This document shows, one piece after another, positions 1 through 44,842 of a stretch of DNA of 44,842 bases. Below the pieces are notes generated by a model. The model searched no databases and was not told the origin of the DNA. It saw nothing but the letters and a program-made list of their open reading frames with translations. Every line of letters starts with the position of its first letter. Positions within the stretch are counted from its first letter, which is position 1. The position numbers were made by a program, and so were the translations under genes. The DNA lies in contig JACPBN010000005.1 in assembly GCA_016180275.1 (NCBI GenBank), forward strand, positions 1 to 44,842, in the 5' to 3' direction. The stretch comes from Candidatus Woesearchaeota archaeon (GTDB taxonomy: Archaea; Nanobdellota; Nanobdellia; Woesearchaeales; UBA10200).

Positions 1-1
1 T

Positions 2-292
2 TCATAATATTCTGACCTCTTCTCTTAATATTCCTTTTTTAAGGTAGGGGTTGAGGCTGTTATATGTTACTAAATCTACTTTTTTTCCAAGCGCATCCTC
101 TAGTTCATATTGTATCCCGACAAATCCAAATCCTATGCCCTTTGGAGGCTGTATCAGGATATCTATATCACTTCGTTTTTTATAGGTTCCTGTAGCATAA
201 CTTCCAAATATACCGGCTTTTCTAATCTTATGCTTTCTTAGCACCTTGACTATCTTGCTCTTAATTCTTCTGAAATCATTAGTGTTTTGCAT
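2..292 (-). CDS. Minimal nucleotidyltransferase (MNT-type, HEPN/MNT toxin-antitoxin family)
   Basis: 96-aa ORF with the pol-beta-type NTase signature GIFGSYATG...RSDIDIL. A HEPN partner, if present, would lie beyond the left window edge. Confidence 0.75.
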   Translation of the reverse strand: MQNTNDFRRIKSKIVKVLRKHKIRKAGIFGSYATGTYKKRSDIDILIQPPKGIGFGFVGIQYELEDALGKKVDLVTYNSLNPYLKKGILREEVRIL

Positions 293-388
293 GGTAAAAG
301 CATATTAGTTTATCAAATATATAAATCTTTAGAATTTAAAGATTTTGCAACCAAACCTTTTTATAGAATCATTAATTTTTGATGGTAT

Positions 389-571
389 ATGGCACAAGAC
401 AAAATTTCAATGCCTTCTTCGCAAGGAGGATTAACGAGGTATTTTGATGAATACAAAAGTAAGATCAGCTTAAGCCCTGTGCATGTGCTTATTTTTATTG
501 GCGTTGTTGTGTTATTAGTATTATTTTTACATACTCAAGGATATGCATTGTTTGGCGTTCCAGCTGCGTAA
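389..571 (+). CDS. secG: Preprotein translocase subunit Sec61-beta (archaeal SecG)
   Basis: 60 aa. N-terminal SSQGGLTRYFDE motif followed by a single C-terminal TM helix, the typical archaeal Sec61-beta layout. Confidence 0.8.
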   Translation: MAQDKISMPSSQGGLTRYFDEYKSKISLSPVHVLIFIGVVVLLVLFLHTQGYALFGVPAA

Positions 572-580
572 GGTGATACC

Positions 581-919
581 ATGTTTCCAGGAATGAACCC
601 AAGAGCAATGGAACAAGCAATGAGGAAGATGGGCATTTCTCAGGTCAATATTCCTGCAACTGAAGTTCTAATACGCACAAAAGAAAAAGATTATATCTTT
701 GTCCAGCCTCAAGTTGCTAAAGTCAACATGATGGGCCAAGACACTTACCAAATAGTCGGTAAGGCAGTTGAACGAGCAAGAATTACAGAAATCGAAATCA
801 ATCAGGATGACATTAATACTGTTATCTCGCAAACAAATACCGATGCAGAAACTGCAAAGAAAGTCCTCAAGGAAACAAAAGGGGATATTGCTGCTGCGAT
901 AATGAAGCTGCAGGGGTAA
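581..919 (+). CDS. nac: Nascent polypeptide-associated complex protein (NAC domain plus C-terminal UBA-like)
   Basis: 112 aa. Opens MFPGMNPRAMEQAMRKMGI as archaeal NAC does. C-terminal ETAKKVLKETKGDIAAAIMKL is UBA-like. Confidence 0.85.
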   Translation: MFPGMNPRAMEQAMRKMGISQVNIPATEVLIRTKEKDYIFVQPQVAKVNMMGQDTYQIVGKAVERARITEIEINQDDINTVISQTNTDAETAKKVLKETKGDIAAAIMKLQG

Positions 920-1005
920 ACTTATCAATTAATTAATTTTTCTTTAACTGCATTTTTACATAGAATTTATTACAATAATCCTAAATCTCTTCTCAAATAA
1001 AAAAA

Positions 1006-1128
1006 AGCGGAGGATGGGACTCGAACCCATGATTAGTCGGGTTGCAGCTTCGGTTTCTAGATAATTCCTCATCTAAAATCGACCGCCTTTGCCGCTTGGC
1101 TCTAGGGTTTCTGACGAAATACCCCCGC
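1006..1128 (-). tRNA. tRNA gene with probable two introns; isotype not resolved
   Basis: Minus-strand read GCGGGGG...ATGGG-TTCGAGT-CCCAT-CCTCCGC-T gives a 7-bp acceptor (one G:U) and a canonical T arm. The 123-nt length leaves about 45 nt of extra sequence. Local hairpins TTTC-GTCA-GAAA (D region) and TAGAT-N8-ATCTA (anticodon region) look like introns. No CCA is encoded. Confidence 0.6.
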
Positions 1129-1307
1129 AAAGCTAGGCAAAATCTCTTCGCATTGAAGAGGACTTAACCTGACTATTTGCTCCGCCGTAATAAATCAATT
1201 CTTTCCTTAAGATTCATCTTAGGTATATAAAAATTTAACCTATTCCGAACAAGATATTTTGAAAAGAAGGAGCCAACTGGTAGTAGTTTTCTAACAAAGA
1301 GTAAGTA

Positions 1308-1413
1308 CGCGCCTGGAGGGATTTGAACCCTCGATCTACAGCTTAGAAGGCTCTCACGAAAAAATAGGCTTAACTATTTTTTAGTCGCGCTATCCAGGCT
1401 ACGCTACAGGCGC
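1308..1413 (-). tRNA. tRNA-Arg(UCU) with a 31-nt intron inside the 5' strand of the anticodon stem
   Basis: Minus-strand read: GCGCCTG TA GCGT AGCCTGGATA GCGC G AC[TAAAAAATAGTTAAGCCTATTTTTTCGTGAG]AGC CTTCTAA GCTGT AGATC GAGGG TTCAAAT CCCTC CAGGCGC G. Removing plus-strand 1353-1383 restores the ACAGC/GCTGT anticodon stem and a 75-nt cloverleaf. Confidence 0.8.
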
Positions 1414-1491
1414 ATATATGTGAGAAAGAGAAGCACGCACTTTATAAAGTTTTCTTAGAAACATTTTAAAACAATTCTCTATTTTATAGAC

Positions 1492-1768
1492 GTGGAAGGC
1501 TAGATTGGGCAGTTAGTCCCTGCCTGTAACTGCAACCGGACTATACGGCAGGATCGAAGCTCAGGAAGCGAAGCTATTTGTTATCTTAGGGTCTTAGCTT
1601 TAACGTTGAGAAGCTGTCCTATTGGATCAGTTTATGTGGGAACTTTGTCAGGCGGGGAACCGAGCAGCAATAACCATGGATTCTGGTGCTTATAGGGTGC
1701 AGCTTTGAGGAGAAGCTAAGGTAAACCTTATCTTAGCAATTGTTTCCATTTTTGGGCATGCCTTCCAC
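1492..1768 (+). ncRNA. Signal recognition particle RNA (7S/SRP RNA)
   Basis: The 5' GTGGAAGGC pairs with the 3' GCCTTCCAC (helix 1). The helix-8 signature GTCAGG-CGG-GGAA-CCG-AGCAGCA carries a GGAA tetraloop. The region is GC-enriched, about 277 nt long, and followed by a T-run. Confidence 0.8.
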
Positions 1769-2104
1769 TTTATTTTTCAAAATATCAGAATAATCTTTCT
1801 AATTTCATCTTCTAAAACTTCATTATCACAACTGTTCTTTACACAAATGTGTCACATGGTATATAAACGACTTTGTTCTGCCATGTAGATATGGCAAATA
1901 ATTTTTTATTTAAACTGGAAGTCTGTATGTCTTCTACTATAGTTATTATTGCCATTATTTAATTTCATTGTTATTCTGCCAATTTTCAAAATTGCTGGAT
2001 TTCTAAAATTTCCAGTGATTTTGAAAACATTTTTTCTTTTTCAATTGGTATAAAACTGCATAAAAACTAAAACAAAATAAAAAAACAGACAAAAGGTGGT
2101 ATAA

Positions 2105-2251
2105 ATGACAAATTTACAAACAATGATGAAAACTTACGAGGCATTAACTGAATTGCGAAAATACGGCAGCTTATTTGAAGATTTGGACGAAGAGCAAGAT
2201 GATGACTTGTTTGACTCCTATTTTGGCTTAAGCACAAATCAAGCAGGATAG
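2105..2251 (+). CDS. Small acidic hypothetical protein (48 aa)
   Basis: ATG preceded by AAAGGTGG (SD-like). Product is MTNLQTMMKTYEALTELRKYGSLFEDLDEEQDDDLFDSYFGLSTNQAG. It falls below the ORF-track length cutoff and no family was recognised. Confidence 0.35.
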   Translation: MTNLQTMMKTYEALTELRKYGSLFEDLDEEQDDDLFDSYFGLSTNQAG

Positions 2252-2306
2252 TCAAATAGTACACAAGTCACAGCTTCAGAATTAGATTCAATATTAATAT
2301 TATTTA

Positions 2307-3068
2307 TTATTCCTTTAGTTCAACAATCCCTTCATTTGTAATTTTGTACTGAACGAAAAGCTCCTCAGAAATTGAGCGATGTTTTTTGATGGTTGCTCGC
2401 CTGATAAAACTATTGTTTAGCGTCTCTATTAGATTCATTTCTATCAGGCATTTGCTGCCGTACTTCAGGATATCTCCTCCTACCATATTGAACTTTTGCT
2501 TTTCTCTCTCTTCAAAGTTTGCATATACCTGATTTGTTATTAAAATCGGTATATTCTTTTTTCTTGCAATTTCAGTTAAGTAAGCTATTTGCGTGGCAAG
2601 CTCTTTATTCAGCTCGTAAATATCAGTTGTCTGCCCAAGCTCCAATCTATAAAGCATTGCAATGCTGTCAATCACTATTAGTCCAACATTCTCCCTTAAT
2701 ATCTCTTTTAACGTCTGGAATACATCTACCTGCTCATTGAATGAAGTTGGCTTATAGAAAACTATCTGCTTTAAGACATCCATAAATCTAGGTGTTATCT
2801 GCTTTAATCTCTCAACAGAAAATCCGCCTTCAGTATCAACATAAATAACTTTCTTTCCTGTTTCAGCTGCTTTAACAGTTGCCAATATGCATAAACAGGT
2901 TTTTCCGGACCCTGCAGGCCCATAGATTGTCGTGACAGTATCTCTCTCATATCCCCCAGCTAAAAGTGTGTCAAAAACCTTACTTCCAGAAGATAATACA
3001 TTTGAATTCATATAGGACTTTCTTAATCTAGCATGATTATAATCAGTTTCTTTTTGGTTGTTTGCCAT
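2307..3068 (-). CDS. radB: RadB-like RecA-superfamily ATPase (RadA paralog)
   Basis: 253 aa. Walker A in LAGGYERDTVTTIYGPAGSGKT, Walker B-like LIVIDS. Size and layout fit archaeal RadB or a KaiC-like single domain. Confidence 0.75.
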   Translation of the reverse strand: MANNQKETDYNHARLRKSYMNSNVLSSGSKVFDTLLAGGYERDTVTTIYGPAGSGKTCLCILATVKAAETGKKVIYVDTEGGFSVERLKQITPRFMDVLKQIVFYKPTSFNEQVDVFQTLKEILRENVGLIVIDSIAMLYRLELGQTTDIYELNKELATQIAYLTEIARKKNIPILITNQVYANFEEREKQKFNMVGGDILKYGSKCLIEMNLIETLNNSFIRRATIKKHRSISEELFVQYKITNEGIVELKE

Positions 3069-3122
3069 AACTACCGGATTATTGCATACATATTTAAATA
3101 TTTATTAGTAATTAACCTCTAT

Positions 3123-3944
3123 ATGGAAGGCTTAATCAACAAAGCAGATAATAAAAATATCAAGCAGTCTAAATCAACCCTAAACAGAGTTCTGGTAGTT
3201 TATATGGACAACACTAAAAAAACCCTAAAGGTAATCTTTAATGCATTGGACAAATTTCGAATTGAGTATTCTGCTATCCCTAAAACACATAAGAGTTCCA
3301 ATGTTTTCAGAAACAAGGATCTCATAATCACAGTTGGCGGAGACGGCACATTCTTGGGCGCAGCGCATTACATCAAAGACACTCCTGTTTTAGCTGTCTC
3401 GCCGGATGAGCTAAAACATGAAGGATTTTTTGCGAGGGCAAATAGGTATAACTTTGAAGCTAAACTAAAAAAAATCCTTGCAAGAAAATACAAGATTCTT
3501 AGCTTGCAAAGATTATGTGCAAAAATAAATAATCATCCAGTTGAACATTCACTTAATGAAATTTATGCAGGTAAAAGAAAAGCCTATCTGTTATCAAAAT
3601 ACACAATCAAAGTCGGAAATAAATCTGAATATCAAAAAAGCTCTGGTGTGTTAATAGGCACAGCAGCCGGCAGTAATGCATGGATTAAAGCTTGCAATGG
3701 CAAAATTTTGCCACTTAACTCCAAAAAATTTCAATTTATAGTAAGAGAGCCTTTTCCAGGGAAATTCCTGAAATATAAAATGCTTAAGAAAATATTAAAG
3801 CCGAATGAGGTTATTACCCTGATCTCAAAAATGAAGCGAGGCGTTGTTGTGGCAGACTCTGTCGGTAAGGAATATGGGTTCAGTAATGGAGATCTGTTGA
3901 CAGTGAGTGTATCAAAGCATCCGCTTAGGTTAGCGACCTTTTAA
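3123..3944 (+). CDS. nadK: NAD kinase
   Basis: ITVGGDGTFLGAAHY (GGDGT motif) and NEIYAG. Start moved to the ATG at 3123, because the 30-codon upstream extension overlaps radB and looks non-coding. Confidence 0.8.
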   Translation: MEGLINKADNKNIKQSKSTLNRVLVVYMDNTKKTLKVIFNALDKFRIEYSAIPKTHKSSNVFRNKDLIITVGGDGTFLGAAHYIKDTPVLAVSPDELKHEGFFARANRYNFEAKLKKILARKYKILSLQRLCAKINNHPVEHSLNEIYAGKRKAYLLSKYTIKVGNKSEYQKSSGVLIGTAAGSNAWIKACNGKILPLNSKKFQFIVREPFPGKFLKYKMLKKILKPNEVITLISKMKRGVVVADSVGKEYGFSNGDLLTVSVSKHPLRLATF

Positions 3945-3946
3945 AA

Positions 3947-4852
3947 ATGAAATCTCTTGCAAAAAAAATCTGGTTAGACGGAAAATTGCTCTTCTGGCAG
4001 AAAGCTAATGTTCATGTCTTAACTCATGCATTGCATTATGGCAGCGCAGTATTTGAAGGCATTAGATTTTATAACACAGACAAAGGCCCTGCAATTTTCC
4101 GTTTAGATGATCACATAAAAAGATTGTTCTACTCAGCATCTGTATTGGATATGAAAATTCCTTATACAAAAGCGCAAATAAAAAAAGCAATAATCAACAC
4201 TGTAAAATCGAACAACCTAAAAGAAGGCTACATTCGTCCATTAGTTTTCTATGGCGCAAAATCGCTTGGCCTGTACCCTAAAAACTTGCCAGTGCAAGTA
4301 ACTATCATAGCAATACCTTTTCCTAAATTATTTGCCAAAACTACAATCAATGTAAAAACTTCCAGCTTTATTAGATTGCATCCGCACAGCACAATTGCTT
4401 CTGCAAAAATCTCAGGGCATTATGTGAATTCAATTCTTGCAAGCTTGGAAGCAAAGAAAGCAGGTTATGATGAAGCGCTGATGTTTGACTTTAAAGGCAA
4501 TATAGCAGAAGGTTCTGGAGAAAACTTCTTTTTAGTTAAAAACAATGTAATCAAGACAGCAAGCTTGGAAGATATCTTGCCTGGTATAACTAGACAATCT
4601 TTGATTAAAGTTGCTGTTGATCTTGGCTATGAAACAGATGAGCTTGAGCTTACAGAGCATGACATTAACATAGCTGATGAAGCATTCTTCTCAGGCACAG
4701 CAGCAGAAATAACTCCAATTGCAAAAATAGATAACATAATAATTAACAATGGAAAAGTCGGAGGCATAACTCTTCAATTACAGGAAAAATTCTATGACAT
4801 TGTGCATGGATTAGATGAAAAGTATAAAGAATGGCTGACATATGTGAAATGA
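3947..4852 (+). CDS. ilvE: Branched-chain amino acid aminotransferase (fold-type IV PLP enzyme)
   Basis: 301 aa with HALHYGSAVFEGIRFY, GYIRPLVFYG, LPGITRQS and FFSGTAAEITPI, typical of IlvE. An aminodeoxychorismate-lyase-like function cannot be excluded by eye. Confidence 0.75.
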   Translation: MKSLAKKIWLDGKLLFWQKANVHVLTHALHYGSAVFEGIRFYNTDKGPAIFRLDDHIKRLFYSASVLDMKIPYTKAQIKKAIINTVKSNNLKEGYIRPLVFYGAKSLGLYPKNLPVQVTIIAIPFPKLFAKTTINVKTSSFIRLHPHSTIASAKISGHYVNSILASLEAKKAGYDEALMFDFKGNIAEGSGENFFLVKNNVIKTASLEDILPGITRQSLIKVAVDLGYETDELELTEHDINIADEAFFSGTAAEITPIAKIDNIIINNGKVGGITLQLQEKFYDIVHGLDEKYKEWLTYVK

Positions 4853-4941
4853 AATTAATCAATAAACAATTAAATAAAAAATAGAAACATAATAAAAATA
4901 AACAATTCTAAAATATAAATTAAAAAAACAAAAATTAATGC

Positions 4942-5547
4942 TTATTCCTCAGCAAAGTTGTCAACTGTCTCTTTAAGATCTTCGTCCTTGGTAATTACTC
5001 CTCGTTTCTTTAGATACTCTTTTGTTAATATGTAAAATATTAATCCAAGCGATTTCTTTCCTTTATTATTGCATGGCACAACTAAATCAATCTCATTTGA
5101 CTGGTTGTTTGTATCGCAAAGAGCAATTACAGGTATACCCATGCTTATCGCATCTAACACTGCATTTCTGTCTGGCCATGAATCAACTACCAAAATCAGT
5201 TTTGTTTCCATGTATGTGTCAAGAGCTTTGTTTGTTAATATCCCTGGGGGGTATCTGCCAGCAAATATCTTTATGCCTGTTAATTTATTTAACAATTTTA
5301 CAGGCTTCCAGCCAGTCTCTCTTCTGCAGACAACAAGTATGTCCTCTGGCTTATACTGTGACATGAAATTTGCAGCTATGCCTAATCTTTCATTTATCTT
5401 CTGCAGGTTTAAAACACTCAAACCATCTGGCCTTGTCTTGTAAATAAAATTAGCCATATGCCTTGTCCTAAACTTCGTTCCAATATGAATGCCTGATTTT
5501 AAATATGCATCCTGCGCAACTAAAAATTCATCTGCCATTTTCTTCAC
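4942..5547 (-). CDS. rps2: 30S ribosomal protein uS2
   Basis: 201 aa with YLKSGIHIGTKFRT and IPVIALCDTN, archaeal uS2 hallmarks. Confidence 0.9.
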   Translation of the reverse strand: MKKMADEFLVAQDAYLKSGIHIGTKFRTRHMANFIYKTRPDGLSVLNLQKINERLGIAANFMSQYKPEDILVVCRRETGWKPVKLLNKLTGIKIFAGRYPPGILTNKALDTYMETKLILVVDSWPDRNAVLDAISMGIPVIALCDTNNQSNEIDLVVPCNNKGKKSLGLIFYILTKEYLKKRGVITKDEDLKETVDNFAEE

Positions 5548-5769
5548 CTTTGTAATTTTTTCCTTATCTGCTGTATTCTTATGATATATTTATCCACAAT
5601 TAACAAAACCTGCAGAACAATCTATTTGCTCCGCACTTCTATTGCCTGTGCAGCTCGCCAATACAACTTGTGCATTAGCTTCGGCTATAGTCTCATAAAA
5701 TTGGCTTTGATTTATAAATATGATGTTTTTGTCATATCAATCTTAAAGTTTTACTTAATAGCTTTATTC

Positions 5770-6297
5770 TCAAGAAAACACAGCAACATCTTCATACACA
5801 GGCCCTTCTGGAGTTAGCTCACTCTTAACCAGCTTAAAATTTTTTAATGTAATCTCTTTCTCCTCAATAACCAAGCTCTTAACTTTCTCAACAAATTCCT
5901 GTTTTTCCTGCAAAACCTTCACCCTAGCTAGTGTTATATGCGGCTTAAAGTTCTTCTCAGGCTTGAAATTCAGCTCCTCTAATTCCTTCTCAATCCTATT
6001 CTGCAATTTTATAATCTCTTCTTCTGGCTTTACACCAATCCATACAACCCTTATATATTTCTCAGTTGGAAAAAAACCTGCTTTGGAAATCTTAACATTA
6101 ATCTGCTCAACTTTGATTTTTTCAAGTATTTTCTTCACAATCTCCACTTTATTTTCATCAAATTCTCCGATAAACTTCAGGGTCATGTGAAATGTTTTTG
6201 GAAAAGTAAATCTTCCTGTATTAAACCTAATTTTATCCTGCAGAGAATAAAAATACTCTTTCAGCTCATTGAATTCCAGGGCAATAAACAATCTCAT
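5770..6297 (-). CDS. thpR: RNA 2',3'-cyclic phosphodiesterase / 2'-5' RNA ligase (2H family)
   Basis: 175 aa with two H-x-T-x motifs, FHMTLKF and PHITLAR. Confidence 0.85.
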   Translation of the reverse strand: MRLFIALEFNELKEYFYSLQDKIRFNTGRFTFPKTFHMTLKFIGEFDENKVEIVKKILEKIKVEQINVKISKAGFFPTEKYIRVVWIGVKPEEEIIKLQNRIEKELEELNFKPEKNFKPHITLARVKVLQEKQEFVEKVKSLVIEEKEITLKNFKLVKSELTPEGPVYEDVAVFS

Positions 6298-6375
6298 ACT
6301 TAGAAAAATAATTTAGCTATATTAAAATTTTGTTATAAAAAATAAAATAAGAAAAAAATCAAAGAAAGATGCAAT

Positions 6376-6717
6376 TTAATTGCTTGGTTCTTCTTCGCTA
6401 AAATCTTCGCTATCCTGTGAAGAATCATATTGCTCTTCTTCTGGTGCAGCAGCTTGTTCCTGTGGTGCATCAGCAACTGGGGCACTTTCGCCTCCACCGC
6501 CTACAACCTCAGCAAAGCCAACTTTGCGCAGAACACGTGTTACTCGTATTCTAACATTGTCTCCTGCTTTTACGCCTGGGACAAATAAAACAAAACCGTC
6601 CTTCTTAGCTATGCCGTCGCCTTTTTCGCCGACAGCTTCTATTTTTACATCTAATTCGTCGCCAACTTTAACTGGCGCGAAACTTCTTCTCTGAAATCCG
6701 CTTTCTTGTCTGTACAT
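6376..6717 (-). CDS. TRAM-domain RNA-binding protein with acidic C-terminal tail
   Basis: VKVGDELDVKIEAVGEKGDGIAKKDGFVLFVPGVKAGDNVRIRVTRV is a typical stand-alone archaeal TRAM domain. The tail is rich in A, P, E and D. Confidence 0.8.
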   Translation of the reverse strand: MYRQESGFQRRSFAPVKVGDELDVKIEAVGEKGDGIAKKDGFVLFVPGVKAGDNVRIRVTRVLRKVGFAEVVGGGGESAPVADAPQEQAAAPEEEQYDSSQDSEDFSEEEPSN

Positions 6718-6847
6718 ATTTATTTCACCTTATACTACCTAATTTAATCTACGCATATACTTCAAGTTTTCACTTGCTCTCTATGTGCATATCAAAAAGT
6801 AATGGCTATTGCTTTATAAATTTTGTGAATATTTGTCGAGAATAAAC

Positions 6848-7075
6848 CTATTTCTTCTTCTTTCGTCTTTTCTTATAAAGCTGCTCTTTATCTATCACAA
6901 TACTCTCTCTTAGAGTTACTATGCTTGCTATGAAAAATATAGTGCTTAACAATGCTAGTGTAAATCCCCAAGGCGGGCTAAGTCTCCCGGAATTCCAGAA
7001 TATCAATGATCCAATAAAGCCTAACATTCCAACAATCATAAAGCTAGCTGGCAAAGGTTCATACTTAAATCCCAT
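6848..7075 (-). CDS. Small membrane protein (2 predicted TM helices, poly-Lys C-terminus)
   Basis: 75 aa with two hydrophobic stretches, ending RRKKKK. No family recognised. Confidence 0.45.
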   Translation of the reverse strand: MGFKYEPLPASFMIVGMLGFIGSLIFWNSGRLSPPWGFTLALLSTIFFIASIVTLRESIVIDKEQLYKKRRKKKK

Positions 7076-7256
7076 CTTCTCACCTTCTTTTTTTGATACT
7101 AAATATTATATTAATAATCACAAATATACTCTAATTAATTTATACCCTAATATTTCTTTACATCATTATACTATATATATCTTTTGCTAATCTTAACCAG
7201 AGTATTTAATTTAATCATGTAATCAATCTGATAAGCAGATATCTAAAACATAATTA

Positions 7257-8594
7257 TCAAAAATCAAACACTTTTTTTGCCTTTTGTATTGCAATCGGGC
7301 TTTCGCCGCCGTGCCATGTAAATCTTGGCCTCATTCTTACTGGATACATCCTTTCATTGCTGTCATCTAAAATTAATGCTGCGCCATTTACTCTTGGGAG
7401 ATCGTTAAGTTCTTTATCTAATCCCTCTCTCATATAACTCTGCATTAACATCCCTAAAGCATCAGTATCTAATTTTGCAGTAATTCTATGGCTTATCACA
7501 ATATCACTTTGCGTCATAACATCTGTATGTATCTTTCCCGGCTGTTGTGTTGCTAATATCAAGCTTATGCCGGGCTGCCTACCTTCTCTCATTATTGTGA
7601 TTAATGCATCAGTTGCTGTTGTCTTTCCTTGCACAGGCAAAAACTCATGTGCCTCATCAATAACCAGCCAGACAAGCGGCATTTCTTGCTTTTCCTGCGA
7701 TGTATCTCTACCAGAAAAATAATGCTGCACACCTTCCACTTGCTTAAATTCTTCCTTTTTTCTCGCAATCATTCTTTCTACAAATAATTTCTGGCTTACA
7801 AGACTAATTACCAGCGCTTTTATATCCCAGCCATTTGGAACAGTTGCATAACAGCTTACATCTAATATTGTAACTTCTCCCGGACGAGCAAGCTCAGCTA
7901 TTGTTGTTCCATTTTTGTCAAATAATCCCCATCTCTGCGCATTAATAAAATGATTTTCTGCAGCATCTTTAACAACTTGGCTGGCTCTGTCATCTGTTTT
8001 AATTGCAGCAATTATTTCATCTAATCCAAACACTTTTAATTTATCTGATAGATCATGCAAAATTCTTTCTACAAGAACTCCTATTGGGTCATTTGTTGTA
8101 AACCCAAATGTCATTGCCCAGTCAGTTGCGTTTAAATCGCTCGGTCTTAAAGCAAAAGGAAAATCAGTTGGAAAACCTGCTTCTTTATATTCTTTAAATG
8201 CTCCAAATGGCGTATAGATTTTAATATCCAAGCCTTTGCCTTTAAATCCCCATTGCGCAAGAAGTTCCTCTTCCTTATGGTTAGGAAACTTCATTGTCCA
8301 GTAAACGCCCATGGTATCCAGCATTATAATGCTTAAATTATTCTTGATTTCTGCCGGCAGATCAATCATGCCTTCAGCAATAACTCCCATAGTGTAAGAT
8401 TTTCCGCCGCCTCTTTTTCCGCAGATAAATATGACGTGGCTCTTTACTATGTCCAAATATACATTATTGCTCAGAGAAGTAACCTGCCCCATCTTAACAT
8501 AATGCTTTGCAATAAGAATAGTTCCCTGCATCCCAAACTTCTCTTTGTCAGGGGCATTTCTGCCGATTATAATATCATTGGTTCCCATATTCAC
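7257..8594 (-). CDS. HerA/FtsK-superfamily P-loop ATPase (DUF87-like)
   Basis: 445 aa. Walker A is ICGKRGGGKSYT and Walker B is VWLVIDEAHEF. ILATQQPGKI and DIVISHRI resemble the HerA-like sensor region. Confidence 0.7.
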   Translation of the reverse strand: MNMGTNDIIIGRNAPDKEKFGMQGTILIAKHYVKMGQVTSLSNNVYLDIVKSHVIFICGKRGGGKSYTMGVIAEGMIDLPAEIKNNLSIIMLDTMGVYWTMKFPNHKEEELLAQWGFKGKGLDIKIYTPFGAFKEYKEAGFPTDFPFALRPSDLNATDWAMTFGFTTNDPIGVLVERILHDLSDKLKVFGLDEIIAAIKTDDRASQVVKDAAENHFINAQRWGLFDKNGTTIAELARPGEVTILDVSCYATVPNGWDIKALVISLVSQKLFVERMIARKKEEFKQVEGVQHYFSGRDTSQEKQEMPLVWLVIDEAHEFLPVQGKTTATDALITIMREGRQPGISLILATQQPGKIHTDVMTQSDIVISHRITAKLDTDALGMLMQSYMREGLDKELNDLPRVNGAALILDDSNERMYPVRMRPRFTWHGGESPIAIQKAKKVFDF

Positions 8595-8804
8595 ACTCTT
8601 TTTCTAAATAATCTTTTATTACACATGCTAAACAAATACAATATATCTAATAATTATATCTACTAACACCTATATTAATTTATGCACTTTAATTGCTATA
8701 ATCTTTATCAAAACTTCCAAGTAGTAGCTATCATGCATAACCTTTATAAATTTAAGAAAAACTTTAAATATAAGTAAGACAATTTCATGCTTGAGGGGTA
8801 AACT

Positions 8805-9548
8805 ATGAGATTAACATTAGCAGAGCCAAAATACTTAAAAGATTCAGTAAGCATTATTTCTGAGCTAGTCAACGAAGCAACTTTCAAGATAACGCCAAAT
8901 GCAATTGAGCTTGTGGCAATGGATCCGGCAAATGTTGCTATGGTTATGTTCAAGCTGCTAAGCAGTTGCTTTACAGAATATGATGTCAAAGACAACATAG
9001 AACTGGCAATTAACCTAAATAATCTAAAACAGATTCTCAGACGAGCAAAGCCTGATGATATGCTTTCTTTAGAGCTAGAGGAAAACAAGCTTGTTCTGCA
9101 ATTTAAAAGCAAGACTACAAGAACCTTCTCTCTGCCAATCATAGAACTTGATGAAAAAGAGCAGAAAATTCCAGACTTAAAGTTCAGCGCGGTTATAAAA
9201 GCATCTGCTAGCTTGTTAAATGAAGCAGTTGAAGATGTTGATATTGTAGCAGAAAGCCTGACTTTAGAGGCAGAGTCACAGAAGCTTAACATTGTGGCAG
9301 AAGGCGATTTATCCAAGGCAAAAATAGAAATAAAAGCTAGTGATGAAGTAAGCATAAATGTCGCTGGAAGCGCAAAAGTCAGGTCTAAATATTCAGTTGA
9401 ATACCTCAAGAAAATGATAGGTGGCTCAAAGCTTGCAGATGAAGTACACATCTATTTCAGTGATGATTATCCATTAAAGCTTGAGTACAAGTCAGTTGAT
9501 AAGGTAATGCTTGCATTCATACTTGCGCCTAGAGTAGAGAATGATTAG
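8805..9548 (+). CDS. pcn: DNA polymerase sliding clamp PCNA
   Basis: 247 aa, SD GAGGGG upstream. N-terminus LKDSVSIISELVNEATFKITPNAIELVAMDPANVAMV and overall length are typical of archaeal PCNA. Confidence 0.9.
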   Translation: MRLTLAEPKYLKDSVSIISELVNEATFKITPNAIELVAMDPANVAMVMFKLLSSCFTEYDVKDNIELAINLNNLKQILRRAKPDDMLSLELEENKLVLQFKSKTTRTFSLPIIELDEKEQKIPDLKFSAVIKASASLLNEAVEDVDIVAESLTLEAESQKLNIVAEGDLSKAKIEIKASDEVSINVAGSAKVRSKYSVEYLKKMIGGSKLADEVHIYFSDDYPLKLEYKSVDKVMLAFILAPRVEND

Positions 9549-9687
9549 GTAGGTAATTAATTCTGCTTTTTCTTATCTTTTATTCATTCTATCTTTCTAA
9601 TCAGTTCTTAATCCTTATTTTATATTTATAACAAAATTTATATTATAGTTAAATTTATTTCTTTAAATTTATTGAACTATTAAAAAA

Positions 9688-10194
9688 TTGGTGATACCAA
9701 TTACAGACAAACTCAAAACCTATCTCCAAGAATGGGCAATCTATTTTATCAGAAGCAAGGATGTTATTGCCAAAAAGATAGCTGATATAGTAGAAAACAT
9801 AGAGAATGTTGATATTCTTATAACCTTTAATGACAGTAAAAAACAGGCAGTTATTATTGCTCCAATCTTAGATAATAATAGTTTCAATACAGACATATTG
9901 CTTGAGAAACTAAAGCCATTCAAAGACCAGAAAAACAAGACAGCTTTGTTCGTATTCAACACAAGCTCCAACTTAAAGAAAGTCATTGCAGACTGGCAAA
10001 AATTAGCAAATTTCGATATACAGTTTATGATTGTATTTGTAAATCCTTTCTCTAATCTAGATCATAAATGGTGCTTATTCCCTCAAACGCATCACAGCCT
10101 GAGCGATAAATCCTCATTAGAAACGGGATTAAAGAGCTTATTTGGTGCAGTAGGGGCTATAACTGAAGAAGAATTAGATAAAAAAATTAAATAA
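9688..10194 (+). CDS. Hypothetical protein
   Basis: 168-aa ORF that depends on a TTG start. No recognisable motif. It fills an otherwise empty interval with coding-like composition. Confidence 0.4.
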   Translation: MVIPITDKLKTYLQEWAIYFIRSKDVIAKKIADIVENIENVDILITFNDSKKQAVIIAPILDNNSFNTDILLEKLKPFKDQKNKTALFVFNTSSNLKKVIADWQKLANFDIQFMIVFVNPFSNLDHKWCLFPQTHHSLSDKSSLETGLKSLFGAVGAITEEELDKKIK

Positions 10195-10306
10195 ATGGGT
10201 GGAAATCTCAACCCTTTAGGGCGGAGAGCATGTCAAATATTGTCTATCCATTAAAATAAAATCTAACCTCAAGAAACAATAACAAAACATTATTTAAAAA
10301 AATAAT

Positions 10307-10585
10307 CTACTGTTTCTGCTCTCCTTCCTCACTTCCTTGGTTAGGCACAGCTGCTTTAGAAATAATCATTATATCTCCTACACTCTTAACTAGCTGGTGC
10401 GGCACAATAACTCCTTTTGCGCTGCCAAGAACTTTGCTTAAAAAGGAATTTCTAGTGCTTTTGACTTTCCATCCAAAAACCTTGTTAGCTGCAAGTATTG
10501 TCTCTTCAACATCTCCAAAATATTCGCCAGAATCAGTAAACACTTTCATGTCATAAGTTTCAGTTATTCTTTTCATTCTTAACAT
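10307..10585 (-). CDS. PRC-barrel domain protein
   Basis: 92 aa. DMKVFTDSGEYFGDVEETIL...GVIVPHQLVKSVGDIMIIS matches the small archaeal PRC-barrel pattern. Confidence 0.7.
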   Translation of the reverse strand: MLRMKRITETYDMKVFTDSGEYFGDVEETILAANKVFGWKVKSTRNSFLSKVLGSAKGVIVPHQLVKSVGDIMIISKAAVPNQGSEEGEQKQ

Positions 10586-10730
10586 GCAATCACCTTTTTT
10601 ATTATGGAGTGGTATAAATTATCCAATTTAGTAGTTAATTAGATACTGCAGTCTTTAAATATTTTTCTGTTTTCTCTTATTGCTAATTTTTAACAAACAT
10701 TTTTATTGTAACAAAAATTCATTGCTTAAT

Positions 10731-11480
10731 ATGAAATACAATAACCTGACCCTCATCGGCACATCTCATATTGCAAAGCAGAGTGTAGTTGAGATAACTG
10801 ATGCAATCTATGGGCTTAAGCCAGATATAATTGCTTTAGAGCTGGATCATAGAAGATATCATGCATTATCAAATAAAATCAAACATAGAATCAGGCTAAG
10901 CGATATTAGAAGAATTGGCATCAAAGGATTCATCTTTGCATTGCTTGGGCAATACGCGCAAAAGATACTTGGCAAATATGCAGGCTTAGAGCCTGGCTCA
11001 GATATGCTAACAGCTATTAATATTGCGCACCATCGAGGAATTAAAATCTCATTCATTGATCAGGACATTGAGATAACTTTTAGGCGATTCTCTCAAGCTT
11101 TGACTTGGCACGAAAAATGGAACTTTATAGTGGATTTATTCATGGCAATATTCTTTAGAAAATCAGAGATAAAAAAATTAGGCATAGAGAATTTTGACTT
11201 GACAAAAGTGCCTGAGAAAAAGCTCATTGAAAAGCTTCTAAAAAAATTGAAAGATCGCTATCCTTTTGTGTATAAAGTGCTGATAACAGAGCGCAACACC
11301 GTAATGTCTAGAAATTTGTATCATCTCATGCAATCTAATCAAGACAAGCACATTCTTGCAGTTGTAGGCGCAGGACATGTGGATAATTTACTAAAGCTTA
11401 TTAAGAAGCTGCATTCTAACAAGGCTGATGCTGCTGGTTCATCATTGTCATATTCATTTACCACTAATGTCGGCCAATGA
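10731..11480 (+). CDS. TraB/PrgY-family protein
   Basis: LIGTSHIAKQSVVEI near the N-terminus and AVVGAGHVDNL near the C-terminus. Start moved to the ATG at 10731. Confidence 0.75.
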   Translation: MKYNNLTLIGTSHIAKQSVVEITDAIYGLKPDIIALELDHRRYHALSNKIKHRIRLSDIRRIGIKGFIFALLGQYAQKILGKYAGLEPGSDMLTAINIAHHRGIKISFIDQDIEITFRRFSQALTWHEKWNFIVDLFMAIFFRKSEIKKLGIENFDLTKVPEKKLIEKLLKKLKDRYPFVYKVLITERNTVMSRNLYHLMQSNQDKHILAVVGAGHVDNLLKLIKKLHSNKADAAGSSLSYSFTTNVGQ

Positions 11481-11560
11481 ATGCTCAATAATCCAAAAAC
11501 TGTACAACTCCAGAAAATCTTAGTAAGATTTATAAACTTTTTAACCATATATTTGCTAAA

Positions 11561-12319
11561 ATGAATTTTGTATTATACAATATCTTAGACAAAATCAAGC
11601 GTTATTATAATTTCACTCGCTTAGAAGCTAGAAATCTCATCATAACTATACTTATTCTTGGCTTTATAGTCGGCTTTAATGATGGCACTCCTAATAGTAC
11701 TTTCACATATTGGATAACAAACATGTTTAACTCAATATTAATTGTAGCATTGGCAGTTTTAGTGCATGAGAGCGCACATCGTGTAATTGCATTAATTGGC
11801 GGCTATAGGGCAGAGTATCGTGTTTGGTGGTATGGCCTCATGTTCGGACTTATCTTAACAATTGTCAGCCGCGGCAAAATCTGGTTTTTGCTTCCTGGCG
11901 GCTTTATAGTTGATATACTGCAGCGTCATCGTCTAGGTCATTTTAGGTATGGAATTAATTATTGGATAGTTGGTATAATTGCTTTTATGGGGGCATTAGC
12001 TAATTTATTGCTTGCAATGATATTCAAGATTCTGATGTACATTCCTTATTTTCAGGGAAATCCGTTATTAGAGAAGGTTGTCCTTGTCAATGTCATATAT
12101 GCAATAATGTCATTGCTTCCTTTGCCTGGCTTAGGCGGCATTAATCTGCTATATGCTTCTCGCATAACTTACTTTTCATTATATCCTGCATTGATTGCTG
12201 CCGGCTTGCTTACAATTTATGCAAACGTTTTTATTGCAGTGATATCATTTATAATAGTTGGCATATTGGCATGGATTATATTTTTCTTTAGCTATGAAGC
12301 AGACAGTTATGGAGAATAA
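11561..12319 (+). CDS. Polytopic membrane metalloprotease-like protein (M50/S2P-like)
   Basis: 252 aa and multi-TM. HESAH (HExxH) lies in a TM helix. LLPLPGLGG resembles the M50 NxxPxxxLDG motif, but the Asp appears replaced by Gly, so activity is uncertain. Confidence 0.55.
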   Translation: MNFVLYNILDKIKRYYNFTRLEARNLIITILILGFIVGFNDGTPNSTFTYWITNMFNSILIVALAVLVHESAHRVIALIGGYRAEYRVWWYGLMFGLILTIVSRGKIWFLLPGGFIVDILQRHRLGHFRYGINYWIVGIIAFMGALANLLLAMIFKILMYIPYFQGNPLLEKVVLVNVIYAIMSLLPLPGLGGINLLYASRITYFSLYPALIAAGLLTIYANVFIAVISFIIVGILAWIIFFFSYEADSYGE

Positions 12320-12366
12320 TCAAAATAATAAAAAGAATTAATAATATCCCGATAATAACAACAAAA

Positions 12367-12702
12367 ATGCAACTGAAAGATATCAAAAAAAAGGCAAGCT
12401 TTTACCTGACCAGCTGGGCAGAATTTTACACTATAATAGTAGCTATCCTTGGATTTTTTTTAGCAGTATCAATACAAGCTCCAACATTAAATTATATTGT
12501 GCTGTTTATTGGAGGCTTCTTAGGCGGCAGATTATTATTTCAGAATAGAAGGGCAATGCCATTTGCTTACTTCCTTATTATCTTTGGCTTCTTTTTAGGT
12601 TATATTTTAGGCTCTTACTACGTCAGCAGAAAACTGCTTATATTCTTTGCAATAGTTGCTGTCGTGATTAGCTATTACGCTCATGATAAAGGGTATGTAT
12701 GA
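12367..12702 (+). CDS. Hypothetical membrane protein (3-4 TM)
   Basis: 111 aa and strongly hydrophobic. No family recognised. Confidence 0.5.
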   Translation: MQLKDIKKKASFYLTSWAEFYTIIVAILGFFLAVSIQAPTLNYIVLFIGGFLGGRLLFQNRRAMPFAYFLIIFGFFLGYILGSYYVSRKLLIFFAIVAVVISYYAHDKGYV

Positions 12703-12806
12703 CATTAAATATCTCTAACACCTACAAAAATAATTTCTTAATCGATCTTAAATGTTATAATAAAATAGAATTAATCTCCTCAACAATTTTTGTTGCACAG
12801 AATTAT

Positions 12807-14036
12807 TCAGAATCTGCGCTGGTTTCTCCCATGCCCTCTCTGTACGCCTTGTGAAAATCTTCTCCCAAAACCTCCTGCCTCTCTCTGGAATCCTTGCCTT
12901 TTATGCTGCACAGCAGGAACAAACTTGATGCGCTCAAATTCAGGAGTTTTCATCTTATGTATCAATAATGACCTGTCTTCCATGACCCTTCTAAAATTAT
13001 CATGATCTTCTGGGCATAATAATGAGATGACTTTTCCTTCACAGCCTGCTCTTGCAGTCCTTCCTATCCTGTGCACATACTCCAGAGAAGTTTTAGGTAT
13101 GTCATAATTGATGACTAAATTTACATTCTTTATATCTAAGCCACGAGCAGCAACATCACTAGCTACTAAAACATCAAGCTTTCCTGCATGAAACGCATCC
13201 ATCACCTGTTTTCTTCTATGTTGTGTAATGCCTCCGTGCAATGCCTGGGCTCTTATGTTATTCTTATAAAGATTCTTGCCTACAACATCAACAAACTGCC
13301 TTGTGCTGCAAAAAATAAGTGCAAGACCATTTACTTCTTTCTTGATTATACTCAATAACAATGAGAACTTATCATATCTATTAACCTCATAATAATGCTG
13401 TATCAGCTTGCTTTTATCTACATATGTTTGCATCTTGACTTTTAATGGGTTATGCATATAATCATTTACTATAGTTATAATCTCTGCAGGCATTGTTGCG
13501 CTGAACAATAGCTTCTGGCAGTTTCTTGGAGTATTTGATATGATTTTCTTTATATCATCAACAAAGCCCATCTCAAACATCTTATCTGCTTCATCAAGAA
13601 CTAGGATCTTTATATTGCTGATATTTATTGTTCTGCGCTCTAAATGGTCAAGCATTCTTCCAGGAGTTCCAACAACAGCATCTGCATGCCTTAGGTGGTC
13701 TATTTGAGGATTTATTGACACTCCGCCATATACTTCAACAATATTTGTTTTTCTGTATTTAGTGAATTTTCTAAGCTCTTTTGCTACTTGGTTACAAAGC
13801 TCTCTTGTAGGAACAAGAACTAATAACTGCAATCCTTTACCCGGGATTACCTTTTCAAGAGCAGGAAATCCAAATGCAGCTGTCTTTCCGGAGCCAGTAT
13901 ATGATAATCCAATTACGTCCTTGCCTTGCTGTATTAATGGAATACATTTTTCCTGTATCTCAGTAAATTCAGAGAATCCTAGGTCCATGACAGCCTTTTC
14001 AAATTCTGGTTGTAATACTATTCCTTTTGTATTCAT
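12807..14036 (-). CDS. DEAD-box ATP-dependent RNA helicase with basic RG-rich tail
   Basis: Q-motif region, GSGKTAAF, DEAD, SAT and HRIGRTARAG are all present. The C-terminus is GGFGRRFSQGVQRGHGRNQRRF. Confidence 0.9.
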   Translation of the reverse strand: MNTKGIVLQPEFEKAVMDLGFSEFTEIQEKCIPLIQQGKDVIGLSYTGSGKTAAFGFPALEKVIPGKGLQLLVLVPTRELCNQVAKELRKFTKYRKTNIVEVYGGVSINPQIDHLRHADAVVGTPGRMLDHLERRTINISNIKILVLDEADKMFEMGFVDDIKKIISNTPRNCQKLLFSATMPAEIITIVNDYMHNPLKVKMQTYVDKSKLIQHYYEVNRYDKFSLLLSIIKKEVNGLALIFCSTRQFVDVVGKNLYKNNIRAQALHGGITQHRRKQVMDAFHAGKLDVLVASDVAARGLDIKNVNLVINYDIPKTSLEYVHRIGRTARAGCEGKVISLLCPEDHDNFRRVMEDRSLLIHKMKTPEFERIKFVPAVQHKRQGFQREAGGFGRRFSQGVQRGHGRNQRRF

Positions 14037-14380
14037 ATCTTAATTATTTCGCTGCTTGCTTTTAAATCTTTCCTATTTAAGACGATAAAATAAAGAAATT
14101 AAAACTTGTAAAAATAATCTTGGTAATTTTTCATCTTTTTTTATTGCAGAAAGTGCAATATCTCTTTAATTTCAACGCATTTTCTTGTACTAATCCATCA
14201 ATATGCGTTTGAGACCCTTCATAATTTACTAAATCTTGATCAAATGTAACTTCAACTGCTTTTGCATAATCTAAAATCACTTACTTTTTCGCTAGTGCCG
14301 TTTTTAAGAAGATATAACCTAAAATATTTGCTTATTATTTACTTATTAAGTTTTGATTAAAAACCAGAAATAAAAAGGAT

Positions 14381-14492
14381 GGACAGCTTTCTAAAGTTCC
14401 CGCACGTGAATGCAGTACAATCCAGAACGGAGGCTTGCTTGACTTCCGTGTTCAAGATGGGAACGGGTAGAACCAGGCCCCTATGACCGTCC
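14381..14492 (-). rRNA. rrf: 5S ribosomal RNA (stand-alone)
   Basis: Minus-strand read GGACGGTCATAGGGGCCTGG...CCCGTTCCCATCTTGAACACGGAAGTCAAGC...GCTGTCC has the conserved 5S loop C / helix III core. Terminal helix I pairs, and a T-run follows on the minus strand. Ends are accurate to within a few nt. Confidence 0.85.
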
Positions 14493-14573
14493 TAGGGTAT
14501 TAAAATAATGGCTTGTTTATAAATATTGTTGTTTTAGCGGCTATTTTAGTAAGTATTTTCCAATTATTACCTG

Positions 14574-15482
14574 TTATTTTTTAGCTAATTTTGCAACAAA
14601 AAATCCCTGCGTATTAGTAACATCGGGCCAGAATTTTAATGTCCCATGAAGATCTTTGTTAAAAGCAATCTTATACCTAGTCTCTTCAATGTCTATTAGC
14701 TTAGCCCCTAACTTATCAACTGCATAATTAACTGCTTCTTCATCCTCTTCAGGCTCCAAGCTGCAAGTTGAATAAACAATTATGCCGTCTTTCTTTAGCA
14801 CAGCAAATGCTGCTTTTAATAGTTTTTTCTGCGTTTCTGCAACCTTAACTAAATCTTTTTGTTTTCTTTTTTCTAACCAGTTATTTTCTAATGTAAAATT
14901 GCCAGAGCAAGGCGCGTCCAATAGAATTTTGTCAAATTTTAAGCCCAATCTAGCAACTTTCGCAGCATCCATGTTATATACAATTGTATTTTTAATTCCC
15001 AGTCTTGCAATATTATTTCGCAATGAAATCAGTTTATTTTTGTTGATATCAAGTGCGACAACAGTTCCTGTATTATTCATCAACTGCGCAATATAAGTAG
15101 TTTTGCCTCCTGGTGAAGCGCACATGTCTAACACTAACTCACATTTTTTATTGATATTCTCTTTTTTAGATATTTTTAATACTTCTTCAGACATTAAAAT
15201 TTGTACAGGAACTTGTGAAGCAGCTTCCTGTAGATAATAATAGCCTTGCAAATATTCTGGTGTTGAGCCTAATGAAAAACATGCTTTTGCTTTATAGCCA
15301 TAATCTGCAAAGTCAATCTTTTCCAAAGCAACATTTTTTGATTTTAATCTGGCAATCAGATTTTTTTCAGATATTTTTAGGGTATTTATCCTGATTGTCT
15401 GAAAAGAATCTAATTTAGAATATATTTTCATGACATTAATCTCATGCCCTAATTTGTTATATCTTTCTAAAAAGAAGTTCAT
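14574..15482 (-). CDS. NOL1/NOP2/Sun-family RNA (cytosine-C5)-methyltransferase
   Basis: DMCASPGGKTT (SAM motif I), LLDAPCSG (motif IV Cys) and YSTCSLEPEE (motif VI Cys). Confidence 0.85.
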   Translation of the reverse strand: MNFFLERYNKLGHEINVMKIYSKLDSFQTIRINTLKISEKNLIARLKSKNVALEKIDFADYGYKAKACFSLGSTPEYLQGYYYLQEAASQVPVQILMSEEVLKISKKENINKKCELVLDMCASPGGKTTYIAQLMNNTGTVVALDINKNKLISLRNNIARLGIKNTIVYNMDAAKVARLGLKFDKILLDAPCSGNFTLENNWLEKRKQKDLVKVAETQKKLLKAAFAVLKKDGIIVYSTCSLEPEEDEEAVNYAVDKLGAKLIDIEETRYKIAFNKDLHGTLKFWPDVTNTQGFFVAKLAKK

Positions 15483-15494
15483 GTTTTCACTCGT

Positions 15495-16643
15495 TCACTC
15501 ATTTAGCTCAATTACAATAGCTTTCTCCTTGCCGTCAACTGATTTAATTAGCTTATGTCCTTTAAGCTTTTCCTTTATTGTTGCCCATGAATGCTTTTGT
15601 GTAATTTCTTTAAGTTCCTTGAGTAAATTATCAATTAGCCGGTAGTTATTGTAAATTATTTCTGCTTTTTGCCTTGTCTCATATTCCTTTTTTTCCATTT
15701 CTATAACAAGTGTTTGTTGTTCATTGATGATTGTCTGTATCTTTTGCATTTCCTTCTCAAATTTTATTATAGCAGAGGATTTCTTTTTAATTCCTGCAGA
15801 GAAATATCTTTCTAATGCTGCATTTAATGTGTCAGTTTTTTCAAAAGTGTAACTATTATCATTTTGACTTGGATCCTTATAATAACCAAGCTCAAAAGGC
15901 ACAACCTCTTCTAATTTATTGTCTTTAAGTACCAATAATGGGCGTAGCTTTTTTGCACGAAGCTTCTTAATTGCAGAGAATAAAGCATCTAAATCATCTG
16001 TTGTAAAGTCAATTGGCTTTTTTGACTTGTTTATCTTTGCCTGCAAACAGAGCTCTTCTGCAAATATGCCTCCTGTTCCAAGATCCATAGCTAATGACTT
16101 TACAGCTGCATTTTGGAGAGAATTCAGCAGTAATTTAGATAATTGCTCTTTGGTCAGTTCAAATAAATTATATTCCCTGATGGGAAGCTTGTATGTCTCC
16201 TTTATCTTTAAAGAACGGTCTTTCATGATGTGCTGCTCTAAAACTGCGATAATAGTGTATTTTTCATCACATAATATTACATTTCCACGAGCGAATAATT
16301 CAATAATTAGATTGTATTTATGTTCCTTTGTCTCAAGCAGAATTTCAATAATTCGCTCATAATTCTTTTGGGTAATCGCCCTAACGCGAGCATTTTCTAT
16401 TCTTCTTCTCAATAACGAGCAAAATTCAGTTGGCTCTGAGTCCATTTCAGGCTTATTCTCTATCATATATAGAAAGCTAGGTACATATATTCTCATTATT
16501 TTCCTGCCTTGATTTGGAAGATGTAATTGGAGTAAGAGTTCTTTTTCCTCTGGCTGATATATTCTATCTATTTTTGCATCTATTAAAGATTGTAATTCCT
16601 GCACTAAATAATGGATTTCTATAGATGATAGCTGGATTTTCAT
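15495..16643 (-). CDS. NFACT-N domain protein (Rqc2/RqcH/FbpA homolog, N-terminal half only)
   Basis: 382 aa. MKIQLSSIEIHYLVQELQ...IDRIYQ is a typical NFACT-N start and is followed by a coiled coil. No NFACT-R (DUF814)-like C-terminal part is present. Confidence 0.7.
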   Translation of the reverse strand: MKIQLSSIEIHYLVQELQSLIDAKIDRIYQPEEKELLLQLHLPNQGRKIMRIYVPSFLYMIENKPEMDSEPTEFCSLLRRRIENARVRAITQKNYERIIEILLETKEHKYNLIIELFARGNVILCDEKYTIIAVLEQHIMKDRSLKIKETYKLPIREYNLFELTKEQLSKLLLNSLQNAAVKSLAMDLGTGGIFAEELCLQAKINKSKKPIDFTTDDLDALFSAIKKLRAKKLRPLLVLKDNKLEEVVPFELGYYKDPSQNDNSYTFEKTDTLNAALERYFSAGIKKKSSAIIKFEKEMQKIQTIINEQQTLVIEMEKKEYETRQKAEIIYNNYRLIDNLLKELKEITQKHSWATIKEKLKGHKLIKSVDGKEKAIVIELNE

Positions 16644-16743
16644 AACATAAAGAATAATTAAAGAGATTATATATATTTAACTTATCAAAAGCAGATAAAT
16701 GTACAAAATAAATAATTATAGCAATGATTTAATATCCAAATAA

Positions 16744-18240
16744 CTACCCCAAAAACTTCCTTATCTTCCCGGCATTAGTAAGATTTTCACTAATGCCTTT
16801 AAAGTTCTCTGTCCTGAAGTCATGCATTATCTCTGAAGTTATCTTATTGTGCGCAGTATTCTCGTTGTAATCAAAGTCATCTGCAATCTTTAGAACATTC
16901 TCTTTTATCGTATCCGGTAAATACTCTAAGTTTGCTTTATTTAGATAACCAAGAGCTTCTTTCAAATCATATTCAAAGTTAGTATAACATTCTTGCAAAG
17001 CATCTCTGTCATAATCATTTAATGCTGTTAATCCAAGAAGCTCAGGCGGCAATCCTATGCTATACAATGATGCGCAGAATGTGATTGCTCTTGGAAGAAC
17101 TAAACCGCGTTCAGATTTTCTAGAATATCCAAACAATCCAATATGCAATTTTCTAAGCCTTCTTCTTGGCACGAATTGTGACATTCTATTAACATATGGC
17201 GCAAGGACAATTATCTCTTTTTCATACTGTTCCTGAATTTTGTCAATAATCTTAAGCGCTTTTTCCTCATCAACATATACAGGCTTCTTTCGTTTTGTGT
17301 TATTTATAGTTTCAATTGCTTTTTTGACAGTTTTCTCAGGATAATCATATTTAAACGCGCTTTGCGCAGTAAATGTCTGGACACTTGGATATCCTTTAAG
17401 CAGTTTTTCTGGCTGTGTTGGCTTAAAATTGCCTCTGAAAGGCGCAGTTCCAACTCCAATCATTGGGTATATATCAATACCTAATTTTTTCTCAGTTTCA
17501 TGAAGCCTTTGCAATGCCACCTTACACAGTAATATTGCAGATATGTTGCCATAATTCAATGCAGGATCACTTCTTGCTAACCAAACTCTTTGATTATCTT
17601 TAATCTTCTCAAACTTGATAAATTTCTCAATAATGTTTGCAGAATCCAATATTGCTTCTTTTGTCTCAAACAATGGAATAACTCTTAATGAATCCGGCTT
17701 AAACTCCCCTATCCATTTTGAAAGCGGAATATCATTAGGAAATAATTTTTTTGCCTGTTTGCCAACAACAAACTGCTTGTAATATTCAGCTACCCTAATA
17801 GGACAGCGTTCACTTGTAACCATCGGAATGGCAACTTCAAATATTGGGGCAATTTTATCGTTATATACCTGACGAGCAACATCAAAGCTTCTAGGGATAC
17901 TTTCTAAAATTTCTAACAATAATTTTGCTTCATTACCCTCTATAGTAGGATTTGGAACGCGAAGCAAAAGTTGATTGTCGCGGCCAAGGCGATTTTTCTT
18001 GAAATAATCTGGATTCTCAGACAATAATTTCTTAACAACATAATTATCTGTTTCCTTGCCTTCACAATCCCATAATTGCTCATCACAGTTTAAAGTAGAA
18101 AACGCATAGTATGCTTCTTTTATTTCAGCTTCTCCGCCGATTACAGAATGCTGAGCAAATGGCGCATTATTGACATTATCAGGATGTTGTGTGCTTAATG
18201 TTCTTGGGATTTTAGGCATTTTAGAATTTGGAAGAGACAA
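16744..18240 (-). CDS. ppcA: Archaeal-type phosphoenolpyruvate carboxylase
   Basis: The N-terminal IPRTLSTQHPDN signature and about 500-aa length fit the PepcA family. Confidence 0.85.
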   Translation of the reverse strand: MSLPNSKMPKIPRTLSTQHPDNVNNAPFAQHSVIGGEAEIKEAYYAFSTLNCDEQLWDCEGKETDNYVVKKLLSENPDYFKKNRLGRDNQLLLRVPNPTIEGNEAKLLLEILESIPRSFDVARQVYNDKIAPIFEVAIPMVTSERCPIRVAEYYKQFVVGKQAKKLFPNDIPLSKWIGEFKPDSLRVIPLFETKEAILDSANIIEKFIKFEKIKDNQRVWLARSDPALNYGNISAILLCKVALQRLHETEKKLGIDIYPMIGVGTAPFRGNFKPTQPEKLLKGYPSVQTFTAQSAFKYDYPEKTVKKAIETINNTKRKKPVYVDEEKALKIIDKIQEQYEKEIIVLAPYVNRMSQFVPRRRLRKLHIGLFGYSRKSERGLVLPRAITFCASLYSIGLPPELLGLTALNDYDRDALQECYTNFEYDLKEALGYLNKANLEYLPDTIKENVLKIADDFDYNENTAHNKITSEIMHDFRTENFKGISENLTNAGKIRKFLG

Positions 18241-18267
18241 AGATATTTAAATGTTTGCAGATGTAAA

Positions 18268-18768
18268 TTATAAATTGATTTTATTTTTTATTTTATTTAT
18301 GATGTTAGTTATATTTATTTTTTTAGTAGTATCAACAACCAATACATTATGCACTGCTTCCTGCGCTTCAACCAAGCAAGTGTCAAATATTTCCGTCTCA
18401 AGGTTTATCTTGACTTTATCTGGTAGCTTTAGATATCGTTTCTTGAGCCTTTTATTTAGAACTTTCAGATTGCACTTTGTAATAATGCACAAATCAACAT
18501 ATTTGCAAGGGAGATAATGAGATAGGTGGCTGTCAATTACCATACCGAAGCAGCTTTTGTTTAATTCAATCAAATGCGTAAGAACCTTTGCAAGCTTTTT
18601 TTCATCAATTATTTTGCTATGGTATTTTCTGTCATATCCTTCAGCTAGCTTGTATTTAGTTATGATTTTGTTGACATCAAAATATCTAAAATTAAGTTTT
18701 TCTGCAAGAGCTTTAGCTAGCGTTGTCTTGCCTGTGCAAACGCTTCCTGAAACGATTATTACTGACAT
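18268..18768 (-). CDS. Fap7/adenylate-kinase-6-like P-loop NTPase
   Basis: 166 aa with an N-terminal IIVSGSVCTGKTTLAKALAEKL P-loop. Size fits archaeal Fap7-like kinases. Confidence 0.6.
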   Translation of the reverse strand: MSVIIVSGSVCTGKTTLAKALAEKLNFRYFDVNKIITKYKLAEGYDRKYHSKIIDEKKLAKVLTHLIELNKSCFGMVIDSHLSHYLPCKYVDLCIITKCNLKVLNKRLKKRYLKLPDKVKINLETEIFDTCLVEAQEAVHNVLVVDTTKKINITNIINKIKNKINL

Positions 18769-18779
18769 AAGATCCTCAA

Positions 18780-19121
18780 TTAATACCCAAATCTTCGTTC
18801 ATAATCTTTATGGTCAAACCATTCAAGGATAACATTAACTATCATCAATTCATTTTCCTTAATTGTATAAATCAGCCTCCATCCATTTGGCAGATCATAT
18901 TTCCACAAATTAGTAATATCATATTTTTGAAAATAAATGCTTGACCATAGCCTTTTTGGTAATTTAATGCCGCAAGTAGGATTTTTTTTAAGTTCTCTTG
19001 TGGCTCTCTCAATAAACGCATAGAGCTGCTTATCCTGGAATTTACCTTCTTTTAGAATTTCAAAGTCATTCTCTAACTTTTTGTCTCCAAATGTTACATG
19101 GATAGGTTTTTTAGTATTCAA
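18780..19121 (-). CDS. RelE/ParE-superfamily-like toxin (type II TA)
   Basis: 113 aa. The C-terminal half LWKYDLPNGWRLIYTIKENELMIVNVILEWFDHKDYERRFGY matches the RelE/YoeB-like pattern. The start overlaps the upstream small gene by 4 nt. Confidence 0.55.
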   Translation of the reverse strand: MNTKKPIHVTFGDKKLENDFEILKEGKFQDKQLYAFIERATRELKKNPTCGIKLPKRLWSSIYFQKYDITNLWKYDLPNGWRLIYTIKENELMIVNVILEWFDHKDYERRFGY

Positions 19122-19384
19122 CGTAATTTAACACCTTTTGCAAGTATTTTCTTTATCCCTTCTGGATCATATGTCCAAAGAATGCACCCATCTTTGTCTA
19201 TGATTATCTTTCCGGAATGCTCCAAATAGTCTAAAATCACCTGAAAAGTCTGGTACATCATCTTTTTAGGCAGCTTTTTCCAAAGCTGGTATTTTCCGCA
19301 CTCCTGGCTATATTTTTGTATAGTTTTCTCTACCATTATCACTGATTCTAATGTCGGACTATGTAAAAGAGTTGTTTGCGACAT
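19118..19384 (-). CDS. Putative antitoxin / small winged-helix-like protein
   Basis: 88 aa, lying directly upstream of and overlapping the RelE-like gene (19118-19121). No strong motif, so the call rests on context. Confidence 0.45.
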   Translation of the reverse strand: MSQTTLLHSPTLESVIMVEKTIQKYSQECGKYQLWKKLPKKMMYQTFQVILDYLEHSGKIIIDKDGCILWTYDPEGIKKILAKGVKLR

Positions 19385-19500
19385 ATTATATAAGTATATA
19401 TAAGAAGAAATATATAAATATTCCTATTCTCCAGTATACACATACTTTATTTGAGTTATTATCCAATATCTTTAAATACTTTATTTTGATTACACTCAAT

Positions 19501-20703
19501 ATGGCAGTCAACGTAGATTTGTCCAACGTAAAGGTAAAATATGATATTCCGCATATAGTCGAAAAGCTAAAGACAAAAGTCAAGGAACTGCAGCCTTCAT
19601 TTATCAGCCATAATACAGATTTTAAGCTGATTAATGAACTAAAAAAAAAGTATGACAAATTTGAAAATATTGTATTAATTGGCAATGGCGGCTCTGTAAC
19701 AAGCTTTCATGCATTTCATAAAGCTTTTTCCCACAAGCTAAAGAAGAGGGTTTTTGTAGTAACCACAATGCAGCCAGAAGTGATTTCTTTTGTAAAAGAG
19801 GATTTTCCACCAAAAAATACATTGTTGATCGCGATAAGCAAGTCAGGCAATACTGTGGCGGTAATTGAGGCATTGCTTGCATTGCAGGAAAACAACGAAT
19901 ATAAATGTCTTGTAATAACATCAAAACAAGGAGCTTTATGGCAGATTGCTGAGAAAAATAAATATCTTGCATTAGAGCATCCTGAGATTGGAGGAAGGTT
20001 TTCTGGCACAAGTGAAGTTGCTTATCTGCCTGCTGCTTTATGCGGAATAGATATTAAGAAGATAGCTGAGTCTTCTGAAAAACTATACAATAAGTTCTAT
20101 AATATTGACAACAGGAATACTGCTGCTCAGACTGCTCTTGCCTTATCTTCATTGGAATATAATGGAGTTACTGAAATTTTTATGCCAATCTATTCTGCAC
20201 AATTAGATGGCTTTGGCAATTTGATTGTGCAATTGCTGCATGAAAGTGTGTGCAAGCTTGGCAGAGGCCAGACAATTTATTTCAGCTCTGCTCCAGAAAG
20301 CCAGCATCACACAAACCAAAGGTTTTTCGGAGGAAGGAGAAATGTTGCTGGCATGTTCTTGCGTACGAAAGATTCTGAGAATGAAGTCAAATTGAAAATT
20401 TCCAACAAGCTCCAGAAGGTTCAGCTTAATGATGCAACATTGAAGATCCTGCAGGGAGAAAAGCTCTCTAAAGCATTAGAATATGAGTTTTCAGGTGTTT
20501 ACCAGAATGCAATCAGAAAGAATATCCCTGTGATAGATGTTTCTGTCGATACAGCAGATGAAAAGAATCTAGGTGAGCTTATCGCGTTCTGGCAGCTGGT
20601 TGCTGTATATTCTGCCCTATTGAGAGACGTTGACCCATTTGACCAGCCTGCTGTTGAAGCTTCTAAGCAGATAAGCTTTGAGCTGAGGAAAAACAAGCGA
20701 TGA
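19501..20703 (+). CDS. pgi: Glucose-6-phosphate isomerase (SIS-domain PGI)
   Basis: LIGNGGSVTSF, AISKSGNTVAVIEA, EIGGRFSGTSEV and DQPAVEASK. Start moved to the ATG at 19501, because the upstream 50 codons overlap the divergent gene and its promoter. Confidence 0.8.
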   Translation: MAVNVDLSNVKVKYDIPHIVEKLKTKVKELQPSFISHNTDFKLINELKKKYDKFENIVLIGNGGSVTSFHAFHKAFSHKLKKRVFVVTTMQPEVISFVKEDFPPKNTLLIAISKSGNTVAVIEALLALQENNEYKCLVITSKQGALWQIAEKNKYLALEHPEIGGRFSGTSEVAYLPAALCGIDIKKIAESSEKLYNKFYNIDNRNTAAQTALALSSLEYNGVTEIFMPIYSAQLDGFGNLIVQLLHESVCKLGRGQTIYFSSAPESQHHTNQRFFGGRRNVAGMFLRTKDSENEVKLKISNKLQKVQLNDATLKILQGEKLSKALEYEFSGVYQNAIRKNIPVIDVSVDTADEKNLGELIAFWQLVAVYSALLRDVDPFDQPAVEASKQISFELRKNKR

Positions 20704-20744
20704 TTATATACCCTCCTATTTTTTGAAAGTTATGTTTTAATAAT

Positions 20745-21458
20745 ATGGAAATGTCAACACTAATTTGGATAATAGTTGGAATTACTATAGGTTTCTTAAT
20801 TGGTAGATGGATTTATGACAAAGCAAAATGGTCTGATAAGAAGAAAGCCATTGATGCCGAATGGAGATTAAAATTAGAGACAGTAGATAATCAATATAAA
20901 AATAAAATTCTTGAGCTTCAAAAAAATACTGAATTAACCATAAAGAAATTAGCACATACTTGGGAATTAAAGTACACAAGTGACTTAGCAGAAATAAAGG
21001 ATCTTGTACAAAGTGCTGAAAAATATATGAGACATGACGCGATTAAACGTTCAAAAAGAACTCTTTTAGGTAAACTATGGGAACACGTTAGTCCATATTT
21101 GCCTAAGTTTCCATTTAGACCATCAGATATGAAATTTTTAGGATCACCGATAGATTTTATTATTTTTGATGGTGCATCTGAAAATGATATTAAGGAAGTT
21201 ATTTTTCTGGAAGTTAAAAGTGGTGATAGTACTTTAAGTAGTCAAGAAAGAAAACTAAAAAAAGCAATCGAAGAAGGAAAAGTATCTTGGAAATTATTTA
21301 ATGTTAAGAAACCTGAAGAGATTAGAGTTCAGGAAGAGGAAGATAACGAAAAGATAGCAGATGAGATAACACCTAATGAATTATATGAAAATATAGACAT
21401 AAAGATAAAATCCGTCAAGTCTGAAGATAATTCTGAAAATGAGAATAAAAATACTTAA
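20745..21458 (+). CDS. Membrane-anchored endonuclease related to archaeal Holliday-junction resolvase (COG4741-like)
   Basis: N-terminal TM helix LIWIIVGITIGFLIGRWIY, then a coiled coil. The C-terminal PD-(D/E)xK-like core is IDFIIFDG...VIFLEVKSG...SQERKLKKAIE. The tail is acidic. Confidence 0.6.
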   Translation: MEMSTLIWIIVGITIGFLIGRWIYDKAKWSDKKKAIDAEWRLKLETVDNQYKNKILELQKNTELTIKKLAHTWELKYTSDLAEIKDLVQSAEKYMRHDAIKRSKRTLLGKLWEHVSPYLPKFPFRPSDMKFLGSPIDFIIFDGASENDIKEVIFLEVKSGDSTLSSQERKLKKAIEEGKVSWKLFNVKKPEEIRVQEEEDNEKIADEITPNELYENIDIKIKSVKSEDNSENENKNT

Positions 21459-21461
21459 CTA

Positions 21462-23414
21462 TCACTTAAACACATACCCCAATTTAAGCTTCTCTGTGAT
21501 TACTCTCAGTTTATTATATATCTGCTGCGATGATGGATGCTTCTCTTCCCTTAATTTCTCATACAGGTCTTTTGCCTGCATGTAATAGTTGAATGCTTCC
21601 TCTCTTGAATTCCTATTCAATGCATGCTCTGCGCGAGAGAGCAGTTTTTCTATGCTGCCGTCATTTTTTGACAAAGAATGCTTTGTCCTGTAGAGTAATT
21701 TATGCAAGAGGTGCTTTTTGGTAAAGCCCTGTAAAAACATTATGGCTGAGAACAAGACAACAGAGAATACACCTAATAAGATAACTGTATCCTTGACAGC
21801 AAAAAGATCTGCCTGGAATAAGATCGTATTTTTTAATATGCTTTCACTTACTACAAAAGGATTATACTGTGCAATGTTCCTGATATATTCAGGCATGCTT
21901 TCCAACGGAAGGATCAAGTTAGATAATAATAATGCAACGCTTCCAAATGAGATGCTTGCAAGTATAGCTGTTTCCTGTGTGTTAAAGACATAGCCTATAA
22001 GCATGCCAATAAGAGTAAATACTGTTGTTATAAGCACGACTGCGAGATAGATGTTAAGCAGATTGTCTATTGGCAATGTGTTGAAGAAATATGCTGCAAC
22101 TGCAAGTATCACGATCATCTGCACAAGGACAAGTATCAAGGTGCTGAAGTATGTTGCAACAACAAATACAATGTCCCTTGTAGGTGTGATAAAATTCCTG
22201 AAATAGCTTGGAGAAGTTTTTTCCATCATCACAATTGTGGTAGAGAGCAAGAGAGCAATGAACATTATCACTAAAGCGATCAATCCAGAGAAGATATAGT
22301 TAAGATGCGTTTTTTCTGCAAGCAGAGGCATGATCTTTGTGATTATAGGCGATGCTATCTTTTCTGCGCTTGTTACCTGGATTGTGCCGATGTTTGCAAG
22401 GATAGTATTTATGGATGTTTCTAATGCTCCTGTTTTTTCTGAGCTTGTCTTTAACGCTTCATCGATTGATTTTGAGTTTGCATTTACTGCTGCAAGCGAA
22501 GATCTTGAATTATCTATGTTCTGCTTTAATTGAGTGACTAAGTCATTGACTTCCTTCCAGCTTGCATCTGTCGTGTTGACTGAAGTGCTTAGCCTGTATT
22601 CGATGCTCTCTGCATTTCCTATAGAGATATCAACATTATTCTTGAGAGAAGTTTTAGTGTCATCTGTAACATTTGGCAAAAGGTCTATTGCTGTCTTTAC
22701 GCCAGAAAGCTTTGATTTTATTTCAGCCACTCTTGTGCCAGTATCTGTCTTAAAGAGAGTGAATGTATCTCTTACTTTATCGTTTGCAGATCCTACAGTA
22801 TCAGCATTTCCGCTCAATCCATCCAATGCCTTGCTGACCTTCCCTGAATTATCAACCAGCTCTTTATTCTTGGCAGTAAGCTCAGTATTCTTGTCTTTAG
22901 TTTCTTTGACGGTAGCAAGAGATGCTGATAAGGTTGATTTTGTATCTTCGATCTTTGTAAGCAATGTTTGGGTAAGGTCTAAGCTGATAGACTTTGATTC
23001 CTCGCCAAGATTGCTGGACAAAGTATCGACTGCCATATATACAAGATTGACCCTTGAATAATCAGCGACAAAAGTTACTTCATTCTGCTTGTTATCTGAG
23101 GTTTTTAGATCTCCTGGAAATAAGATGCAGAGATGTGAAGTGCCTTGCTTAACGCTTTCTATGCAGGTTGCATTAGAAGAGGATTTTGTGACTGAATATT
23201 TATTATCCACTAATTTCTTTAGGAAAGATTCTGTCAGCTCAGAATACTTGTCTGAATATACACTTACGCTTATGCTGTATTTGTTTGCATTGTTGAAAGC
23301 TGCACCTACCAAAAGCATGACAAGCAACGGCCCAAATATGACTATAAGCGAAGAGGTTCTTGACCTAAGCAAAAGCTTCATATCTTTTTTGATAATCCTT
23401 GCGACTTTTAGCAT
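21462..23414 (-). CDS. ABC-2-type transporter permease with large YhgE/Pip-like extracytoplasmic coiled-coil domain
   Basis: 650 aa. One N-terminal TM, about 330 aa rich in S, T, N and K (coiled-coil-like), then 5-6 TM helices and a roughly 90-aa soluble C-terminal extension. Confidence 0.7.
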   Translation of the reverse strand: MLKVARIIKKDMKLLLRSRTSSLIVIFGPLLVMLLVGAAFNNANKYSISVSVYSDKYSELTESFLKKLVDNKYSVTKSSSNATCIESVKQGTSHLCILFPGDLKTSDNKQNEVTFVADYSRVNLVYMAVDTLSSNLGEESKSISLDLTQTLLTKIEDTKSTLSASLATVKETKDKNTELTAKNKELVDNSGKVSKALDGLSGNADTVGSANDKVRDTFTLFKTDTGTRVAEIKSKLSGVKTAIDLLPNVTDDTKTSLKNNVDISIGNAESIEYRLSTSVNTTDASWKEVNDLVTQLKQNIDNSRSSLAAVNANSKSIDEALKTSSEKTGALETSINTILANIGTIQVTSAEKIASPIITKIMPLLAEKTHLNYIFSGLIALVIMFIALLLSTTIVMMEKTSPSYFRNFITPTRDIVFVVATYFSTLILVLVQMIVILAVAAYFFNTLPIDNLLNIYLAVVLITTVFTLIGMLIGYVFNTQETAILASISFGSVALLLSNLILPLESMPEYIRNIAQYNPFVVSESILKNTILFQADLFAVKDTVILLGVFSVVLFSAIMFLQGFTKKHLLHKLLYRTKHSLSKNDGSIEKLLSRAEHALNRNSREEAFNYYMQAKDLYEKLREEKHPSSQQIYNKLRVITEKLKLGYVFK

Positions 23415-23490
23415 TTTATTATTATTCTCATTATTTTTCTACTAATTATCTTTGTAGTGGTTTTCTTTTTATTTGTTATTTTTTGAGGGA

Positions 23491-24450
23491 TTATTTTTCT
23501 TGTGTTAGTGAAGCAAACACTTCATTAAGGCTGGGCTTGCTCACATACAAGTCAGCCAGTTTTTGTTTTGTGATATGTAAGGTATGCAGCACATAATGTA
23601 ATGCAGCATCTGGTGTTGGAGTGTGTAAAATTAACCTATTATCTTGAACTTCTGAATTTGTAATTATATTTTTATATGCTTTAAGACTGGCAATTATCTG
23701 TTTATAATCAGCATGTTCTGTTTCAAGATGTATTTGATAATTTTTAGAAAAATTGTCTTTTAGTTCATCTGGATTGCCTGTAGCTACTATCTGCGCATTA
23801 TGCAATATTGCCATGTTATGGCAAGTATGTTCAAGCTCTTCTAAGAAATGAGATGCAATTATAACTGTAGTGCCATTTTCATTTATTCTCTTAATTAAAT
23901 CCCATGTCTGCTTTCTTAACATTGGATCTAAATCAGATGTTGGCTCATCTAAGATTAGGACTTTTGGTGAATGAATTAAAGCGCATGCAATACTTAATCG
24001 TTTTTGCATTCCGCCAGAAAGATTTACCGCAAGCCTTGTCCTTGAGTCTTCAAGCATAGTTAATTTCAGAAGCTGTTGTATGCTCTCATGTTTTTGTTTT
24101 CTTGAAATATTATACAAGCTGCCAAAATGATCGAGATTTTCCTCAACTGTGAGCCTTGGATATACGCTAGCTTGCTGGCTTGCAAATCCAAATAAGCTGT
24201 TTACTCTCAAAGGATGCTTATATACAGATTTATAATCATTGCCGTCTTTAAACAAGACATCTCCTTCCTCTGGTTGATAAAATCCTATGATAGAATTTAG
24301 AATTGTAGTTTTGCCTGAGCCAGACAGTCCTATAATGCCAAATATCTCTCCTTGCCTGATTGTCATATTAAGCTTATCAAGTACAAGTTTTTGGCCAAAT
24401 TCCTTTCTGAAGTCTTTAAGGACTATAATAGCCTCTTTAGTAACAGTCAT
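23491..24450 (-). CDS. ABC transporter ATP-binding protein
   Basis: Walker A is GLSGSGKTT, the signature is LSGGMQKR and Walker B is LILDEPTSDLD. It sits upstream of the permease on the same strand. Confidence 0.9.
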   Translation of the reverse strand: MTVTKEAIIVLKDFRKEFGQKLVLDKLNMTIRQGEIFGIIGLSGSGKTTILNSIIGFYQPEEGDVLFKDGNDYKSVYKHPLRVNSLFGFASQQASVYPRLTVEENLDHFGSLYNISRKQKHESIQQLLKLTMLEDSRTRLAVNLSGGMQKRLSIACALIHSPKVLILDEPTSDLDPMLRKQTWDLIKRINENGTTVIIASHFLEELEHTCHNMAILHNAQIVATGNPDELKDNFSKNYQIHLETEHADYKQIIASLKAYKNIITNSEVQDNRLILHTPTPDAALHYVLHTLHITKQKLADLYVSKPSLNEVFASLTQEK

Positions 24451-24590
24451 TATAACCTCTTTTCAGTTTGATTCATGCTGAATTCTCTTACTGTATTTTA
24501 AATGTTGTCAACTATTTAAAGTTTGCTGCCCCAAAAGCAATTTTGTAAGTACAAAAGATTTAAATAGTAGTTATGATATAATAACAATCT

Positions 24591-24620
24591 ACTTTAAAGT
24601 GGTATTATGTACTTTAAAGT
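24591..24620. promoter_or_regulatory. Two copies of the perfect 10-bp palindrome ACTTTAAAGT spaced 20 bp centre-to-centre (candidate operator)
   Basis: 24591-24600 and 24611-24620 are identical and self-complementary. They lie in the divergent intergenic region between the ABC ATPase and the TrmB-family gene. Confidence 0.5.
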
Positions 24621-24736
24621 AAATAACCCCATTAATGAGTTGTTAGTTAATGCACTAGAGCAGGGTAAAAAATAGTAACATATTAATAGTAGTAGTTTCA
24701 TTTTATCCTGCAGTAATAAAAAAGGGGGAGAGCACT

Positions 24737-25561
24737 ATGATTGTAAAAGAAGAATTTTTAAGCAAATTAAGAAGATATTTTGGATTAAATCTATATGAAG
24801 TCAAAATATGGACAGCACTACTTTCTCGCGGTGTATCAACTGCAGGAGAGCTAAGCGACATAGGAAACGTACCTAGATCAAGAAGTTACGATGTTCTTGA
24901 AAGTCTCGAAAAAAAAGGCTTTGTTATTATGAAACTTGGCAAGCCAATTAAATATGTGGCTGTTGCTCCAAATGAAGTTGTAGAGCGTGTTAAGAAAAAC
25001 ATGAAAGAAGATGCAGAAGAGCGCATTATACGTTTAGATAACATGAAGAGTACAGAAGTAATAGGCGAACTAAATACATTGCATACCCAAGGCATAGAAC
25101 TTGTTGAGCCAACTGAACTTTCTGGAAGCTTGCGTGGCAGGCACAATTTGTACAATCATCTTGAACTGACAATCAGAGGAGCAGAAGAAAATGTTACTCT
25201 GATGACAACAAGTCAAGGCTTGATAAGAAAGGTAGATAGTTTAAAGCCAACTTTTGAAAAGTTAAAAAAACGCGGTGTCAAGATAAGAATTGCGGCTCCA
25301 ATAACAAAGGAATGCAGGAATGCTGTAAAAGATTTGTCAGAAGTTGCTGAGGTTAAGCATATTGACAAGATAAGTGCAAGATTCTGCGTTGTTGACAGTA
25401 AAGAGCTTATATTTATGGTATTGGACGACAAGGAAGTTCATCCAACATATGATGTAGGCATATGGGTTAACACGCCTTTCTTTGCAAGCGCATTGGAGAA
25501 CTTGTTTGATATCGCATGGAAAGACTTAAAGCCTGCATTGCAGATAGTTAAAGTGCAGTAA
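24737..25561 (+). CDS. trmB: TrmB-family transcriptional regulator
   Basis: The N-terminal wHTH is LYEVKIWTALLSRGVSTAGELSDIGNVPRSRSYDVLESLEKKGFV. The 274-aa length allows a C-terminal effector domain. SD is GGGGGAG. Confidence 0.8.
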   Translation: MIVKEEFLSKLRRYFGLNLYEVKIWTALLSRGVSTAGELSDIGNVPRSRSYDVLESLEKKGFVIMKLGKPIKYVAVAPNEVVERVKKNMKEDAEERIIRLDNMKSTEVIGELNTLHTQGIELVEPTELSGSLRGRHNLYNHLELTIRGAEENVTLMTTSQGLIRKVDSLKPTFEKLKKRGVKIRIAAPITKECRNAVKDLSEVAEVKHIDKISARFCVVDSKELIFMVLDDKEVHPTYDVGIWVNTPFFASALENLFDIAWKDLKPALQIVKVQ

Positions 25562-25660
25562 GCACTTATTTTTTCTTTTCATTTTAAATTCTTACAATTA
25601 GTTTTATTACATTATTTTTTAACATTATAATTTATAAACTTCCTGTTATTTCTATGAATA

Positions 25661-25933
25661 ATGGATAAAGCCGATAAACTAAAACTAACCAAATTAAGAG
25701 CTCAAATAGACAGCATAGACAAAAATATGCTAAAGCTAATCAAGAAACGTTTTCTTTTAACAGCAAATATTGGTAAGATTAAAGCAAGAAACTTTACACC
25801 TATATTTGACAAAAAAAGGGAGCAACAAATCAAGCTTCGCATCAAAAGATTCTGCAACGAAAACAATTTAAATGGAGAGAAGATTACACAAGTATTTGAA
25901 AAGATACTTGAGATAACAAGGGGTAGGAAATAA
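25661..25933 (+). CDS. aroQ: Chorismate mutase (AroQ class, stand-alone)
   Basis: 90 aa. LRAQIDSIDKNMLKLIKKRFLLTANIGKIK...PIFDKKREQQI matches the AroQ helical pattern. Confidence 0.8.
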   Translation: MDKADKLKLTKLRAQIDSIDKNMLKLIKKRFLLTANIGKIKARNFTPIFDKKREQQIKLRIKRFCNENNLNGEKITQVFEKILEITRGRK

Positions 25934-25979
25934 TTAAGATTAGCAAAATTTTATAATTATTCGAATTTATGAGGCCATT

Positions 25980-26816
25980 ATGCAAAAGCTAAATAACCCA
26001 GAGCAGCTTAAAAAAATAGCTAATTCTCTTCGTAAAGTTATTGTTGAGATGGTGCATCGCGCGCAGTCTGGCCATCCTGGAGGCAGTTTAAGCGCAATTG
26101 ATATATTAACAGTGCTTTATTATTACAAGCTTCATCATGACCCTAAAAACCCAAAATGGCAGGATAGGGACAGATTTGTTTTAAGCAAAGGCCATTGCAC
26201 ACCTGCAATTTATGCTATATTGGCAGAGCTTGGATATTTTCCAAAAGAAGAGCTGCTTGGCTACAGAAAAATAAATGCATTGCTGCAGGGCCATACTTCA
26301 ATACATATTCATGGAATTGAGATGAGCGCAGGCAGCTTAGGCCAAGGACTTAGTTATGGAAATGGGATAGCATTTGCTGCAAGATTGGACAAGAAAGATT
26401 ACAAGGTTTATGTCATGATAGGAGATGGCGAAACACAGGAAGGCCAGGTTTGGGAAGCTGCCCAGACAGCAGGAGTGCATAAATTGGATAATATGGTTGT
26501 TTTGCTTGACAGGAACAAGATTCAAAATGATTGGTTTGTGGAGAAGACAAAAAGCATTGAGCCAATTGCTGACAAATGGAAAGCTTTTAACTGGCACGTG
26601 ATTGAGATAGATGGCCATGATGTAAAGCAGATAATGAAAGCGCTTGATGATGCTAATAATCCGGCTATCGTCAATGGAAAGCCATGTGTGATAATTGCGC
26701 AGACAGTCAAAGGCAAAGGAGTTTCATTCATGGAGAATAATCCAGATTTCCATGGCAAAGCGCCTAATGATGCTGAATTCAAGCAGGCGATGGAAGAGTT
26801 GAATAAGTTAGGATAA
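25980..26816 (+). CDS. tktA: Transketolase, N-terminal (TPP-binding) subunit
   Basis: SGHPGGSLS, LSKGHC and the GDGETQEGQVWEA TPP motif. The split-gene form is as in many archaea. Confidence 0.9.
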   Translation: MQKLNNPEQLKKIANSLRKVIVEMVHRAQSGHPGGSLSAIDILTVLYYYKLHHDPKNPKWQDRDRFVLSKGHCTPAIYAILAELGYFPKEELLGYRKINALLQGHTSIHIHGIEMSAGSLGQGLSYGNGIAFAARLDKKDYKVYVMIGDGETQEGQVWEAAQTAGVHKLDNMVVLLDRNKIQNDWFVEKTKSIEPIADKWKAFNWHVIEIDGHDVKQIMKALDDANNPAIVNGKPCVIIAQTVKGKGVSFMENNPDFHGKAPNDAEFKQAMEELNKLG

Positions 26817-26882
26817 TAAGAATAAAATAATTAATTATGATTAAAGTTAGTGTAATAAATATAATAAAACAAGTGAGCAAAA

Positions 26883-27824
26883 ATGCCAGAGATGATCGCA
26901 ACAAGAGATGGTTTTGGAAAAGCTTTGTTAAATTTGGGCAGAGAAAACAAGTTAGTTGTTAATCTTGAAGCTGATCTAGGCAAGAGCACAAAGAGCATTC
27001 TCTTTGCAAAAGAATTTCCTGATCGTACAATCAATTTTGGTATTTCTGAACAGGATATGATAACAACTGCTGCTGGCTTGGCATATTCAGGCAAGATTCC
27101 GTTTGCAAGCACTTTTGCAATCTTTACAGAGAGAGCTTTTGAGCAGATAAGGAATTCAGTTGCTCGAGTCAATCTTAATGTGAAGATCGTCGGAAGCCAT
27201 TCTGGATTATTGACAGGAGATGATGGAGACAGCGCCCAGTGCATAGAAGACCTATCTGTTTACAGAAGTTTGCCGAACATGGTAGTCTTATCTCCAGCTG
27301 ATGCAGTTGAGACAGAGAAAGCAACTTATGCGATGGCAGAGCATGTTGGCCCGATGTATTTAAGGACTGGCAGAGAAAAGATCCCTGTCTTGTTTGACGC
27401 GAATTATAAGTTTGAGTTAGGCAAAGGTGTGCTGTTAAGAGATGGCAAAGATGTGACACTATTTGCCACTGGCCCATTGGTTTCAATTGCTTTAGATGCA
27501 GCCAAATTGTTAGAGCAAGAAAAGATTTATGCAAGAGTGATCAACATCCATACAATAAAGCCGATTGACAAAGATTTGATAATAAAAGCAGCAACAGAAA
27601 CAAAAGCAATAGTTACGGCAGAGGATCATAATACAATCGGTGGCTTGGGAAGCGCAGTTTCTGAAGTTCTTACAGAGTATGCTCTTGCTCCTTTGGAGAG
27701 AGTAGGCGTTAAAGACAGGTTTGGAGAGAGCGGCAAGCCAGCTGAATTGTATAAAAAGTATGGATTAACTGCTGAAGAGATTGTCAAACACGCAAAGAAA
27801 GCGATCGCAAGAAAGAGAGTTTGA
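26883..27824 (+). CDS. tktB: Transketolase, C-terminal (pyrimidine-binding) subunit
   Basis: FGISEQDMITTAAGLA and SHSGLLTGDDGDSAQCIEDL. It immediately follows the N-terminal subunit. Confidence 0.9.
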   Translation: MPEMIATRDGFGKALLNLGRENKLVVNLEADLGKSTKSILFAKEFPDRTINFGISEQDMITTAAGLAYSGKIPFASTFAIFTERAFEQIRNSVARVNLNVKIVGSHSGLLTGDDGDSAQCIEDLSVYRSLPNMVVLSPADAVETEKATYAMAEHVGPMYLRTGREKIPVLFDANYKFELGKGVLLRDGKDVTLFATGPLVSIALDAAKLLEQEKIYARVINIHTIKPIDKDLIIKAATETKAIVTAEDHNTIGGLGSAVSEVLTEYALAPLERVGVKDRFGESGKPAELYKKYGLTAEEIVKHAKKAIARKRV

Positions 27825-27999
27825 TGAGTTCTAGTATTAATATTAACAATAGGGTAAAACAGTTAAATGCTTATTTTAATTGATAACTGCTAGTTATAAC
27901 CAAACTATGTAGTATATACATAATAATTATATAGCACATTGCACTAAATTAACTTACATAAATACTTAGACATCATAAATTATCCATGGAGGTGATTTT

Positions 28000-28032
28000 A
28001 TGGGTAAAGGCAAAGGTAAAGGGTGTTGTTAG
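28000..28032 (+). CDS. Candidate 10-codon micro-ORF MGKGKGKGCC
   Basis: The strongest SD in the window (GGAGGTGA, 27988-27995) precedes the ATG. T6, T7 and T6 runs follow at 28045-28072. Whether it is translated is unknown. Confidence 0.25.
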   Translation: MGKGKGKGCC

Positions 28033-28140
28033 ATTTCAGATAGGTTTTTTATTTTCTTTTTTTGGATTTTTTATGTATGTTTGAAAATTCTAAGGTAAGT
28101 AATAATTAGCTTTAAATATGATAAGAATATTCTAATTGCT

Positions 28141-28788
28141 ATGGTGCTTCCACTCAACTTTAAGCAGTCAAAAAAGGCAATAGTATTCCTAACATGGGTA
28201 TTTTTGCTATTTTTTTTGCTGGGGTGCAATAGAGCTACTAAAGACACTAATTCGGTTAACATAATTAATCCGTCTGAACAAAAAAATCTTTCCAATTCAG
28301 CAGGCTTGGGCGATGCCGATGTAATTGGGGTAATTGATACAGCTAAACAAAAAGGAATTGCTGGTGTGGCAGAGTTGCGCAATTATTCTATACAAAATAT
28401 TTCCAAAGAACTTGAGGGTACGATGGAAGGAAATTTGGTTGTTTTGGTAATGATACTCAATAAAAGCAATCCTACAGTCTACTCAGTCTTTCCTAAAAAG
28501 ATAAAATTTAACAGAAAACCAAAAACTGCTAATGTGTACTTCTTTCAGCTTTTGGATGCATCAGAAAGAGGGCTTTTTGTTGGCGGAATCCCTGGTTTGG
28601 AATATGCCTATAATCCGAATTTGGATGGAGAGCAGGCCATTCCGGACCATGCCGGCGTTGCTAAGATAGTTTCAAGCAGCGTTTCTTTTATCATAGAATT
28701 TCCTTATTACAGGAATGCAACAATTCTGAGAGTGATTAGGGTAGAGAAAAAGCAATTTACCATTGTCGGGGATGTTATGCTAAAATAA
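28141..28788 (+). CDS. Hypothetical lipoprotein / secreted protein
   Basis: Signal-peptide-like N-terminus with lipobox-like FLLGC. The mature part has no recognised family. Confidence 0.55.
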   Translation: MVLPLNFKQSKKAIVFLTWVFLLFFLLGCNRATKDTNSVNIINPSEQKNLSNSAGLGDADVIGVIDTAKQKGIAGVAELRNYSIQNISKELEGTMEGNLVVLVMILNKSNPTVYSVFPKKIKFNRKPKTANVYFFQLLDASERGLFVGGIPGLEYAYNPNLDGEQAIPDHAGVAKIVSSSVSFIIEFPYYRNATILRVIRVEKKQFTIVGDVMLK

Positions 28789-28920
28789 TGGGAATCAGCA
28801 GGCTCCAAGAAGAAGAAAAGAAATAAGAGAAGTTATACTATATATGCCATTAAAAATTCTCAGAATTTTCAAACATATTATGTCGCAAATTTTATATATT
28901 ACCTGTGTTTTCTAGGCATC

Positions 28921-29001
28921 ATGAAAGCAAGCAAGAACTCTGGAACATTGAATTCAGGAAGTTTTGGCTTAGCTTACAGCTTCTATTATTTTAGCTATTA
29001 A
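28921..29001 (+). CDS. Candidate leader micro-ORF MKASKNSGTLNSGSFGLAYSFYYFSY
   Basis: 26 codons, with 6 of the last 8 residues Phe or Tyr. TATA-like TTTATATA (28892-28899) lies about 25 nt upstream of the ATG, suggesting a leaderless transcript. It is 160 nt upstream of the first DAHP synthase. AT-rich sequence makes a chance F/Y run plausible. Confidence 0.25.
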   Translation: MKASKNSGTLNSGSFGLAYSFYYFSY

Positions 29002-29163
29002 GTCCTCCTGCTGGATGAGGATTGCGCATTGGGTTTCTGGCAGATAGATTAATAAGAAGATAATTCTAACTGCTTTGAAGATGATGCAAAATGCTAGGAT
29101 AATAGGATGGAAAAAAGAGCATGATAACAGAATTAGGATAAACAAAACCACAAAGGTGAGACT

Positions 29164-30180
29164 ATGATAGTAGTATTGAAGAAGAATGCAACTGAGAAAC
29201 AGATACAGCACATAAAGCAGCGCGCAATAGATCTTGGGTTTAAGATACATGAGAGCAAAGGCGTTGAAGTGACAATACTTGGGCTGATAGGTGATGAGAG
29301 AAATCTCAACAAAGCCCAGATTGAAGCGATGGAAGGCGTCGAGAAAGTAATGGAAGTCTTAAAGCCATACAAATTAGCCAGCAGAGACTTTCATCCACAT
29401 GACACTATTATTGATGTGAACGGAGTAAAGATTGGAGGTAAAGAATTGATAATAATGGCAGGGCCTTGCGCAGTTGAAAGTGAATCACAGATCTGCGGGA
29501 TTGCAAAAGAAGTAAAAAAATTGGGTGCACAGATTCTGCGCGGCGGAGCTTTTAAGCCAAGAAGCTCTCCTTATGCATTCCAAGGCTTGGAAGGAGAAGG
29601 ACTGAAGCATCTGGCAAAAGCACGAGAGCAGACAGGGCTTCCAATAATCACAGAAGTGCTTGACACGCATGAAGTTCCGCTAGTAGCTGAGTATGCTGAC
29701 ATCTTGCAGGTTGGCACAAGAAACATGCAGAACTTCAAGTTATTGAAAGCATTAGGAAAACAGAAAAAACCTGTGCTTCTGAAGAGAGGCATGAGCGCAA
29801 CCTTAGATGAATTTCTGATGGCAGCTGAATATATTATGTCAGAAGGCAATCATAATGTAATTTTGTGCGAACGCGGAATCAGGACATTCAATACGTACAC
29901 AAGAAACACATTGGATCTGGCAATTGTTCCTGTATTAAAGAAATTAACACATCTGCCTATTATCGTTGACCCAAGCCATGGAACAGGAAAATACGATCTT
30001 ATTATCCCTATGTCAAGGGCAGCAGTTGCAGCTGGCTGTGATGGATTGATAATAGAGTGCCACACTGAGCCAGAGAAATCTGTTAGTGATGCTGACCAGA
30101 CAATCTCCCCAAAAAGGCTTGCGCAATTGATAAAGGAGATAAAGCCAATTGCAGCTGCTGTTGGGAAAATAGTGAAATAA
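29164..30180 (+). CDS. aroF: DAHP synthase, type I-beta with N-terminal ferredoxin-like regulatory domain (paralog 1)
   Basis: 338 aa. Core motifs are [36 protein letters not shown] and VDPSH. The roughly 70-aa N-terminal domain MIVVLKK...LIGDE resembles that of Thermotoga-type DAHPS. SD is AGGTGA. Confidence 0.85.
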
Positions 30181-30236
30181 AATTGTTTTGAATTTAATTA
30201 TAATATTAAAATTTGTATAAATTAAATGGTGATACT

Positions 30237-31262
30237 ATGATAATTGTAATGAAGCAAGGAGCAAAGAAAGAGAACATAGAGGCAGTCATAGATCTGGTTG
30301 CAAAGAATAATTTGAAGCCTGTGCCGTTGTATGGAACAGAGAGAACTGTAATTGCAGTCATTGGTGATGAACGTGTCTTGAACAAAGATACTGTTGAAGC
30401 CATGGACGATGTTGAGAAAGTGATGGAAGTTTTAAAGCCGTATAAATTAGCTGCAAGAGAATATCATCCTGAAAACACAATAATAAAAGTCGGTGAAGGA
30501 GCTAATTGTGTGAATATTGGCGGCAAAGAGATTGTTGTAATGGCAGGACCTTGCGCAGTTGAGAATAAAGAGCAGATAATTTCCATTGCAAAAGAAGTCA
30601 AGAAAGCAGGAGCAAAGATATTGAGGGGCGGTGCATTCAAACCAAGGACTGCACCGTATGATTTCCAGGGATTAGGAGAACAAGGATTAAAGTATTTGGC
30701 TGCTGCAAGAGAAGAGACTGGATTAAAGATAGTTACAGAGGTTGTTGATCCCAGAGATGTTGCACTTGTTGAGAAGTATGCAGACATTTTACAAGTTGGA
30801 ACAAGGAATATGCAAAATTATACTTTATTGAAAGAATTAGGCAAAGCAAAAAAACCTGTGCTGCTAAAAAGAGGTATGTGGGCAACATATAAAGAGTGGC
30901 TGCTTGCTGCAGAATATATAATAAGTTCAGGAAATCCAAATGTGATCTTATGTGAGCGAGGAATAAGGACATTTGAAACGCATACGCGCAATACTTTAGA
31001 TTTAGCTGCAGTGCCTGCATTGAAAGAATTAACGCATTTGCCGATAGTAGTTGACCCTAGCCATGGCACAGGCAGAAGAAGCCTAGTTAGTGCTATGTGC
31101 AAAGCTGCAATTGCTACTGGGTGTGATGGATTGATAATTGAAAGCCATACTCATCCTGAAAAGAGTGTGAGTGATGCTGAGCAGACTATATCAACAGAAG
31201 TCCTTAAGCAGCTCATGAAGGATTTCAAGAAAGTTGCAGAAGCAGTAGGAAGGAAGATTTAA
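30237..31262 (+). CDS. aroF: DAHP synthase, type I-beta with N-terminal regulatory domain (paralog 2)
   Basis: Same core motifs: [30 protein letters not shown]. The N-terminal domain is divergent. Start set at the ATG at 30237, which has GGTGA upstream. Confidence 0.85.
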   Translation: MIIVMKQGAKKENIEAVIDLVAKNNLKPVPLYGTERTVIAVIGDERVLNKDTVEAMDDVEKVMEVLKPYKLAAREYHPENTIIKVGEGANCVNIGGKEIVVMAGPCAVENKEQIISIAKEVKKAGAKILRGGAFKPRTAPYDFQGLGEQGLKYLAAAREETGLKIVTEVVDPRDVALVEKYADILQVGTRNMQNYTLLKELGKAKKPVLLKRGMWATYKEWLLAAEYIISSGNPNVILCERGIRTFETHTRNTLDLAAVPALKELTHLPIVVDPSHGTGRRSLVSAMCKAAIATGCDGLIIESHTHPEKSVSDAEQTISTEVLKQLMKDFKKVAEAVGRKI

Positions 31263-31282
31263 TATAGTAATAATTTAATACT

Positions 31283-31393
31283 AAGTGTTGCGGTATTGAG
31301 CAAGGCGAAACAGTTTGGAGTAACGTCTCCAAACCCACGAGCAACGCGAGAATGCCTCGATGGTTTGGTTAAGCTTTTGCGGAGCAAAAGGTT
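31283..31393 (+). promoter_or_regulatory. GC-enriched structured leader upstream of aroB (alternative helices, micro-ORF, SD hairpin)
   Basis: TTTGGAG (31314-31320) pairs with CTCCAAA (31327-31333). CCAAACC (31329-31335) can instead pair with GGTTTGG (31362-31368). The micro-ORF ATG CCT CGA TGG TTT GGT TAA spans 31352-31372. The hairpin CTTTTGC-GGA-GCAAAAG (31374-31390) covers the GGAG before the aroB ATG. Confidence 0.45.
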
Positions 31394-32509
31394 ATGGTAG
31401 AATACATTAGAGTAAATTTGAAGTACAGACTAGATAGTTCTTATGGCATAGCTATAGGAGAGAATCTGGATAAAATTATCATTAATGACTTTAAGAAATT
31501 TAACCACAGTAAATATGTTATTATTACAGATGATGTTACAGGAAAATTATTTGGCAACAAGCTACTTGCATTATTGAGAAAAAACAAAGTAAATGCAGAA
31601 ATTGTTGACTTTAAGGCAGGAGAAAAGAGCAAAAACATTGAAACCATAACGAAACTTTGCAGAGAACTGTTAAGGATGAATGCAGACAGAAAATCATGCA
31701 TAATTGCATTAGGCGGTGGGGTAGTTGGAGATGTTGCAGGTTTTGTAGCGAGCATTTATATGCGTGGCATTAATTTTGTTCAGATTCCCACAACTTTGCT
31801 GGCAATGGTTGACAGCAGCATAGGCGGCAAAGTCGGAGTTGATTTAGATTCTGGCAAAAATATCCTAGGCATGTTTTCACAGCCAAAAAAAGTCTATATC
31901 GATATTGATTACTTAGAAACACTGCCAATAAGCGAGCTTGAAAATGGATTAGCAGAAATAATAAAGCATGGAATAATTGCAGATAAAGCTCTTTTCATAT
32001 ATATAGAAAAGAATCTCTGCAAGATATTTATGAGAAATGTGGCAGCATTAAAAAGAATAATCATTAATTCTGTAAAAATAAAAAAAGCAATTGTTGAAAA
32101 AGATGAAAAAGAATCTTTGCTGAGAATGAAGCTAAACTTTGGGCATACAACTGGGCATGCGATTGAGGCATTGAGCAATTATAGGATAAAGCATGGCATG
32201 GCGGTTGCTTTAGGCATGCTAATTGAAAGCAGAATAGCAAATAAGCTTGGGTTGTTAAAAAGCTTTGATATGTTAAGAATAAATTTGCTTGTCAGAAGAG
32301 CTGGCTTGAATATTCATGATAATGTTTTTAGGGTTGTGAAGAAAGCAAATCTAAATAAACTAGTTTTGCTTATGCACCATGATAAAAAGACTTTTAATGG
32401 GGATATAAGGTTTATATTGCCATTAACCCTAGGTAAAGTAGTTATTAGAGGAAGCATGAAAGATAACTTAATAAAGGAGTCTGTTTTAGATGCATTGCCT
32501 AATGCATAA
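31394..32509 (+). CDS. aroB: 3-dehydroquinate synthase (AroB type)
   Basis: GGGVVGDVAGFVAS, the GGKVGVD region and NFGHTTGHAIE. Confidence 0.9.
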   Translation: MVEYIRVNLKYRLDSSYGIAIGENLDKIIINDFKKFNHSKYVIITDDVTGKLFGNKLLALLRKNKVNAEIVDFKAGEKSKNIETITKLCRELLRMNADRKSCIIALGGGVVGDVAGFVASIYMRGINFVQIPTTLLAMVDSSIGGKVGVDLDSGKNILGMFSQPKKVYIDIDYLETLPISELENGLAEIIKHGIIADKALFIYIEKNLCKIFMRNVAALKRIIINSVKIKKAIVEKDEKESLLRMKLNFGHTTGHAIEALSNYRIKHGMAVALGMLIESRIANKLGLLKSFDMLRINLLVRRAGLNIHDNVFRVVKKANLNKLVLLMHHDKKTFNGDIRFILPLTLGKVVIRGSMKDNLIKESVLDALPNA

Positions 32510-32600
32510 AATACCTTAAAGGTGCTTAAATATACTTAACATGTATTTGGGGCACTTAAATACAATATTTTGAGAGAATTAGTCTTAAGAGTAGCTTATC

Positions 32601-34163
32601 ATGATAGTAATCCCAATAACCGCAAACAACGTAATAGAAAGCTTTGAAGAAATTAGAAAAGCTGCTAAAGTCGCAGATATAATTGAGCTGCGCTGTGATT
32701 ATTTGTTTACTGCAAACAGGATAATTCTGAGAAAACTGTTGAGATTTGTCAGAAGCTGTAAAAAGCCTGTTATTGTAACTCCAAGGGATAGGAAGCAAGG
32801 CGGCACAGGCATAATTGACAACATTACAAAAATTGAGCTGATTCTTGAATCTATTAAACAAAAAGCTGATTACTTTGACATTGAAGCAGATAAATTAAAG
32901 CTCCTTAAAAAAGTTGATATTGATGACATCAGAAAAGAACTTGAAGATGATTATGGTGTAGATATAAGAAAATTTGAGAAAGATATGATGAAGACAAAAT
33001 TCATTGTAAGCTACCATAACTTCAAAAAAACACCGGATGTAATTTCTGTCTATAAAAAGATAAGAAAAGATGCAAAAAAATACAAGCTAAAGAATTATGT
33101 TATCAAGGTAGTAACATTGGCAAATGTAATTGAAGACAATGCAAAAATATTCAAGCTATTAGAGCTTGCAAAAAAAGACAAGCAGCCGATAATTGCATTC
33201 TGTATGGGAAATTATGGAGAGATAAGCAGGGTTCTTTGCGCAAAATATGGGAGCTTGTTCACATTTGGGTGCTTGGAAGAAACAAAGAAGGCTGCTCCAG
33301 GACAGATAAATGCTGACTTGCTGAAGAATATTTATAGGGTTAATAAGCAGGATGCTGCTACAAAAGTGTTTGGGCTGATAGGTAATCCAGTTAATGAAAG
33401 CAAAGGATATCTGGTGCATAATTTATGTTTTGAGAATAAAAAGATAAATGCTGTTTATGTTAATTTTTTGGTTGATGATATAAAAAAATTTCTTGCTGTA
33501 TATAAAGATAGGTTTCATGGATTCAGCATTACAATGCCATACAAGCAAAGTATTGTCAAGTATTTAAATAAAGAAGATTCAAATGCCAAGAAGATTGGGG
33601 CAGTAAACACCCTAGCAATTAATGCCGGAAAATTATCTGGCCATAATACAGATTATAACGGTGCGTTGGAGGCATTAACAAAAGTCACAAAATTAGCAGA
33701 CAAAAAAGTTCTGATGCTAGGCGCAGGCGGTGTTGCAAAAGCAATATTAGCTGCTTTGATAAATGAAGGAGCTATTGTAACAGTTGCAGATACAGATGGG
33801 CATAAAGCAAAATTAGTTGCTAATAGCTTTAATTCTGCATATTGCAGCATGAGAGAGATTGCAGATGTTGAATTTGATATCTTGATTAATGCTACACCTA
33901 TCGGCATGGCTCCAAATATTGATGCTATGCCTGTCGGCAATGAAATATTAAATAAATTGGACAAGAAAAAAGTTGTGTTTGATGTTGTTTATTCTCCGGA
34001 AAAAACCAAGCTATTGGAAGAGGCAGAGAAAAGGCATGCCATAACGGTTTCCGGCGTTGATATGTTTATTTTGCAGGCAAGAGAGCAGTTTAAGCTCTGG
34101 ACAGGAAAGATGCCAGATCTAAGGCTGATGAAAAGGATATTGGTCAAGGGCGCTTTGAAGTAA
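32601..34163 (+). CDS. aroDE: Bifunctional type I 3-dehydroquinate dehydratase / shikimate 5-dehydrogenase (AroD-AroE fusion)
   Basis: The N-terminal roughly 255 aa carry IELRCDYL, IVSYHNF and IAFCMG (type I DHQase). The C-terminal roughly 265 aa carry VFGLIGNPVNESKG, ITMPYKQ, GAVNT, HNTDYNG and GAGGVAKA (AroE). Confidence 0.85.
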   Translation: MIVIPITANNVIESFEEIRKAAKVADIIELRCDYLFTANRIILRKLLRFVRSCKKPVIVTPRDRKQGGTGIIDNITKIELILESIKQKADYFDIEADKLKLLKKVDIDDIRKELEDDYGVDIRKFEKDMMKTKFIVSYHNFKKTPDVISVYKKIRKDAKKYKLKNYVIKVVTLANVIEDNAKIFKLLELAKKDKQPIIAFCMGNYGEISRVLCAKYGSLFTFGCLEETKKAAPGQINADLLKNIYRVNKQDAATKVFGLIGNPVNESKGYLVHNLCFENKKINAVYVNFLVDDIKKFLAVYKDRFHGFSITMPYKQSIVKYLNKEDSNAKKIGAVNTLAINAGKLSGHNTDYNGALEALTKVTKLADKKVLMLGAGGVAKAILAALINEGAIVTVADTDGHKAKLVANSFNSAYCSMREIADVEFDILINATPIGMAPNIDAMPVGNEILNKLDKKKVVFDVVYSPEKTKLLEEAEKRHAITVSGVDMFILQAREQFKLWTGKMPDLRLMKRILVKGALK

Positions 34164-34284
34164 GGGATGGGATTAAATCGAGAGCTGTAGGAAGTAGTTC
34201 TTATGTTTTAAGAGGATAATTAACACAAGGTTAATCTATAAATTTATTTGATAGATTCTTGCATAAAAACCGCTAGATTTATAT

Positions 34285-34328
34285 ATTATTACTTAAATAT
34301 AATAATATTATTACTAAAATATAATAAT
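34285..34328. repeat. Tandem 22-bp direct repeat (ATTATTACTTAAATATAATAAT / ATTATTACTAAAATATAATAAT) in the promoter of the MNT gene
   Basis: Two adjacent copies with one mismatch, ending 4 nt before the ATG at 34333. Each contains a TATA-like core. Confidence 0.6.
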
Positions 34329-34332
34329 AAAG

Positions 34333-34914
34333 ATGAACAGCAAGCAGAAGATATTAAGGCATTTTATTGAGAATAATGAAGATTCATTCAGCATCCGCTC
34401 TATAAGTAAGAAGTTAAAGATAAACTACAGGATAGCCTTTGAAGAGATTGAAAAGCTTAAAGAACAAGAATTAATCGAAATAAAGAAGTTAGGCAACTGC
34501 AATCTATGCAGATTTGCATTTAAGTACAATGAAAAGGTTTTTGAGATAGAAAACATCAGAAAAAACGAATTGTTAGACAACAAAGATTTATGGGTGATCT
34601 ATAACAGGTTTAAGGATATAAAGAGCCCATTTTTTATATTAGCTGTATTTGGATCATATGCAAAAGGCACACAGACAAAGCGCTCTGACATAGACCTGTG
34701 CATAATTGCAGACAATGAAAAAATATTAAAGAAAGCAGAGCAGATTATCGGGCTGATTCCGTTTGAGATCCATCTTTTGGATTTTACAACAGAGCAGTTT
34801 ATCAGCATGTTAAAAACAACAGAGCTTAATGTCGGTAAAGAGATAGTAAAGAATAATATAATATTATACGGCACTGAAAACTTTTACGAGATGATCAACT
34901 ATGCTAAGCAATGA
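34333..34914 (+). CDS. Nucleotidyltransferase (MNT-type) with N-terminal wHTH-like domain
   Basis: 193 aa. LAVFGSYAKGTQTKRSDIDLCII is the pol-beta NTase motif. The N-terminal roughly 90 aa are HTH-like. Confidence 0.75.
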   Translation: MNSKQKILRHFIENNEDSFSIRSISKKLKINYRIAFEEIEKLKEQELIEIKKLGNCNLCRFAFKYNEKVFEIENIRKNELLDNKDLWVIYNRFKDIKSPFFILAVFGSYAKGTQTKRSDIDLCIIADNEKILKKAEQIIGLIPFEIHLLDFTTEQFISMLKTTELNVGKEIVKNNIILYGTENFYEMINYAKQ

Positions 34915-35419
34915 AAGGATAAATGAAGCAAAAGCGAATATTACTAGGTATCTTGATGAAAGATTGATAGCAAAACAAGCTTTCAATAAGATAGTATATG
35001 ATACATATGTCAGGAATTATAAAGAATCTTTAGAATTAGCTGAGAATACATTTACAAACAAGATGTCAAACTTGTGGGTAATTGTAATAAGCTATTATTC
35101 GATGTTCTATATTGCAAACGCCGTATTGTATAAATTAGGATATAAAGTCGGAAGCAAGATTGCGCATAAGGTAACAGCAGATGCACTGATTGTATATATA
35201 AAGAACAAGCTTACATCAAATCTTTTAGAGGATTATGAGATTGCAAATGAAGAGGCAATGGCAATATCTGACAATATAATGCAGAACTTTGATCTGGAAA
35301 GACTGAAAAGGTCTAAGTTTCAATACGAGACAACAGAAGAGATAAAGCAAGGCAAAGCAGAGACATCATTAAACCGAGCAAAAGAATTTATTGCTGAGAT
35401 GGAGAAACTATTGAGATAA
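34901..35419 (+). CDS. HEPN-domain protein (partner of the MNT)
   Basis: 172 aa, overlapping the MNT gene by 14 nt. SYYSMFYIANAVLYKLG and the all-helical pattern are HEPN-like. The protein has a single His and no R-x4-6-H motif. Confidence 0.6.
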   Translation: MLSNERINEAKANITRYLDERLIAKQAFNKIVYDTYVRNYKESLELAENTFTNKMSNLWVIVISYYSMFYIANAVLYKLGYKVGSKIAHKVTADALIVYIKNKLTSNLLEDYEIANEEAMAISDNIMQNFDLERLKRSKFQYETTEEIKQGKAETSLNRAKEFIAEMEKLLR

Positions 35420-35420
35420 A

Positions 35421-37469
35421 ATGGCAGCCATAAAACTAACAAAGATAAAAGCAGTAGTATTCGACATGGATGGTGTGCTGATAGATTCTGAGAAATATCA
35501 TCTTCAGGCTTATAACGATGTATTTGAAGAGCTGAACCTTGGCATGCATCTTTCCAGAGAAGATTTTAAGAGATTCTTTGGACGCGGAGCAAAGCAGATA
35601 ATTTTTCAGCTGTTCAAAGAGAACAAGATAAAAGAAGATCCAGTTAAGTATGCAACATTAAAAGACAAAAGATTCAGAGAAGTGATAAAGAAATATGCTA
35701 AGCCATTGCCCGGCGTTATTGAATTGATGAAAGAGCTTTCTAAGGAATATAGGCTATGTGTTGCATCTAGTGCAGCTTATGAGAATGTTAAGTTGATCAC
35801 TAAATTATTGAAGGTAGATAAATATCTTGAGTTTTTTATTTCAGGTGATGATGTCAAAGATACGAAGCCTTCTCCAGAGATCTATCTGAAAGCTGCAAAA
35901 AAATTAAAGTTAGATGCTTCTGAATGTGTTATAATTGAGGATGCAGATTTAGGCATACAGGCAGCAAAATCTGCTGGAATGAAGTGCATTGCAGTTACAA
36001 ATACCCTGCCAAAAGAGAAATTGAAACAAGCAGATTTGATTGTGACAAGCTTGGAGAATGTAGATAATGACACTATAAAAAAGTTTGATTTCGTAGAGGT
36101 AACTCCCTCATCTGCAAAAAAAGATGGTAAAGATATTACCACTATTTCTGTGCCTGGCTCCAAAAGCTATACAAACAGGGCTTTATTGGTTGCTGCATTG
36201 GCAGAAGGAAAGAGTGTTATTAAGAATCCTTTGTTTAGTGATGATACTAAGTATATGATTGATGCATTAAAGCAGTTAGGAGTAAAGATCGTTATAACTA
36301 ATAAAGACAATAAGAATACAAAAGCAGCAAAAGAAGATTCAATAATAGTTTATGGCTCTGCTGGAAAATTAAACTCTCCAAAAAAACAGATATTTGTTGG
36401 AAATGCAGGCACTGCAATGAGATTTTTGACTGCAGCTTCTGTGCTTGCTGATGGCAAAGTTGTGCTGACAGGAGAGCAAAGGATGCTTGAAAGGCCGATA
36501 GATGATTTGGTTGATGCATTAAAGCAGCTAGGAATAAAAGCTTCTGCAAAAAAAAACTGCCCGCCTGTCACAGTATATGGCAATAGCACAGGAAAAGATA
36601 ATTCAGGCAAAAGCAACACAATCAAAAGAAGTTTTCCTGGAGGTAAATGCAAGATTAACGGAGAAAAGAGCTCCCAGTTTCTCAGCGCATTACTGATGAT
36701 AGCACCTTTTGCAGAGCACGATGTTGAGATAGATATTGTCGGGGAGCTTGCTTCAAAGCCATTTGTTGACATAACTATTGATGTCATGCACAAATTTTGT
36801 GTAGAAGTTGAAAATACTAATTACAAAAAATTCAAGGTAAAAGCTGGGCAATGGTATGATGCCCATGATTATGTTATTGAAGGCGATGCTTCAAATGCAA
36901 GCTATTTCTTTGCAATAGCAGCAGTTACTGGCAAAAAGATCAGAGTAGAGAACATAAACCAAAAAACTGTCCAGGGAGACGTTAAGTTTCTAAACTTGCT
37001 TCAGGAAATGGGATGTGAAGTGAAGTTTGGGGAGAATTATATCGAAGTAAGCAGAAATAAGAATAAAACAGGTAATAAAAATAAACTAAAAGCAATTATT
37101 GTAGATATGAATTCAATGCCAGATGTCGTGCAGACTCTTGCTGTTGTTGCTTTGTTTGCAGAAGGAACAACAAAAATAACAAATGTTTCAAATTTACGAA
37201 TCAAGGAGACAGACAGATTGCATGCAATGGCAACTGAGCTAAGGAAATTAGGCGCAGATGTCAATGAATTGGAAGATGGGTTGGAGATTAAAGGATGCAG
37301 AGGGGATTTAAGGAGATTACACCGCGCAGAAATTAACACATACAATGACCACAGGATGGCAATGTGCTTTGCAATAGCTGCATTTAAGGTTTCAGGAATC
37401 AGGATATTGAATCCCTGTTGCGTAAATAAGACATTTCCAGAATATTGGGAGAAGATAAAGAGAATATAA
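35421..37469 (+). CDS. aroA: HAD-superfamily phosphatase (beta-PGM-like) fused to 3-phosphoshikimate 1-carboxyvinyltransferase (EPSP synthase)
   Basis: Residues 1 to about 220 carry VVFDMDGVLIDSE (motif I DxD), CVASSA (II), KPSPE (III) and IEDADLGIQAA (IV). Residues from about 235 to 682 carry VPGSKSYTNRALLVAALAEG, VGNAGTAMRFLTA, SSQFLSALLM, RIKETDRL and DHRMAMCFAIAA. Confidence 0.85.
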   Translation: MAAIKLTKIKAVVFDMDGVLIDSEKYHLQAYNDVFEELNLGMHLSREDFKRFFGRGAKQIIFQLFKENKIKEDPVKYATLKDKRFREVIKKYAKPLPGVIELMKELSKEYRLCVASSAAYENVKLITKLLKVDKYLEFFISGDDVKDTKPSPEIYLKAAKKLKLDASECVIIEDADLGIQAAKSAGMKCIAVTNTLPKEKLKQADLIVTSLENVDNDTIKKFDFVEVTPSSAKKDGKDITTISVPGSKSYTNRALLVAALAEGKSVIKNPLFSDDTKYMIDALKQLGVKIVITNKDNKNTKAAKEDSIIVYGSAGKLNSPKKQIFVGNAGTAMRFLTAASVLADGKVVLTGEQRMLERPIDDLVDALKQLGIKASAKKNCPPVTVYGNSTGKDNSGKSNTIKRSFPGGKCKINGEKSSQFLSALLMIAPFAEHDVEIDIVGELASKPFVDITIDVMHKFCVEVENTNYKKFKVKAGQWYDAHDYVIEGDASNASYFFAIAAVTGKKIRVENINQKTVQGDVKFLNLLQEMGCEVKFGENYIEVSRNKNKTGNKNKLKAIIVDMNSMPDVVQTLAVVALFAEGTTKITNVSNLRIKETDRLHAMATELRKLGADVNELEDGLEIKGCRGDLRRLHRAEINTYNDHRMAMCFAIAAFKVSGIRILNPCCVNKTFPEYWEKIKRI

Positions 37470-37523
37470 ATAGAAAATATTAAATAAGACAACCTACAAA
37501 ATAAATTAAAATATTGTTTAGAA

Positions 37524-37649
37524 ATGGCTAACTACTTTATAGTCGGATTGGGGATTTTCTTGATATTTGTTGGTCTAATAGATTTGTATCTTTATTACCC
37601 TTTGGGTTTAATACCACGTTGCTTGCAACGATTTGATTATTTATATTAG
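37524..37649 (+). CDS. Candidate small hydrophobic, aromatic-rich ORF (41 aa)
   Basis: MANYFIVGLGIFLIFVGLIDLYLYYPLGLIPRCLQRFDYLY has 10 Phe or Tyr in 41 residues and one TM-like segment. Its 3' end overlaps hairpin repeat A. No SD is evident. Confidence 0.25.
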   Translation: MANYFIVGLGIFLIFVGLIDLYLYYPLGLIPRCLQRFDYLY

Positions 37650-37676
37650 AGATACCCCGTAGCTTGCTGCGGTTGG
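37611..37676. repeat. Two copies of a 25-nt hairpin-forming repeat (ATACCACGTTGCTTGCAACGATTTG / ATACCCCGTAGCTTGCTGCGGTTGG)
   Basis: Copies at 37611-37635 and 37652-37676 match at 19 of 25 positions. Both fold around a GCTTGC core. One stem position shows a compensatory T:A to A:T change. Confidence 0.55.
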
Positions 37677-37764
37677 GAGCTTCATTTCTGTAGCAAAAAA
37701 CCAATAAATTTATATATTATTAGGTATTAATAGATATGAACTAATAATATATGGAGGAATAAAA

Positions 37765-38094
37765 ATGACACAAGCTGAAACTGTTAGTCTATCAGATATG
37801 ATGAGCCTAGAATTAAAGGCATTAATAAAATGCGGTATTTACACCAGCAAGAGTGATGTTGTAAGAGATGCCATGAGATGCTTATATACACATCAGCCTA
37901 CCTTAAAACTAAACATTGCCATAGAATTATATAAAGAAGGAGAGGTAAGTATAGGAAAAGCAGCGGAGATTGCAGGCATGAGCACTGTTGATTTTAAAGA
38001 AATACTTGCAGAAAGAGGCCTAGTTAAAGATATCACCTTATCAAAAGAAAGAGTTAAAAAAGGATTAGAGCTTCTTAAGAGGATTAGAAGGTAA
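37765..38094 (+). CDS. UPF0175-family putative antitoxin
   Basis: 109 aa. EVSIGKAAEIAGMSTVDFKEILAERG is the UPF0175 signature region. SD is GGAGGA. Confidence 0.7.
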   Translation: MTQAETVSLSDMMSLELKALIKCGIYTSKSDVVRDAMRCLYTHQPTLKLNIAIELYKEGEVSIGKAAEIAGMSTVDFKEILAERGLVKDITLSKERVKKGLELLKRIRR

Positions 38095-38100
38095 AAGATA

Positions 38101-38583
38101 ATGGGCTTAATATTTGATACAGATATCCTTAGTACATTTGCAAAGATAAATAGATTATATTTATTCTCAGAGCTATTTAGAGGGAATGAATTATTAATAC
38201 CTAATTCAGTAGTACAGGACTTAAAAGGAAGCAAGATAAACTTAGCTGATGTTGTGCTGAACTCAAACATATTCAAAGTTTGTGAGATAAGTAAGGATGA
38301 ATCAATATTAGTTGAAGAGATAAACTCTCAAAAGAATTTAGGAAGAGGGGAAGTTGAGTGCATAGCTATCTGTAAAAGCAGAAACTGTTTATTTGTAAGC
38401 AATGATTATCGAGCAAAAAAATGTGCAGAAGCTTTTAATATAGAGGTTTTTGATCTTGAGTCAATACTTTCTATGCTTAAGGAGATACTGACAGATGAAG
38501 AGCTGAATGATATAATAAAGTTAATTGAATCCAAAGATAAAGTCAAGATTAGAAATAAGGAATTATTATTTCAGAAATATTAA
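38101..38583 (+). CDS. PIN-like nuclease domain protein (DUF3368-like), putative toxin
   Basis: 160 aa with N-terminal LIFDTDILSTF (PIN Asp), LGRGEVECIAI and VSNDYRAKK. It is the canonical partner of UPF0175 genes. Confidence 0.7.
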   Translation: MGLIFDTDILSTFAKINRLYLFSELFRGNELLIPNSVVQDLKGSKINLADVVLNSNIFKVCEISKDESILVEEINSQKNLGRGEVECIAICKSRNCLFVSNDYRAKKCAEAFNIEVFDLESILSMLKEILTDEELNDIIKLIESKDKVKIRNKELLFQKY

Positions 38584-38595
38584 ATTACTAATAAA

Positions 38596-39102
38596 ATGAA
38601 CATTGCACTGATAGGATACAGAGGAACTGGAAAGACAACAGTGAGCAAATTGCTGGCAGATGAGCTAGGCTTCAAATTGCTAAGTACAGATGCTTTGATA
38701 GTTGAGCATGCTGATGCAAGCATTCCAGAGATTGTCAAGAAGCACGGATGGGAGAAGTTTAGAGAGATTGAGAAAGAAGTGATTTCAGAAATAGCTGAAT
38801 TTGATGATTGTGTATTTGACTGCGGCGGCGGAATAGTAGAGAATTGGGATAATATTGTTGCATTAAAGAAGAATCGCTCAACAAAGATTGTTTTATTGGA
38901 AGCAAATATTAATACAATTGCTGAGAGGATACAGGAAAGTGATCGCCCATCATTGACAAGCAAAAGCATAATCGAAGAAATACAAGAAGTATTAAATAAG
39001 CGCAGAAAATTGTATGAAAAAGCAGGAGATATAAAGATAGATACAAGCAAGATCAGCCCAATAGAGATTGTTAAGAATATTAGAAAGAAGTTAAAGATTT
39101 GA
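38596..39102 (+). CDS. aroK: Shikimate kinase, P-loop AroK/AroL type
   Basis: 168 aa with IALIGYRGTGKTTVSKLLADELG (Walker A), STD and CGGGIV. This is not the GHMP-type archaeal shikimate kinase. Confidence 0.85.
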   Translation: MNIALIGYRGTGKTTVSKLLADELGFKLLSTDALIVEHADASIPEIVKKHGWEKFREIEKEVISEIAEFDDCVFDCGGGIVENWDNIVALKKNRSTKIVLLEANINTIAERIQESDRPSLTSKSIIEEIQEVLNKRRKLYEKAGDIKIDTSKISPIEIVKNIRKKLKI

Positions 39103-39153
39103 AGAATAATTAATAGTGTAATAAATCAATTAAAAATAAAGTGATGCAAGAAA

Positions 39154-40218
39154 ATGAGCTCAACATTCGGTAGATATTTTCGCGTAACAACATTTGGAGA
39201 AAGCCATGGCAAGGCAGTCGGGTGTGTAATTGACGGAGTCAAGCCAGGCATAAAGATAGATGAAACTTTTATTCAGAGGGAATTAGATAAAAGAAAGCCT
39301 GGGCAGAGCAAAGTAACCACACAAAGAAAAGAGCCAGACAAATTTGAGATACTTTCTGGAGTGTTTGAAGGCAAGACAACTGGGCATCCAATCTGTATAG
39401 TTATCTGGAACAAGGACGCAAATCCTAAGCATTATGATAACATTAAAGATCTTTTCAGGCCAGGGCATGCTGATTTTACATTCTTCAAGAAGTATGGGAT
39501 AAGGGATTACAGAGGAGGAGGAAGGCAGAGTGCAAGAGAGACAGCTGCAAGAGTAGCTGCAGGAGCGATTGCAAAACAGCAGCTGGAGAAATCTGGCATC
39601 AAGATAAAGGCTTATGTCAAACAGGTTGGCTTAATAAAAGTCAAAACAATTGATCTGGATGAAGTTGAGAACAATATTGTAAGAGCTCCTAATTCCAAAG
39701 ATGCAAAAAAGATTGAAGAGCTTATCATGAAAGTCAGAGGAGAAGGAGATTCTGTTGGCGGTATAGTAGAAGTTGTTGCATATGATGTTCCTGCAGGATT
39801 AGGAGATCCGGTTGCAGACAAATTGAATGCAAAATTAGCTGAAGCATTGATGTCTATTCCTGCTGTAAAAGGAGTTGAGATTGGAGAAGGCTTTAATGTT
39901 GTTAACTTGAAAGGCAGCCAGGATAATGATATATTCATAAAAAAAGGAAAAAAGATAATCTGCAAATCCAATCATGCAGGAGGAATTCTCGGTGGTATTT
40001 CGACAGGAATGCCTATTGTAGCAAGAGCTGCATTCAAGCCAGCATCTTCAATCTATAAAGAGCAGGAAACTGTTGATGTAGCTGGCAAGAAAGTTAGCTT
40101 TAAGATTCAAGGACGACATGATCCTGCAATATTTGTCCGCGGAGTAGCAGTAGTTGAGACTATGGTTGCATTAGTGCTGTATGATGCATTACTGGCGAAT
40201 GAGGCGATGAAGAAGTGA
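39154..40218 (+). CDS. aroC: Chorismate synthase
   Basis: TFGESHG, FRPGHADFT, GGGRQSARETAARVAAGA and GRHDPA. Confidence 0.9.
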   Translation: MSSTFGRYFRVTTFGESHGKAVGCVIDGVKPGIKIDETFIQRELDKRKPGQSKVTTQRKEPDKFEILSGVFEGKTTGHPICIVIWNKDANPKHYDNIKDLFRPGHADFTFFKKYGIRDYRGGGRQSARETAARVAAGAIAKQQLEKSGIKIKAYVKQVGLIKVKTIDLDEVENNIVRAPNSKDAKKIEELIMKVRGEGDSVGGIVEVVAYDVPAGLGDPVADKLNAKLAEALMSIPAVKGVEIGEGFNVVNLKGSQDNDIFIKKGKKIICKSNHAGGILGGISTGMPIVARAAFKPASSIYKEQETVDVAGKKVSFKIQGRHDPAIFVRGVAVVETMVALVLYDALLANEAMKK

Positions 40219-40502
40219 AAAATAAAATAGCAGATCTCAAATTTATGAATTCTCAAATTAAAGAATTCAGAATGAAATTATTTTTTATGTTAGCTGTAAT
40301 CTTGAGTTTATCTAGTTCTTATCTAGCCACGTTTATCTTCGAAGAATTGCCCTATTTAAGAAAGGTTTTATTCTGGATCTTCTTATGTGTTTTTATTTAT
40401 GTAAGCTACAAATTAATTTTTAGCATGCGCGAGGATATTATATTGATAAAAGGAACATGGAAGTATGTAAATTCTAAAAAAATTAAGGAAAGAAAAAAAT
40501 AG
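40215..40502 (+). CDS. Small hypothetical membrane protein
   Basis: 95-aa ORF. The GTG start overlaps the aroC stop (GTGA), and alternative ATGs lie further in. Two TM-like helices. Confidence 0.4.
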   Translation: MKNKIADLKFMNSQIKEFRMKLFFMLAVILSLSSSYLATFIFEELPYLRKVLFWIFLCVFIYVSYKLIFSMREDIILIKGTWKYVNSKKIKERKK

Positions 40503-40663
40503 ATTATTTGATTTTCTAGTTAATTTATATCCTACATCTTCCACTAGACATTCTCCTATGGCACTGGACAAACTCAGAAAGAATTTATATATTTGGCTTA
40601 CTTACTGATTTAATTGGGGAGTTAAGCTGTTAAAAGCAGTTCATAAATCAAAGAGGTAGAAAA

Positions 40664-41674
40664 ATGATCCCCCTAACACAAAAAACAGATTATAATTCAT
40701 TAATTTCTCAGATAGGAAATATACTTGAGACAGGAAGAAAACAAGCATATATAGCAATCGATTCTATTCTTGTAAAAACATATTGGGAAATAGGAAAGCA
40801 GATAGTAGATTATGAGCAGCATGGTCAACAAAGGGCAATATATGGTAAAGAGCTTCTAGTACAGATATCAAAAGATCTTAAGCTTAAATATGGTAAAGGC
40901 TTTAGCAGAAGTAATCTCCAATATATGAGGCTAGTTTATCTAAAATATCCAATTTGCCAGACACTGTCTGGCAAATTGAGCTGGAGCCATTATGTTGAGC
41001 TTCTGGGAATAGAAGAGGATACTGCAAGAGCATTCTATGAAAAGCAGTGCATTTACGAAAAATGGAGCGTAAGGGAGCTAAAAAGGCAGATAAATTCAAT
41101 GCTTTTCCACAGGATAGCACTTAGCAAAGATAAGAAAGGAGTTATGGAATTAGCGAGAAATGGGCATATAGTAAGCATGCCAGAAGATGTAATAAGAGAT
41201 CCTTATGTCCTTGAATTCCTTAATATTTCTCAAGATAGCAAATATACAGAAAAAGAACTAGAGCAGAAGATAATAGATAACCTGCAAAAATTCTTGCTAG
41301 AGCTTGGAAAAGGCTTTGCTTTTATTGGAAGGCAGTATAGAATAAGCTTTGGCGGACAGCATTATTATATTGATTTAGTATTTTATAACAGAATTCTAAA
41401 ATGCTTCGTACTTTTCGACCTAAAGATAGGGGCTGCTGACCACTTAGATATAGGGCAGATGAACCTTTATCTTAACTATTTTAAGGATGAGGAGATGCAC
41501 AAGGAAGATAATGAGCCCATCGGAATAATATTGGCTGCTGACAAGAATAATCTTCTTGTAAAATATGCACTTGGCTCAATTTCAAACAAGATGTTTGTAT
41601 CTAAATACAAGCTTTATCTTCCAGATAAGAAAATGCTTGAAGATCAGTTAAGAAAAGCACTTGGAGGCGATTAA
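40664..41674 (+). CDS. YhcG-like PD-(D/E)xK nuclease (DUF1016 family)
   Basis: 336 aa with LSWSHYVELL, RELKRQI and the C-terminal nuclease core YYIDLVFYNRILKCFVLFDLKIG. Confidence 0.75.
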   Translation: MIPLTQKTDYNSLISQIGNILETGRKQAYIAIDSILVKTYWEIGKQIVDYEQHGQQRAIYGKELLVQISKDLKLKYGKGFSRSNLQYMRLVYLKYPICQTLSGKLSWSHYVELLGIEEDTARAFYEKQCIYEKWSVRELKRQINSMLFHRIALSKDKKGVMELARNGHIVSMPEDVIRDPYVLEFLNISQDSKYTEKELEQKIIDNLQKFLLELGKGFAFIGRQYRISFGGQHYYIDLVFYNRILKCFVLFDLKIGAADHLDIGQMNLYLNYFKDEEMHKEDNEPIGIILAADKNNLLVKYALGSISNKMFVSKYKLYLPDKKMLEDQLRKALGGD

Positions 41675-41675
41675 A

Positions 41676-41813
41676 ATGAATAAAGAACCAAAGACAGATA
41701 GCATCTCAGTTGATAAGTTTATAGACCTGATTATAGGCGGAAGAGGAGAACAGATAAAAAAGGATTTAAGAGAGATTGAGAAGAAAAAGCATAATAAGGC
41801 ACATAAATGCTAA
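41676..41813 (+). CDS. Small basic hypothetical protein (45 aa)
   Basis: The ATG lies 1 nt after the DUF1016 stop, with GGAGG (41663-41667) inside the end of the upstream gene. Product is MNKEPKTDSISVDKFIDLIIGGRGEQIKKDLREIEKKKHNKAHKC. Confidence 0.4.
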   Translation: MNKEPKTDSISVDKFIDLIIGGRGEQIKKDLREIEKKKHNKAHKC

Positions 41814-41868
41814 AATATTATAAGTTTTTGATAAAGATTTTTAAACCTTATCAGGTTAGTTACAAAGC

Positions 41869-42342
41869 ATGAACACCCAAAAAGCGACCTTCGCAGCAGG
41901 CTGTTTCTGGCATGTTGAAGAAACATTCAGGAAGATAAAAGGAGTTGTAAAGACACAGGTTGGATATATAGGTGGAAATTTTAAGAATCCTAGCTATGAA
42001 GATGTCTGCTCAGATTCAACAGGACATGCAGAAGCGATTGAGATAGAATTTAATCCAAACTTAGTTTCTTATGATGAGCTGTTAGATGTGTTCTGGAAGT
42101 CGCATAATCCTACAACATTAAACAGGCAAGGATTGGACATTGGCAGCCAGTACAGGAGCGCAATCTTTTATCACAGTGAAGAGCAGAAAAAGAAAGCCAT
42201 TGCTTCAATGCAGGAATCGCAGAAGAAGTTCAGCAATAAGATTGTGACAGAGATAAAGCCTGCAGCAAAATTCTACCATGCAGAGGAGTATCACCAAAGA
42301 TATCTTGAAAAGAAAGGGCTGAAGACTTGCAGGGCATTTTAA
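41869..42342 (+). CDS. msrA: Peptide methionine (S)-sulfoxide reductase MsrA
   Basis: GCFWHVEE active site, GHAEAIEIEF and EEYHQRYL. Confidence 0.9.
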   Translation: MNTQKATFAAGCFWHVEETFRKIKGVVKTQVGYIGGNFKNPSYEDVCSDSTGHAEAIEIEFNPNLVSYDELLDVFWKSHNPTTLNRQGLDIGSQYRSAIFYHSEEQKKKAIASMQESQKKFSNKIVTEIKPAAKFYHAEEYHQRYLEKKGLKTCRAF

Positions 42343-42359
42343 TTATTAAGATATAAAAA

Positions 42360-42758
42360 TCATTTCTCTTTCTTCTTAAACCCAAGCGCAGCAGAATTTA
42401 TGCAGTATCTTTGGCCAGTTGGATTTGGGCCGTCATTGAACACATGCCCCAAATGCCCTTGGCATTTTGCGCAGAGAACTTCTGTCCTTTTCATGAACAA
42501 GCTGTTATCAGATTCTTCTTTCACGCTTTCCTTTTTCATTGGCTTAAAGAAACTAGGCCAGCCTGTTCCTGAATCAAACTTTGCATCTGAGCTGAACAAA
42601 GGCTCTCCGCATCCTGCGCAAATGTAAGTTCCTTTTTCATGATGATTGTAATATTTGCCTGTAAACGCTGCTTCCGTGCCTTTCTCTCTCAATATTTTGT
42701 ATTGCTCTGGTGAGAGGCAGGTTTTCCATTGTTGGTTTGATTTAGGGATAGGTTTCAT
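42360..42758 (-). CDS. msrB: Peptide methionine (R)-sulfoxide reductase MsrB
   Basis: CAGCGEPLF and [12 protein letters not shown] zinc CxxC pairs, GWPSF and RYCINS. Confidence 0.9.
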
Positions 42759-42826
42759 ACAACAATAGAAGAAGATATATTTATATAAATGTATATATTT
42801 ATCATAAGAGAAATTGGAGGACTAAC

Positions 42827-43201
42827 ATGGCAACATGCGCAATTTGTAAATCTAATATAGCATTTATGGATAAAAAACATAAGATGCTAGACCATAAAGA
42901 GAATGATATTTTGTATTGCGAGAATTGCTACTCTGAATGGGAAAAGAAGCAAACACAGAAAGCAGAAAAAGAGCGAATAGCTAAACTAGATAAGATATTA
43001 AGTAAAAATAATAGATGGGAGTATCTAGTAAAAAAGGTTAATACTGCATTTGGTGGTTCTATCAAAACAGAAGATAGTGAACTAGACATATTAGGACAAG
43101 AAGGATGGGAACTTGTAGGGATAACTGCAGTTAATCAATCTAATTTTATTGCTGGACAAGTTGTTACTCTTATCATGGTTTTTAAAAGAAAATTAACTTA
43201 A
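42827..43201 (+). CDS. Hypothetical protein, N-terminal zinc-ribbon-like plus C-terminal DUF4177-like domain
   Basis: CAIC...CENC at the N-terminus. The C-terminal WEYLV...LGQEGWELVG pattern is DUF4177-like. SD is GGAGGA. Confidence 0.5.
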   Translation: MATCAICKSNIAFMDKKHKMLDHKENDILYCENCYSEWEKKQTQKAEKERIAKLDKILSKNNRWEYLVKKVNTAFGGSIKTEDSELDILGQEGWELVGITAVNQSNFIAGQVVTLIMVFKRKLT

Positions 43202-43336
43202 AAGAGTTTCATTACTTTCTATAGTTAAGTGATGTTAAGTTAATGCCATGCAAAATAATCACCTTTAAATACAACCTATGCCTTATAATACTTACAATGG
43301 AAAAGAGTGGTTTACCATGGCTATTGTAATTCTGGC

Positions 43337-43426
43337 ATGGTTTTTGTAGTTGATAAACTAAATTCTGACTTAATTAGGCTCTTTTCTGCAAATAAAAGTA
43401 TTTCTGCTTTTAGTTGGCGCTGGTGA
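43337..43426 (+). CDS. Candidate leader ORF MVFVVDKLNSDLIRLFSANKSISAFSWRW
   Basis: 29 codons ending TGG CGC TGG TGA, a GC-rich patch in AT-rich intergenic DNA. T6 runs follow at 43464-43469, 43486-43491 and 43505-43510. It is 200 nt upstream of DAHP synthase paralog 3. No clear SD. Confidence 0.3.
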   Translation: MVFVVDKLNSDLIRLFSANKSISAFSWRW

Positions 43427-43626
43427 AGGTTCTTTCATTGTTTTATATACGACAGATTGCAGGTTTTTTGCAATAAATTAGGTTATTTTTTATTTGAATA
43501 TGGGTTTTTTGATGATAAAGAGTGTATAGGATAATAATAGAGAATAAATAAAAATAAAATAATACGATAAGATAGAGAAAATAAGATAAAAATAATAAAA
43601 TAAAACAACAACGCGAGGTACAAAAA

Positions 43627-44640
43627 ATGATAATCATACTGAAGAAAGAGACAGAGAAGAAAGATATAGACATAATACTGAACAAAATCAAAGAGAACAA
43701 CTTAGAGCCATTGTATCTTCCTGGAATTGAGAAGATAGTCATCGGTGCAATAGGAGATGAAAGGGTTCTTGCAACATTAAACCTAGATGCTTTGCCGTTT
43801 GTTGAAAGGATTTTGCCAGTATTAACTCCATACAAATTAGTCAGTAGGGATTTTAAGCACGAAGATACGATAATAAATGTAAAAGGTGTTAATATTGGAA
43901 AGGAATTTGTTGTTATGGCTGGACCTTGCGCAGTTGAGAACGAGCAGCAATTGACAATAACTGCAAAAAGCGTAAAGAAATCTGGTGCAAATGTTTTAAG
44001 AGGCGGAGCTTACAAACCAAGAAGTTCTCCTTATAGCTTTCAGGGATTAGGAGTGCAAGGATTAAAATTGTTAAAAAAAGTAGGCGATGAGCTTAATCTG
44101 CAAGTCATCACTGAAGTAATTTCTCCAGAAACTGCAGAGACAGTGGCAGAATATGCTGACATTCTGCAGGTTGGCACAAGGAATATGCAGAACTTTGATC
44201 TCTTAAAGAGATTGGGCAAGATAAAAAAGCCTGTATTATTGAAGCGTGGCATGAGCGCAACTGTTGAAGAACTGCTGATGGCAGCTGAATATATCATGTC
44301 AGAAGGCAATCATAATGTAATCTTGTGCGAACGCGGAATAAGGACATTTGAGACTGCAACAAGAAACACATTAGATTTGGGCATTGTTCCATTGTTAAAG
44401 CAAAAGACACATCTTCCTGTTATAGTTGATCCAAGCCATGCAACTGGAATAAGGGCATTAGTTGCTCCGATGGCAAAAGCAGCTTTAGTAGCTGGTGCAG
44501 ATGGCCTGATAATTGAAGTGCATTATAATCCAGAAGCAGCAAAAAGCGATGGCATGCAAAGCTTATATCCTGATCAATTTGATGCTCTGATGCAGAATCT
44601 AAAGATATTAGCTAAAGTGTCTGGCAAGGAGATGAGATAA
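43627..44640 (+). CDS. aroF: DAHP synthase, type I-beta with N-terminal regulatory domain (paralog 3)
   Basis: 337 aa with [26 protein letters not shown] and DPSH. The N-terminal domain MIIILKKETEKKDIDIILNKIKENNLEPLYLPG...IGDE is divergent. SD is GAGGT. Confidence 0.85.
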   Translation: MIIILKKETEKKDIDIILNKIKENNLEPLYLPGIEKIVIGAIGDERVLATLNLDALPFVERILPVLTPYKLVSRDFKHEDTIINVKGVNIGKEFVVMAGPCAVENEQQLTITAKSVKKSGANVLRGGAYKPRSSPYSFQGLGVQGLKLLKKVGDELNLQVITEVISPETAETVAEYADILQVGTRNMQNFDLLKRLGKIKKPVLLKRGMSATVEELLMAAEYIMSEGNHNVILCERGIRTFETATRNTLDLGIVPLLKQKTHLPVIVDPSHATGIRALVAPMAKAALVAGADGLIIEVHYNPEAAKSDGMQSLYPDQFDALMQNLKILAKVSGKEMR

Positions 44641-44842
44641 GAGAGAAGTAGAAGAAAGGTATTTGTTTAGCTATAACAATATAAAAGCGGTGGCGATTGC
44701 CATTTTATGACGAACACATATCAATATTAACAACCGAAGTTGGGACGGGCAATGCCATTTAATTGCAAATTAACTTACACAACACGCAATGTTTTCCTAT
44801 TATCGCATCTAATGTTGCCTGCGTAGAGGAGGAGCAACTCTT

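Follow-up and report, generated by a model that had tools for sequence, protein, structure and literature searches.

In bacteria, leader-peptide attenuators are recognised by tiny upstream genes rich in codons for the amino acid of the pathway, and operate through a terminator/antiterminator pair. We found no report in the literature of leader-peptide attenuators for archaea, whose known aro and trp regulators, TrpY and Tar, are proteins (PMC6737238). The order regulator, transketolase, DAHP synthase (DAHPS), AroB and onward is found in the aro operon of Thermococcus kodakarensis (PMC6737238), and a split transketolase is the usual form in archaea (PMC11237513).

We analysed a window of 44,842 nucleotides from an archaeal contig, of which the right-hand part carries a chorismate cluster with a gene order that parallels that of T. 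kodakarensis. Judged by homologue searches, in which the best full-length relatives carry the names Candidatus Woesearchaeota or Nanoarchaeota, the host is a small-genome DPANN archaeon of the Woesearchaeota, a possibility that the initial annotation had raised. We give a probability of about 0.7 to the reading that what lies here is a chromosomal super-operon for aromatic amino acids, inherited vertically and represented by its left two-thirds, with putative leader-peptide control. Pfam and NCBIfam scans recovered all pathway genes named beforehand, on the + strand (Table 1).

Table 1. Features of the window, with strand and basis of assignment where available
Feature	Coordinates	Strand	Basis or remark
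Sec61-beta-like 60-aa ORF	389-571		Read from sequence only, no family score
NAC	581-919		
Archaeal SRP RNA	1493-1767		
RadB	2307-3068	-	
PCNA	8805-9548		
5S rRNA	14378-14494	-	
Archaeal-type PEPC	16744-18240	-	
TrmB-family transcription regulator	24737-25561	+	Pfam TrmB, 4e-19; conserved left anchor of cluster
Chorismate mutase (AroQ class), archaeal type	25661-25933	+	Pfam CM_2, 6e-20
Transketolase N half	25980-26816	+	Pfam Transketolase_N, Transket_pyr, Transketolase_C (split pair)
Transketolase C half	26883-27824	+	Same Pfam set
Lineage-specific insertion, ~800 bp	28076-28877	.	19-nt inverted repeats at ends, apparent TTATG duplication
215-aa lipoprotein-like ORF in insertion	28141-28788		
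TATA-like box before DAHPS1	28891-28898	+	
Leaderless Phe/Tyr leader ORF, 26 codons	28921-29001	+	MKASKNSGTLNSGSFGLAYSFYYFSY; ends LAYSFYYFSY
DAHPS1, type I-beta, FL regulatory domain	29164-30180	+	Pfam DAHP_synth_1 1e-78, DAHP_snth_FXD 6e-24
DAHPS2, tandem paralog of DAHPS1	30213-31262	+	Pfam
3-dehydroquinate synthase AroB	31394-32509	+	Pfam DHQ_synthase, DHQS_C; TIGR01357, 363 bits
Fused type I dehydroquinase-shikimate dehydrogenase (AroD-AroE)	32601-34163	+	Pfam DHquinase_I, Shikimate_dh_N, Shikimate_DH, SDH_C
Nucleotidyltransferase/HEPN toxin-antitoxin pair, within operon	34333-35419	+	Pfam
HAD sugar-phosphatase domain (residues 1 to ~225) fused to class I EPSP synthase AroA	35421-37469	+	Pfam HAD_2 3e-42, EPSP_synthase 7e-124
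UPF0175 antitoxin and PIN-like toxin pair, within operon	37765-38583	+	Pfam
P-loop shikimate kinase (AroK/AroL family)	38596-39102	+	Pfam SKI, 4e-38
Chorismate synthase AroC	39154-40218	+	Pfam Chorismate_synt, 4e-141
DUF1016/YhcG PD-(D/E)XK nuclease, insertion specific to this genome	40664-41674	+	Pfam
MsrA, conserved neighbour, not pathway gene	41869-42342	+	Pfam; also in L001, L163
MsrB, conserved neighbour, not pathway gene	42360-42758	-	Pfam; also in L001, L163
Trp leader region	43264-43510	+	Sequence; alignment with L163, L081
TATA-like box, Trp leader	43264-43271	+	
ORF-a, Trp leader	43297-43329	+	MEKSGLPWLL
ORF-b, Trp leader	43337-43426	+	...SAFSWRW
Hairpin, Trp leader	43456-43474	+	
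T6 runs, Trp leader	43464, 43486, 43505	+	
DAHPS3, trp-operon-linked paralog, FL domain	43627-44640	+	Pfam

The entry route through type I-beta DAHPS and AroB and the P-loop nature of the kinase held up as proposed; the window yielded neither a GHMP-type kinase nor an ADH synthase or DHQ synthase II. The split transketolase would supply erythrose 4-phosphate, the three DAHP synthases, each with an N-terminal ferredoxin-like (FL) domain, would feed the seven-step shikimate route through AroB, AroD-AroE, AroK, AroA and AroC, and chorismate mutase would open the Phe/Tyr branch. Based on its orthologs, DAHPS2 probably starts at an ATG ~30 nt inside the ORF (opening MIIVMK). The HAD domain fused to AroA retains intact motifs and has PDB matches, and this fusion is limited to five clusters at 90% identity.

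Between a TATA-like box and DAHPS1 lies a short ORF ending in a Phe/Tyr run, whose F/Y score was reached by none of 2000 dinucleotide shuffles. Seven further lineages have comparable ORFs, making eight lineages and at least five non-homologous peptide families. In all eight the ATG lies 29-44 nt past the start of a TTTAWAWA box, at or shortly past the predicted TSS, and each ORF ends with a run containing 5-8 F/Y in its last 12 codons; the families have in common only this position and the C-terminal run. Overall, the observed scores were met by 0-7 of 2000 shuffles, and only 9 of 296 upstream intergenic regions scored at least 7, seven of them upstream of aro operons. Substitutions within the ORFs follow a third-position pattern, being mainly synonymous or F<->Y (five synonymous and one non-synonymous codon changes between L169 and L121). 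A leader precedes the transketolase genes only where DAHPS follows within the same operon, and in L149, which has lost DAHPS through PheA, the leader remains before AroK-pheST with a degraded F/Y run. None of these ORFs was annotated by gene callers.

The switch of leader codon type to Trp coincides exactly with the trp operons. Upstream of DAHPS genes heading trp operons, in two lineages, an ORF ending SWR, SWRW or GWRWR is followed by T6-T8 runs. The three genomes nearest the window are too alike to be independent, and the sole distant case is L171, in which MKHKNTAKVGSWR is followed directly by T6. Together, the Phe/Tyr and Trp ORFs look like amino-acid-sensing leader peptides, and the elaborate regulation suspected in the initial annotation gains support from them, as putative leaders, and from the three FL-domain isozymes.

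We consider it unlikely, though worth weighing, that these small ORFs arise as by-products of T-rich sequence near the promoter or in a terminator, or mark a conserved non-coding RNA or protein-binding site, with regulation left to feedback inhibition of DAHPS and to a protein factor (the adjacent TrmB, for instance). Phe and Tyr are readily encoded by AT-rich DNA, T-rich archaeal terminators are able to resemble Phe-rich ORFs, and one T-run (27825-28140) did yield a false positive. Several leaders contain T7 runs; in the Phe/Tyr leader of the window itself, no run of T reaches 5. The box-plus-ORF block (28891-29001) is nearly invariant in alignment with L163 and L083, and conservation between the window and L163 extends beyond the ORF, as expected of an RNA or DNA element. 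No alternative hairpins with covariation support emerged: the Phe/Tyr leader of the window is predicted to form a 15-bp helix that L163 does not preserve, covariation is lacking in the stop-codon hairpin of the L121 family, and folding of the Trp leader RNA is no better than that of shuffles (z = 0.28). Unlike bacterial attenuators, the codon-rich leaders described here yielded no bacterial-style terminator/antiterminator pair, and the known archaeal regulators are proteins. Such by-products would nevertheless not be expected to place the ATG at the predicted TSS in every case, to recur as unrelated peptides alike only in position and C-terminal run, to evolve by coding-type substitutions, to switch to Trp codons at trp operons, to decay where biosynthetic genes are lost, or to reach scores that are rare among shuffles and in the genomic background.

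The enzymes had been described as typical of bacteria. This stands for AroA, AroK, AroD-AroE and DAHPS3, whose nearest non-DPANN relatives are bacterial, but not for chorismate mutase (top NCBIfam model TIGR01791 CM_archaeal, 67.9 bits, cutoff 66.95), the split transketolase or the DAHPS barrel, which scores similarly with archaeal enzymes (1VS1 and 1ZCO, 300 bits) and the truncated Thermotoga maritima enzyme (319 bits); at full length DAHPS1 matches T. maritima 1RZM with 381 bits. AroA is of the E. coli class I type (1G6S, 366 bits, versus 81 bits for class II CP4) and is 47-56% identical to bacterial AroA. In trees, built for AroA and DAHPS with references that left out classical archaea (Thermococcales, methanogens, Sulfolobales), AroA nests among bacterial sequences, while DAHPS1 and DAHPS2 are sisters, apart from a clade uniting DAHPS3 with L171 and bacterial DAHPS. 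For AroD-AroE, AroK and DAHPS3, the closest named relatives outside DPANN come from Planctomycetes/Brocadiaceae, Nitrospinae, Chloroflexi and Dehalococcoidia. For AroD-AroE, the nearest named 50%-identity cluster representatives are Micrarchaeota, Planctomycetes/Brocadiaceae and Woesearchaeota; AroK homologs from Woesearchaeota, Nanoarchaeota, Diapherotrites and unclassified 'archaeon' MAGs are intermixed with bacteria. As part of our preferred reading, AroA, AroK, AroD-AroE and DAHPS3 would belong to clades that also contain bacteria, any transfer being ancient and the genes fully ameliorated.

That the cluster is instead a recently acquired bacterial island is very improbable, even with these bacterial neighbours and with two toxin-antitoxin pairs, a DUF1016 nuclease and a TIR-bounded cassette inside it. 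The interrupting genes are real, but the mobile or accessory reading drawn from them fails, since composition is native, gene order is conserved and the insertions are secondary. The cluster and housekeeping halves, whose comparison had been suggested, share tetranucleotide usage (r = 0.97) and RSCU (r = 0.945, control 0.957) and are indistinguishable by these measures. No integrase, tRNA or boundary repeats were found in the window. More than 500 metagenome stretches carry the TrmB gene at 75-95% identity, and in many of these loci transketolase and/or DAHPS-aro genes come directly after it. The order TrmB, transketolase, DAHPS-AroB-AroDE-AroA-AroK-AroC is repeated at the same anchor across divergent Woesearchaeota with proteins just 40-65% identical (L103, L121, L153, L168, L169 and L170 being distant examples), which contradicts a recent island. 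The initial annotation had itself named conserved gene order in relatives as counting against its proposal; order is kept down to 40-60% identity, which therefore does so. Close relatives differ in their mobile genes, but the aro genes keep their places. The nucleotidyltransferase/HEPN pair is present in L081 and absent from L001 and L163; the UPF0175/PIN-like pair, whose toxin has a DUF3368 ortholog in L081, is absent in L163; and the nuclease has no counterpart in L001, L081 or L163. The cassette, bounded by inverted repeats that are 95% complementary, is absent from aligned L163 and L083, and its ORF has no Pfam or NCBIfam match and no tblastn match in any locus examined. In one relative, an IS66 transposase and a Bro-N gene sit at the same junctions. 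By comparison among these relatives, the toxin-antitoxin modules, nuclease and cassette are later insertions at operon junctions.

Equally improbable is a pathway serving mainly non-protein products of chorismate (folate/pABA, quinones). Beyond chorismate the window holds only chorismate mutase, without pheA, tyrA or trp genes, and the trpE start of relatives does not appear in the 200 nt after DAHPS3, so that the trp continuation is shown for relatives only. In these relatives, however, trpEG-D-CF-B-A comes after DAHPS3 orthologs that are 95% identical, the L165 cluster extends into trpEG-D-CF-B-A, rpiB, rpe and tyrA, and those of L168 and L169 into tyrA-pheA(ACT)-pheS-pheT; the leaders use Phe, Tyr and Trp codons, and folate or quinone genes occur in none of the loci examined. 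A chimeric contig, in favour of which one may cite the shift of strand bias and GC skew near 19-25 kb and the bacterial-looking enzymes to the right, is hardly credible, as the ABC ATPase(-)/TrmB/chorismate mutase/transketolase/DAHPS junction is found again, with proteins 85-96% identical, in independent assemblies from other samples (L083, JGI; L163, ENA groundwater), tetranucleotide usage agrees across the halves, and the supposedly bacterial half holds the archaeal-type chorismate mutase and split transketolase; the archaeal character of the other half was confirmed by its SRP RNA, 5S rRNA, RadB, NAC, PCNA and PEPC, with the Sec61-beta-like ORF added by eye.

Under the super-operon reading, the DAHPS3 transcription unit of close relatives would run on through the complete trp operon to rpiB, rpe and tyrA, and control would act in two layers. 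The first would be allosteric: between paralogs the FL domains are strongly diverged (33-45% identity, versus 62-71% for the barrels), yet within each ortholog group FL domain and barrel are both conserved at 94-99%. In the second, the promoter would fire straight onto a short ORF with last codons for Phe/Tyr (DAHPS1-DAHPS2-aro) or Trp (DAHPS3), and the speed of the ribosome there would signal how much charged tRNA is available and so determine read-through into the operon.

All the genes named in the initial annotation were recovered by profile scans, at the positions listed in the table and all on the plus strand. The pathway is entered through a DAHP synthase (DAHPS) and a 3-dehydroquinate synthase, both scoring above the Pfam and NCBIfam cutoffs, rather than through ADH synthase and DHQ synthase II, and its kinase is the P-loop type recognized by the Pfam SKI model rather than the archaeal GHMP type, as had been read from the sequence at first; neither the window nor the related clusters examined yielded a GHMP-family protein. 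AroD, AroE, shikimate kinase, AroA and AroC all look intact, with full-length profile matches and 80-96% identity between orthologs. The left half is, as first described, unmistakably archaeal by its gene and RNA set (SRP RNA, 5S rRNA, RadB, NAC, a Sec61-beta-like ORF, PCNA and archaeal PEPC), and it also carries NFACT and a Holliday-junction-resolvase-like nuclease. At the gathering threshold, an Rfam search of the whole window returned the SRP RNA and the 5S rRNA and nothing else, and no family match was obtained for unk215, unk95 or the 423-aa and 350-aa ORFs of relatives.

Features of the aromatic (aro) cluster and other window positions referred to in the text (FL, ferredoxin-like regulatory domain; TA, toxin-antitoxin)
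Feature	Position	Strand	Basis or remark
Nucleotidyltransferase	2-292	-	left edge of the window
ParE/YoeB-like toxin and 88-aa partner	18780-19384	-	housekeeping half
Imperfect palindrome, 38 nt	24582-24649		spacer between ABC-transporter ATPase (-) and TrmB (+)
TrmB-family gene	24737-25561	+	
Chorismate mutase	25661-25933	+	profile scan
Split transketolase, N-terminal half	25980-26816	+	profile scan
Split transketolase, C-terminal half	26883-27824	+	profile scan
Insertion, ~800 bp	28076-28877		
Putative Phe/Tyr leader ORF	28921-29001		before DAHPS1
DAHPS1, type I-beta, N-terminal FL domain	29164-30180	+	PF18152 and PF00793
DAHPS2, type I-beta, N-terminal FL domain	30213-31262	+	PF18152 and PF00793
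AroB	31394-32509	+	profile scan
AroD-AroE fusion	32601-34163	+	profile scan
Shared 27-nt sequence, first copy	34265-34291		before a TA module
Tandem 22-nt palindromic repeats	34283-34326		before nucleotidyltransferase/HEPN
Nucleotidyltransferase/HEPN pair	34333-35419		interspersed in aro cluster
HAD-AroA fusion	35421-37469	+	profile scan
HAD domain of HAD-AroA	35421-36100		
Shared 27-nt sequence, second copy	37696-37722		before a TA module
UPF0175/PIN-like pair	37765-38583		interspersed in aro cluster
P-loop shikimate kinase AroK	38596-39102	+	Pfam SKI
AroC	39154-40218	+	profile scan
DUF1016 nuclease	40664-41674		interspersed in aro cluster
MsrA, MsrB and DUF4177 protein			interspersed among aro genes
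Putative Trp leader region	43264-43510		before DAHPS3
DAHPS3, type I-beta, N-terminal FL domain	43627-44640	+	PF18152 and PF00793
Window tail	44641-44842		

When searched with one genome per species, the HAD-AroA protein has a single full-length relative, at 82% identity, in Candidatus Woesearchaeota RIFCSPHIGHO2_02_FULL_37_9; the next two matches are from 'Nanoarchaeota' (DPANN) and all others from bacteria at 41-49%. Protein matches named as Woesearchaeota reach 82-88% for AroK and 83% for HAD-AroA. The early, conditional guess of a DPANN-like host was therefore right. At 90% identity the fusion is confined to five clusters, including one that is 54% identical to the window protein. Its HAD domain is catalytically intact and of the sugar-phosphatase type (best PDB matches TM_1254, CbbY, the BT2127 pyrophosphatase and beta-PGM), and a His_Phos_1 gene lies between DAHPS and AroB in L153, a locus of a more distant relative.

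A chimeric contig, raised as a concern at the outset, is not borne out: the tetranucleotide deviation profiles of positions 1-25600 and 25661-44640 correlate at r = 0.97 (0.90-0.94 between window quarters, irrespective of half), and the junction ABC-ATPase(-)/TrmB/CM/TK-N/TK-C/DAHPS (CM, chorismate mutase; TK, transketolase) recurs at 85-96% protein identity in two independent assemblies, L083 (JGI contig) and L163 (ENA groundwater contig). The interspersed modules had also been taken as a sign of mobile or accessory DNA. This proved wrong for the cluster as a whole, since composition and codon usage are host-like and synteny is conserved. Relative synonymous codon usage of aro and housekeeping genes correlates at r = 0.945 (0.957 in a control splitting the housekeeping genes), GC3 is 0.33 and 0.32, respectively, and neither a tRNA nor boundary repeats were found as island boundaries in the window. 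The same gene order, which the initial annotation had set against its own reading, is present in relatives. Loci L001, L081 and L163 (77-96% identity) keep DAHPS-DAHPS-AroB-AroDE-HAD-AroA-AroK-AroC...DAHPS3, and seven loci of Woesearchaeota and Nanoarchaeota at 33-67% identity (L002, L103, L121, L153, L168, L169 and L170) keep the order TrmB / TK / (TAL) / DAHPS-AroB-AroD(E)-AroA-AroK-AroC, followed in these distant clusters by tyrA, pheA(ACT), pheS and pheT. The aro cluster is an old, native and syntenic super-operon, under loss in some sister lineages. One of these, L149 (12141-20807), is 76-78% identical to L168 and has lost DAHPS, AroB, AroDE, AroA, AroC, TyrA and PheA while retaining TK, TAL, a leader ORF, a GNAT gene, a diverged AroK (58% identity) and pheST; it records pathway loss under way within Woesearchaeota. 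In L168 (14494-17859) and L169 (14505-18166), pheS and pheT, the genes of Phe-tRNA synthetase, are co-linear with aro-tyrA-pheA downstream of a Phe/Tyr leader, and a small conserved ORF of 62-158 aa separates them. Aro genes are dispersed, unlike in the Woesearchaeota cluster, on the 788-kb contig of an unclassified 'archaeon' (L166, 6295-9182, minus strand), where a P-loop AroK adjoins a histone gene and, about 3 kb away, a DAHPS lacking the FL domain neighbors the large subunit of a form III-like RuBisCO.

The mobile-looking genes vary among close relatives. The nucleotidyltransferase/HEPN and UPF0175/DUF3368 genes are present in the window and in L081, absent from L163 and L001, and DUF1016 is found in the window only (compared with L001, L081 and L163). 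L163 and L081 each have a PIN/RHH pair, L163 with Bro-N and an IS66 transposase instead of those genes and L081 with an additional LUD-domain gene. These genes, together with the ~800-bp element downstream of TK, are secondary insertions at operon junctions. Inverted repeats of 19 nt (TATGTTTGAAAATTCTAAG / CTCAGAATTTTCAAACATA) bound that element, and its target site TTATG is apparently duplicated. It encodes a 215-aa lipoprotein-like ORF with a lipobox-like LLGC and has neither a transposase nor a detectable homolog. L163 and L083 lack the element, which may be a mobile cassette of the non-autonomous type. Both TA modules of the cluster are preceded by a shared 27-nt sequence, AAAAACC..T..ATTTATATATTATTA, whose copies are 89% identical and contain a TATA-like box, and the two tandem 22-nt palindromes upstream of the nucleotidyltransferase/HEPN pair are likely an operator. 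The housekeeping half has TA-type genes of its own (a nucleotidyltransferase at the left edge and a ParE/YoeB-like toxin beside its partner); such modules are therefore dispersed over this genome, not confined to the aro cluster. The TrmB-family protein, at the left end of the cluster, is unusually conserved: more than 500 metagenome stretches (loci L083-L162), among them contigs of 0.4-0.9 Mb, encode it at 75-95% identity, beside TK proteins that are only 53-61% and Aro proteins that are only 33-67% identical. It may be an essential general regulator of Woesearchaeales, not a cluster-specific one. The divergent spacer upstream of it holds an imperfect palindrome with a repeated TACTTTAAAG motif, which may be an operator or a promoter pair.

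A close relative (L165) has, on a contig of 109 kb, DAHPS3 followed by fused trpEG, trpD, fused trpCF, trpB, trpA, a 423-aa gene, rpiB, rpe and tyrA; the segment after trpA (18095-21014) encodes the 423-aa protein, which lacks a Pfam match, then RpiB, Rpe and TyrA. RpiB and Rpe, together with transketolase, would supply the E4P and the ribose-5-P/PRPP needed for Trp synthesis. The window ends 200 nt past DAHPS3 and a trpE start is not found in those 200 nt, so the trp continuation is established only in relatives. This tail is GC-richer than its surroundings, shares nothing with the DAHPS3-trpE spacer of relatives, and has no Rfam family and no match to any locus compared. Since the contig ends just past DAHPS3, an insertion or a repeat may have broken the assembly there.

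The view of bacterial-style enzymes in a DPANN archaeon stood in part. AroA is clearly of the E. coli class I type (366 bits to 1G6S, 81 bits to the class II CP4 enzyme), with 47-56% identity to proteins of Nitrospinae, Planctomycetes, Chloroflexi and Gammaproteobacteria. In a neighbor-joining tree DPANN AroA is not separable from that of Nitrospinae (bootstrap 1% for DPANN alone, 56% for DPANN plus Nitrospinae), and two other Woesearchaeota loci, L103 and L153, carry a different AroA, 34-36% identical. P-loop AroK proteins of Woesearchaeota, Nanoarchaeota, Diapherotrites and unclassified 'archaeon' genomes are interleaved with those of Planctomycetota, Deltaproteobacteria and Spirochaetota. 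The closest named 50%-identity cluster representatives of AroD-AroE belong to Micrarchaeota, Planctomycetes/Brocadiaceae (45%) and Woesearchaeota, in agreement with a published survey of this fusion (PMC11237513). The window protein has the same domain order as the fused enzymes of plants, Planctomycetes, Acidobacteria, Methanofastidiosa and Methanomassiliicoccales, but it comes from a DPANN genome, a group not listed in that survey (PMC11237513); AroD and AroE are separate genes in L169 and L167. In the DAHPS tree the first two paralogs, D1 and D2, fall inside a Woesearchaeota clade and are tandem duplicates, and D3 groups with the trp-linked DAHPS of L171, an independent lineage, on the Chloroflexi/Dehalococcoidia/Planctomycetes side (split support 99%). 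The nearest relatives outside DPANN are bacterial for AroA and, as named matches suggest, also for AroK, AroDE and DAHPS3, in comparisons that covered DPANN and bacterial sequences. Against a bacterial origin of the whole set stand the chorismate mutase, best fitted by an archaeal model, and the split transketolase, which is the archaeal norm (PMC11237513). The D1/D2 barrel is equivocal. It is about equally close to the truncated Thermotoga enzyme and to chains 1VS1 and 1ZCO, the Aeropyrum and Pyrococcus enzymes.

All three DAHPS paralogs retain the catalytic motifs KPRS/T, RNMQN, LKRG, CERGIRT and DPSH in alignment, and share the full-length two-domain architecture of the type I-beta, FL-containing T. 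maritima DAHP synthase (PDB 1RZM/3PG9; 381 bits to 1RZM). Unlike in T. maritima, the FL domains have diverged among three paralogs, one of which is dedicated to a trp operon. Paralogs share 33-45% identity in the FL domain and 62-71% in the barrel, and orthologs from separate genomes 94-99% in either part, as would be seen if every FL domain responded to an effector of its own. From this pattern we infer three differently inhibited isozymes, with D3 serving the trp unit.

A further layer of control was suggested by the spacers preceding the DAHPS genes. Aligned with L163 and L083, the TK-DAHPS1 spacer contains an almost invariant block of ~210 nt that opens with TTTATATA (28891); exactly 30 nt on, an ATG starts the short ORF MKASKNSGTLNSGSFGLAYSFYYFSY, whose L163/L083 counterpart has four amino-acid differences in its N-terminal half and an identical LAYSFYYFSY. 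ORFs at the equivalent position, each with TTTAWAWA 29-44 nt upstream, were found in seven other lineages and end, up to the stop codon, in ...MAQIGFAFYRLFSSFRYFFFYFKF (L121), ...MANIGFAFYRLFSGFKYFFFYFKY (L168), ...MAQIGFAFYRLFSSFKYFFFYFKF (L169), ...MALIGYSFYRLFSNYSILFSYFRF (L149), ...LFLGRYAFFYYFI (L103) and ...GSFLFFTNIFYFGFFK (L153), that of L170 reading MIKDHGFRYFGFYFYY. These make up at least five mutually dissimilar peptide families that have in common their position, short length and Phe/Tyr-rich C-terminus. At least seven aromatic residues among the last 12 occur in 9 of 296 upstream intergenic regions from all DPANN loci examined, and seven of these nine lie upstream of aro operons. 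Dinucleotide shuffles reached the observed score in 0/2000 cases in four lineages and in 1/2000, 3/2000 and 7/2000 in others. The ORF sits at the predicted transcription start site (TSS) in all lineages and the substitution pattern is of the coding type: codon differences within the L121 family are mainly synonymous or F<->Y, with five synonymous and one non-synonymous between L169 and L121. TK is preceded by a leader just in L170 and L103, where its operon runs on into DAHPS, and by none where it stands alone or where DAHPS has a leader of its own. In L149, which has lost DAHPS through PheA, a homologous leader is kept before GNAT-AroK-pheS-pheT, with fewer F/Y codons and more non-synonymous changes. 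Neither these ORFs nor the Trp-type ones described next had been called by the pipelines that annotated the contigs.

Before DAHPS3, a TATA-like box (43264) is followed by the ORFs MEKSGLPWLL and MVFVVDKLNSDLIRLFSANKSISAFSWRW, and the corresponding leaders of relatives terminate in ...FGWRWR (L081) and ...SDSWR (L163). Downstream of the Trp leader ORFs lie a small hairpin and three T6 runs. In L171, too, DAHPS heads trpE-G-D-CF, and a leaderless ORF, MKHKNTAKVGSWR, directly abuts a T6 run, with another T6 28 nt later. F/Y runs thus precede aro operons and W precedes trp operons. As sequence features the leader ORFs are statistically solid, and their predicted specificity is cognate. A scan of 427 small ORFs for leaders enriched in other amino acids found nothing beyond chance, in loci with few other biosynthetic operons.

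Based on these features, we put at even odds or slightly better the proposal that the aromatic and trp operons of Woesearchaeota are controlled by functional amino-acid-sensing leader peptides. The recurrent geometry is a promoter-proximal, probably leaderless ORF with its cognate codons at the 3' end, often overlapped or abutted by oligo-T; U-runs overlap or follow most leaders. Ribosome progress over the cognate codons would report the supply of Phe/Tyr- or Trp-tRNA and set operon expression. Termination by archaeal RNA polymerase at oligo-T needs no hairpin, and U-tracts are recognized by aCPSF1/FttA. The termination signal would be the U-rich Phe/Tyr codons themselves, or the U-tract abutting the stop codon after Trp, acting through intrinsic oligo-U termination or through recognition by aCPSF1/FttA. 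With charged tRNA scarce, a ribosome stalled on the last codons would cover the U-tract, preventing termination or cleavage and allowing read-through, while prompt ribosome termination would leave the U-tract exposed. Such a hairpin-independent attenuator by U-tract occlusion, reminiscent of the tnaC/Rho logic, is a tentative and rather improbable candidate; the overlap of U-tracts with Phe codons, or their position directly after the stop, fits hairpin-independent archaeal termination. The Phe/Tyr leader of the window has no T-run of at least 5, so the variant acting there may be structure-based or translational. Bacterial-type alternative (terminator/antiterminator) hairpins were not found in the leaders, the Trp leader RNA folds no better than shuffles, and an Rfam search by E-value threshold over both leader regions and the window tail gave nothing credible. 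A 15-bp helix pairing the F/Y codons with 29093-29107 (z = -2.5) was set aside, since neither L163 nor L083 preserves its 3' arm. The L121-family hairpin at the stop codon, GAUUAGC...GCUAAUC, has conserved arms and a variable loop and shows no covariation. Inheritance of the leader together with a bacterial DAHPS is unsupported: one Dehalococcoidia DAHPS locus, a single case, has no leader.

The closest parallels to the proposed leader peptides are the E. coli attenuators pheL/pheA, pheM/pheST and trpL/trp operon. As in pheL, pheM and trpL, the operon for biosynthesis (and for pheST) is preceded by a short ORF with a run of cognate codons, here F/Y in front of aro-tyrA-pheA-pheST and W-R(-W) in front of trp. 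U-rich tracts are near, and the L149 leader, which stays with pheST after loss of the biosynthetic genes, recalls pheM. Unlike them, the ORFs belong to an archaeal host, start at or within ~14 nt of the predicted TSS (leaderless), carry their regulatory codons at the extreme C-terminus, and have no identified terminator/antiterminator hairpin pair and no Rfam leader family match. In mycobacteria, leaderless polycysteine short ORFs attenuate downstream operon genes (bioRxiv 10.1101/834739). They, too, are the leaderless first cistron of a polycistronic mRNA and carry consecutive codons for the operon's amino acid, but that system is bacterial and uses Cys codons, whereas the putative leaders here are archaeal and have Phe/Tyr and Trp codons. 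The cluster shares with the Thermococcus kodakarensis aro operon (TK0271-TK0262, activator Tar) the order regulator-transketolase-DAHPS-AroB.... Both start with a regulator gene, include the step F6P + GAP -> E4P + Xu5P and go on to shikimate genes; in Thermococcus, trp and tyr-phe units of their own are regulated jointly with the aro operon (PMC6737238). Unlike T. kodakarensis, the window has three FL-domain DAHPS, a fused AroD-AroE, a P-loop kinase, HAD-AroA and an adjacent regulator of the TrmB family. The Thermococcus shikimate kinase is of the GHMP type. Only chance-level matches to the Tar palindrome TGGACA-N8-TGTCCA were found.

The usual picture of DPANN archaea is of organisms that cannot synthesize amino acids. 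Surveys found the shikimate pathway missing, or aromatic synthesis incomplete, in most Woesearchaeota/DPANN genomes (PMC10936187, PMC8421398), a 2026 preprint reports only 'partial amino acid biosynthesis in subsets' of Woesearchaeales (10.64898/2026.05.13.725050), and in a 2010 survey 45 of 46 archaeal genomes had no recognizable bacterial-type DAHPS or shikimate kinase (PMC3018139). The enzymes reported here are already annotated in public metagenome-assembled genome records, so the pathway as such is not of a new kind. What the cluster and its relatives show is that one Woesearchaeota lineage encodes, co-linearly, all the steps between sugar phosphates and chorismate, with an extension to Trp, Tyr and Phe in relatives. 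Sister lineages such as L149, caught losing it, offer a concrete marker for reductive evolution, and the pathway marks which DPANN may be less host-dependent. The regulators described for archaeal aro and trp pathways are proteins, TrpY and Tar (PMC6737238), and a full-text literature search found nothing relevant on leader-peptide or ribosome-mediated attenuation in archaea. If the proposed mechanism holds, these leaders would give Archaea their first system of amino-acid-specific attenuation, extending a textbook bacterial mechanism to a domain where transcription termination differs, and would offer a directly testable archaeal case of transcription-translation coupling used in regulation.
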